A DNA stretch of 39,390 nt from a virus (Duplodnaviria > Caudoviricetes). The position numbers and the translations under genes were made by a program. Numbering within the stretch: position 1 is the stretch's first letter; the number at the start of each line of letters is the position of its first letter. Positions 1 through 39,390 of this stretch are shown one piece after another. A model generated the notes under the pieces. That model searched no databases. It was not told the origin of the DNA and was given only the letters and a program-made list of their open reading frames with translations. The stretch covers positions 1 through 39,390 of the IMG/VR virus record IMGVR_UViG_3300020045_006008; one strand, given 5' to 3'.

Positions 1-121
1 AGATTTTGTATAAGTAGCGTGTCCGTCTGCATCTGCTGAATATTCATCAGCTTTATCTTTTATAATAAAAGTCACAAACTCTATTGAGCCGTCATCAAAA
101 CGAGTTGATTTGCTTTTGATA
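1..121. repeat. Terminal direct repeat, copy 1 (circular assembly overlap)
   Basis: 1-121 is identical to 39270-39390, and one ORF reads in frame across the junction. Confidence 0.97.
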
Positions 122-255
122 GATGCTCTAGGATTTTCCTCTCTGAATTGCTTTAACCTATCTGCAACACGGGCCAAGTCAATAGTTAATGTTCGTTCAG
201 CCCCACTTTTATCTTTGTACTTCTTCTCTATACGAGTTGTCTTTACGTTTGCCAT
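1..255 (-). CDS. N-terminal part of a putative single-strand annealing recombinase (Rad52/Sak-like SSAP) spanning the origin; full protein ~181 aa
   Basis: ATG at 255 with GAGG SD; MANVKTTRIEKK...ARVADRLKQFREENP...FVTFIIKDKADEY continues in frame into 38979-39269; lies upstream of YqaJ. Confidence 0.65.
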   Translation of the reverse strand, partial: MANVKTTRIEKKYKDKSGAERTLTIDLARVADRLKQFREENPRASIKSKSTRFDDGSIEFVTFIIKDKADEYSADADGHATYTKS

Positions 256-298
256 TGTATACCTCTTTTCTTATAGGTTTATGGTTTATTACCTTTTA

Positions 299-327
299 AG
301 TGTATCACAGTCGCTTACGTTTTGCAA
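299..327 (-). promoter_or_regulatory. Early leftward sigma70 promoter with operator AAACGTAAGCG (312-322)
   Basis: TTGCAA-17-TACACT; the same 11-mer occurs in two other early promoters. Confidence 0.7.
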
Positions 328-331
328 CCAT

Positions 332-417
332 TGAATATATCTTTTAATCTGTTATAATGTAAGCACAAACCACTCAGTAAGTCTTGCTTAAATGCACCCC
401 TTTCGGCTGAGTGGTCT
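332..417 (+). promoter_or_regulatory. Rightward promoter and 5' leader hairpin
   Basis: TTGAAT-16-TATAAT with TG extension, then an ACCACTCAG...CTGAGTGGT inverted repeat. Confidence 0.55.
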
Positions 418-488
418 TGTATTATGATATTATAGATTTATATTGTACTTTTACATCACCGCAAAGTTTAGTTTAGGAGAGTTTAGTT

Positions 489-866
489 ATGAAAAAATCA
501 GATTCACAAATAGTGTTTATAGATGGCAAAAAAGGGGTAAGTGGTGACTTCCCAGTAGCAGTTTGTTACACACAGACATACCAAGAAGATATGCCAAGTA
601 TCCTAGTAGTAGACCCAATATTAGATGAAAAATTAGTTAGAAATCTATATGGTCGTATTATGACGCTGCTAGAAGCAACCACCGAACAATACAAGTTAAA
701 ATCAGTTAAGGATTTGTTTAGTAAAGAATTGACCGACTGGAAAGATAGCATATTTGCATCTGCTCGTGAGTTAGCTGAGTCAGACGGAAACCCAATCCGT
801 TGGGATAATGTATACAGGCGATACTCAGACACACCAGTCTTAGCCCAGGAAAGAATAGAACAATAA
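489..866 (+). CDS. Hypothetical protein (125 aa) flanked by 13-bp inverted repeats
   Basis: AGGAG SD and intact ORF; ATCACCGCAAAGT at 455-467 with its reverse complement at 877-889. Confidence 0.75.
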   Translation: MKKSDSQIVFIDGKKGVSGDFPVAVCYTQTYQEDMPSILVVDPILDEKLVRNLYGRIMTLLEATTEQYKLKSVKDLFSKELTDWKDSIFASARELAESDGNPIRWDNVYRRYSDTPVLAQERIEQ

Positions 867-896
867 TAATATAATCACTTTGCGGTGATTTAATGG

Positions 897-980
897 TATA
901 ATGTAAGTAACCGAAAAAATGGTTGTACGCCTATATTTTGAGGAATAGATAATCACTCGCAAGGGTGTTTATTTATTTTG
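897..980 (+). ncRNA. Candidate small RNA 1 (promoter to terminator, no ORF)
   Basis: TGG-TATAAT at 894-902; transcript starts near AACCGAAA; ends in CACTC-GCAA-GGGTG hairpin plus T tract. Confidence 0.45.
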
Positions 981-1006
981 CATTAAGTTTATGCTAATAT
1001 CTAATC

Positions 1007-1135
1007 AGTACCGAAACGATCACTTCCTATGGGCAATGACACGTCGGTAAGTACCTAACCTACAAAATATATTAAATAATAGTCTCCCTACTATTATGTG
1101 TATAGCGTCCCGAATAGATACGGGGCGTTATTTTA
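1007..1135 (+). ncRNA. Candidate small RNA 2
   Basis: TGC-TAATAT then 6 nt then AGTACCGAAA; internal TACCGA/TCGGTA pairing; GC hairpin at 1105-1128 plus T tract. Confidence 0.35.
1105..1134. terminator. Intrinsic terminator, probably also serving the convergent HNH gene
   Basis: GCGTCCCG-8nt-CGGGGCGT followed by TATTTT. Confidence 0.6.
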
Positions 1136-1504
1136 TACAAATGGGTTATAGGTATTTTCTTTATTTAGGACCTGTTCTAGAGTAAAAAACCCTCTGGTAA
1201 TAGATGAATGGCAATTAGGGCACAACCTATATATTTTGTCGTGACCACTATGATGTATCTCACTAAGCCAATATCCGCAAGATTCACAGGGTGGGGTATT
1301 TCTCTTTTTTAGTCTCTTAGTTTCCTCGTAGCATGATATGGAATTACGATTATTTCTTACCATACTGCAGTCGAAGCTGCATATTTCTTTATTCTTATAC
1401 TTGGTATAGAATGTAGACCCGCATATAGAGCACACTTTTTCTAAATGATTTATCAACGACCATTCAGTTATTATTTTCTTGGATTTTGGTGTATATTTAT
1501 ACAT
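1133..1504 (-). CDS. HNH endonuclease with zinc-binding motifs
   Basis: CSICG, CSFDC, CESCG...EIHH...LCPNCH; AAGGAGG SD. Confidence 0.8.
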   Translation of the reverse strand: MYKYTPKSKKIITEWSLINHLEKVCSICGSTFYTKYKNKEICSFDCSMVRNNRNSISCYEETKRLKKRNTPPCESCGYWLSEIHHSGHDKIYRLCPNCHSSITRGFFTLEQVLNKENTYNPFV

Positions 1505-1603
1505 AGTAACCTCCTTATTTTGCTTTAGACGGCGATAAGGTGGTTATTTTTTTGTAACCACTTTATAATATAATTATAACATTTTTTAAACATAAATAAT
1601 ATG

Positions 1604-1632
1604 TTGCAACAAATAATAAATTGGCGTATTAT
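1604..1632 (+). promoter_or_regulatory. Sigma70 promoter for the long structured RNA
   Basis: TTGCAA-17-TATTAT; predicted start ~1639 coincides with the first base of an 11-bp hairpin. Confidence 0.65.
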
Positions 1633-1638
1633 TGGTAC

Positions 1639-2040
1639 ATCTGATTGTCTAACCGAAATTGACAATTAGATAATAAGAGGCAAAGTAATAGAGCCTCGTT
1701 TGAAGCTCTATATATTGTCTAACCGAATTACTATAATAATAGCATACTAGGTTTACTTATTCAATAGTTATGGGGAGTCGCTGACTGTTGCCTTCTAAGC
1801 GTAACTATAAAACAGCTTAGTAAATACAGCTCAACGTTTTAGGCTATCGTAAAGCTTGCTTTGTACTGATGAAAGTAAAACACAGCGTTCTTTAACAAAT
1901 ATATAGATGAATGAATAAGTTAAACTTTTTGTTTCTAGTGGTTAAAGCTACTAATAGCAGGGGAGTTAGTATTAAAGCATTCTCTGATATTGATACTAAG
2001 CACCTACATCAGGTATAGCTTAAATAATAACTCCCCGAGA
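1639..2040 (+). ncRNA. Long structured non-coding RNA or leader (candidate origin/attenuator RNA)
   Basis: No long ORF; hairpin 1639-1671; ACTTATTCA(1755-1763)/TGAATAAGT(1912-1920); GGGGAGTTA(1960-1968)/TAACTCCCC(2028-2036); boxA-like CGTTCTTTAACA at 1886-1897. Confidence 0.55.
1680..1729 (-). ncRNA. Candidate ~50-nt cis-antisense RNA
   Basis: TTGAAT-17-TATTAT on the minus strand (1764-1736); RNA begins near UUCGGUUAGACAAU, complementary to both copies of the 14-bp repeat (1644-1657, 1714-1727); ends in a TAGAGC/GCTCTA hairpin. Confidence 0.5.
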
Positions 2041-2102
2041 CTACGGACAGATTAAAAAAAGGGAGTATTTAATAATGTCCAAAAAGTGCTAGAATAAAGC
2101 TC

Positions 2103-2381
2103 ATGGATAACATTTTTTGTGATATTTGTAGTAAAAAGATAGACGGTGATGTTCTTGGTAGCCGTGGTAATTATCTTTGCGAGAAATGTTTTGAGAAGCC
2201 TAATAGAAACCAGTTGATGTCTAAAAGAAAACGTGACTTTTATGCCGATCGTCGTGACTGGAACATAAAGGCTAAAGAATATAACCATCGTGCTGGTAGT
2301 AAGTATGAAATTAAGCCTCGTGTGACCTCACCAGAAGCCCCACAAGCTCGCCCAGACGCAAAGTGGCATCATGTATCATAA
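2103..2381 (+). CDS. Small zinc-finger protein
   Basis: CDIC...CEKC followed by a basic region. Confidence 0.65.
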   Translation: MDNIFCDICSKKIDGDVLGSRGNYLCEKCFEKPNRNQLMSKRKRDFYADRRDWNIKAKEYNHRAGSKYEIKPRVTSPEAPQARPDAKWHHVS

Positions 2382-2397
2382 AGAAAAGAACGCCTGT

Positions 2398-2799
2398 TTA
2401 CCTCGCTAGTTTATTATATTCTTCGTCGCACTGTTTATAGATACCTAAATCCACTAGCCTTAAAATATACCCGCCAGTTTTTCTTATCTTAAGGTTTTCT
2501 TCCTCCCAATAAGCCTGTTCTAGTCTGTCCATAGCCTGCTTGGGTGTTGGTAATGGGCAATATGAGTATCTTTCGTGCTTCCATTGGTGGACATCTTTGA
2601 ATAACACATCTTGGTGAGATTCTAGGTTTCTGAAGCAATTAAAAAGAACCGACCTACCGAAGCTTCTTCCAGTGAAGCACCTGTGGTCGTTATTTTTATT
2701 CTCTCTTTTGTCGGATAAGTGTGTTTCTGGTAGCCATATCTCATTCTTATCTACTGGACAACCAAATCTGTCTAATGGGTAGGCTCGTTCAAAGCTCAT
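2398..2799 (-). CDS. Hypothetical protein
   Basis: Intact ORF overlapping the upstream gene; start likely MSFERAY. Confidence 0.7.
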   Translation of the reverse strand: MSFERAYPLDRFGCPVDKNEIWLPETHLSDKRENKNNDHRCFTGRSFGRSVLFNCFRNLESHQDVLFKDVHQWKHERYSYCPLPTPKQAMDRLEQAYWEEENLKIRKTGGYILRLVDLGIYKQCDEEYNKLAR

Positions 2800-3103
2800 C
2801 TTTAAACTCCTCATCTTCAGGTATGAATTGGATTTGGATTTGGTCTACGTCTATGCCGTATTTATCAGCGTAAACTTGTCTAAGATAGGCATACATGGTG
2901 TCCAGCTCTTCACCTCTATCTATCACCTTTTCCATTTCAACGACAAGTTTCATCTGCTCAGCGACAGTATTAACTAGGACTTCGGCTAGTTCGGTGTCGT
3001 CCATTTCGGTCAGTTGTCTAATAGTTTCTTTCTTTTCTCGTTCAAGTTCAAGTTCGGCAAACTTTTTAATCTCTTTAGAGAACTCCATAGCCAGTTCTCT
3101 CAT
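2789..3103 (-). CDS. Hypothetical acidic helical protein
   Basis: ORF in a tightly packed operon. Confidence 0.7.
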   Translation of the reverse strand: MRELAMEFSKEIKKFAELELEREKKETIRQLTEMDDTELAEVLVNTVAEQMKLVVEMEKVIDRGEELDTMYAYLRQVYADKYGIDVDQIQIQFIPEDEEFKDEL

Positions 3104-3284
3104 TTAAGATTTTCATAGCTATGCCTAAATCACTTTCAAGTCGTAACGTATAAGACAAGTCCATTTCTTCTCGCCTTTTATAGGCGGCGTTTATAAACTC
3201 AATTAAAGTGTCTAATTTCATCGTTCTAAATATAGTTTCGCTATCAGACTTTTCGCTGGATTTCTCTGGGCTAAATTGTTCCAT
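3075..3284 (-). CDS. Hypothetical protein
   Basis: TAATG coupling with the upstream ORF at 3282-3286. Confidence 0.65.
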   Translation of the reverse strand: MEQFSPEKSSEKSDSETIFRTMKLDTLIEFINAAYKRREEMDLSYTLRLESDLGIAMKILNERTGYGVL

Positions 3285-3433
3285 TACTTCCACCAATCTG
3301 ATTTACCGAAGTAAACATCTTTAATATCTTTTCGGTGAAGCATAAATAAAATCGCCCCAATTAGAGCGACAGTTATAAGTAATACGCCAAATACGGCACA
3401 AATCCAAGTAGTTACATCTAATAGAATTTCCAT
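3284..3433 (-). CDS. Small single-TM membrane protein (49 aa, not in ORF track)
   Basis: MEILLDVTTWICAVFGVLLITVALIGAILFMLHRKD...WWK; GGGGG SD; follows the holin. Confidence 0.7.
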   Translation of the reverse strand: MEILLDVTTWICAVFGVLLITVALIGAILFMLHRKDIKDVYFGKSDWWK

Positions 3434-3448
3434 ATTGAACCCCCTAGT

Positions 3449-3640
3449 TTATAAAGATGTTTTGTTAGTTGGTGAATTGATAACGCCAAAGCTTGCTAAT
3501 AGTGTAAGGATAAACGCAATTATGTCCGTAAGTGTTTTAGACATACCTGTATCTATAAGCCCAGCACCTAGTAAAAATGCCACGATTGCACTAAATAGTC
3601 CACCCCATAAGACTGGGCTTTTCCATCTTGATTGATACAT
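3449..3640 (-). CDS. Holin (2 TM, phiLC3/Phage_holin_1-like)
   Basis: RWKSPVLW...two hydrophobic helices...GVINSPT; TAATG overlap with the endolysin. Confidence 0.8.
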   Translation of the reverse strand: MYQSRWKSPVLWGGLFSAIVAFLLGAGLIDTGMSKTLTDIIAFILTLLASFGVINSPTNKTSL

Positions 3641-4491
3641 TATTGCTTCCCCTTCCCTTGCATAAAAGCAAGTATTACGTTCCAAAGTTGCTTTAGAACC
3701 GAGATAAATGTGTGGTCGCTAGCGTGCTGTGCATTGGCAGCAGCTTCAGCAGCTAGTTTTTCGGCAGCAATACGTTCAGCTTCAGTGCGCTTAGCTTCTT
3801 CAATGGCTTCTAGGCGAGCATTCTCAGCAATACGAGCTATCTCAGCCTGTTTCTCAGCCTCTATGCGAGCTAGGTTGGCTAATCTGTCGGCTTCGGCTTT
3901 TTCAGCAGCGGCTTTAGCAGCAGCAATCGCTGTGTCAGATGCAATCTGTTCAAGTGATTTACCTCTAGGAACTTTTAGGAAGTCAGCAATACCACAGGCA
4001 ATGGCGTAAGCATCTAGGTAATCATCAGCATCAGTAATTGAATCAACGTCAATAAAGCGAGCCTCAATAAGGACAGACTCAGCCTGAACACCAGTAATCC
4101 AGCCTAATGGTGAGTAGTTATTAATGTCCTTAACGCCTCGGCTTCGTAAACCAGTGATAGAGTTCATAGCCTTTAAGATGGTTTCGGCAAGCAACATTTG
4201 TGCTTCAAAAGCTGTAGTCCAGATTTCATTGCCAGTACCACCACCAGCGTTACGGTGAACCTGTATAGCATAGCCCTCGTAAAGTTTAAGGTTAGCGTTA
4301 GCCCAGTTAATCTCGGCTTGTAGGTTACCAACATTATTTGGCATATAGATTGTGTCAATTCCCCAAGTTTTCAAGTAGTAAACAATCCTATCGCACATAC
4401 GGACGTTATCAACGGCTTCTTGCTGACCTTGACCGATTGCGCCTGGGTCTAGTCCTGGTTGATGTCCTGCACTGATGAGGATTTTTGACAT
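3640..4491 (-). CDS. Endolysin, N-acetylmuramoyl-L-alanine amidase (Amidase_3) with Ala/Glu-rich helical C-terminus
   Basis: ISAGH..DPGA...QE, QVHRNA, GNEIW, SVLIE zinc-amidase motifs; AAGGAG SD. Confidence 0.9.
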   Translation of the reverse strand: MSKILISAGHQPGLDPGAIGQGQQEAVDNVRMCDRIVYYLKTWGIDTIYMPNNVGNLQAEINWANANLKLYEGYAIQVHRNAGGGTGNEIWTTAFEAQMLLAETILKAMNSITGLRSRGVKDINNYSPLGWITGVQAESVLIEARFIDVDSITDADDYLDAYAIACGIADFLKVPRGKSLEQIASDTAIAAAKAAAEKAEADRLANLARIEAEKQAEIARIAENARLEAIEEAKRTEAERIAAEKLAAEAAANAQHASDHTFISVLKQLWNVILAFMQGKGKQ

Positions 4492-4533
4492 ATTCAAACT
4501 CCTTTAATTAACCTTAATATATCACGCTAGAGG

Positions 4534-4941
4534 CTATTTTTCAATGGAGTGTCTGACAATTTGTTCGTCAACTGTCTGAGACTCAATGTGTTGTTCTTTC
4601 ATCATTTCTTGGTAACACTTAAGATTTCGGTCAATCATTTCTTGACTTTTAATCTGTAATTCAGCTAGATGCCCATTACGGGTCTTAGCTTCGTCAGCTA
4701 TTCGTGTCTGGGCTTCAGTGTTTTTTTTGGAAGCCTCGACTAATTGTTGCTGAGTATCGGTATTCTTTTGGACAACTTCCGTGAGCAGTTTAATGGTTTC
4801 AGCATTTATTTTGCTAACAACTTCACGTTCTAATCTATCTTGTTTGCGGTGGTTAGCGTCTACTTTTGCGTAAATGCCGAGTATGCCACCTATGAGTAAA
4901 CTTACTGCCCCGATTATGATACCTGCGTCGTTAGCTTCCAT
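4534..4941 (-). CDS. Membrane-anchored coiled-coil protein of the lysis cassette
   Basis: N-terminal TM (GIIIGAVSLLIGGILGIY) then coiled coil; directly upstream of the endolysin. Confidence 0.65.
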   Translation of the reverse strand: MEANDAGIIIGAVSLLIGGILGIYAKVDANHRKQDRLEREVVSKINAETIKLLTEVVQKNTDTQQQLVEASKKNTEAQTRIADEAKTRNGHLAELQIKSQEMIDRNLKCYQEMMKEQHIESQTVDEQIVRHSIEK

Positions 4942-4965
4942 GCACTCATTCCTGTGTTAAATAAT

Positions 4966-5028
4966 AAAAAAGATAGCCACTGGGCTATCCACTAAACCTA
5001 TAGTAGCTTGTTGTCCAGACTTTAACAA
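4966..5028 (-). promoter_or_regulatory. Late promoter plus conserved hairpin leader (lysis operon copy)
   Basis: TTGTTA-17-TACTAT-6-AGTGGATAGCC CAGT GGCTATC TTTTTT. Confidence 0.7.
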
Positions 5029-5117
5029 TATGCTAGACTGATTTTATGGTAACCACGAAGAACTTTATTAAGTCAAAAGCCGACCTTTCTTCGTGGTTAG
5101 GTCGGCTTTTTATCTAA
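5011..5117 (+). promoter_or_regulatory. Chaperonin operon promoter and attenuator-like leader with 23-codon uORF
   Basis: TTGTCC-17-TAGACT-6-ATG(5046); terminator stem 5075-5086/5099-5110 whose loop is the exact complement of 5050-5062. Confidence 0.6.
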
Positions 5118-5129
5118 TAAAGGGGATAT

Positions 5130-5516
5130 ATGGCACTACACGCAGTAAACGATAGATTCAAAGTATTAGTCGCAACTGACGACTATGGCTTTGGTGGCGA
5201 AGCGAAAGGTACAGAGACGGGTATTGTGGTAGAAGTACCAGACATTATGATTTACTTGTCTTTTCATAGTTTTGCATTTGAAGATTCGATTGTAAACGAT
5301 GAGAAACTTAAGAAAATACAGGAATATTACGCACAATTTTTAAACAAGCGTGTCTATTGGGAAACTTTCCAAGACCGAGGGCGCAGAATTAAAGAGGGCA
5401 ATAAGGATTATGTTTATTTACAAATGACTGACCTACTTGCTTATTCAGATGACGCAGAAAATGACGCATATTTAGTCGATCAAACCGGCAAAGCTGGATC
5501 GTTTAACCTAGAATAG
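5130..5516 (+). CDS. Divergent GroES-like co-chaperonin (128 aa)
   Basis: LHAVNDRFKV resembles GroES PLxDRVxV; ETGIVVEV; C-terminal YVYLQMTDLLAY; immediately upstream of GroEL. Confidence 0.6.
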   Translation: MALHAVNDRFKVLVATDDYGFGGEAKGTETGIVVEVPDIMIYLSFHSFAFEDSIVNDEKLKKIQEYYAQFLNKRVYWETFQDRGRRIKEGNKDYVYLQMTDLLAYSDDAENDAYLVDQTGKAGSFNLE

Positions 5517-5525
5517 GAGATTACA

Positions 5526-7076
5526 ATGGCTACACAAAAAGAGAACAGAATATTATTAGACGAAAATGAGATGCGTACCAAAATAATGGAAGGTATCGAG
5601 GCATCATATCAGGCTGTGGCTACGACTTACGGCCCACGAGGTATGAATTACTTACTAGAAAAAGGCTTTGGTCGTCCAATCCTAACGAGGGACGGCGTAA
5701 CTGTCGCCCGTGATGTGTTCTTTTCAGACCGAGGTAAGAACATGGGCGCACAAATATCACTTGAGGCTGCCGAGGCTACTAACCGAACGGCTGGCGATGG
5801 CACTTCCCAGACTGTAGTCATAAATCGAAATCTATTCAAGAACGGCCTAAAAGCTATCGCCTCTGGCAAGCACCCGATGGAAGTCAAAGAGATGATTATA
5901 AAAGACTCTCGCACTATCCTAGAGGCTCTTAAAGATATGGCCATACCAGTTAAAGACGAACAGCTTAAAGACGTGGCTACTATATCGGCTGGCGACCCAC
6001 TTATTGGGCAGCTAATAGCTGAGGCTATCCTGTATGTCGGGGCAGATGGTGGCATATTGACCGAAAAGGCCCTAATTGAGGAAGTTGAGCGTGAGTACGT
6101 CGATGGATATTACTTGCAGAGTGGTTTTACAGCCCTACAGTCGGGCAAGAAAGAAATAGCCGACCCACTAGTCATTGTGAGCCAGAAACGCCTCACATCA
6201 GGCCCAGACGCTTTTGAGATATTAACCCAGACGGCTAAGGTAAGTGGATTTAAGCCAGGTGAGATACCTCGTATGTTATTTATAGGGAATATTGAAGATG
6301 CCGCCTACAACGTGATTGTTGAGAATATTAATCGTGGCACTATCGACGCTGTTATTATCAAGACCCCACCATCGTTTGGCGAGATGGGCAAAAGGCTGCT
6401 TGAGGACATCGCCATCTATGCCGGTTGCCAAGTAATAACTGAAAGTACAAATATAAAGATGTTTACGTCTAACTTTGTTGGTCATGTTGATAAGGTTATC
6501 GCAGGTAAAAGTGAATCCACTCTGTTTGCAGATAACACTACCGAGGCAATACAAATCCGAGTGGCCGAACTACGTGACCAAATTGCAAGCGAGCCAATTG
6601 ATTCTGTATCTGAGAAACTTCGAGACCGAGTGGCTAAGCTTGAGGGCAAAGTTGCTATCTTCCGTATAGGTGGCGCAACTGATACCGAAAAAGAAGAGTT
6701 GGAGTTCAGAATTGAAGATGCTATTAACTCGACACGACACGCTTATGAAGATGGCATTGTCGCAGGTGGTGGCGTAACATTAGTCCAACTTAGCAAGCTA
6801 GATATATCTGAATTATTTAAAAACGCCCTACTTGATACCGTTAAAAGGTTAATCAGCAACGCTAACTATTCGCCAGATGTCAAATTAAACGAGATATTTA
6901 ATGCACCACAAGGCATGGGTTTTAACCTTAAGGTCAGCGATGAACTAGTCGATGTCTTTAAATCTGGCGTGATTGATGCCTATGTAACCGTCCGAGAAGT
7001 GATTAAAAACGCATCAAGCGCAGCTAGTGGCGCATTGACAGTTGGTGGTGCTAGCTTGTTTGAAGATAAGGAATAA
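5526..7076 (+). CDS. groEL: GroEL-family chaperonin (Cpn60)
   Basis: TYGPRGMN, TRDGVTVA, AGDGTSQT, VATISA, ERxAKL-like RDRVAKLEGKVAIFRIGG, RIEDAIN, GIVAGGG, GVID motifs. Confidence 0.95.
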   Translation: MATQKENRILLDENEMRTKIMEGIEASYQAVATTYGPRGMNYLLEKGFGRPILTRDGVTVARDVFFSDRGKNMGAQISLEAAEATNRTAGDGTSQTVVINRNLFKNGLKAIASGKHPMEVKEMIIKDSRTILEALKDMAIPVKDEQLKDVATISAGDPLIGQLIAEAILYVGADGGILTEKALIEEVEREYVDGYYLQSGFTALQSGKKEIADPLVIVSQKRLTSGPDAFEILTQTAKVSGFKPGEIPRMLFIGNIEDAAYNVIVENINRGTIDAVIIKTPPSFGEMGKRLLEDIAIYAGCQVITESTNIKMFTSNFVGHVDKVIAGKSESTLFADNTTEAIQIRVAELRDQIASEPIDSVSEKLRDRVAKLEGKVAIFRIGGATDTEKEELEFRIEDAINSTRHAYEDGIVAGGGVTLVQLSKLDISELFKNALLDTVKRLISNANYSPDVKLNEIFNAPQGMGFNLKVSDELVDVFKSGVIDAYVTVREVIKNASSAASGALTVGGASLFEDKE

Positions 7077-7077
7077 T

Positions 7078-7314
7078 ATGCAGTGGGTCGCTTGGGTTTT
7101 ATCTATCGCTCTAGCGTTCTTTATAGGCTATAAACTGAACAAGATTGAATCCACAATAAGGGGTCTATCAGAATCTGTCAGTAAGAAGAAAGACGTTGAG
7201 CCTATGAAGTCTAACGACACGGTGATAATAGACCCTCTCGACCCTATCCAGCAAGCAATCTATGAGCGTAGGCAAATGATGAAAGGTCTAAATGGTGATG
7301 ACTACGAAGAATAA
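7078..7314 (+). CDS. Small membrane-anchored protein
   Basis: MQWVAWVLSIALAFFIGY TM; starts 1 nt after the groEL stop. Confidence 0.7.
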   Translation: MQWVAWVLSIALAFFIGYKLNKIESTIRGLSESVSKKKDVEPMKSNDTVIIDPLDPIQQAIYERRQMMKGLNGDDYEE

Positions 7315-7525
7315 AATAGCCATTATACGAAATGGCAAGATTATATATGATACCGACCCAACTATAAGTAAACCAAATGAAATGAGCGCCCGACACTTTA
7401 GGGAATCGGAACGCTCGAAATACCGCAGAGAACTTACTCAGCCTAATGACGTGAACTTTGCTAAGGCGTACCCTGACAAGTTTAAAGAAATGTATGGCGA
7501 TGAAACGTACAGATTAGCTAGTTAA
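7298..7525 (+). CDS. Hypothetical protein, last gene of the chaperonin operon
   Basis: ORF overlapping the previous gene. Confidence 0.65.
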   Translation: MTTKNKIAIIRNGKIIYDTDPTISKPNEMSARHFRESERSKYRRELTQPNDVNFAKAYPDKFKEMYGDETYRLAS

Positions 7526-7695
7526 TCTTCTGATTCTTCTTTTTTCTTAGATTCCATGCGCTCGTGCATCTTGGTTTCATGCTTGCCATTATCCATTTCA
7601 TCATCTTTTTTACTTTTTTTGGATAAATTAGCCATCTTCTTTTTACCGTACATTTTTCGACCGATGAATCCCTCTATACCTGGTTTTTTGTCCAT
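7522..7695 (-). CDS. Small highly charged protein with FIGRKMYGKKK motif
   Basis: AAAGGAG SD; 57 aa; motif shared with 15627-15785. Confidence 0.7.
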   Translation of the reverse strand: MDKKPGIEGFIGRKMYGKKKMANLSKKSKKDDEMDNGKHETKMHERMESKKKEESED

Positions 7696-7705
7696 ATTAT
7701 CTCCT

Positions 7706-9826
7706 TTATTGTAAATTATCATACGCTTGTTGCTGGCTAGTCGATGTCAGTAAATCATCTACAGTCGACCCACCACTTACTAATGATGTATAGTCTTGCA
7801 ACTTAGCGCCTAATTGTTGTTTTATCATCTCTATCTTATTGATAGCCACTTCTTTAGTGTCAGAAGTTGTTGGAAGTATCTTCTTATACTTTTCTTCGTC
7901 CTCTTTACGCAGGACACCACCCTCAAGTGCTTTACCGACGATTTGTCGAGTTTTATCTATCATAGCAAGTAGGGTCTTTTGGTCTACGTCGTATGGGTTC
8001 ATGGACCTTAAAGTTCCTAATATAGGGTCAAGTGTACCTTTACCACTAGTGATTGCGCCCGTAAGATTATCTAACTCGTTAAGTGATGAATTGATGTCTG
8101 ATATTGAACCTGCTACTGCGCTGCTATATTTAGGTGTCGCTGCTGATGACTTAAACATATCGTACAGTGTCTTTATGGTCGCAATATTCTTGCCACCAGT
8201 TTTTTGTATGTCATCTAATAGCAGTGTTTGGATAACTTGTTGATTACCAAATATGTTGCTTAGCGGGCTAGCATCGGTCGCTGTTGTAGGCTCTGGCGTA
8301 GTCATTGGTATAGCTTCTGGTGTAACCGCAGCCTCTGGCGTGGCTGGTACTGACGCTGCCCCGATTGCTCGGTTCTTGATAGCGTTTAGTATGCCTGGTT
8401 GGTTAATAGATTCGATTATGTTTTTAAGACCTGTCGATTTAGCTCCGCTTAGTGCTGTACCGCCTTTAGCTAGACTACGACCCACAACGCCTTTAGCTGC
8501 TTGTATAGCTTCGCCACCTACCTTATTACCAAGTATATTTAAACCGCCTGGGTTGACAGCGCTTGGCTGCATAAGTTTAACAGCATCACCAGCTAGTGAA
8601 TACTTCCTATTTAGGTCGCCTAATCCCTCAACAGATGCGCCTAGTGCATCGCTTAAAGTATCTCGGATACTATGATAAATAGCATTGTTAGCAGATGTAG
8701 CGGCATCTGGGTTGGCCACCCAGTTAATCTTTCCGTCTATAATTTTTCTAAGTTCCCATATTTCTTTTGGCGTTGTGGCGGTGTTTAATTTGTCTAACAC
8801 TGATTTTACTGCCGGGTTGTCTATATCTATGAGTTCATCGGACAAGTTCTTAAGCATAGTCCCACCGACTTCTCGCCCACTTACCTCGGTAGCAGATTTT
8901 GTTATTTTGTCTGTTATCTGTTTACCTATGTCATCGGCATAATTCTGGGTTTTGACTAGTATTTTAGACGCACTCGCCAACTTACCAGGTTTGACATCAT
9001 CTATTATTAAATTACCAAGATCATCAATGTATTGAGGCTTTAAGATGCCTTTGCCAGCTATCTTAGCACCATTTTTAATTCCTATTACATCGCTAGCTAC
9101 GTTTTTGCCAGCAGACTCTAGTTTCGTTCCTACTTTACTAGCGCCTTTGCCTACTTTACCAAGTAGATTGCCGACAGCACTTGCGCCACCGCCCAGTACT
9201 GCTCCAGTCCCAACGCCAGATACACCAGCGCTCAAGACATCTTCAGCCGTAGCGCCTGCGCCTTTTTCCTTGAGTGGGCTTAAACCACCGTAAGCTCCAC
9301 CAAACACTGCACCCTCGCCAGCGCCCTTTGCAATGGTCTTGAGTATCCCAGTACCAGCAGCCTTAGCGCCAGTCTTAGCCAATGCACCTACTCCTAAACT
9401 ACCTAGTGTAAGAGCGACATCAGCAGCATTAGCAGCAGCCTTTGTGGGGTCGATTGATTGAATATCTTTAAATGCGCTTGACTTAGATATATTAGCGCCA
9501 CCCTTACTAATTGCGTTGGCCTGGGCCGTCATCGAGTCCAATTTTGCTTTTACATCTGGACGATCAAAGTCCTCTGGCTTAAGGGTACTTATGTACGCAC
9601 TACGTTGTTTATTAAACTTTGTAGCCATATCAGTGTTGCGGTTGAGTGCCGTACCAGCGCCAACACTTGCGGCAGATTGATAGAGATTCTTACCAGTTTC
9701 AATAAACGGAGAAACTATACCTTTTAGGAATCCAAGTACCCCACCAGTTGCAGGAGCGGCCTGTGGCGTTTGAGTACTTTGTTGACTAAGTTGTTGACGA
9801 TATGAATCAAGTAGTGGATTTGCCAT
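7706..9826 (-). CDS. Putative internal virion / DNA ejection protein
   Basis: ~706 aa, Gly/Ala-rich hydrophobic helices; last large gene of a podovirus-type structural block. Confidence 0.6.
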   Translation of the reverse strand: MANPLLDSYRQQLSQQSTQTPQAAPATGGVLGFLKGIVSPFIETGKNLYQSAASVGAGTALNRNTDMATKFNKQRSAYISTLKPEDFDRPDVKAKLDSMTAQANAISKGGANISKSSAFKDIQSIDPTKAAANAADVALTLGSLGVGALAKTGAKAAGTGILKTIAKGAGEGAVFGGAYGGLSPLKEKGAGATAEDVLSAGVSGVGTGAVLGGGASAVGNLLGKVGKGASKVGTKLESAGKNVASDVIGIKNGAKIAGKGILKPQYIDDLGNLIIDDVKPGKLASASKILVKTQNYADDIGKQITDKITKSATEVSGREVGGTMLKNLSDELIDIDNPAVKSVLDKLNTATTPKEIWELRKIIDGKINWVANPDAATSANNAIYHSIRDTLSDALGASVEGLGDLNRKYSLAGDAVKLMQPSAVNPGGLNILGNKVGGEAIQAAKGVVGRSLAKGGTALSGAKSTGLKNIIESINQPGILNAIKNRAIGAASVPATPEAAVTPEAIPMTTPEPTTATDASPLSNIFGNQQVIQTLLLDDIQKTGGKNIATIKTLYDMFKSSAATPKYSSAVAGSISDINSSLNELDNLTGAITSGKGTLDPILGTLRSMNPYDVDQKTLLAMIDKTRQIVGKALEGGVLRKEDEEKYKKILPTTSDTKEVAINKIEMIKQQLGAKLQDYTSLVSGGSTVDDLLTSTSQQQAYDNLQ

Positions 9827-9827
9827 T

Positions 9828-10607
9828 TTACTCTCCAAACTGTGATTTACGATATTTATATATTAGACCAGCGGCTAAAGTTAGGTTCTTTTGATTTATT
9901 CCACCCAAATACTTTGCAAGCTCCGGTATTGCAACCTTTTCAGTAAATCCTATGTCGGTTTTAGGGTTGTATCCGTTGAATATCCTAGATAATGCCTCTC
10001 CAGTGGTTTTAGGTGCAGTGGGGGCAATTTCACCACCTAACATACTAACTATGCTCGATAGGTCTAATCCAGTATTACCGGTGTTGCCAGTGTCGGAAAG
10101 CCGTGATTGTTCCACATTAAACTGTCTGATTTCTTCAGCATCTAGTAATTTTTGTCGTTCAGCAACAGCAGCACCTTGCTCTTGGGCATACATAGTGTCA
10201 TAGAGATTCTGTAGGTAGCTCTGGTTTGACTGTTGCCCTGTATAGGCTAAGTTGGCATTTTGAGCAGCTTGTGAGGCTAGTTGATTGTAATCAGTGGTCG
10301 CATTACCATATTGAGTACCGAGACGTGTTAGATTAGCAGATATAGGGGCTTGTTCATTGCCTATTTGACGTGTAGCTTGGGCATTAGTGACGAGTGAGTT
10401 AGCAGTTCGACCCATAACTGACGGGGCGACTTGCTCTAATAGTTTGGTAGTGTTGTCAATTGATGTCCTAAGACCCTTGACGGTGTTCCCAGCGGCATCA
10501 ACCCCCAAAGCAGCATTTTGCTCTTTTAATAGTGTGCTTGGGTCTTTGGCCGTTGCTTGATTCGCTTGTAGTTGAGATAAGGCTTGTTGACTTGATGTTG
10601 GTTGCAT
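9828..10607 (-). CDS. Putative internal virion / ejection protein (Gln/Ala-rich)
   Basis: Composition and position after the tail genes. Confidence 0.55.
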   Translation of the reverse strand: MQPTSSQQALSQLQANQATAKDPSTLLKEQNAALGVDAAGNTVKGLRTSIDNTTKLLEQVAPSVMGRTANSLVTNAQATRQIGNEQAPISANLTRLGTQYGNATTDYNQLASQAAQNANLAYTGQQSNQSYLQNLYDTMYAQEQGAAVAERQKLLDAEEIRQFNVEQSRLSDTGNTGNTGLDLSSIVSMLGGEIAPTAPKTTGEALSRIFNGYNPKTDIGFTEKVAIPELAKYLGGINQKNLTLAAGLIYKYRKSQFGE

Positions 10608-10623
10608 AATTATTCCTTATAAT

Positions 10624-10686
10624 AAAAATAGCCCTATGTGGGCTGTCCTCTGTCCTTATAATACATTTAAATTGTACAAATATCAA
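10624..10686 (-). promoter_or_regulatory. Late promoter plus conserved hairpin leader
   Basis: TTGATA-17-TATTAT-6-AGAGGACAGCCC ACATA GGGCTA TTTTT. Confidence 0.75.
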
Positions 10687-11148
10687 CTACTGCTGCAATA
10701 ACAAGGCACACGCAGTGTTAGTTATCATATTAGTCTGGCTAAAGTAGTAGCTGAAGTACTCAAATGACGCTTTGATATTATCACCGTTAAACTTGTCTGG
10801 GTATTTAGCCATTATTCTCGGCATACATTGTTTTATGAGTTCTACGCTGAAAAACTTAGGATTAGCATTCGTACCGCTAAAATAATCATCTGGGAAGTAC
10901 TGACTAATATAGTCATCTAGGCTTAACGCCTGTGCTGTCGGCTCTATGGTTGGGATTGGCGTAAGTATGATTGGCTCATCCACGATGACACTGGATGTGT
11001 CATCTATTATAGGTTCTATATCCTGGATAGTTTTAGCAATTGCAGGAACATTACTGACTGTGGTCTCGATGATTGGCTGTTGTAGTAATATGCTGACCGA
11101 CAGCAAAGAAGCCGTTATCCCTAGTATAGACACTGCAATGTATTTCAT
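10687..11148 (-). CDS. Moron-like exported or membrane-anchored protein
   Basis: N-terminal hydrophobic signal, Pro/Ile/Thr linker, own consensus promoter. Confidence 0.7.
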   Translation of the reverse strand: MKYIAVSILGITASLLSVSILLQQPIIETTVSNVPAIAKTIQDIEPIIDDTSSVIVDEPIILTPIPTIEPTAQALSLDDYISQYFPDDYFSGTNANPKFFSVELIKQCMPRIMAKYPDKFNGDNIKASFEYFSYYFSQTNMITNTACALLLQQ

Positions 11149-11183
11149 GATGTCATACTACCACCAAATGCCTTTTATGTCAA
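11149..11183 (-). promoter_or_regulatory. Sigma70 promoter predicted to give a leaderless mRNA
   Basis: TTGACA-17-TAGTAT-6-ATG; no SD. Confidence 0.7.
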
Positions 11184-11585
11184 TCAGAACGGGGCAACGT
11201 ATAGACTGGCGCTAAAGTCAAAAACTGTTGTTGGGATAATAATTGACCCAGCCGATAGGTTAGTAATTGTTACGTCGACATTAATATATCCACTAGTGAA
11301 ATACTTTTGACAGTATATTGAATAATTCGGAGCGGTTACATTTGGGAATAGAACAGATAGTCTACCAGATATAGGTCGCCACACCGTTTCTATGCCATTA
11401 AAGTTGACTATTAGCTGGCTGACAGCATCTGAGTTAGATATAGCATGAGAAACCGTAAAAGATGTAAACCCATTCACGAGTATGGTCTGTGAGTTAAATG
11501 TATAGTTAAACGTAGTTTTGGAATAATTACCCAAACCGCTAAACTGGCTTAAAAATATAGATTTATCTAAATTGATGTTAGTCAT
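11184..11585 (-). CDS. Putative minor tail protein
   Basis: Beta-rich S/T/N/V composition; in the tail operon. Confidence 0.55.
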   Translation of the reverse strand: MTNINLDKSIFLSQFSGLGNYSKTTFNYTFNSQTILVNGFTSFTVSHAISNSDAVSQLIVNFNGIETVWRPISGRLSVLFPNVTAPNYSIYCQKYFTSGYINVDVTITNLSAGSIIIPTTVFDFSASLYVAPF

Positions 11586-12288
11586 AATAAATCCTCATAT
11601 ACACTGCCCCAGCTATAGTTCCAGCGTACGGTGTGTTATCAATATTGACTAACACACTGCTAGTGCTTTCGGTCACATTGATACAGCCTATACCGTAATT
11701 GTCCATTGTACACAATTCGTACATACCAGTACCAAATCCGGGGTTACTACCCTCTATAAACGATCTAACCTTTGGTATAGCGCCAAGCGTATGGTTAAAA
11801 GTCAGAGTTCCCGTACTACCTGATGCGACTGATGCGTTTTGCGAAGTGTCCGATAGTATTTTTTGGTAATTAAGAGACGACTTAAAAAATGATATAGATC
11901 CAATTGGTTGAGGTGATATAGTCCCCTGACTAGGCTTAGCAATCAGAGCCACTTTATACGACACCGTATAAGCACTGTCTGAACCTGGGTTTATAAAACT
12001 ATGTGAGTTTATAGCTATTATCTTAAAAGTACCTGATTGCGAAAGACCAAAAACCTGTAATGGGAACTTATTATACCCAAAGTCGTTCCATGTAGTACCA
12101 CCATCAATCGAAAATATGCCTTGAAAAAACGTCGTATCTGCTATGTTAGTAGTAATAGATTCGGTCACTGTGGTCTTAGCCGGTGGAGTAGCCGATGGTT
12201 GAGTTGAAGTGAAGCTACCAGTGTATGTGCCTAATATTTTGTCCACCTCAAGTGAGGATAAAAAATTAGTTTTGGCTATATCTATCAT
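11578..12288 (-). CDS. Putative minor tail protein
   Basis: Beta-rich; FNHTLGAIPKV motif typical of fibre-associated domains. Confidence 0.55.
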   Translation of the reverse strand: MIDIAKTNFLSSLEVDKILGTYTGSFTSTQPSATPPAKTTVTESITTNIADTTFFQGIFSIDGGTTWNDFGYNKFPLQVFGLSQSGTFKIIAINSHSFINPGSDSAYTVSYKVALIAKPSQGTISPQPIGSISFFKSSLNYQKILSDTSQNASVASGSTGTLTFNHTLGAIPKVRSFIEGSNPGFGTGMYELCTMDNYGIGCINVTESTSSVLVNIDNTPYAGTIAGAVYMRIYYD

Positions 12289-12770
12289 GGGAACATATCT
12301 ACTACATCATATCCAGGGGCTGCGTTAGCAAATCCACCAGAACCATCGGGCAGTAGTCCATCTTGGGTTACGTTGTGGTAACTATCTGTAGGGTTATAAA
12401 CGTATTTAGTGCCATTGACTATCTTCATAACTAGGTTGCCACCACTGTCTAGTGAAAAAAACCCGAACTCTGTGGTACTTGGGATTAGACCTAGACCTAT
12501 AATCGATCCATCTGTATTTGTTACGGTGATGGCGTTGTTAGCGCCACTTATGGATATACTGTCACCAACGGATATTAAATTATTGCCACCATCTAGTAGG
12601 ATTGTGTCGCCGATCGTAATCACATTATTACTACCGTCAATCTTAGTATTGCCATAACCGACCGTCTGCGTCCCCCTTAAAGAACCTGTGGATAGTTGTC
12701 GTGGAAGTATGCGAGATATATCGCTTTGTGGTAGTATGGTAGATTTTCCAGTACCTGGTTTTATAATCAT
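12285..12770 (-). CDS. Putative tail needle/spike protein
   Basis: Repeated (I/L)(D/S)GxNNxI(T/S) beta-strand units; follows the nozzle gene. Confidence 0.5.
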   Translation of the reverse strand: MIIKPGTGKSTILPQSDISRILPRQLSTGSLRGTQTVGYGNTKIDGSNNVITIGDTILLDGGNNLISVGDSISISGANNAITVTNTDGSIIGLGLIPSTTEFGFFSLDSGGNLVMKIVNGTKYVYNPTDSYHNVTQDGLLPDGSGGFANAAPGYDVVDMFP

Positions 12771-14713
12771 TAGATTAGGCTTTCTGTATTTAGAGTATCG
12801 TAGACTAGAGTAGCACTGACAATAATCGGTGGATTGACCACTGTATTATCACAATAAACATCAACTCCTATCTGTATTTCATAGAACCTAGCCTCTTGGG
12901 TCGATGTGCCAATATCAAAGCGGGCAAAGTTAGTGATTTGGTCATACGTGAGTGCATTGCTAAAATGTTGTGAATATACCCATGCGCTACGATTAATCGA
13001 GTATTTGAGTATAAAGTAAACACCGCTATCAATATTTAGCCACTTAAGCATAACGTGTGAGGCTAGTTTTTCCTTAGTAGCGATGCCAGCGTCAAAAATA
13101 AGCGACTCGTAATATGAGTAAGCGGCTGGCTTTGAAGTCGAGTCGACTACATCAACGCCATAAACACCGTCAACGTACCAAGATATGTGTAAAATATCAC
13201 CAAAGTTCTTGACCATGCCAATCTTTAGCTGATTAACCTGTGTCCTATACTGAACGCCATGACTTAACATATATGAATATCCAAACGAGTTAGGCTGTGT
13301 GCTATCGACTGCGCCCCATGAGTAAACCCCACATCGGACGGCTGAGTTAGTTGTTGTGCCTGGCCAACCAATTAGATGTATGCCGTTCCTGACTGCTGAG
13401 CTGTGTGGATAGACTGTTGAAGCGACGGTATTTGAACCAGATGTACTCTCAGCCCCAGGCAACTTCCTTACTTTAGTTGGGGTGGCAGCCACTGATGTTA
13501 TTGCGTACCAATCGTCATTGGCGACGTACCAGACGGAGTTCTGGTATTCATGCAAGGACATTGGGCTACCCTCTGGTATTTTGGTGAAGTAGTTATATGT
13601 ATCCGACAAACCATCCCAATAGAATATAATACCGTCCTGTGGCGTGTTTACGCCGCTTGTGGTGCGTTCTGCTGCTATAACTAGGTATTCATTAAAGACT
13701 GATAGTCCACACACCTCGTAGCCCGATGGAAAGGTCAATTTGTGCCTCTGCCATGCCAAGTTAGACGGTGATGCCTCGCCTAGAGGCTCATAGACAGTTA
13801 AATAATGACCGTTCCCGATACACTCAAACTGTTGGAAGTTCACTATTGGGTGCTGACCGTTTTTAGTAATCATTAGTCTTTTAGCCCATAGTTCCATATC
13901 GCAACCAAGTAAGTCATTAGTAGCTAGAGATTGAACTGTACCATCAGCCACCGTAGAGGTAAGCTCGAAGTTATATGTCTGAGCGTTATTTGGGCCGACG
14001 CTAACATTTATAGGAGTGGCAAATGCAAATGAGTTCAGTTGTCCATTGGTGAGGTTAGCATTTAAGATTGTAACCGAACCTAAAACCGTCCCAATCCCGT
14101 CTTTAACGGCTAAAGTCCAGTTGCCAGTACCCTTTGCCACGACTTTGACACTTATAGAGCTTATAGGTGAAATGTCTGTCTGAAAGTATCTTTTGTCGTT
14201 TGTTCCAGCCGATACCTTGATCGCAGTAGTATTAGAACTGCCCGACTGGTTTGGGTTGACGTTGAACCCCATAGTAGCTGAGTTATCCCATATACAGTTT
14301 GAGTGATAATAATAGTCAGGGTCTAAAACGGGCGTACCCGATACATTGGAAATAAGACTCACGGTAGTTTGTGAAGTAATATATATGGAGTCTTGGTCAT
14401 CTCGGTAGTCTATTCCGTAGCAACCAGCACTAACAGTCCCAAATAAACTCCACGTGCCAGATACCACCTTATAAATGTTGCCAGAACTTCCAATTGCATA
14501 GATTGTACCGTCTCGCACCATAACTTCATCTTGGACTAAATCAGTAACCACCCCACCATCGGCTCGGCGTGTCGCAGGTAAAACGCTTATCTGAGATGGG
14601 CTTTTTCTAAAATCTAGAGCCTGAGAGTGTGCAAAAGAGTTAGAAGAGCCGACCTTATTATCAATAGCCTGCCCACCAGAGAAGTTTTGCTGTACAAAGG
14701 CATTTATACCCAT
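12770..14713 (-). CDS. Putative tail nozzle / tail tubular protein B-like
   Basis: 647 aa; N-terminal QQNFSGG motif; beta-propeller-like composition; follows the adaptor. Confidence 0.6.
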   Translation of the reverse strand: MGINAFVQQNFSGGQAIDNKVGSSNSFAHSQALDFRKSPSQISVLPATRRADGGVVTDLVQDEVMVRDGTIYAIGSSGNIYKVVSGTWSLFGTVSAGCYGIDYRDDQDSIYITSQTTVSLISNVSGTPVLDPDYYYHSNCIWDNSATMGFNVNPNQSGSSNTTAIKVSAGTNDKRYFQTDISPISSISVKVVAKGTGNWTLAVKDGIGTVLGSVTILNANLTNGQLNSFAFATPINVSVGPNNAQTYNFELTSTVADGTVQSLATNDLLGCDMELWAKRLMITKNGQHPIVNFQQFECIGNGHYLTVYEPLGEASPSNLAWQRHKLTFPSGYEVCGLSVFNEYLVIAAERTTSGVNTPQDGIIFYWDGLSDTYNYFTKIPEGSPMSLHEYQNSVWYVANDDWYAITSVAATPTKVRKLPGAESTSGSNTVASTVYPHSSAVRNGIHLIGWPGTTTNSAVRCGVYSWGAVDSTQPNSFGYSYMLSHGVQYRTQVNQLKIGMVKNFGDILHISWYVDGVYGVDVVDSTSKPAAYSYYESLIFDAGIATKEKLASHVMLKWLNIDSGVYFILKYSINRSAWVYSQHFSNALTYDQITNFARFDIGTSTQEARFYEIQIGVDVYCDNTVVNPPIIVSATLVYDTLNTESLI

Positions 14714-14715
14714 GA

Positions 14716-15624
14716 TTAAATCCCCGTTGGTGGAATCGGCGTTAAGAACCAGGCATTGACGAAGTTATCGCTATCAGTAATGACATTTCCAGCCGTACTC
14801 GATGAATAGGACACTTTGGCTTCTTCCACGGCTGTGTCATACATTTTTTTGTGTTCTACCGCCCTGGCCTCGTTCCCTTTACTAGAGAAGTAAAGCGACG
14901 CAGCGTAATGGACTAAAGAGTCGTGATATTGTCCAGGAAAGATAGGCAATTGACCAATTCTAAACGATAGCCCAGTATCGCTTATACCAGTAAATGCGCT
15001 CTTAAGCGTCAGTGTGGTTGTGAGTGGTGAGTCAACTATCTCATACCACTGGGTGTTAGTAACACCAGTTACTTGGAATCCTAAGCCTATCATCTGTTGA
15101 GTAAATACAGGCGCAGTACAGGTGATTAGTGGACTACCGTTGTTTGCAGTAACTGTTGCAGCCAGTGATGTGCTAGTAACATCATCAACTGATAGGTCGA
15201 AGTCGTCTTGTTGGTAGTAGAACCTAAGCCCATCGGTTACGTTCTGTGATGGAGTTGGCCAAAAAGCAATCTCGTCTTTACCTATCATAAAGTAGTAAGC
15301 AGGCCAGTTAGAACTGTACGGGTAAGAGGTTATTTGTCGCCACTCGAACTCGTTGCGTATCTCTTTTACTGGTATCTGATAAGTCGCAGATACGGCAATA
15401 ACACAACCTAAGATACGTAGGCAATCGACAGGCACTTGGTAAATCTGCTGTTGGGCGATCAAATCAGTAAATTGCTGTTTTCTTGACCAGTATCTTGAGA
15501 GTTCGTTATTAAATTGGTGATAGCCAGTATTTAAGTCCTGTTTTATCTGTTCAAGGGTGCTTGGGGTGGTATCACGAGTTATTCGTACCGTTTTATCTAC
15601 TAAATCCGTCCATGAGAGTGCCAT
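14716..15624 (-). CDS. Putative head-tail adaptor (tail tubular A / P22 gp4-like)
   Basis: N-terminal helices, YQVPVDC, IAFWPTP, FPGQYHDSLVHYAA motifs typical of adaptors. Confidence 0.65.
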   Translation of the reverse strand: MALSWTDLVDKTVRITRDTTPSTLEQIKQDLNTGYHQFNNELSRYWSRKQQFTDLIAQQQIYQVPVDCLRILGCVIAVSATYQIPVKEIRNEFEWRQITSYPYSSNWPAYYFMIGKDEIAFWPTPSQNVTDGLRFYYQQDDFDLSVDDVTSTSLAATVTANNGSPLITCTAPVFTQQMIGLGFQVTGVTNTQWYEIVDSPLTTTLTLKSAFTGISDTGLSFRIGQLPIFPGQYHDSLVHYAASLYFSSKGNEARAVEHKKMYDTAVEEAKVSYSSSTAGNVITDSDNFVNAWFLTPIPPTGI

Positions 15625-15626
15625 GA

Positions 15627-15785
15627 TTACTTCTTCTTTCCGTACATCTTTTTACCAATGTACTTTTTAAGTTCGCTAGATTGTTCCTTGTATTCGCTTT
15701 TAAGCTTAGCCTTGTCGCCACTCTTAAGAGTTTTGATTAAGTCTTTATGCTCTTTCACAAATGCTTTTTTAGACATAGTTATCAT
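15627..15785 (-). CDS. Small Lys-rich protein (52 aa, not in ORF track) ending YIGKKMYGKKK
   Basis: ATGA overlap with the upstream gene; MITMSKKAFVKEHKDLIKTLKSG...KKYIGKKMYGKKK. Confidence 0.7.
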   Translation of the reverse strand: MITMSKKAFVKEHKDLIKTLKSGDKAKLKSEYKEQSSELKKYIGKKMYGKKK

Positions 15786-17722
15786 AGACTTACCAACCTT
15801 ATATCCATATAGGTAACGGTTGAAGCACCAACCACGCTAACATCACCGGCAGAAACATCACCAAATATATACAAACCAACTGTTTTGCCAGCTGCAATAT
15901 ATATAGTGTCTGTAGCAGTTGAAGTAAACTCACCAACTGCCGTATTAATAGATGAACCATGCACCATATCAAACCCATCAACGTATAGTCTAACCTGTGG
16001 GTAGGCCATATTAGTACCAAATAATCCAGCAGATAGCGTAATTTGGTAATATCCAGCTACTGGAGTAGTGTAAAGTCCAGTAACAGTGCTGAAATTAGAG
16101 TTTAGGTCGTATGTTTCGGCGTTAAGAACTAATAATGCGGGTGTTGCGTCTGGTATGTTGGTGACGTTCCCATTTAAGTAAGCCCTGGCCATGTATGAAT
16201 TGGTTAATTGGGTCATTGAACCTGTAGCTAATAGTCTTTCGTTCCACGAACCCCAGACACTGTTTATCATACTCCTAAGGTAGGTAACGCCAGTGATATA
16301 ATTTGTAAAAGTCTGTATCCTATAGCCAGCTAGCCTCTGATGTATTGTTTGGGTAAAGTATCCGTCAGCCGTACCACCAGGGGCATTAGTGCAAGCATTA
16401 CCATAGGCAAATTGAATATTTTGATGTGGTACAGTGTCCAAATCAGCCCCAGTAAGTGGAAATGTCGGTGAACCTAGCTCTGAATAGCCACTTGTTTCGA
16501 CAGAGTTCAGTATAAATGTCATGAAAGCGTCGGCCATGACTTCCTGCCCTTTATCTGATAGGTGTATGTAGTCAATCGTTAAGCCGTTTATATCGTCGCC
16601 TGCATCTTGCATTTTACCGAATATCTTATAGTTATCGAAGAAAGCTATATCGCCATCTTCTCGGCATATCTGTGCCATTGCCGCATAAAAATTAGCGTAA
16701 GTTTGTGTCGGTGTGCCAGCGTCATCTTCCCAATCCATGCCAAAGATTATAGATGGTGTTTGGGTCACCTTAGACCTAATTGTGGCTATATGCCCCTTTA
16801 TACCAGCCACTATGGTGGCTATTGGTGAGTTATTGGCGTAGTCATTCCTACCCATTGAATAATAGACTAGAGCAGGTTGTATAGACGTTAAATCGTCGAA
16901 ACACTTATCTGTGGTGTTATATGCGCTTACATTAGCGCCAGAGTGTCCAGCTTCCCAGACCCTTACACCAGCAGCCTCATCGCCGTCATAAATCATTACA
17001 CCCTCGATATTCACCGATCCAGATACCCAATCAATAGTCAAGGTATTGTTATTTCTGTCGTTATATATCTGACCAGTTCCGACACTTACTCGCTTACCAA
17101 CTACTTCAGCCCCATTACAATTAACTGTAACTGGTGCATTAGCGTTTATATGATAAGAGAAAGACCCATATGCTGCCCCTTGCGTATAAACAATCTCTAA
17201 AGATGATGGAGTGCCAAATAACCCACCACCGAGCGTCATTACCATCGAACCTGCGCCAGTCATTGAAACTGCACGTTTTCCAAGACCAGCAATGTCTGTG
17301 GACTGGTTAGTTAATGCAGTAGCCGTACCAGATAACACAAATGATGGCCAACCAGCCAGGTAAACGGCAGGCATATATCCGAATCCACCCCTCACGCCGT
17401 CGGGTTGATTGTACTGCCTGTACTTAGCTATGAACTTCTGTATCCAAGTGTCATAAACAGATACAACCCCGATACCCTCGGTCTTTGAATCACCTATGAA
17501 CACAATGTCAACAGGATAAGTCGATTTGAGAGCCATTGCAGCCCTAAAACTCTTTAGATTAGACGAACCATATGTGTTAAGAACTCCAACATCAGAACCG
17601 AGTAAAGTGTTTCGATTAACTTTACCATAGTCGCCAGTGGAGTTTTGGTACATCAACATGTAGTCGTTTTGGTTGTCTATGGATATTACTGAGTCGTAAT
17701 CTATGATAGTTTTGTCGGCCAT
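15782..17722 (-). CDS. Tail spike/fibre with SGNH (GDSL) esterase domain and C-terminal C1q-like domain
   Basis: IGDSKTEG, AGHSG, GRND, DYIH blocks; NAETYD...YTTPVAGYY C1q signature. Confidence 0.8.
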   Translation of the reverse strand: MADKTIIDYDSVISIDNQNDYMLMYQNSTGDYGKVNRNTLLGSDVGVLNTYGSSNLKSFRAAMALKSTYPVDIVFIGDSKTEGIGVVSVYDTWIQKFIAKYRQYNQPDGVRGGFGYMPAVYLAGWPSFVLSGTATALTNQSTDIAGLGKRAVSMTGAGSMVMTLGGGLFGTPSSLEIVYTQGAAYGSFSYHINANAPVTVNCNGAEVVGKRVSVGTGQIYNDRNNNTLTIDWVSGSVNIEGVMIYDGDEAAGVRVWEAGHSGANVSAYNTTDKCFDDLTSIQPALVYYSMGRNDYANNSPIATIVAGIKGHIATIRSKVTQTPSIIFGMDWEDDAGTPTQTYANFYAAMAQICREDGDIAFFDNYKIFGKMQDAGDDINGLTIDYIHLSDKGQEVMADAFMTFILNSVETSGYSELGSPTFPLTGADLDTVPHQNIQFAYGNACTNAPGGTADGYFTQTIHQRLAGYRIQTFTNYITGVTYLRSMINSVWGSWNERLLATGSMTQLTNSYMARAYLNGNVTNIPDATPALLVLNAETYDLNSNFSTVTGLYTTPVAGYYQITLSAGLFGTNMAYPQVRLYVDGFDMVHGSSINTAVGEFTSTATDTIYIAAGKTVGLYIFGDVSAGDVSVVGASTVTYMDIRLVSL

Positions 17723-18006
17723 TATATTGAGTCGTCCTCTCTCCAGGTTGTTAGTGGGGTTATTCTCATATCAATACCAGTGTCTACAACGTAGTTGCCT
17801 AACATATCAACCAACTTGTTTCCAAGAGGGTCTGCGATGTTAAATACGCCAGTATTGTAAAACTCGAAGTTTCCACCAGTTTCACGCCACACGCTTGCTG
17901 GCTTAGCAGGTTCAAGTGATCCGACTTTTTTCCATACCGTTGCAGGCTTAGATGGGTCAAATGTTCCGTATTTGCTCCAAATTGTTACCGGTTTATTCTT
18001 TGACAT
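17722..18006 (-). CDS. Small fibre-associated protein with repeated Px(T/S)xW motifs
   Basis: KPVTIW, KPATVW, KPASVW, TPLTTW. Confidence 0.6.
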   Translation of the reverse strand: MSKNKPVTIWSKYGTFDPSKPATVWKKVGSLEPAKPASVWRETGGNFEFYNTGVFNIADPLGNKLVDMLGNYVVDTGIDMRITPLTTWREDDSI

Positions 18007-18071
18007 AAAATAAAACGCCTTAATGGGCGTTCCTCTAACCCAATTATAATAGTAAAGTATGTATTTTACAA
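18007..18071 (-). promoter_or_regulatory. Late promoter plus conserved hairpin leader abutting the ATG
   Basis: TTGTAA-17-TATAAT-6-AGAGGAACGCC CATTAA GGCGT TTTATTTT-ATG. Confidence 0.75.
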
Positions 18072-18072
18072 T

Positions 18073-18519
18073 CTATGCGCTAAATAATGCTATCGTTAGG
18101 TAAGTAGTGCTTGTATAACCGGCAATCCCAACTGTCCCAGAACTCACATCGGCGTAGATGTAAAGTTCAACATAACTCCCAGCAGCGATATAAATGATGT
18201 CCGAAACGACCGATGATACTTCGTTGGCGGCTGCGCTATACGAACCTTGCATACGTTTCGTTCCATCTATATAGACAGCAGCCTGAGCTGATGAACAAGC
18301 TGTGCCATAAATATCAGCAGCGGCACTGATGTAGTAATAGCCAGATACCGGTGCTGTATATCTAAAGTTAGTTGTAGAGTCAAAATCATTATTCGTGTCA
18401 TAGGTTTCGGCGTTTAGTTCAACCTTTACATAGGTTGCGTCAGCAAGACCAGTTACGTTACCATTTCGATATGCCCTAGCCTTATACGGCGTAGATGGTA
18501 TCATTTTATATAGTGGCAT
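18073..18519 (-). CDS. C1q-like domain protein (putative receptor binding)
   Basis: ARAYRNGN...LNAETYD...YTAPVSGYY; paralog of the C-terminus of 15782-17722. Confidence 0.75.
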   Translation of the reverse strand: MPLYKMIPSTPYKARAYRNGNVTGLADATYVKVELNAETYDTNNDFDSTTNFRYTAPVSGYYYISAAADIYGTACSSAQAAVYIDGTKRMQGSYSAAANEVSSVVSDIIYIAAGSYVELYIYADVSSGTVGIAGYTSTTYLTIALFSA

Positions 18520-18520
18520 A

Positions 18521-19537
18521 TCAACTAATCTCCGTCACGTTTACATATCCGTTGGCGGCACTCCAAATACCATCGACAATACCATAATAGCCAAATGGCA
18601 TCTCATAGTAAGCATCTGGTGGCATTTTAACCGTATAACTTGTTGTAGCGGTTGCAGTTGCACCTAATTTAAGGTATAGGGTTGCAGTTGATAGATTCAT
18701 AAAGGTAGCACCTAATCGAGCAGTATTGGCAGCTAAGACTGTTACGTTAGTTGCACTTGCATTTACTGATGTAGTAGTACCAGTCAATGCTTTTGCCGTA
18801 ACTACCTGTCTACCTTGAACATCAAAGAACGCATCTACTCGGTCATTAGCAGCTACAGCGGTTACAGGAGTTGTAGAAGCACGACCACCTACTTTTAGTG
18901 GATTGCCACTATCAGCTGAGTCGTGGGCTACGTTAGATGGTATGGTTTGGACTGATGCCGATATTTGTTTAGTAACCTGCATTAAGGTAACAGCTGTCGT
19001 GTCAGTGGCAGTTGATTTAGCATCAGCCTTTGCCCCGATAGTTACGATTGAGCCATCAACATAAGTGTTAATTGCAGCCTTAGAAGCGACAGCAGCTTGG
19101 TCTGATGCGATAGTTACCCGTTGTGAACCTGTGCCAGTATTACCAGCACCCATGAGTAGGTTTACACCATTCATCTGAGTAATATTATATCCAGCACCAG
19201 ATACAGCATTATCTATAAGTTGTAATGCAGTAAGAGCGGCGGCAGAGTTTGCCTCAGTTACAGTTCCCGAAGTCGTGACTGAACCATCGATCGTGATTGA
19301 GTTACCACCATCTTGGATGTTGACAGCAGCAGCACCAGCAGCATTATTGATTGTTACATCACCAATATCTGTGCCTGTTACGAGTTTAGAGTTAATTGCG
19401 GCTAAAGTTGTTTGTGTTGCTACGTCAGTCGAGCCAGTAAAAGATACTGGAACTGCCGATTGGTTAGACGCAATAACAACTGGCTCACTATTAGCCATTG
19501 TTGCCTGCCCATTTGCGTTACTTTTCTTGTATGCCAT
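18521..19537 (-). CDS. Putative fibre/structural protein (Ala/Thr/Val-rich)
   Basis: Repeated VxIASxQ units; position in the fibre cluster. Confidence 0.6.
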   Translation of the reverse strand: MAYKKSNANGQATMANSEPVVIASNQSAVPVSFTGSTDVATQTTLAAINSKLVTGTDIGDVTINNAAGAAAVNIQDGGNSITIDGSVTTSGTVTEANSAAALTALQLIDNAVSGAGYNITQMNGVNLLMGAGNTGTGSQRVTIASDQAAVASKAAINTYVDGSIVTIGAKADAKSTATDTTAVTLMQVTKQISASVQTIPSNVAHDSADSGNPLKVGGRASTTPVTAVAANDRVDAFFDVQGRQVVTAKALTGTTTSVNASATNVTVLAANTARLGATFMNLSTATLYLKLGATATATTSYTVKMPPDAYYEMPFGYYGIVDGIWSAANGYVNVTEIS

Positions 19538-19544
19538 AGGGGTA

Positions 19545-21740
19545 TTATATCACTTTCCACTCAGAATTATTGCTAGCTAAATCCACTGAGTCTTCATTAG
19601 CTATGCCTATTGTTGCTGTGCCGTCTATAGTTTCTGCGCCATTACAGGCTATTGTTGTAGTGCCTGAGATAGATTTTACGGTGTACCTATTTGTATTACC
19701 GACAGCAGTTGGCATCGTAAGGGTTGTCGTTCCCGTTACGAAGTAGATATAATCTGTCTTAGCTACAGCACCAGCTGTTGTATCGGTAGAAATAGTTGCA
19801 ATACTTCTAGCGAGTTGCTTTGCATCTAGTGTAGTTTGTAGGTCGGTGATTGCAGAGATTGGGTGTGAATTAGCGACATCTCTATCTGTCAAAGACGTGT
19901 GTGAAGTTGGGCTAACTGAAGTGGTAGGTACGCCTGTTTGAACTGTTCTATAATCAACAGTCTGTTTGTAGTCTGGTGCACCGTTGTCGTTCTGGTAAAT
20001 TACCTTGTATAGTAGTTTCCACTCAGCTGTAGATAGGTTAATTGTAGGTGTTCCATCCGCCAACGCTAGGTTCTGAGTAGTGTATTGGTTTTGTCCGATT
20101 ACGATATAGATAGGCTCAGTTGGGTCATTTGAAGCATAAACCCATGAATTAACAAACTTGGAGTTATCAACTGGTTGTAATGTACCTGAACCATTATCGT
20201 ATTGCAAGACACCAGTAACAGCCCGATATGGAGTAGTTGAGTTTCTAATTAAACGCATACCTGTTGTGGCGTTTCTATACCATAGTGAAGCTGTTGTCTT
20301 AGTTTCTAGGGTATCAAAGTCAATATCTTCGTCAGCCATTACGCCTTGTGTCACCGAGAGAGTAGTGTCGTCAAAAGTTCCGACTAAACCTGAGCGATAC
20401 ATCGCACCGATATTGAAGTGTGCCCAAGTATGCCACTGAGCATTACGGGCATAAGAGTGTCGTTCATCTGTAACAGCGTAAGTTGTTCCGTCTTTAAATA
20501 CAATCGCACAAGGGGCATTTTCACCACTATCCAAGTTCCAAGGTAAAGTTGATTTTTGTAAAGTACCAGCACTATCTATGTAAATATAAGTAATAGTTTG
20601 GTCATCCGTAACTGTAACTGTCTGTGGGTCGGAAATAACGTGTTTGCCAGTTCCATTAGTATAAACATTAAACGGGTCTGACACTTTGGCTAGGGTGAAT
20701 ACGCCCGTCCCTGAGTTGATAGATATTGTACTGTCGGTTCGGTTCTCAAATCCTGAATAAGTCCTATAATTGTTAATGTTATAATTGAAATCAAATACGT
20801 TCTCTGGTTCGTTCCAAACTGGTAATTGACCCTCTTCGGTCAGGGCTGTACCATTTACGTCAGATAGTTCAGACAATTGCCTGTGCCTGTCAAGAGTTAT
20901 CAAGATACTACCTTGTGCAGTACTTATCACCCCAACAGAGCCTATAACATCTGAGTGGTGTGGAGAGTCTGGTTCAACATTAGTAAGGACACCAGCGTTT
21001 GACTTAGATAGATACAATAAATCACCAGTAACCCACGTAGTTCCCCAAATGCCAGTCCCAGTGTAGTCAGTTTTAATGCCTCGTACATAACCAGTGGTTG
21101 TGACGTAGCCGTAACCTGGCGATGCTATATCTTGTGTAGTTACGCCAAGTACTCGTGAGGTAGCCTCTGCATCACCCTTAGCCAGCGATATGTCTGGGAA
21201 CACTCCAGTTCGTCCTGAGATATATACAGCCATACCATTAGTAATAGTAGAACCGCCAGATGGATTTCTGACCTTTGTGAATAACTCTTGCCCGATTTGC
21301 ATCGTTATATCGCCACCACTCATACCTAAGTCTATAGTTCCATCGGTAGCGTTCCATTGTAGAAGCCCCTCAGCGTTTGTTATGGGGGCATCATCAGTAG
21401 TATCAAATTGGATAGCTTGAATGCCCTCTTGAAGTTTAGCATCAAGATAGCCAGCAGTCGGGTCTGAGGCTGATAGTTTAACAAGCTCATCAGTATCAGT
21501 AGGTATCTCATCTGCAAAAGCAACCTGTCTAGCGCCGCCAGCAGGGTCATAGACTGATGCGAGCATATCGCCGCCGCCAGACTGTACATCAGCGCTCAGC
21601 ACCCCATTGCCATCTATAGATAGCCTTGTGCCAACCTTAACGCCACCTAGCGTCGAGCCAGAGGCGGTTGGTAGGGTATAAGACGAGCCAGAGCCAACTA
21701 AGTCAAGCTGTCCCGTGATAGGATTTAGCTTAAAGCCCAT
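19545..21740 (-). CDS. Putative tail or head fibre protein
   Basis: FKLNPITGQLDL N-terminus, YTLPTASGSTLGGVKVG fibre repeat, C-terminal TLTMPTAVG...ETIDG domain. Confidence 0.7.
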   Translation of the reverse strand: MGFKLNPITGQLDLVGSGSSYTLPTASGSTLGGVKVGTRLSIDGNGVLSADVQSGGGDMLASVYDPAGGARQVAFADEIPTDTDELVKLSASDPTAGYLDAKLQEGIQAIQFDTTDDAPITNAEGLLQWNATDGTIDLGMSGGDITMQIGQELFTKVRNPSGGSTITNGMAVYISGRTGVFPDISLAKGDAEATSRVLGVTTQDIASPGYGYVTTTGYVRGIKTDYTGTGIWGTTWVTGDLLYLSKSNAGVLTNVEPDSPHHSDVIGSVGVISTAQGSILITLDRHRQLSELSDVNGTALTEEGQLPVWNEPENVFDFNYNINNYRTYSGFENRTDSTISINSGTGVFTLAKVSDPFNVYTNGTGKHVISDPQTVTVTDDQTITYIYIDSAGTLQKSTLPWNLDSGENAPCAIVFKDGTTYAVTDERHSYARNAQWHTWAHFNIGAMYRSGLVGTFDDTTLSVTQGVMADEDIDFDTLETKTTASLWYRNATTGMRLIRNSTTPYRAVTGVLQYDNGSGTLQPVDNSKFVNSWVYASNDPTEPIYIVIGQNQYTTQNLALADGTPTINLSTAEWKLLYKVIYQNDNGAPDYKQTVDYRTVQTGVPTTSVSPTSHTSLTDRDVANSHPISAITDLQTTLDAKQLARSIATISTDTTAGAVAKTDYIYFVTGTTTLTMPTAVGNTNRYTVKSISGTTTIACNGAETIDGTATIGIANEDSVDLASNNSEWKVI

Positions 21741-22027
21741 TACGACCTCGTAACTGAACTTAAGTCAGCCTTTGTAGCATTCGTGTAGACTACAGTAACT
21801 GTTGCGACCGTAGTGCCACCAGAGCCGCCAGTCTTAAATGTATAGATTTCGGTGTGATCGTCTGGATAAGCTGCTGATATATAGTCATATTGAACATCAA
21901 TAAGCCCTGGGAAGGCTAAATTGACGTTTACAGCACCATTATGACTAGTAATATACTCATTTTGTTGAGTAATATCAGATACTGCTGCCATTGCTTCTAT
22001 GTTGTTAGGGGTTCTTGCATATGTCAT
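21740..22027 (-). CDS. Small structural protein coupled to the fibre gene
   Basis: TAATG coupling; YDYI...YTFKTGGSGGTTVATVTVVY. Confidence 0.6.
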   Translation of the reverse strand: MTYARTPNNIEAMAAVSDITQQNEYITSHNGAVNVNLAFPGLIDVQYDYISAAYPDDHTEIYTFKTGGSGGTTVATVTVVYTNATKADLSSVTRS

Positions 22028-22075
22028 ATTAAAATAACAGCCTTAGTGGGCTGTCCTCTACTAATATAATATCAC
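22028..22075 (-). promoter_or_regulatory. Late promoter plus conserved hairpin leader abutting the ATG
   Basis: TGA-TATTAT-6-AGAGGACAGCC CACTAA GGCTG TTATTTTAAT-ATG. Confidence 0.75.
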
Positions 22076-22848
22076 AAGTTTAATAAATTGTGATTACGAA
22101 TTATCGTTTGCTCGCTTTGATTAGCTTTTTGCTCTCTAATTCTAAGATTTCTGTCCTGTTCGTCAAGTTTTCGCTGCCAGTCGGCCAGATTCTCGCTGAC
22201 TTTTCGGTTGCTATCTTGTTCCTCAATGATTTTCTTGGACATTTCGTTGGACATACTGGTAAGACGTGATAATTTAGACTCTAACTCCGTGATTATAGCG
22301 TCGTATTTTTCTCTAGTCTCGTTATGATCACGCTCTAAAGTGCTTTTTCTAAGGATAAGACTATCAATTTCGCCCTTTAGTAGGATAGATTGTTGGCCGT
22401 ACTCGTCATTATCAGACGCAAGTTTATCACGGGTGGCAGTTAGCTCACTCACCTTTGATTGTAGCTCTATAATTGCGTCATAGGTCTCAGACTTCTTAAT
22501 ATCAAGGGTGGATAGTTCGCCCTCAATCTCCCACTTCTTAGCCTGTAGGTTAGATAGTTCTTGTTCTTGGGCTTTTATCTTCTCTGCACTACTTACAGCA
22601 AGCATATCACGCTTGGACTTCTCGGATAGATACTCGGCCTTAACCTTATCGAGGTCAGTCTTGTAGGCGCTTAGCTCAGATTCAATCTGGGCGAGATTAT
22701 TAGCCCTAAGCTCTTCGCACTCTTGATCAATACTATTTCTTAGACTTGCTAGTTGTGTTTTCAGCGACTGTATCGCTGTTTCCAGTTGGGACACTTCCTG
22801 CTTCTTTTGTTCCGTCAACACTTCTGAGTTCAGCAAAAGCTTCTTCAT
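22072..22848 (-). CDS. Long coiled-coil protein
   Basis: Heptad-rich 258 aa; GAGG SD; overlaps the upstream gene by 116 bp. Confidence 0.7.
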   Translation of the reverse strand: MKKLLLNSEVLTEQKKQEVSQLETAIQSLKTQLASLRNSIDQECEELRANNLAQIESELSAYKTDLDKVKAEYLSEKSKRDMLAVSSAEKIKAQEQELSNLQAKKWEIEGELSTLDIKKSETYDAIIELQSKVSELTATRDKLASDNDEYGQQSILLKGEIDSLILRKSTLERDHNETREKYDAIITELESKLSRLTSMSNEMSKKIIEEQDSNRKVSENLADWQRKLDEQDRNLRIREQKANQSEQTIIRNHNLLNL

Positions 22849-23377
22849 CTTTAACCTCGTTCGATTTATTAATTGTGTCGTTAATTATTGATGTAGTCGA
22901 CTGCATAGTATTGCTCATAAGGTCATCAACTGAACCTCTGCGGATAATGACCATTTGCTCGTACTCTCGGCGCACGTTAGCATCAGCTAAGAACTGGGTA
23001 CGACCAGCCCTTTGGATTAGTTCGTTGACAATCTGTCTAACAGCCACTTGAGCGTCATCGCCTCGTAAGTTGACTGTCTTGCCAGCCTTTACGACCGTAG
23101 TATTTAAAATGTGCTTGCGTGATGAAAAGTCAGGGTTTTTAAGTTGTAAACCGTAGACTTGGCGAGCATCATTCTCGCTACTAGTTACTCCAGCTGTACG
23201 TGGGTCTTTGTTAATCTTAAATGGTAAGTCAACCGGCTTTGTCTGTGCTACTTGGATAGCAAAGTCATCAGTTAATGGGTTAAGTATAGTAACATACTCA
23301 TATTCTGATGCTCCATCAAGCATCGCACTAGGTAATATTTCACTCTGTACTACTGAACCTGGTCCTACGATTGCCAT
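22733..23377 (-). CDS. Hypothetical protein
   Basis: Intact ORF, TAATG coupled. Confidence 0.75.
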   Translation of the reverse strand: MAIVGPGSVVQSEILPSAMLDGASEYEYVTILNPLTDDFAIQVAQTKPVDLPFKINKDPRTAGVTSSENDARQVYGLQLKNPDFSSRKHILNTTVVKAGKTVNLRGDDAQVAVRQIVNELIQRAGRTQFLADANVRREYEQMVIIRRGSVDDLMSNTMQSTTSIINDTINKSNEVKDEEAFAELRSVDGTKEAGSVPTGNSDTVAENTTSKSKK

Positions 23378-23574
23378 TACTTTTTACCCTTTTCTCCGAC
23401 AACAGAAACAGCCGGCACATCGTCGGCTGTTTGTTGGTCGATTAATTTTGTATAAGCTTGATACTCACCCTGTAGTTTCAACAGCTCTTCACTAAGTCGA
23501 GCTATCTGTTCCTTAGTGGCATCAAACTTGCTTTCAACTGCTTTGCGTAGTTCTTCTAATTGCTCTATCGCCAT
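23377..23574 (-). CDS. Small coiled-coil protein
   Basis: Intact ORF 8 nt after GTGATATAAT. Confidence 0.7.
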   Translation of the reverse strand: MAIEQLEELRKAVESKFDATKEQIARLSEELLKLQGEYQAYTKLIDQQTADDVPAVSVVGEKGKK

Positions 23575-23606
23575 ATGTCGTGATTATATCACACACTGCT
23601 AATGTA

Positions 23607-24140
23607 TTAAATAGCAGTTACTGAAGCATCATCGGTCAATGGTAGATAGCGGCAGTAGAACTTTATCGCTCCACTTGTTGGGGCATCGGTAGTCGTGTAA
23701 ACGTACTCAATATTAGTAACAGCGGCGGTCTTTTTTACGGCCACGAATGGTGAGTAATAGGTTGTCTCAAGCGTTGTTGGCTCAGATATAACGCCTGCTG
23801 CATTATCAAGTAGACTAAGTGCAGCACCAGCTAGACCTTTTTTAACAATAACCGAGCCAGCCTTTTTAGCCGATAGAGCCGTACCAGCAGCCGCCGTTAT
23901 AACAACTTGGGCAGTCTGGTCGTTTAATCGCCAGTGGGCAGCAGTGTGATTAGCACCTAGAGTTGTCGTGATAACGCCCCAGATAGCTCTAATCTCAACT
24001 GAGCCGGTGATACTGAATATAGGAGCAGCTACGGTTGTGTTGTTGCCAGACAAAGTCAAAGACTTGATGGCAGTAAGTCCATCAGTTGTAATCGGTACAC
24101 GATTGGCATCTCGCCAATATGAATCAAGCACTTGTACCAT
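23607..24140 (-). CDS. Putative virion structural protein
   Basis: Ala/Thr/Val-rich; AAGGAG SD; in the capsid operon. Confidence 0.6.
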   Translation of the reverse strand: MVQVLDSYWRDANRVPITTDGLTAIKSLTLSGNNTTVAAPIFSITGSVEIRAIWGVITTTLGANHTAAHWRLNDQTAQVVITAAAGTALSAKKAGSVIVKKGLAGAALSLLDNAAGVISEPTTLETTYYSPFVAVKKTAAVTNIEYVYTTTDAPTSGAIKFYCRYLPLTDDASVTAI

Positions 24141-24150
24141 ATTTTACTCC

Positions 24151-24672
24151 TTAAGCGGCTGCTATTACGTAACAGTTCCAAGTATTAACACCGACATTTA
24201 CAAATCGCATTAAAGCGGTTTTGGTCGTGGTAATTGCTGCTGTACCTTTTACGGATACTGCACCATCGCCAGCTGTGATCGTTGAAGTTTGGTTACCGTA
24301 GTTTAAGTAAACAACGTCCATAGTTGTGCCATCTACGTTGCCAAATGCTGTACCAAGTTGTGCGCCAGTTGGCGTAGTTAGGGTTGAAGCACCAGTCTTT
24401 GAGTTCTGAGCTACTGTTCCACCTGCGATACCAGCAACAGTTAATGTGGCTGCTTGTGCGTCAAGAGTTTCTACTGCGCCCTTGTATTTAGGCACTTTTA
24501 TAAAAGTTGTGCTACTTGAAGTCAAGGTAGTTGCGGCAACTGCACCAGCGACACCACCAGTAGCCGTGATAGCTCCAGTGACATCTAATGTGCTACCGAG
24601 AACGACAGCCTTATCGGTGTTTAGACCGTTATACTGTACGACTGGTAGATAGTTTTCTAATTTAATTGACAT
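24151..24672 (-). CDS. Putative capsid decoration protein
   Basis: Thr/Gly/Ala-rich beta protein downstream of the capsid genes. Confidence 0.55.
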   Translation of the reverse strand: MSIKLENYLPVVQYNGLNTDKAVVLGSTLDVTGAITATGGVAGAVAATTLTSSSTTFIKVPKYKGAVETLDAQAATLTVAGIAGGTVAQNSKTGASTLTTPTGAQLGTAFGNVDGTTMDVVYLNYGNQTSTITAGDGAVSVKGTAAITTTKTALMRFVNVGVNTWNCYVIAAA

Positions 24673-24692
24673 GATTTATCCTTTGTATTATT

Positions 24693-24735
24693 CCCTCTTG
24701 GATCGTGGGGCTTTCACCCCACGTCCAGTAAAGGG
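24693..24735 (-). other. Strong intergenic hairpin (mRNA stabiliser or partial terminator)
   Basis: TGGA-CGTGGGG TGAAAG CCCCACG-A-TCCA flanked by CCCT/AGGG. Confidence 0.55.
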
Positions 24736-24738
24736 CGA

Positions 24739-25467
24739 TTAGGCTAATGTTAGAACAAATGGGCTATACTTCGTCGATACGGTTAGCTCTGGAGCATAAC
24801 CTACAGCACGGACAACAGTTGCGTCGACTCGTATTTCTACCGAGCCAGCTGTGTTATCTGATGGGATACCCTCAATGTTCTTTGTGATTGCACCATCGCT
24901 TAGGATTGAAGCCATACCACCGATTTGATTCCAGAAGTAGTAACCTGAAGTTACTGCAATAACTGGAGCGCCTGAGCAAGGGATTGCTACGGCAGCAGTG
25001 TGTTGAATGACTGTCATTTCTTGACTTGGGAATACACCGACAACACTTGTGTTGTCTAGGGCAACACTCAATCCACCCTTGATAGAGATGATTGTAGCAT
25101 TGCTTGTGCCAGCAGTAGCAGCAGTATTACCTGTGATGTAATATGCGCCCTGTCCTGCACCTGTACCATCGGTAACTACGAACCACGAGCCGGCAAAGGC
25201 ATCGGCGGAAGCGACAGCACCTAATGTTACAGTTATTTGATTTGCACCGATAGCGGCAGCAACTGACAATGTTCGGGTTGCATAGTTAGCAGTAACAGCA
25301 ACTGGTTCAGTAATCTGACCAGCGGCTAATGCACCACCAGCTTTTGCATATGCGAATACTCGTCCGCTAGGCGTACTAGCGATTTGACCGATTACCTCAC
25401 CACCTTGTACAGATGACTGTTGGTAAACATCTTGGTCTGTGATTTGCATTAAAGAAGCTAAGGCCAT
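24739..25467 (-). CDS. Putative capsid cement / minor capsid protein
   Basis: GRVFAYAKAG...YYFWNQIGG pattern; directly after the MCP. Confidence 0.6.
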   Translation of the reverse strand: MALASLMQITDQDVYQQSSVQGGEVIGQIASTPSGRVFAYAKAGGALAAGQITEPVAVTANYATRTLSVAAAIGANQITVTLGAVASADAFAGSWFVVTDGTGAGQGAYYITGNTAATAGTSNATIISIKGGLSVALDNTSVVGVFPSQEMTVIQHTAAVAIPCSGAPVIAVTSGYYFWNQIGGMASILSDGAITKNIEGIPSDNTAGSVEIRVDATVVRAVGYAPELTVSTKYSPFVLTLA

Positions 25468-25469
25468 GA

Positions 25470-26537
25470 TTAAACTCCTGTGATTCCTGTGACTTTGAAG
25501 TCACGATTTGGGTTAATACTATATAACTGGCCGTACATTACAAAGATACCAACTTCAGATAACTGATTTACTGGCATGATTGGTTCTCGGAATTGGAAGG
25601 CCGATACCTTATAGCTTTCGTAAGCACCAGCTGTAACATCTTCTTTAGTAGCGACAAGGTTCAAGCCTTGTAGGACTAGGCTGCGGAAGTACATCCAGTT
25701 TTCATTCAAGCCGAAGATTGTGCCTGATGGACACTTTTCGTCACGAACAAGTGGTTTGCCACGGAAGGTTAGGTTGTTTGCGCCACCACGTAGGGTAAAG
25801 CCGTCAGATACGCTCTGCTTTACAGCAGTACCACCGTTGATGAATGAACCACCATCGGCATTGTATCTAGCACTTAGGGTTGGTGTCAACAAGCTTTCAT
25901 ATAAACTAAAGGTTGTTCGGTTTGACAAGATGACGTTTGGAGTTTCGCTCTCATTACCTGAGATTGTTGCACCATCGTCAGCAGCAGCCAAGAGGGCAAG
26001 TGTCAACTTACCAGCTGAGGCAGCACTTACATAACCGTTTATTGAAGTGTTGGTTGCACGTGTCAAGCCACCGTAGCTTGAAGTACTTGTACCATCATCA
26101 ACAATTACACCGAGTCCGTCGAAGTCATTGCCATTGCCGTATCCGTAGAAGATAGAGCCAAGAGCCGTAATCATCGAGTTCTGTGCGTATTGGTAACTAG
26201 ATTTGTATAGATCAATTACACCACTTGGTGTTGCATTGATCGAACGCTCTACAATACTAATACCAACTGGTTGTGCGTAACCGGTAGGAAACCACGTAAG
26301 TTGTTTCGTGTTGTAGTCAATTGAAGTGTCAAAGGCTTCTGTACCTTTGAAGCTTGTTCCCAATTGAGAGTTAGCTGTAAATATTGGTGTGCTAAAGCTG
26401 CGTCCATTCCATCGCTCTGGGCGACTGACGACACGCTTCATGATTTCGCTAGACTTGTTGACGGTATCAACGACACTAGCATTGTAGTCTTGCAGGGTTA
26501 TATTATTCACCCTGTCATTTTGAGCTGTAGCTGTCAT
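25470..26537 (-). CDS. Major capsid protein
   Basis: 355 aa after the scaffold; FYGYG..FDGLGVIVD..YGGLTR, FRGKPLVRDEKCP, GQLYSINP motifs; strong AAGGAG SD. Confidence 0.85.
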   Translation of the reverse strand: MTATAQNDRVNNITLQDYNASVVDTVNKSSEIMKRVVSRPERWNGRSFSTPIFTANSQLGTSFKGTEAFDTSIDYNTKQLTWFPTGYAQPVGISIVERSINATPSGVIDLYKSSYQYAQNSMITALGSIFYGYGNGNDFDGLGVIVDDGTSTSSYGGLTRATNTSINGYVSAASAGKLTLALLAAADDGATISGNESETPNVILSNRTTFSLYESLLTPTLSARYNADGGSFINGGTAVKQSVSDGFTLRGGANNLTFRGKPLVRDEKCPSGTIFGLNENWMYFRSLVLQGLNLVATKEDVTAGAYESYKVSAFQFREPIMPVNQLSEVGIFVMYGQLYSINPNRDFKVTGITGV

Positions 26538-26561
26538 GCTTTCTCCTTTACTTTGTTATAT

Positions 26562-26624
26562 AAAAAACAGCCCTATATGGGCTGTCCTCTATTTCTATAA
26601 TATCACACTATATAAGCAATGCAA
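26562..26624 (-). promoter_or_regulatory. Late promoter plus conserved hairpin leader (MCP copy)
   Basis: TTGCAT-16-TATTAT(TG ext.)-6-AGAGGACAGCCC ATATA GGGCTG TTTTTT. Confidence 0.8.
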
Positions 26625-27494
26625 CTATTCCCAGATATTAGCATTACGCTTAAATATGTTTGGGTCGCCCACTGCTATACCTTTAGGATACTTAGCCCCA
26701 TCGGTAGGAGTAACGCTAGATACCTTAGCGCCAACAGCTTGCCTAGACCTAGCCGATCGTTCGTGAACATCTGTTGCTTCCTTGCTACCTTTCTCAATCT
26801 TCATGGCGTTGAAGGCATCAATCATCGAACTTAGTGGCTTAACACCAGCTTTAACCCTGGCATCGTTTTCTTTTTTCATATAGTTTACGAGTTCGATTTG
26901 CTCACGTACGCCAGGCTGTTTGGCCACAAGTGGGTCTGACCAATTGGCGTTTTTATGCTCTTCGGCAATTGTAGGCAGTAAGCCCTTGCTAATCATGTAC
27001 TCAATCTCAGAGGCAAGTGCCGATATATTCTCTTGGCGTTCTTTTTCAGCGCTAGATTGGCTGTTATACCTTTCAACATCTGATTCCCACTTGGCTTTGT
27101 CGTTTTCAAGACCAGATTCCATCTTGTTAGCTTTACGCATAAAGTCGATTAAGTCTTTAGCGCTAAAAGCTTCGGCATTAGTGTCGGCAAACTCTTCGGC
27201 TTGCTCCGGGCTAGTTATCTTTGTAGTCTTTCCGTCAACCGTTACGCTAAAAGAGTAATCGCCCGGCTTAAACTCGCCCGGGTCGCTAACAGTCAGGATA
27301 GGCTCTGGCTCGGTATATTCAATATCCTCAACGACAGGCTCTTCTTCCTCTTCTTTTTCTTCCTCTTTTTCCTCAACTTTAGGCTCTGCCTTGACCCCTA
27401 GTTCCTCTGGGGTAAAGTCTGGTTGCCATTTAGCCATTTCAGCCTCATTAGCTAATTTGACCTCTTCTTCTGTAGGTGCTTTTGATTCGTTCAT
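26625..27494 (-). CDS. Capsid scaffolding protein
   Basis: Acidic N-terminus, helical; between portal and MCP. Confidence 0.7.
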   Translation of the reverse strand: MNESKAPTEEEVKLANEAEMAKWQPDFTPEELGVKAEPKVEEKEEEKEEEEEPVVEDIEYTEPEPILTVSDPGEFKPGDYSFSVTVDGKTTKITSPEQAEEFADTNAEAFSAKDLIDFMRKANKMESGLENDKAKWESDVERYNSQSSAEKERQENISALASEIEYMISKGLLPTIAEEHKNANWSDPLVAKQPGVREQIELVNYMKKENDARVKAGVKPLSSMIDAFNAMKIEKGSKEATDVHERSARSRQAVGAKVSSVTPTDGAKYPKGIAVGDPNIFKRNANIWE

Positions 27495-27519
27495 AACATA
27501 CCTTTCATTTATGGTCGTA

Positions 27520-29592
27520 TTATATCACACTTGGCGCTTGTGGTTCAGTCGGAATTGTTGGTTGAGGCGGTAACTGTGGTGCAGAGTTTACAACATTAGG
27601 TATCTGTGCGCCTTGCGGCTCTTGACCTTGAGCTTGTGGCATCTGTGGATTGACAGTAGGCTGTATGGCCATGGATTCTTGTAGTTTAAGGCTTGCCATT
27701 GCAGTATGCTGTACAGCCATCAAGAATGTAGTAATTCGCTCTTGGGCATCGGCAGGTAGTTTAGCAAAGCGATTTGAGCCGACTACTCTGTTGAAGTGGT
27801 CAAAGTAAGCCTGTTTGTAATCATCACGTTCTTCTGGCTCTTTTTTAGCAATCAGCAATTGTATATCTGCTTCGGCATCAGTATCAATCTGCGATAGCTC
27901 AAGCGAATTGAGGTAATTTATAGGGTCAGTCTTGCTCTTTAAGTAGCGCTCCGTCCTCAGTTCTGGGTCTGGCAAGCCTAAGTCCTCCATAAATGTACGG
28001 TAATCAATTGCTTGGCCAGCGTTCCATAGTGCCATAGCGGTATTGCGAATCATTGACTTATCCAGAGGTAAGGTTGAATCAACTTCGACACCGACTCGGA
28101 CGTTAGAATCGATTAAATCACCGTTAAGCATGATGAACTCATATTTGCCGTCACCACCTTTGCACTGAAACCAATAGTCATCAACGTAGTAAACCCGCAT
28201 CATCTGTAGGAGTATTCGGTAGTAGTCTTCCATACCATCAGCCACTGCTTTAACCAGGTCATCTTGCAAAGCTGAGGCTTGCTCTTTGACCATTAAGTCA
28301 CGTCCAAGAGTATCTGAAGTCTTTGGCGACGCACCCCTAAACTGTGATGGCGTTCCCATCATCTGGTCGACTTCGTTGCGAGCATCATACAGTGTATTTT
28401 CAACATAAGTAGGCAAGGCTGAAGATGCCACGTTTTGTAGTGGGTTGGCCACTTCTTTCATATCCACCATTGCGACGGTCTTAGCGCCCTTATTCACAAG
28501 CTTTTGGGCATCTTCTTGGCTAAAGGCGTTCTTATCCGCTACCCAGCGACCATTAACATAGTCAGCGTTGTTCCAGATTTGTTGGCCACGCCTGTTAAGC
28601 ATTTCCTGTTGTGGGATAGCTTGCTCAATAAGGCAGGTCTCATCAATATATGATTTGCCAAAGTTCAAATAATTAAAGTGTACAAAAGGCTTAGGCGCAA
28701 ACGATAGGACGTTGGCTTGTTTCTCTTTCTTGCGAGATTTGAAGTACAACCAGTTTGGATTAGGCTTCTTGTCTAGGATTATATGTTTGTCAGGTATGAA
28801 CCAACAGACACCCTCTTTCGGGCCGTCAGGTGTAGAATAAGTAAACCAGCACTCATAGTAATATACAAACCTTGACAGTTGAGTATAGACACCTCGGTTG
28901 ATTCCATAGGCAGCGTATATCTCGTCTTTTTTATCAGGGAACTTAGCTGTCAGCTCGTCGATGGTACAGCCGACTCGGTGGTATATTTTGCGCGGGTTGG
29001 CTAAGAATCCAGCCGTCTGGTCAATGATAATATCTTCAGGGTTACAGACTTCAGTTACAATGTCACCGTAGATTCCTGCATTAGCGTCCCACCTAAGCTT
29101 TAGGTAACCACGCTTACGGGCAATTAGGTTGAGGGCGGCGGCACGAACCTTAACGTCTACCTTTTCATCTAAGGCGTGTTGATAAAGCGATCGTCCAATA
29201 TCCCTTGCAGCCTTTAAGTAGATTTGGTCACTCTTACTCGGCGTGATAGCCGGTTGAGCCAATCGTCCAGTAACATAGGTTAAGATGGCACGTGCCGAGG
29301 CGAGTAAGCGGTTATCTACATACTTGTTGTCCGACTTTAAAAACTCTTTGTCGTTTAGCTGGTCGCCGAGCAAGAACTCAACATTTTTAACATCAGTTTC
29401 TTTCAATCGCCACGGTTTCCTATTCCAGTAATCGGAGTCACTTTCTAGGGAGTTTATGAGCATCTTGTCCAGTAAGTCGTCAGACAAGTCGAGCGTCAGT
29501 TCGTCAAATGGTATATCATCCAGATATAGGTTAGTGAATGATTGCGAGTAAGCGTCTTTCTGTTGCATGAATGGTGAATTGGTTTGTGACAT
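27520..29592 (-). CDS. Portal protein (P22-like size)
   Basis: 690 aa after the terminase; YVDNRL, RGYLKLRWD, PEDIIID, KPFVHF, QEMLNRR motifs; Gln/Pro-rich tail. Confidence 0.85.
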   Translation of the reverse strand: MSQTNSPFMQQKDAYSQSFTNLYLDDIPFDELTLDLSDDLLDKMLINSLESDSDYWNRKPWRLKETDVKNVEFLLGDQLNDKEFLKSDNKYVDNRLLASARAILTYVTGRLAQPAITPSKSDQIYLKAARDIGRSLYQHALDEKVDVKVRAAALNLIARKRGYLKLRWDANAGIYGDIVTEVCNPEDIIIDQTAGFLANPRKIYHRVGCTIDELTAKFPDKKDEIYAAYGINRGVYTQLSRFVYYYECWFTYSTPDGPKEGVCWFIPDKHIILDKKPNPNWLYFKSRKKEKQANVLSFAPKPFVHFNYLNFGKSYIDETCLIEQAIPQQEMLNRRGQQIWNNADYVNGRWVADKNAFSQEDAQKLVNKGAKTVAMVDMKEVANPLQNVASSALPTYVENTLYDARNEVDQMMGTPSQFRGASPKTSDTLGRDLMVKEQASALQDDLVKAVADGMEDYYRILLQMMRVYYVDDYWFQCKGGDGKYEFIMLNGDLIDSNVRVGVEVDSTLPLDKSMIRNTAMALWNAGQAIDYRTFMEDLGLPDPELRTERYLKSKTDPINYLNSLELSQIDTDAEADIQLLIAKKEPEERDDYKQAYFDHFNRVVGSNRFAKLPADAQERITTFLMAVQHTAMASLKLQESMAIQPTVNPQMPQAQGQEPQGAQIPNVVNSAPQLPPQPTIPTEPQAPSVI

Positions 29593-29618
29593 TTGTTTCT
29601 ACCTCTGTTATATTACAT

Positions 29619-29658
29619 AAAAATAAGCCCGTCTGGGCTTTCCTCTAAGTTAAGTATA
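29619..29658 (-). promoter_or_regulatory. Late promoter plus conserved hairpin leader (portal copy)
   Basis: TATACT-6-AGAGGAAAGCCC AGAC GGGCTT ATTTTT. Confidence 0.75.
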
Positions 29659-29660
29659 CA

Positions 29661-29924
29661 CTACTTTAATTGAAAAAAGTACCATCTTTTGCACATAGGG
29701 CTTGGGCAACGCATACCAACTGAGGCATTAGAAGCATTGTGTGGGTCATAGAAATCAGTCATGGCGTAAACATCAGTGCCGTTTAGTTCAGCAATTGGCT
29801 GTTGGCAGTTCATACAGTGGAATGTCCAGTACTTAGGTCGGTCGGTGCGCTGTAGTAATACCAGCGTTCTGTAGCGTCTGTCTTGCTCTTCGTTAAATAG
29901 TTTCACAATTCTTATTTCAGTCAT
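29661..29924 (-). CDS. Zinc-ribbon protein resembling the Mu Com family
   Basis: FHCMNCQQPIAE...VGMRCPSPMCKRWY; between terL and portal. Confidence 0.55.
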   Translation of the reverse strand: MTEIRIVKLFNEEQDRRYRTLVLLQRTDRPKYWTFHCMNCQQPIAELNGTDVYAMTDFYDPHNASNASVGMRCPSPMCKRWYFFQLK

Positions 29925-31539
29925 CCATGCCACTCCATGTTTCTTGCATTATATCACGAAAGTCAGTGTTTACAACATCACCATTAGCTTCATGTGGGCT
30001 TACCTTTGTATCAGACTCACGATATGGCTCAACCAACTCCGAGCCACTGTTTAAGACCTTAGCTAGCCCAATACGAGCATAGGTTAGCGCAAATGGGTAG
30101 TCGCTTTGTTTGCCGTCCTTTTTGAGCCAAGTAGTGGTGGTCTTGCCGTCGGGTTTCTCAACTGTTGTCCTATAGAGATTGTTCCAGTGTTCAATCATAC
30201 CCTCTAACTCATATGGGCGTTGTCTGAATAACAACTTAGCGTCTGTGATTTCGTTAGCTACTATGTCTATAACTCTTGTGCGGTCAGCGTAAACAACTGA
30301 GCCATTCCATGATATGGTGTCCACGCCCTGCATAGTTTTGAAATAACACATATACCAGTCTCTATACTTTTGCGACATTAGCTTTGGATAGGTCGGGTAG
30401 GGATTTGGGTCACAAACTACGACTGCATTGTACATAAGTTTCAAGTGTTCGATTTTATCCCAGCTATCTACATAGCCGTAATCAAATACACCTTGTGGTG
30501 TCATAGCCACAAAGTACTGTCCACCAGCGTCTTGGTCTACACCTATTGATACCGGCAGCCTTGAGATGTTAGACGGCGCACAAGCCCTTAAAATGGTCTC
30601 ACGGTTCACAATCATGTCGGTTGGGGTGTAGGCTTTACCAAGTACGAAGTTATAAAAGAACTCAATATTAGATTCCTCGTATTGCTCGATGATTCGCTTG
30701 GCTGTTACCCACGGACACATCATCTGGTTAATCCAGTAGCCATGCCTATCTCTGCTCTGATACTTGCGAATCCACTCGCCCATGCGTCTATCATCATCTG
30801 ACAGTTCTAGGCCACACTTGCCACAGGCATAGATGAACTTGTCCTTGTCCACATAATGATTCAGCTCGCTACTTGGTTCAAAGTCGATATACATTCTATG
30901 GCCGCAATGATGGCAGGCTATGAACCAATGACGCTGGTCAGAATCTTGGTACAATGCATCAACCCCGAATCCTATCTTGCTAGGGTTACTAAAGCGCCAG
31001 CGCATGGGGTGTTTAGATGCCTGTAGGCGTGAATCGAAAGTATTAACAACGCCCATGTCGGGCATACGATCGTACTCATCAATCACCAATAAATCTCCGG
31101 ATATTGAAATAGCCTCTCGGTCAGAGAAGCCACCTTTAAAGTAAACGAATCTATCACCCACTTTTTTAAGTGACACTGAGTCATCGCTAACTATCGCTGC
31201 GATGGCAGGGTTGCTAGCTATCAACGGGTTGACTTTAGGCTTTACGAAATCATTAACGACGTTCTTGGTAGGCAGGGCGTAGATTACATTTAATTTCTTA
31301 TATATCAAAGTCCACATCGTCTTAAGGATAGCAAACACAGAGAAACCCACCTGTGCCGATTTTTCGCATACTATGTCGTCTGATTCGTCTGCATAAATAT
31401 CAATCATAAATCTATGGTTATGAAACTCTATGAGTTCCTGATTTTCATTTACAAAGTTATTGAGGTCTATCCAAGCAAGTGGGGTTGATGCCATATCGTC
31501 TGCTAGGTTTATATCATCTATGAGCTTAGGTTTAGACAT
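29917..31539 (-). CDS. terL: Terminase large subunit (lambda GpA-like)
   Basis: Walker A KSAQVGFS, Walker B LLVIDEYD, FSNP motif, CHHC/CGKC zinc finger, GVDQ nuclease. Confidence 0.92.
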   Translation of the reverse strand: MSKPKLIDDINLADDMASTPLAWIDLNNFVNENQELIEFHNHRFMIDIYADESDDIVCEKSAQVGFSVFAILKTMWTLIYKKLNVIYALPTKNVVNDFVKPKVNPLIASNPAIAAIVSDDSVSLKKVGDRFVYFKGGFSDREAISISGDLLVIDEYDRMPDMGVVNTFDSRLQASKHPMRWRFSNPSKIGFGVDALYQDSDQRHWFIACHHCGHRMYIDFEPSSELNHYVDKDKFIYACGKCGLELSDDDRRMGEWIRKYQSRDRHGYWINQMMCPWVTAKRIIEQYEESNIEFFYNFVLGKAYTPTDMIVNRETILRACAPSNISRLPVSIGVDQDAGGQYFVAMTPQGVFDYGYVDSWDKIEHLKLMYNAVVVCDPNPYPTYPKLMSQKYRDWYMCYFKTMQGVDTISWNGSVVYADRTRVIDIVANEITDAKLLFRQRPYELEGMIEHWNNLYRTTVEKPDGKTTTTWLKKDGKQSDYPFALTYARIGLAKVLNSGSELVEPYRESDTKVSPHEANGDVVNTDFRDIMQETWSGMDD

Positions 31540-31591
31540 CTATTTGTACTGAGCCGTATATTTCGGCACTCCTTTTGTTTTACTATATCAT

Positions 31592-31972
31592 CTATGATTT
31601 ATTACGCAGGTATTCTGCGTATGCTGCTGCCTTTGCTGGGTCTGCTGTACCTGTAGTTATCTTCTCGCCGTCAGTGGTAATGTCTATGTTCGTGCCAAAT
31701 CCGTTCTTGCTCAGCCATTCCATAGCCTTTGGATCACCGGCCAGAGCTTTAGTAAACGCCACATAAGTTAAAGCAGTCCAGCCATTATTGCCGTAAGTCT
31801 GACGCATTTTATCTTTGTCTTTAAGAGTAGTCTTATTCCAATCGATGTTATTACCTATCTCTTGTATTAGAGTCTTAAGGTGTTTGCTCCCTGCTTTGGC
31901 GTGTCCACCTTTAGCCCCCATTTCAGCTGCGTTCTCGGGTGTAAACGGTGTCAATTGCTCTGGTACTGGCAT
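31592..31972 (-). CDS. terS: Putative terminase small subunit
   Basis: LTPFTPENAAEMGAKGG, KALAGDPKA, IDITTDGEKI; immediately upstream of terL. Confidence 0.7.
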   Translation of the reverse strand: MPVPEQLTPFTPENAAEMGAKGGHAKAGSKHLKTLIQEIGNNIDWNKTTLKDKDKMRQTYGNNGWTALTYVAFTKALAGDPKAMEWLSKNGFGTNIDITTDGEKITTGTADPAKAAAYAEYLRNKS

Positions 31973-32064
31973 AATGCTATCCCAACGCTATTGCTGGTGT
32001 TCCATCTTCCCAGCCTTCTTCGTTAGTATCGCCCATAATGCCTATAGTATAACATTTATGGTAA

Positions 32065-32189
32065 CAAATAAACAGCCCCCTTTGATAGGAGCTGTTTCAA
32101 TTTTCTATAATTATCAGGCTACGCAATCATTTATAGTTGACCATTTACCTGATATAACGGTGATACGCATAATTCATTCTCATCGTTAT
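32065..32189 (-). ncRNA. Candidate structured small RNA (~125 nt)
   Basis: TTGACA-17-TATACT (32224-32196); two hairpins; terminator at 32070-32097; only a 12-codon ORF. Confidence 0.5.
32070..32097. terminator. Intrinsic terminator separating the early region from the terminase operon
   Basis: AAACAGCTCC-loop-GGGGCTGTTT followed by ATTT on the minus strand. Confidence 0.7.
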
Positions 32190-32567
32190 ATATACAGTAT
32201 AGCACAGATGTGTTTATTTGTCAACTATTGTCCTTAATTTAATTTGTTTTTTGATGTCTCGGTAAGTCTTATCGGCTTCAAAGTCTAGTTTGAACGTGCT
32301 TAGTTTACTAATAGTAGTCCTTTGGTTAATTAATATGACAACCCTGGCGGGGTTTCCCCCGCACTCGACGTCTCTCAAAGGGTCATAAGTGTTGTAAGGT
32401 GCGATTAGATGTATGGTGCTAACAACTTAGAGGAATGCTCACAGAACCTCCGTCTCCTAAATCGCCAGCACTATTACATCTAATTGTTAATCTTAGTTCA
32501 GTTGCCAGCGAGGTGAATCGCTATGGATAACTTAATTTAGGCAACTTGGTGTCCTGACAGACTGTAT

Positions 32568-32783
32568 CTATTTTACCACTTTTTTAGGACGGCGGCTTAT
32601 CGTCCCCCCGATTTTACCCAGTTTAGAAGCTAAATCAGGTCGTACGGCAAAGCCTTTTACGATACCAGATACCTTGCCCCCCTTACTGGAAAGAGAGTGC
32701 ATGTAGTCTAGGTATGCTTCGTAGCTGCCGTACTTAGCGATCATCTTATTCCGTAGTGTTTGTCCGCCCTTAACTGTGTTCAT
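32568..32783 (-). CDS. Small basic KGG-motif protein
   Basis: SKGGKV..GFAVRPDLASKLGKIGGTISRR. Confidence 0.7.
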   Translation of the reverse strand: MNTVKGGQTLRNKMIAKYGSYEAYLDYMHSLSSKGGKVSGIVKGFAVRPDLASKLGKIGGTISRRPKKVVK

Positions 32784-32784
32784 A

Positions 32785-32856
32785 CTAAGCCCCCAACATA
32801 ATCAGGGCTAGACCAACGCCTGATGCAATAATTAGTGTTGCTGCGATTAGTAACAT
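32785..32856 (-). CDS. 23-aa hydrophobic peptide (not in ORF track)
   Basis: MLLIAATLIIASGVGLALIMLGA; fills the gap between two genes. Confidence 0.5.
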   Translation of the reverse strand: MLLIAATLIIASGVGLALIMLGA

Positions 32857-32863
32857 TGTTGCC

Positions 32864-33106
32864 TTAAATGCGAAGATTGTTGTTTTCATCTAGTTCCATT
32901 TCTGCCAGATATTTCTGGCTTCTTACTTCTAATAAATAATTGATTCGTTCCCTGATGTATATTAGTTTTTCATCATCACATCGGTCTAGCTTTTTATCCC
33001 ATAACTCACAATTTTTTATCCATTCTCCCTGCCTTTCGGTGATATATAATCCATGTAATATAAATTGTCTTTTGGTGGGCATCAAATCAGTTCCTCTTGT
33101 ATCCAC
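32864..33106 (-). CDS. Hypothetical protein
   Basis: ORF in the early operon; start may be 33082. Confidence 0.6.
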   Translation of the reverse strand: MDTRGTDLMPTKRQFILHGLYITERQGEWIKNCELWDKKLDRCDDEKLIYIRERINYLLEVRSQKYLAEMELDENNNLRI

Positions 33107-33369
33107 TTAATTTCTGGGTGGCTAATCTGCCAATAGATTACCTTACGTCCGGTGATGTCATTAGCTTTATAGGCTTGTTCGACAACTCCTTTATAGCGTA
33201 ACTCGTTTATTCTAGGAGTAACCTCGTTAATCGGTAAGTCAAGATGCAACGCTATAACCCGATTACAAGCCGGTTCTATAGTTTTTAATGCGTTGAATAC
33301 TTGATATTGTCTTTGGCCTAATGTACCGACTATCTTATCGTAGGCTTCTTGTGAGGTTGATTGGATCAT
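33082..33369 (-). CDS. Winged helix-turn-helix DNA-binding protein
   Basis: TSQEAY..RQYQVFNAL..CNRVIALHLDLPINEVTPRINELRYKGVV..TGRKVIYW. Confidence 0.8.
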   Translation of the reverse strand: MIQSTSQEAYDKIVGTLGQRQYQVFNALKTIEPACNRVIALHLDLPINEVTPRINELRYKGVVEQAYKANDITGRKVIYWQISHPEIKWIQEELI

Positions 33370-33566
33370 AAATCCTCCTCTAGTTCTTTATATAGGTCTA
33401 GCACTTTGTTTAAGGCTATCAATAATTCGTTTGCGGTGCTTGCACGATCCTCGAGTTTTCCTGAATCGTCGCCGCTCCACTCGCCCATAATTTCTTCACA
33501 CTTATTGGCAACCTCGTTTAAGGTTAATTCACCGTAACTTCTATACCCTCTCGTATTAAGCCTCAA
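33366..33566 (-). CDS. Hypothetical protein
   Basis: Overlapping start/stop with neighbours. Confidence 0.6.
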   Translation of the reverse strand: MRLNTRGYRSYGELTLNEVANKCEEIMGEWSGDDSGKLEDRASTANELLIALNKVLDLYKELEEDL

Positions 33567-33750
33567 TCCAGTTAGCTAAAGTGGCGTGATGTGGTGTATC
33601 TCTAGCTGTTAAGAACTCGGCTATGTATTCGATTGACTGGTCGATGACTGATATATGTTTAGTCCTGAGTATTTTAAGTTCCTCTGGCGTGTAGTCAATC
33701 ATCAGCCCTAGTTGGTCTCTTAAATGTTGTTCTTTGGTGTCTAGTTTCAT
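33556..33750 (-). CDS. Hypothetical protein
   Basis: AAGGGG SD; first gene after an operator-containing promoter. Confidence 0.65.
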   Translation of the reverse strand: MKLDTKEQHLRDQLGLMIDYTPEELKILRTKHISVIDQSIEYIAEFLTARDTPHHATLANWIEA

Positions 33751-33782
33751 ATAAATCCCCTTCGTTGGTTTGTTATGTCTCT

Positions 33783-33811
33783 ATTGTACGCTTACGTTTA
33801 TTGTTTGTCAA
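33783..33811 (-). promoter_or_regulatory. Early promoter with operator AAACGTAAGCG (33789-33799)
   Basis: TTGACA-17-TACAAT. Confidence 0.8.
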
Positions 33812-33868
33812 TGATTTCATGCTTTTCATTTAGTATATCTACAAATATCGTGTCCGGCTGATCGTCCA

Positions 33869-33997
33869 TCATTCCCACCTCGTTATAAACTCTTTACGTC
33901 TGCCACATTTCTCACAGGAGTATTCTGACCAGTAGAAGTCAGTATGGGTGACTAAGTGCCAATCATGTTTACAAAATAACCTCTTAAGCCAGCTCAT
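33869..33997 (-). CDS. Small zinc-binding phage protein (DUF1660-like)
   Basis: MSWLKRLFCKHDW...CEKCG; GAGG SD; ATGA overlap. Confidence 0.65.
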   Translation of the reverse strand: MSWLKRLFCKHDWHLVTHTDFYWSEYSCEKCGRRKEFITRWE

Positions 33998-34116
33998 TTC
34001 TTGTCCTCGAAAAAGCCAATTACAAACGCACATATTATAACTATCATCCACCCAATAATAGGGATTACTACGAATACAAATATGAATGCCATTACGATTG
34101 TCCAAAATAAACTCAT
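33994..34116 (-). CDS. Small membrane protein (40 aa, not in ORF track)
   Basis: MSLFWTIVMAFIFVFVVIPIIGWMIVIICAFVIGFFEDKK; ATGA overlaps at both ends. Confidence 0.65.
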   Translation of the reverse strand: MSLFWTIVMAFIFVFVVIPIIGWMIVIICAFVIGFFEDKK

Positions 34117-34292
34117 TTCCCAAATACCTCGTTAATAAAACTTGTGGTCACAGCATCAACTTCAAATCCAGCCTCATCTCGCATATTAATTGCCCCACTC
34201 AGCATTAGTTCATAGAGTTGGTCTTTGGCTTCTTGAAGTTCAGGTTCTTCGCCTACGTTATAACAAAGTATCTCGTCTACTGTTTTACTCAT
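34113..34292 (-). CDS. Hypothetical protein (59 aa, not in ORF track)
   Basis: MSKTVDEILC...EVFGK; GAGG SD; ATGA overlap. Confidence 0.65.
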   Translation of the reverse strand: MSKTVDEILCYNVGEEPELQEAKDQLYELMLSGAINMRDEAGFEVDAVTTSFINEVFGK

Positions 34293-34479
34293 TTATAACC
34301 TCTCTGTCTGTGTAAATAGTTAATTTAAAAGTTCCGTTGTCGTTATGGGTAACTTTAGCATAAAAACCAGTTTGTATTAGTGCCATCGCTACAAGGTTAA
34401 CGCTTTCAATAAAAGCAAAATTAAAACTTGTGTGTTCGTGAATTTGTATAGAATCGACTATCGTTCTTTTTTTACTCAT
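34285..34479 (-). CDS. Hypothetical protein
   Basis: ORF with AAGGA SD. Confidence 0.65.
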   Translation of the reverse strand: MSKKRTIVDSIQIHEHTSFNFAFIESVNLVAMALIQTGFYAKVTHNDNGTFKLTIYTDREVINE

Positions 34480-34500
34480 ATTTCCTTACTCCCCAATAGG

Positions 34501-34803
34501 TTATCGAGTTTTAATCTCGTCATAAAATAAGTCGTTGAGTCTATTTTCCATATCTTCATCATCAGCATTAGCCGTTACAATATCTATGGCGTGTGTAAAT
34601 GCCTCAATTTGACCTTTTGTATTAGCCTCTGATTCTACTTCTCGGAGTAGAGATTTAATACGTTCTACTAGTTGTTTACTGGCTGGCTGAAATGATTCGA
34701 ACTGTGCGTCTTCGTTTTTTTCGCCCCTAGTTCTAACCTGCCCGTAGTGGAGCATATTGGCAATCGCCATAAATAGTTCATCATCTATATTCTTGGTAGT
34801 CAT
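34501..34803 (-). CDS. Hypothetical protein
   Basis: ORF; IKSLL motif shared with the neighbour. Confidence 0.65.
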   Translation of the reverse strand: MTTKNIDDELFMAIANMLHYGQVRTRGEKNEDAQFESFQPASKQLVERIKSLLREVESEANTKGQIEAFTHAIDIVTANADDEDMENRLNDLFYDEIKTR

Positions 34804-34806
34804 TTC

Positions 34807-35127
34807 CTATTTCTCCTTTGCTTGAGGATTTACCTCGATTAGTGTTGCGTTTGCTTTCCTTATCGCCTCACCTACAACTGATTGCCTATAAATACCGACA
34901 ATGCCGTCTAACCCAATCGCTATATATTCTTCTTTGCCTATATAATCAGTAATAATACGATTGTAGGCTTTAGCCCCGTTAATCCGTTCTTCTAAGATAA
35001 GAGATTTAATGGCTTGCGTTGCATTTTCTATCTCATTCTCTAACCCGAACTTTAATATTCTATCGTGCCTGTCTTGATAAAGTTCAATAAATATTTCTCT
35101 TATTCTCTCATCTAGTGTAGGGGTCAT
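34807..35127 (-). CDS. Hypothetical protein
   Basis: ORF; PTLD and IKSLI motifs. Confidence 0.65.
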   Translation of the reverse strand: MTPTLDERIREIFIELYQDRHDRILKFGLENEIENATQAIKSLILEERINGAKAYNRIITDYIGKEEYIAIGLDGIVGIYRQSVVGEAIRKANATLIEVNPQAKEK

Positions 35128-35345
35128 AGTAATTCCTTATTAATTTTAGTAATCGCATCATTCCAACCTCTAGCACGTTCTTCGTTTTCTGTTGAATAGG
35201 TCGTTCCGTTTTCACACCGTTCATATACTGTAAAATTATTTTTCATCGGCGTGGGTCTAAAAACCTGCTTAGTAGTTTTCTTGAACCTTAGATAGTTAAA
35301 GTTTTTTGGTTTATCTAGTGTAGGGCTACTGGTTTGGTCTGTCAT
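35124..35345 (-). CDS. Hypothetical protein
   Basis: ATGA overlaps; GWNDA motif. Confidence 0.65.
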   Translation of the reverse strand: MTDQTSSPTLDKPKNFNYLRFKKTTKQVFRPTPMKNNFTVYERCENGTTYSTENEERARGWNDAITKINKELL

Positions 35346-35617
35346 AACTTTTCCTCTACTTCCTCAATCCAATCGTCCAAGCTCCTATCAAATATATCCC
35401 TGCGAAGCATACGACGTGGTTGTATCCGTTGTTTAATCTCGTTCCATATACCCTCTCGGTCATTCTTAACACGAGGATAGTAAAACATCGAGTTGGTGCA
35501 GTTATCGTCTTTTCTATTCCAAATTGCTAGTAACTGACCATCTCTGCCGAGTTTGTCATCGCCGTTGCAATCCCAATAAATATACCAGTCACTAGTAGAC
35601 CATCTACAATAACTCAT
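35342..35617 (-). CDS. Hypothetical phage protein (MSYCRW type)
   Basis: AGGTGG SD; ATGA overlap. Confidence 0.65.
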   Translation of the reverse strand: MSYCRWSTSDWYIYWDCNGDDKLGRDGQLLAIWNRKDDNCTNSMFYYPRVKNDREGIWNEIKQRIQPRRMLRRDIFDRSLDDWIEEVEEKL

Positions 35618-35658
35618 CTCACACCACCTTTCTTATCGTCTGTATTCATAACTGCTCC

Positions 35659-35844
35659 TCAATCAAAACTTAATATTACAGTTGATAAACTTTTCAAGAC
35701 ATGTTCTTCGCCTCTTTCCAAATATGCTTTTATAACGTCAGAATTGTGTCTTGTCGGAGGATAATCAATGCCATCTACCACAAACATATTTCTGACTTTA
35801 TCTATCTCTAAATGCTTCGGTATATATTTTACTTGTGTCTTCAT
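35659..35844 (-). CDS. Hypothetical protein
   Basis: ATGA overlap. Confidence 0.6.
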   Translation of the reverse strand: MKTQVKYIPKHLEIDKVRNMFVVDGIDYPPTRHNSDVIKAYLERGEEHVLKSLSTVILSFD

Positions 35845-36074
35845 TTCTGTCCTTTCTTTTGTAATAGGTTAGGGTGTTTGAAAAATATCTGTCCGTCAAA
35901 TGTCAGATGTTCTTCATCATTAGGGCAATTTTCTCTTTCGCACTCACCTCTAATATCAATCGTTGATACATATTCACCTTTGCCGAATAAACCTTTGTTA
36001 ACCCCATTGTAATAAAATACAATGACTTGCTTATTTAATGGTCTACGCTCTCTGCTTGTTGCTTTAGAGGTCAT
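35841..36074 (-). CDS. Hypothetical protein
   Basis: ATGA overlaps. Confidence 0.6.
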   Translation of the reverse strand: MTSKATSRERRPLNKQVIVFYYNGVNKGLFGKGEYVSTIDIRGECERENCPNDEEHLTFDGQIFFKHPNLLQKKGQK

Positions 36075-36340
36075 AGAGACTCATCCTTAATGTTTTGAGT
36101 TACTAGATAAGTGCGACCACCTGAATTGCGGACATCTATCGGTTCAGGCATTGGGCTGTAAGGACCATACGTTTCGCTAGGTAAATGGTATAAATCGCCT
36201 TTCTTTATCTCACCCCAGCACTCTACTGGTATATGCTTGCCATTTTTCTTGACGTTTTTAGCGTATGTGGTTATTAGTTCTCTGAGTATCCCAACATCTG
36301 TCGGCATTGTTTCCAATATCTGATTATCTCTTGCTTTCAT
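36071..36340 (-). CDS. Hypothetical protein
   Basis: Start re-called at 36340 from the ATGA overlap. Confidence 0.6.
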   Translation of the reverse strand: MKARDNQILETMPTDVGILRELITTYAKNVKKNGKHIPVECWGEIKKGDLYHLPSETYGPYSPMPEPIDVRNSGGRTYLVTQNIKDESL

Positions 36341-36510
36341 TTGATACCACCTGGCCATAAGTCATCTATGAGCATATTGACTGCCCACCTGTCTGAAACC
36401 TTTTTGCTAGTGTTAGCAAATTGGTTTAGTGCCTCTATTAAGATAGCCTCGCCATCAGCGACTGACTCTGCCTTTTGGATGCGCTCTGCTGTATCGTATG
36501 TGTCTAGCAT
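36337..36510 (-). CDS. Hypothetical protein (57 aa, not in ORF track)
   Basis: MLDTYDTAERIQKA...WPGGIK; GAGGA SD. Confidence 0.65.
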   Translation of the reverse strand: MLDTYDTAERIQKAESVADGEAILIEALNQFANTSKKVSDRWAVNMLIDDLWPGGIK

Positions 36511-36513
36511 AAT

Positions 36514-36693
36514 TTATCCTCTCCTTTTGTTATTGCCGTTCTTAATCTCCAGCCCGATAACTAATAGTAGAATACCAATACCCACCCAAAAATTATTTAC
36601 CAGTACGATAATCAATCCAAGGGAGCGAAATGACCACGCTATCGTGTCCACAATCATGTATATCCTCTCAAACTTTCTCTCGGTTTCTTTCAC
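36514..36693 (-). CDS. Small membrane protein (59 aa, not in ORF track)
   Basis: GTG start with AAAGGAGG SD; hydrophobic segments. Confidence 0.65.
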   Translation of the reverse strand: MKETERKFERIYMIVDTIAWSFRSLGLIIVLVNNFWVGIGILLLVIGLEIKNGNNKRRG

Positions 36694-36817
36694 TTTATCC
36701 TCCTTTAGTTATTCGTATCCATATTTGGTGCTAGTAGCAAGACGTTAGACATCCCCTAACGAGTATGGTGGCTACCTTGAACTACTAGCACCGAGTATAG
36801 ATACGAATTGTTAATGT

Positions 36818-37069
36818 TCACCACCATGAGTGTTGTAACCAAAATGCTTTTGCATTTGTCCATGAGCCATATCTGGCAAGCATATAATTTGTAAAGAATA
36901 TATCCTGGCAATTATAATCGCTTAACTCGCATGGCATCTTGCTACATGGTAACGCTTGCCCTAGCCCACAAGCTCCACTACTAGGATTTATAGCATATTG
37001 ATTGTTGCTACTTTCTTTGTAGTATATAAATGCCTTTGCTTCCGCCTCGCTGACGGCTTCAAATGCCAC
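36818..37069 (-). CDS. Lysozyme-fold transglycosylase-like domain (aggregation-promoting factor C-terminal / SLT-like); frame open up to 37192
   Basis: KESSNNQYAINPSSGACGLGQ...YMLARYGSWTNAKAFWLQHSWW. Confidence 0.75.
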   Translation of the reverse strand: MAFEAVSEAEAKAFIYYKESSNNQYAINPSSGACGLGQALPCSKMPCELSDYNCQDIFFTNYMLARYGSWTNAKAFWLQHSWW

Positions 37070-37134
37070 TGTGGCTGTTTCTGGGGCTTGCTGTGGGGCT
37101 TCTGGCTGTAAAGGTGCTACTTCTATTGTCTGAG

Positions 37135-37371
37135 CTATTGCTTGGCTTCTAGCTCTTTGGTAAAAGACGATACTTGATTGACAACTTCCTTTTTAATGGT
37201 TGCGTCAAAATCGCTTCTTATTGTCCAGCCAAATGCTAGACCAGTTGTCATGATCGCTACTGTGAATATAATTGCCCAGGGCAAAACTTTCCAAAATACC
37301 TCTTTCTTGGTAAACATTTTAACTGTACTTTTATATTCAAATACTTCTTTTGGTGCTTTTTCTTTACTCAT
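37135..37371 (-). CDS. Membrane-anchored protein; possible N-terminal half of a frameshift fusion
   Basis: TM VLPWAIIFTVAIMTTGLAFGW; AAGGA SD. Confidence 0.7.
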   Translation of the reverse strand: MSKEKAPKEVFEYKSTVKMFTKKEVFWKVLPWAIIFTVAIMTTGLAFGWTIRSDFDATIKKEVVNQVSSFTKELEAKQ

Positions 37372-37522
37372 ATTGTTCCTTTTGGCTTTACGCCGTTAGT
37401 TTTGTTTGTTTTACTTTTCAAGCTGTGAGTTGTGGGCTTATTCGCTAGTTAGTCATTGCCCTGGACTGTTCTTATCGTAACTCTTTGCTTGATGAACCCC
37501 TTCGTTATTGATTCATGAGTTC

Positions 37523-37551
37523 AGTATAGCAGACGCTTACGTTTATGTCAA
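37523..37551 (-). promoter_or_regulatory. Early promoter with operator AAACGTAAGCG (37534-37544)
   Basis: TTGACA-17-TATACT. Confidence 0.8.
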
Positions 37552-37886
37552 GCACCTTTTATGTAATCAACCCACTCTTGGTAAGGTCTTTTTATCACTA
37601 GATTGCGTTTAACAGATATACTGTCGTATCGATCTGGGTAGTGTTTAATAAACCAGTCACTAAACCATAATGGGTCTTGGTGAGCAGACTGATTTTTGAA
37701 CGTATGGCAACCGGAGCATAAAACTATTCCGTTATCTAAATCCCAGCGTAGACTATGATTCCTACGGCCTATCACATGATGAGCATTTGGGGTTGATAAT
37801 GCACCACATACTTGGCACTTTACATCTCGTGCGTGAATAGCAGCACTCCATAGCTTGTCTAGTTTCTTTATGTCGCTAGTCTTCAT
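37548..37886 (-). CDS. NinG/HNH-like nuclease
   Basis: LDKLWSAAIHARD..CQVCG..AHHVIGR..LRWDLDNGIVLCSGCH. Confidence 0.8.
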   Translation of the reverse strand: MKTSDIKKLDKLWSAAIHARDVKCQVCGALSTPNAHHVIGRRNHSLRWDLDNGIVLCSGCHTFKNQSAHQDPLWFSDWFIKHYPDRYDSISVKRNLVIKRPYQEWVDYIKGA

Positions 37887-37985
37887 TGATCCAGCTTCGC
37901 CACAAATCTTCGGCAGTCATATTTTTACGGCCCACACGCCTTAAGGTATGAATCCATTTATCTAGGAGTGCTGCGTCAATATCCA

Positions 37986-38372
37986 TTATTTTGTCTCCTC
38001 TAATTTACGGACTTCTTCCAAAATCCTAGCTTTATAAACTTGCTGTTGTTTCCTATAAAATACGTTCCAAGCGTCTTTATCTGCACCATTGCCACCTTTT
38101 GCCTTATAAAGTACCCACAATGCGTCCCTGATTTGTGTAGCTTGCGATTTTGCAATATCGGTCTCGACATCTTCTTGCGGTATATCTTCGTTAGTAAAGG
38201 CATTACGTCTAAATAATAGATTTCCAGATTGCTGATGGAATGTGTCTATTACACTAAAATCTTCATTACTAATTTCTAGTAGACTTGTGAACTTTAGACT
38301 CACACTACGATCCTTTTTGCGGTTGTATCCGTCTAACGTGCAAGGTATTGTAATAATTTTGTCGTCGTCCAT
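37986..38372 (-). CDS. Hypothetical phage protein of the recombination module
   Basis: Intact ORF between YqaJ and the NinG-like gene. Confidence 0.7.
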   Translation of the reverse strand: MDDDKIITIPCTLDGYNRKKDRSVSLKFTSLLEISNEDFSVIDTFHQQSGNLLFRRNAFTNEDIPQEDVETDIAKSQATQIRDALWVLYKAKGGNGADKDAWNVFYRKQQQVYKARILEEVRKLEETK

Positions 38373-38373
38373 A

Positions 38374-38979
38374 TTACCACGCCAACTCTTCTACCCAAGC
38401 GTCTATAAATAGTTGGGTTTTGTCTTCATATTCTCGGTAAAACTTTATGTCTTTTTCAATGTCGGTTCGGTTTATTGGGAATATATGAATCGGGTGACTG
38501 ATTATTCTTGGGTCATACATTACGAAATAAAGCACGTCTAACTCGTCGCAGGCGATAAAAGGCTGGATAGTTTGCTCTTTGTACTCGTCAGGTATTTTAT
38601 TCTCAATGATTGACTGAATATGAATAGCTGAACGTAGGCACTTAATCTCTGCACCAATTTTTAAGTCTTTAGTGTAGGCATCAGGCGACCAGGCGATATT
38701 GGGGTTATCTTCCCGGCTAATAATTACTAGGTCAGTTATAAACTCTAGTCCTGTGTTCTCTGATAGCTTTTCTACTGCTTCGGTTTCTAGTCGATGGCCA
38801 CGTTCCATCGGGTCTTCGTTATCATCAACAGCCAGACGGTCTGCAATTAGTTGGTAGACACCAATCTTAGTACCGTTGCCACGTTTAGTAACAATGTCTT
38901 TTAATTTAGTGCCGGTGATTTTAGCCTTACGATACTCTAACCAGTCTGTCTCATTTTCAAACTTTGTAATTTTAGTCAT
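38374..38979 (-). CDS. YqaJ / lambda-exonuclease family protein
   Basis: WLEYRKAKITGT, MERGHRLE, SPDA, AEIKC, FVMYDPR. Confidence 0.9.
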   Translation of the reverse strand: MTKITKFENETDWLEYRKAKITGTKLKDIVTKRGNGTKIGVYQLIADRLAVDDNEDPMERGHRLETEAVEKLSENTGLEFITDLVIISREDNPNIAWSPDAYTKDLKIGAEIKCLRSAIHIQSIIENKIPDEYKEQTIQPFIACDELDVLYFVMYDPRIISHPIHIFPINRTDIEKDIKFYREYEDKTQLFIDAWVEELAW

Positions 38980-39390
38980 CATTTGCTCGCTTTCTGTAAC
39001 TCTATCTTTTTAATATCTTTGGTTGTTACAACTTTTGGGTTGGCCATTAAGTTACCTAATCCCATAAACACAGTTTTGAGTTGATCTAAATTGTCGCAGT
39101 CGTTTAATAGGGCGATTGCTTCGTCTAGTTTCTGTTCTTTGTATTCGTTGAACTCGTCCATTTCTTCGGTGGTTGCAACTTCGCCATTATTTAAGTAGCC
39201 GAGTTTTGCTAATGCTCTACCCATCGAAATAGTCTCTAATTTCTCATAAGATTTTGGCTGAGATAACTCAGATTTTGTATAAGTAGCGTGTCCGTCTGCA
39301 TCTGCTGAATATTCATCAGCTTTATCTTTTATAATAAAAGTCACAAACTCTATTGAGCCGTCATCAAAACGAGTTGATTTGCTTTTGATA
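38979..39390 (-). CDS. C-terminal part of the putative SSAP (continues from 255-1)
   Basis: YEKLETISMGRALAKLG...VATTEEM motif; in frame across the terminal overlap. Confidence 0.65.
   Translation of the reverse strand, partial: IKSKSTRFDDGSIEFVTFIIKDKADEYSADADGHATYTKSELSQPKSYEKLETISMGRALAKLGYLNNGEVATTEEMDEFNEYKEQKLDEAIALLNDCDNLDQLKTVFMGLGNLMANPKVVTTKDIKKIELQKASK
39270..39390. repeat. Terminal direct repeat, copy 2
   Basis: Identical to 1-121. Confidence 0.97.

Follow-up and report, generated by a model that had tools for sequence, protein, structure and literature searches.

Promoters, repeats and hairpins at the locus

The window, i.e. the whole stretch of 39,390 nucleotides analysed here, holds a phage genome that is circular and complete, 39,269 bp long, with a 121-nt terminal overlap. 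The locus under study (1604-2040) lies between a divergent HNH endonuclease gene on the minus strand (1133-1504), which flanks the cassette described here and is probably outside it, and a plus-strand zinc-finger ORF of 92 aa (2103-2381), the first gene downstream. No ORF of at least 50 aa with a start codon was found within 1505-2051. A strong ribosome-binding site at 2061-2066 precedes a 5-codon ORF at 2075, and the zinc-finger ORF begins 28 nt later in another frame. Further on, at 2398-2814, is a 138-aa ORF whose histidines are arranged in an HNH-like pattern; it has 117 relatives and matched nothing in Pfam or PHROGs.

We observed a sense promoter (TTGCAA-17-TATTAT) at 1604-1632 on the plus strand, with a predicted start near 1638. 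The sense RNA would open with a hairpin of 11 bp and an 11-nt loop (1639-1671, pair probability 0.98). The first copy of a 14-mer repeat (R1, 1644-1657) makes up the inner 5' arm and the loop of this hairpin, and the second copy (R2) lies at 1714-1727 on the same strand. A minus-strand promoter (TTGAAT-17-TATTAT, with TG before the -10) is present at 1764-1736. Promoter matches alone were not above background (10 found, 13.3 expected). The 14-mer repeat beat 40 of 40 shuffles, and the genome has one other exact 14-mer pair at 50-125 nt spacing. This pair (31510 and 31584, 74 nt apart) flanks the start of the terminase large subunit gene.

In folds of truncated transcripts, a GAGGC/GCCTC pairing (1677-1697; 1677-1681 with 1693-1697) was present in the 63-nt nascent fold and was displaced by a second hairpin (1688-1711) once position 1715 was reached. 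The promoters, the hairpins, the 14-mer at 1644 and 1714 and the alternative pairings were thus all found where the preliminary description had placed them, and the order of the nascent folds agrees with its proposal that the pairings are mutually exclusive. It had further proposed a structured, ORF-free RNA of about 400 nt. The lack of ORFs held, while the structure held for the two ends only: folding of 1636-2045 gave a z-score of -3.4 overall, with the signal confined to 1636-1760 (z -4.8) and 1955-2045 (z -3.5 on the plus strand), and 1760-1955 folded no better than shuffles (z 0.0).

Rfam gave no match at gathering score for the window, and only sub-threshold chance matches for 250-2400. 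An exact 14-mer scan of viral contigs returned 89 loci, none related beyond the seed, and a promoter-pattern scan returned six, i.e. the record of the related locus L228 and five unrelated ones.

A predicted antisense RNA complementary to both repeat copies

The second hairpin has a predicted stability of -13.4 on the antisense strand against -10.0 on the sense strand. Since this preference for the antisense strand is the usual case, the most fitting reading of the hairpin is a terminator for an antisense RNA of about 50 nt. The predicted terminator (1679-1711, minus strand) has a 10-bp hairpin (1711-1688) and a short U-rich tail, and the RNA predicted from promoter and terminator would run from 1729 to 1680 with a 5' tail, a hairpin and a U-rich end. 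Its predicted start is at the 3' end of R2, and the tail, complementary to R2, is therefore complementary to R1 as well, as the preliminary description had claimed. R1 is thereby predicted to be a second target of the tail. Binding of the antisense RNA to the first sense hairpin gave a predicted gain of about 7 kcal/mol (-34.4 as compared with -12.4 and -14.6).

We found no plus-strand terminator within 1604-2100, and the folds with blocked targets yielded none in any state. When the antisense RNA was compared with 27 gene starts, no target stood out.

Three promoter-hairpin-terminator units resembling small-RNA genes were also observed within 331-1140 (about 364-421, 907-980 and 1004-1140). 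Two of them start with ACCGAAA like R1, a similar trio is present in L228 (4880-5230), and comparison of the units with the same 27 gene starts gave no clear target.

The same layout recurs in related phages

We examined 24 upstream regions, and 15 of these carried an exact repeat that beat 40 of 40 shuffles. Eleven of the 15, including the window, were of the same kind; the other four (coding or promoter repeats) were set aside. In all ten relatives, which were first picked by the repeat alone, a facing minus-strand promoter (TTG-N3, 17-18 nt spacing) has a -10 that ends 4-8 nt past R2, and a G+C hairpin with a U-run follows it on the minus strand.

A layout detector, built from the window plus ten loci that are themselves among its hits, gave 19 hits in 2.92 Mb of partly redundant loci and none in 2.88 Mb of block-shuffled DNA. 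The hits were the window, 11 loci with a gene for a small initiator-like protein (mini-initiator, see below), five loci with 290-1000 non-coding bases behind the cassette (L091, L183, L274 of genome G013, L356 and L357), the minus strand of L325, and L140. The L325 minus-strand hit is the same cassette read in reverse and was left uncounted; that in L140 was rejected as a probable false match. The layout is thus present in 17 loci, and its conservation in 16 phage loci besides the window supports the sense/antisense logic of the preliminary description. Six loci were blind finds (L091, L183, L274, L325, L356 and L357).

Across the 17 cassettes the repeat, or tag, is 11-17 nt long, and its sequence nearly always changes from phage to phage. 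In 13 of the 17, R1 supplies one arm and the loop of a 5' hairpin with -5.9 kcal/mol or better (z -2 or lower in nine). In 12 cassettes the antisense strand gives the more stable second hairpin; in one the two strands tie, in one the antisense form is slightly weaker, and in three the measured window missed the hairpin. In silico, tags paired with a mean of -19.5 for cognate and -5.8 for non-cognate combinations, and no cross-reaction was seen.

The six non-coding regions behind the cassettes differ from one another. Their sense-strand folding was strong in L091 (z -5.8), L183 (z -6.5) and G013 (z -3.3) and weak in the window (z -1.9); L356 and L357 did not fold well (z -0.3 and -0.8). Only two of 15 pairs of regions share sequence (window with G013, and L356 with L357), so more than one kind of element may be represented. 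An initially striking 14-base match of the window to L091 was rejected as not significant (reached by 117 of 1000 shuffles). L356 and L357 keep a helix of 8/7 bp through changed sequence, and a second helix needs G-U pairs on the sense strand; RNAalifold on this pair found 2 of 46 base pairs changed on both sides and did not recover the kept helix. The two genomes of the non-coding type G060 and G062 (86% and 97% complete) had no initiator among 27 early ORFs and no mini-initiator protein; L091 and L183 are 6-kb fragments.

Several wider searches were made. A 16-mer scan for further non-coding cassettes (22 loci) recovered only L091's own record, BLAST of the L183 region against GenBank phages gave no match, and Rfam on seven related loci gave only sub-threshold chance matches. 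The cassette was absent from 185,760 bases made up of the regions around ten exonuclease matches in 401 Saccharimonadia-class genomes and the middles of two phages. A description of the cassette was not found in the literature, where coverage of subscription papers was thin.

Some relatives carry features of their own. Behind the L183 cassette (minus strand, 3905-4900) there are about 900 nt of long stems, and L356 (10950-11200) and L357 (4385-4638, minus strand) have two alternative or pseudoknot helices; these are structured RNAs without a match. L227 (2300-6260, genome G011) has an exact tandem duplication of about 1.95 kb spanning the cassette and the mini-initiator, which may be an assembly artefact. 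In L357 (1013-4340, genome G062) a cluster of genes for a thymidylate synthase-like protein, a glucosyltransferase, a kinase, a pyrophosphatase and a dCMP deaminase suggests modified DNA bases.

The cassette lies in a slot for replication genes

A GroEL profile led to 14 related phage records, with capsid proteins 65-81% identical. The closest syntenic relative is L228 (genome G012). Here, a promoter similar from -35 to -10, which aligns with the sense promoter of the window, is followed by a short leader, a 233-aa replisome organiser (match E 3.9e-9), a 93-aa ORF and the homologue of the zinc-finger ORF at 2103, which is the third gene of this operon; a homologue of the ORF at 2398 comes next. 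As this synteny puts a replisome-organiser operon at the same place, we take 1636-2074 of the window to be the slot for replication genes. We observed no trace of either the L228-type or the mini-initiator in the window.

In several other relatives the slot holds a protein of about 95 aa with 240 homologues (L313-L329, G001, G002, G007, G010, G011, G013 and G014). Its N-terminal linker is repetitive and its domain has four helices (model pLDDT 74), no origin-binding domain is in sight, and it has no significant match in Pfam, PHROGs or PDB sequences. Three independent-looking but weak fold comparisons were obtained: VIA-align against DnaD domains gave Z 6.0 (rmsd 2.5, 60 aligned) and 5.5, at ranks 12 and 17; Atlas scores against RepB/RepA C-terminal clusters were 0.79-0.81; and Foldseek against DnaB/DnaD-like phage proteins was not significant (E above 1). 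We infer from these models that the protein is a mini-initiator, resembling the DnaD-like C-terminal domain of an initiator. The 5' part of its gene, which encodes the linker, contains iteron-like DNA repeats.

The cassette lies directly upstream of the mini-initiator in 11 of 20 loci examined and is lacking in the other nine, and its repeat layout was absent from all three loci with a full or winged-helix initiator. The ribosome-binding site of the mini-initiator often overlaps the antisense promoter. G013 carries both cassette types, mini-initiator and non-coding, which weakens a simple either/or between them. A search with the mini-protein profile gave 0 of 50 exonuclease-related records. 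The tie to replication that the preliminary description had suggested therefore gains support from the synteny, from the replisome organiser in L228 and from the DnaD-like mini-initiator in 11 loci, and we regard a link of the cassette to replication control in this family as probable.

The non-coding stretch and the distal hairpin

The plus-strand stretch at 1765-2074 has no ORF and matches the relatives' mini-initiator gene in place and approximate length; it is the candidate primer or origin region. An alternative genetic code was rejected, as the candidate frame holds all three stop codons. A motif at 1836-1904 (plus strand) recurs in the non-coding DNA that follows G013's second cassette (70% identity over 71 nt, reached by 0 of 1000 shuffles). 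The same motif gave two weak chance matches to plasmids, and its pattern was not found in three genomes; a DNA search of 23 related records with 1560-2110 gave four short weak matches and missed the similarity to G013. A possible long-range plus-strand stem pairs 1751-1763 with 1912-1924 (probability about 0.4).

The longest inverted repeat of the genome is an imperfect 77-nt hairpin at 1960-2036, which can form on both strands and fits the minus strand better (1955-2045, z -7.7). Folding of 1760-2050 as a whole (z -2.7) did not stand out from that of the coding regions of mini-initiators, which span z -0.9 to -2.8.

Other intergenic and repeated features of the window

Strong secondary structure was also seen elsewhere. 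A 98-nt intergenic hairpin at 36711-36808 has 27-nt arms and about -45 kcal/mol on either strand, and the non-coding stretch at 32329-32520 forms long stems that are more stable on the minus strand (-63.6 vs -54.1). A family of 47-nt repeats lies between structural genes (10617, 18007, 22030, 26556 and 29612), with a hairpin, a ribosome-binding site and a -10-like box on the minus strand. The ORF at 489-866 is bracketed (438-906) by a 30-nt inverted repeat that would pair the 5' and 3' ends of its mRNA; G009 (L225) has both the arms and the gene, and L319 has the 5' arm. Early leftward promoters at 313, 33790 and 37536 have the common spacer motif CGCTTACG, which is also found in L227 and L228.

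Gene content and likely host

The genome encodes a terminase, a portal, a capsid protein, lysis genes, a GroEL/GroES-like pair, an annealing protein, a YqaJ exonuclease and NinG. Comparison of 47 ORFs with PHROGs and of 42 with Pfam left many small ORFs unannotated and showed no recognisable polymerase, helicase, initiator, integrase, repressor or partition protein. The absence of a recognisable initiator and repressor, noted in the preliminary description, was thus borne out among the 47 scanned ORFs, and an integrase is likewise absent. The GC-skew check that it had called for was run and proved uninformative: neither the GC skew nor the fourfold-site skew of the genome gave an origin signal.

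The major capsid protein is 42% identical to that of the TM7 phage DolZOral124_53_65, one of only two GenBank phage records matched, and a protein of the family was found in a Saccharimonadales genome (one of four loci). On these two grounds, Saccharibacteria are the likely hosts. A search of GTDB genomes with the capsid protein gave no relative, and BLAST of 250-2400 against GenBank phages gave no match. Relatives of the exonuclease and of GroEL exist at 70-80% identity, and the phage-borne GroES-like and GroEL genes (5130-7076) are typical of a large family of phages of about 40 kb.

Comparison with known systems

C4-type immunity RNAs are cut from the same-strand transcript as their targets. 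The predicted antisense RNA here has its own opposite-strand promoter, and membership in the P4 CI / P1 C4 group, named earlier for its logic, found no support in Rfam. ColE1 RNAI is about 108 nt long with three stem-loops, whereas the antisense RNA here is half that size, has one hairpin and uses a direct repeat; family membership with ColE1 RNA I/II, likewise named for its logic, was again without an Rfam match, and the window has only G4 runs. ColE1 replication also involves a persistent R-loop, cleavage by RNase H and extension by Pol I, steps that are hypothetical for this locus. The predicted layout nevertheless resembles ColE1 (see PMC7157519) in its ORF-free sense RNA, an antisense RNA directed at the 5' portion of that RNA, alternative pairings and the absence of a recognisable initiator gene.

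The antisense RNAII of plasmid pMV158, according to the accessible portions of PMC4485353 and PMC5703833, is about 50 nt long with a single-stranded 5' tail, one hairpin and a U-rich end, all of which are predicted here too. RNAII is counter-transcribed at the start of the initiator gene, and its tail drives binding (same portions). A second copy of the tail target at the sense 5' end, which here is R1, is not described in those portions. The pMV158 target is the translation start of a rolling-circle Rep mRNA; the window has no rep ORF, and such a target is plausible in the 11 mini-initiator loci. In the par (Fst) locus of pAD1, convergent promoters and direct repeats read oppositely give complementarity, as they would here, and the repeats vary between loci, giving specificity (PMC7472228, as far as its available text goes). 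The cassette differs in that no toxin ORF fits in the roughly 30 nt between R1 and the second hairpin (none for a hydrophobic toxin of about 30 aa was found), the hairpin is not a bidirectional terminator and has no U-tract on the sense strand, and the context is replication. The cassette thus resembles pMV158 RNAII in shape and pAD1 par in the logic of its direct repeats.

In plasmids pT181, pIP501 and pSK41, too, the leader of a replication gene is the target of an antisense RNA, and the Rep protein of pSK41 has a DnaD-like C-terminal domain (PMC5703833, in its available part). The cassette differs from pT181 and pIP501 in its shorter antisense RNA, its second target in a direct repeat and the lack of an inducible sense terminator. 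The pT181/pIP501 attenuator logic proposed earlier found no support, since no antisense-induced sense terminator was seen in 1604-2100 in any modelled state. By these comparisons the cassette does not belong to the RNAI, C4/CI, pT181 or Fst families.

Among phages, the origins of Ceduovirus (c2) and of non-RepA mycobacteriophages offer a likeness: a non-coding phage transcript of varied sequence and no phage initiator, the transcript being sufficient or required for replication (PMC7150918 and PMC7157519, in the parts available). Those parts describe neither an antisense RNA nor a repeat tag for these origins, and the mycobacteriophage origins adjoin parABS (PMC7157519, available part), which was not found in the window. 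The function of lambda oop RNA is covered in the available part of PMC12197685. The TM7 phage DolZOral124_53_65 (MG269973.1) has the same gene order with chaperonin and exonuclease; its corresponding region differs in holding a short minus-strand ORF, mini-initiator-like by eye and unmatched by profile, and no repeat cassette was detected there.

What the cassette may control

Together, the layout at the locus and its recurrence make it very probable, as far as sequence can tell, that a real antisense cassette is present. We infer that the antisense RNA would be a negative control: of mini-initiator synthesis in the 11 mini-initiator loci, and, at this locus, of a non-coding function, whatever the sense RNA does. 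The single-stranded 5' tail of the antisense RNA would bind the loop of the first sense hairpin (R1) once that is made and would open the hairpin; the tail could also pair with its full complement around R2. The pairing would block the productive folding or use of the sense RNA, as in copy-number control, and the variable tag would set incompatibility or immunity groups.

We tentatively favour, while stopping short of calling it probable, the reading that the locus controls the start of phage DNA replication and that the non-coding transcript here primes or opens the origin without a phage initiator protein. This reading rests on the recurrence of the layout, on the replication genes found in the slot and on a genome without a recognisable initiator. 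Against it stand the flat folding result for 1760-1955, the minus-strand preference of the distal hairpin, the sparse sequence sharing among the non-coding regions, the presence of both cassette types in G013, the weak DnaD likeness of the mini protein, the nine mini-initiator loci and three other initiator loci without the layout, and skews that give no signal. In its least certain step, the sense RNA would run on through 1765-2074 and serve host enzymes as a primer or R-loop. The mode of action would resemble copy control of plasmids by antisense RNA and, should the primer reading hold, that of the ColE1, c2 or non-RepA mycobacteriophage origins. A wider version, to which we give distinctly less credence, is that one portable, tag-addressed antisense cassette controls two interchangeable replication starts in phages of Saccharibacteria-like hosts, either a headless DnaD-like initiator or a non-coding RNA primer. 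The RNA would then be the origin-opening part in both, and the mini protein an optional helicase-loading adaptor.

Four other explanations were weighed. The locus could be an immunity or lifestyle switch that gates the zinc-finger gene at 2103, or the RNA itself, with no direct priming, the tag conferring phage-specific superinfection immunity. The lack of a repressor or integrase and the differing tags fit this unlikely reading. So does the 3' arm of the distal hairpin (2029-2036), which can alternatively pair with 1771-1778, with 1960-1968 or with the ribosome-binding site at 2061-2066: with both antisense targets blocked in the fold models, the 1771/2036 pairing fell from 0.35 to 0.02 and the 1960/2036 hairpin rose from 0.64 to 0.96, a model-dependent shift, and blocking either target alone left this distant equilibrium unmoved. 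However, pairing with the ribosome-binding site had a probability of 0.0 in every modelled state, the downstream genes differ among the non-coding loci (of which L091, L183, L356 and L357 have a fresh promoter-like site, judged by eye, before the next gene), and the usual gene behind the cassette is initiator-like.

It is rather unlikely that the antisense switch is real and 1765-2074 is a decayed mini-initiator gene, replication being helper-dependent, recombination-based or driven by another, unrecognised initiator. The stretch has the position and approximate length (290 nt) of a mini gene, 1760-1955 has no folding signal, and the annealing protein, exonuclease and NinG would suit a recombination route. 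One peptide, YRKACFVL, resembles the central motif of the family, its score being reached by 26 of 500 shuffles with a subfamily profile picked post hoc; the whole-family profile, on the other hand, scored below shuffles (467 of 500 reached it). Five further loci show this cassette ahead of non-coding DNA, the same bases match the non-coding region of G013 at 70%, and decay would not be expected to spare a perfect cassette and a 77-nt hairpin.

We consider it quite improbable that a protein, either host DnaA/PriA or one of the phage that went unrecognised, opens an origin located here while the transcript only activates it and the antisense RNA tunes transcription, as in lambda. The lambda oop gene sits directly before the initiator gene, and the antisense gene has that position in the mini-initiator loci; the slot is where lambdoid-type origins lie, and the relatives' mini genes hold iteron-like repeats. 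No iteron array was found in 1765-2074, however, and no candidate binding protein was identified. Finally, R1 and R2 are very improbable as DNA operators bound by a protein repressor: they do overlap the two transcription starts, lying at about +5 and +1 of their promoters, a usual operator position, but the repeat spans a hairpin arm with its loop and not half of a dyad, the antisense strand is the one that the second hairpin suits, no repressor was recognised, and only one other site in the genome comes within one mismatch of the 12-nt core.

How phages of Saccharibacteria and other ultra-small bacteria replicate, or persist without an integrase or repressor, is little understood. Antisense control of the plasmid type, with an exchangeable address of 11-17 nt, would account for both copy control and immunity groups. 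A minimal replicon of 500 bases could become a vector for hosts with almost no genetic tools, and the paired occurrence of the cassette with and without a headless initiator makes a switch between protein-led and RNA-led initiation testable.

Follow-up and report, generated by a model that had tools for sequence, protein, structure and literature searches.

Most blocks of virion and lysis genes in a large family of uncultured tailed phages open with a promoter running directly into a conserved hairpin leader of ~30–45 bases with a U tail. Their arrangement supports the view that these are promoter-linked, terminator-like leaders heading late operons and not terminators of upstream genes. According to the explanation we favor, to which we assign an even chance, they are promoter-fused terminator gates at the virion and lysis operons, opened by a phage protein that recognizes the leader and is predicted to be a zinc-ribbon ORF. 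Transcription from the σ70-type promoter would likely terminate after ~28–45 nt, at the short hairpin and U tail fused to it, which would keep the virion and lysis operons low before the phage protein acts. The zinc-ribbon protein, of an undescribed family and encoded just 5′ of the portal gene, would recognize two boxes in the leader as it emerges, AGG(A/C)A and AGCCC; its binding would block hairpin formation, leading to read-through late in infection. The basis is a comparison of sequences, covering promoter consensus, fixed spacing, hairpin, U tract, conserved boxes, late operon heads and co-occurrence of the zinc-ribbon ORF, from which we infer the start site, termination, timing, the RNA as the recognized molecule and the identity of the factor.

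The window analyzed, i.e., the whole stretch of 39,390 nt from a Caudoviricetes virus (IMG/VR record IMGVR_UViG_3300020045_006008), contains six copies of the element on its minus strand. These had been reported in an earlier note, and all six were recovered exactly, each starting at the +1 given below and 6 nt past a TAnnnT −10 hexamer (6/6). The proposed layout of AG(A/T)GGA, a GCCC/GGC hairpin and a T-rich tail also holds in 6/6 copies, but AGAGGA is confined to a sub-lineage, and what the family keeps is AGG(A/C)A and GCCC. A loose descriptor including the T-rich tail matched six times in the window, where 200 shuffles gave 0.155 matches on average and 2 at most, and 40-mers of the six copies folded with z-scores of −2.7 to −6.0 each.

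The portal copy (29615..29663, minus strand) consists of an extended −10 TATACT (29658–29653), a predicted +1 at 29646, a stem core (29638–29627) and a U tract, and is followed by the portal gene (27520..29592, minus strand; phrog_156). The major-capsid copy (26558..26625, minus strand), with the strongest hairpin of the six, has a −35 region, a −10 TATTAT (26602–26597), a predicted +1 at 26590, a stem core (26582–26570) and a U tract, and precedes the major capsid gene (25470..26537, minus strand; phrog_9953). The copy before g95 and a 731-aa fiber-like gene (22028..22076, minus strand; −10 at 22071–22066, predicted +1 at 22059, stem core 22051–22040) has its ATG after the U tract with no Shine-Dalgarno (SD) sequence between, and an SD is likewise absent 3′ of the hairpin in the copy before g94 and a 646-aa tail protein (18005..18071, minus strand; −35 at 18071, −10 TATAAT at 18048–18043, predicted +1 at 18036, stem core 18028–18017). 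A further copy (10619..10686, minus strand; −35 TTGATA, −10 at 10663–10658, predicted +1 at 10651, stem core 10643–10631) precedes genes for 259-aa and 710-aa putative ejection proteins. The lysis copy (4964..5028, minus strand; −10 at 5005–5000, predicted +1 at 4993, stem core 4985–4976) is divergent from groES and is followed by a 135-aa putative holin and then an amidase (3640..4941, minus strand; endolysin by phrog_435). Among the gene labels used here, PHROGs bear out the portal, the endolysin and the major head and tail proteins; fiber, ejection and holin derive from position and character only.

The covariance-type search proposed earlier was run on relatives with a promoter-blind RNA model and returned 71 copies, a count whose members, like those of the subsets below, are not independent, as it takes in kin, paralogous copies and model seeds. 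In 66/71 matches, a −10 box ends 11–16 nt 5′ of the core G, compared with 6–18/71 in five control windows; the core stem thus begins at ~+5 to +10. In the pooled promoter profile, TTG stands out at −35, followed by an extended −10 and T(−1)/A(+1). Of 116 generic terminators, 57/64 with a −10 box but 7/52 without one have GG[AC] 5′ of the stem, and the ordinary terminators of these genomes vary freely in sequence. Distant relatives (capsid identity ~40%) carry a variant, AGGCA, followed by a spacer of 4–15 nt and then AGCCC-loop-GGGC-U. Constant across the clades are the GCCC arm and an AGG(A/C)A box that is anchored to the start site; despite the variable spacer to the stem, the box G's of the distant clade lie 7–11 nt from the −10 box in 68/75 cases.

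That the distance of the AGGCA box is fixed to the −10 box and not to the hairpin would also suit a gate opened at the level of DNA or polymerase, where a box in the non-template strand loads a processive antiterminator (Q-, AlpA- or RfaH-like) or a global antiterminator (gp39- or P7-like) acts. Every copy having its own promoter agrees with this, as does the position of the zinc-ribbon ORF just 5′ of the first late promoter, which recalls the lambdoid phages, where the Q gene lies just 5′ of the first late promoter. Nevertheless, we consider such a gate distinctly improbable. A conserved spacer element is lacking (at most 0.17 bit from −29 to −18 and 5′ of −35 in 66 pooled promoters, where pooling could mask phage-specific sites), and so is a −10-like pause hexamer at +1 to +6 (T at +5 in 7/66 and at +6 in 5/66 promoters). 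The analogy with lambda pR′/tR′-Q drawn in the earlier note is retained for its logic only. Moreover, a processive factor would not need 5–9 separate gates, and Q, AlpA, a NusG paralogue and gp39 were unmatched among 62 ORFs searched against PHROGs or 28 against Pfam, most ORFs being unannotated.

In the model-fitted alignment, 93.8% of cells are paired vs. 82.3% in shuffled alignments, and two-sided change occurs at 5/6 stem pairs, with variable loop length. The stem covariation claimed earlier is found in the outer pairs, but the core is nearly invariant. The two box G's stand opposite a U in 37/43 and 40/42 cases, which suggests that the tail opposite the box is kept as a U tail rather than as a pairing partner, and the conserved 5′ sequence of the leaders appears not to be explained by pairing. 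The 5′ part in the six window copies folds with only −0.6 to −1.5 kcal/mol and contains no stable competing hairpin; a 2–3-bp GG(C)/(G)CC stem held by the protein may form there. A DNA operator was rejected in view of the variable loop length and the tolerated G-U pairs.

Alternatively, the element could act post-transcriptionally, either as a stabilizing 5′ hairpin or as a translational switch of the Com type, with AGGA serving as a looped-out SD. The SD is missing between hairpin and start codon in 16/63 matches with a downstream ORF, among which the ATG often lies 8–13 nt past the stem; the capsid copy can pair its entire 5′ end, and the PHROG gpCom was weakly touched by 2/20 distant zinc proteins (E 0.03–0.08). 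We nonetheless regard this as highly unlikely, given that 47/63 matches have their own free SD 3′ of the hairpin, which speaks against Com-type sequestration of the start by the hairpin, that distant-clade leaders combine AGGCA with 5–20 unpaired 5′ bases, and that the tail is conserved as U and not C.

Nearly all 71 model copies stand at the head of virion or lysis operons. Late operon heads carry copies in 10 near-clade and 4 distant-clade genomes, and none were found in the blocks of small early ORFs of these same genomes, which have 5–9 gates each. Copies travel with rearranged or inverted modules, and copies appear before decor242 where an ORF is inserted. Such cassettes at module borders could be factor-free insulators or leaky attenuators, which stop upstream polymerases and let fresh complexes pass or leak at a fixed rate, with timing set by genome copy number. 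The short, fixed distance to the promoter and the moderate terminator scores in the window would fit, and PeSL cassettes of T4-type phages are described as behaving in this way (PMC2839356). This reading, which we hold to be unlikely, leaves the conserved boxes unexplained, while ordinary terminators here vary freely. In addition, one copy is divergent from groES in 8/10 genomes; having no co-directional upstream gene, it is not the terminator of such a gene. Other units of the same phages, before g65–g214, use the opposite order, terminator first and promoter second. The concern that the hairpins might only be ordinary terminators of upstream genes was thus not borne out. The joint absence of element and zinc-ribbon ORF from one clade, discussed below, also speaks against an insulator.

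The earlier statement that no copy occurs at early promoters stands insofar as the strong early promoters at 37551, 33811 and 32224 lack the hairpin, but several promoter-like sites in the late region lack it too, i.e., those of scaffold, g65, lysin, the zinc-ribbon ORF and g153. Among distant members, L074, L178, L102 and L106 have a portal promoter without hairpin, and L142 and L144 have none before portal. The Manatee Spring phage has related boxes at three late promoters with a weak or absent U tail; close relatives of its capsid were looked for and none were found. As the terminator score (an E. coli score) is positive in only 2/6 window copies and 47/70 model matches, termination at these leaders may be partial. 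RNA sequencing runs covering 22000–30000 of the window were looked for and none were listed, an outcome that weighs neither way.

The short terminated RNAs could themselves be the product, e.g., decoys titrating a host protein, with late expression by leak-through. The many copies with conserved 5′ boxes and three model matches without a downstream ORF are compatible with this, and a functional by-product of a late terminator has a described precedent (PMC7547250). We give this option very little credence, considering the operon-head placement, the travel with modules and the rarity of the exact pattern in cellular genomes: a scan of 185,579 genomes, confined to the near-clade pattern with exact TATAAT, yielded 10 stretches, six of which represent one orthologous Herpetosiphon-type site. 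This also argues against a host-wide motif; Patescibacteria-titled genomes contributed 0 of the 10, and a comparison of GroEL named no host. By contrast, in IMG/VR, 9/9 contigs carrying the exact pattern are members of the same phage group, making the element usable as a family marker. Trans-acting antisense RNA was rejected, because complements of the box are nearly all the opposite strand of copies, with 2 other places in 26 sources. The CsrA consensus has an A two bases before GGA; here, the base at this position is not fixed as A, and a CsrA site was dismissed. Literature searches found no description of the element, and the words terminator and promoter are absent from the main text of two Patescibacteria phage papers. 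A survey of phage RNAs with 10,000 candidates gave no match in six supplementary files (PMC10690425); the motif is perhaps an unnamed candidate in files 1, 2 or 4 of that survey.

The candidate factor, which is newly named here and absent from the earlier note, is an 87-aa four-cysteine zinc-ribbon ORF (29661..29924, minus strand) between the genes for the terminase large subunit and portal; from its distribution, it is predicted to open the leaders. It is present in both element-bearing clades, in 27/27 near-clade and 24/25 distant-clade rows, the single miss being a row that stops short of the junction. Its near- and distant-clade types resemble each other (hhalign probability 85.9), one going with the AGGA box and the other with the AGGCA box. 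In the TM7-phage clade, neither profile found the ORF in four complete genomes (0/4), and the element pattern was found in 0/6 genomes; being limited to one clade, this co-absence counts as one event. An ORF of L021 matched the zinc-ribbon profile with an E of only 0.57, and a diverged homologue could have been missed in this clade. Profile comparisons gave no significant link to any RNA-binding family, Com being absent from the listed Pfam families. The structure model (pLDDT 89) shows a small all-β zinc ribbon; it had no PDB match in a fold search (best Z 2.5), a fold search of viral proteins gave one homologue, which is unannotated, and searches with an earlier low-confidence model were uninformative.

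No recognizable RNA polymerase, sigma factor, activator or Q is encoded by phages of this family, and the element would be a specific answer to late-gene timing in such phages. It can be tested without host culture, using a 60-bp cassette and the 87-aa protein in E. coli or in vitro. If true, the explanation would add a new family of RNA-binding antiterminators and, besides, an orthogonal switch of very small size that comes naturally in two specificities (AGGA and AGGCA).

Rfam 15 covariance models gave one chance match in the window (E 0.93), away from the element. The nearest known systems are the lambdoid pR′-tR′-Q and the Pseudomonas PalpB-tB-AlpA, which likewise have a host-type promoter and then an intrinsic terminator-like hairpin before late or lysis genes, and a regulator gene (here a candidate) adjoining the first late promoter, as outlined in PMC9371919. 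An intrinsic terminator 3′ of a host-type late promoter is found here at the sequence level, with moderate scores. Those systems have one gate (PMC9371919); here, each genome has several, the terminator makes up the entire transcript, conserved information is found 3′ of the start site, and a small all-β zinc ribbon is the candidate regulator. PeSL of T4-type phages, as described in the available text of PMC2839356 and PMC4122927, are also repeated promoter-terminator composites at module borders, but their stem-loop lies in, 5′ of or just before the start site and they flank early ORFans. Here, the hairpin lies wholly 3′ of the predicted start, in fixed order, and heads core late genes in 14 genomes; the stem position and late operon-head placement rule out membership.

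Com of phage Mu is, like the candidate, a small four-cysteine zinc protein, and it remodels a short hairpin RNA, that of mom, as the candidate would do with the leader, but it acts translationally at one site, binding CC(N)2-3GAG in the loop (PMC6483171). In the present element, the SD is uncovered by the hairpin in most copies, CC(N)2-3GAG is outside the consensus, and homology to Com is not significant.

The leaders would further resemble the targets of BglG/LicT (RAT), HutP and ANTAR proteins, RNA-binding antiterminators that prevent terminator folding site by site, in that a protein would bind the region of the 5′ arm and stop folding at each site. They differ in that the stable alternative hairpin of the BglG/RAT type is absent from 6/6 window copies, the leader measures 28–45 nt, and phage late genes and an unrelated protein are involved. 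A bolder reading, which we find possible but on balance doubtful, is a TAR/Tat-like bacterial switch. Across the family, each major virion operon would start with a minimal RNA, the 5′ end of which serves at once as terminator arm and as binding site for a zinc-ribbon antiterminator of a new fold, and two deep clades would each have a co-diverged pair of protein and RNA box. This switch, the smallest known site-by-site RNA gate, would take the place of late sigma factors, activators and Q, in phages probably of Patescibacteria. Unlike HIV TAR/Tat, which works on the eukaryotic polymerase II by kinase recruitment (PMC6483171), the element shows no homology to that system, and the likeness is one of action: in both, the transcript has a hairpin at its very 5′ end, and elongation is licensed, or here would be, by a viral protein rich in cysteine.

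All six copies proposed in the earlier note, with predicted start sites on the minus strand at 29646 (portal), 26590 (capsid), 22059 (fibre-like), 18036 (spike), 10651 (ejection) and 4993 (lysis), were recovered, each 6 nt past a TAnnnT hexamer. A permissive pattern that includes the T-rich tail matched 6 times in the window, whereas 200 shuffles gave 0.155 matches on average and never more than 2; the folding z of the copies ranged from -2.7 to -6.0. A search against Rfam gave no match. A terminator score developed for E. coli was positive for only 2/6 window copies and 47/70 model matches. Promoter-like sites of the kind seen at the copies, but lacking the hairpin, precede the scaffold gene, g65, the lysin gene, g153 and the zinc ORF discussed below. 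The start codon lies 6-7 nt after the -10 box at g153 (11148-11183, minus strand) and at several genes of the relative L020, which suggests leaderless mRNAs.

The proposed covariance-model search of related phages, run with a model that was built from 10 seeds and restricted to the RNA portion, yielded 73 matches (E of 5 or less) across 35 sources; 71 were kept after dropping two antisense reads of copies already counted. A -10 box ends 11-16 nt before the core G in 66/71 matches, whereas five control windows gave 6-18. A generic rule picked out 116 terminators; GG[AC] stands before the stem in 57/64 of those with a -10 box and in 7/52 of those without. Seeds, related phages and paralogues all enter these promoter and box counts, which are therefore not independent. 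With the -10 box as the reference point, the 66 promoters share TTG at -35, an extended -10, T at -1 and A at +1. No further conserved DNA was found among them, and antitermination at the DNA level or of a global kind, for which gp39 and P7 are the comparison systems, is rather improbable.

In the model-fitted alignment, 93.8% of cells are paired vs. 82.3% in shuffles. The covariation claimed for the stems stands as two-sided changes, mostly in the two outer pairs, with the GCCC/GGGC core almost constant. Opposite the two G of the box stands U in 37/43 and 40/42 cases (the descriptor required GG); therefore, what is conserved in the tail is U and not Watson-Crick pairing with the box. The exact pattern occurs in IMG/VR in 12 stretches on 9 contigs, all from this phage family, and in cellular genomes in 10 stretches among 185,579. 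The leaders of the Manatee Spring phage are degenerate. In L033 (2223-2301), L082 and L097, a second hairpin stands in tandem behind the gated capsid leader.

A variant is kept in phages with 36-42% capsid identity. Across 68 loci, 75/97 terminators with a GCCC arm have an upstream GGC box, and 71 of these 75 also show a -10 box where one would be expected. Thus, the supposedly conserved AGAGGA leader does not hold as such, the distant box reading AGGCA (preceding A in 73/75, following A in 71/75), but a box is kept across deep clades. It lies 7-11 nt from the -10 box in 68/75, whereas the spacer to the stem varies from 4 to 15 nt; hence, the box keeps its position relative to the start site rather than to the stem, and does not depend on pairing. 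In one distant subclade, the stem is rebuilt with AGCCC partly in the loop, and both boxes are still present. Four distant-clade genomes have 5-9 pattern matches apiece. Most of the matches head the corresponding operons, and an inverted tail module carries the element as well; a small number that lack a -10 box are loose-pattern noise. In one distant phage (G016), the element also precedes probable terminase genes (L193:8350 and 10094).

In 10 complete or near-complete genomes, copies head the portal, capsid, fibre, spike/adaptor, ejection and lysis blocks and, as the earlier note had it, none lies within the blocks of small early ORFs. Rearranged modules carry their copies along, and a new copy precedes decor242 where the capsid gene is followed by an inserted ORF. 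The portal gate is absent in some relatives, and three model matches have no downstream ORF. In L029, a 341-aa ORF (8083-9108, minus strand), by eye resembling an IS1595-type transposase, adjoins two convergent copies without downstream ORFs. That the hairpins merely terminate upstream genes is contradicted by one copy that, in 8/10 genomes, is divergent from groES and has no co-directional gene upstream. Other units in the same phages show the ordinary order, terminator then promoter, and a role of the hairpins as insulators requiring no factor is unlikely.

A second conserved RNA, different from the late element, precedes groES (5050-5110, plus strand) and recurs in L025, L042, L040, L029, L045, L039 and L031. 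Over 13 nt in the window and 8-10 nt in five relatives, its 5' segment complements the loop region of a hairpin that looks like a terminator, with sequence changes across genomes, making it a candidate pseudoknot or competing antiterminator. Genes for a GroES-like protein and GroEL follow (5130-7076, plus strand); the TM7 phage and the Manatee Spring phage have them too, as do both deep clades.

A terminator gate that a sequence-specific phage protein lifts would explain most simply the promoter-locked box, the invariant 5' arm, the U tail and the late placement together, and we give this reading about an even chance. Against it count the few positive terminator scores, the late promoter-like sites that lack a hairpin, the relatives with no portal gate and the degenerate Manatee Spring leaders. 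The hairpin and U tail would terminate transcription ahead of the late operons until the protein recognises the leader sequence. At a U-tract pause, the first ~15 transcript bases are outside the polymerase, and both boxes would lie among them. In 16/63 copies no Shine-Dalgarno sequence follows the hairpin, and a translational role is possible for these; post-transcriptional and small-RNA readings are jointly quite doubtful.

The window is a complete circular genome with a 121-nt terminal overlap and direct terminal repeats, from a family of 417 capsid clusters. PHROGs recognised terminase, portal, major head, one tail protein, endolysin and GroEL among its 62 ORFs, and no RNA polymerase, sigma factor or antiterminator. 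Since the nearest named record is the TM7 phage DolZOral124_53_65 (capsid identity 42%; recorded host candidate division TM7), Patescibacteria are a plausible host.

A candidate for the protein that would lift the gate is the zinc ORF (29661-29924, minus strand), encoding 87 aa with four cysteines between terminase and portal. Its 61 representatives conserve basic and aromatic residues, and its model is all-beta and confident (pLDDT 89). Family and fold searches gave no significant match; a contact with PHROG gpCom in 2/20 distant zinc proteins is weak and not significant. In the distant clade, the corresponding position holds a related zinc ribbon (hhalign probability 85.9), and the two types form two clades on a quickly built capsid tree (60 rows; loci with under 3.8 kb upstream left out), matching the AGGA and AGGCA boxes. 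In the third clade, including the TM7 phage, neither zinc profile matches in 4/4 complete genomes searched and the element pattern is absent in 6/6 genomes (positive controls matched in 5/5 and 4/5); this joint absence is a single co-absence. Another candidate source of a regulator is g65-g214-g258 (22072-23574, minus strand), which is conserved as a unit within the late region. The unit has a promoter of its own that lacks the hairpin, and in relatives an ordinary terminator lies ahead of it. Two small basic ORFs (15627-15785 and 7522-7722, minus strand) share an IG[KR]KMYGKKK motif.

At the level of sequence, the element is real and deeply conserved. It is apparently undescribed so far, no published description having been found in the literature covered, which included part of the supplements of PMC10690425, and we infer that it would be a new form of late-gene antitermination. 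The proposed analogy with lambda holds in part: the element would work like pR'-tR'-Q and PalpB-AlpA (PMC9371919), but neither the spacer element nor the pause hexamer of those systems is present. PeSL cassettes (PMC2839356, PMC4122927) also resemble it, but differ in order and gene class, while with Com/mom (PMC6483171) the likeness is in the candidate protein only.
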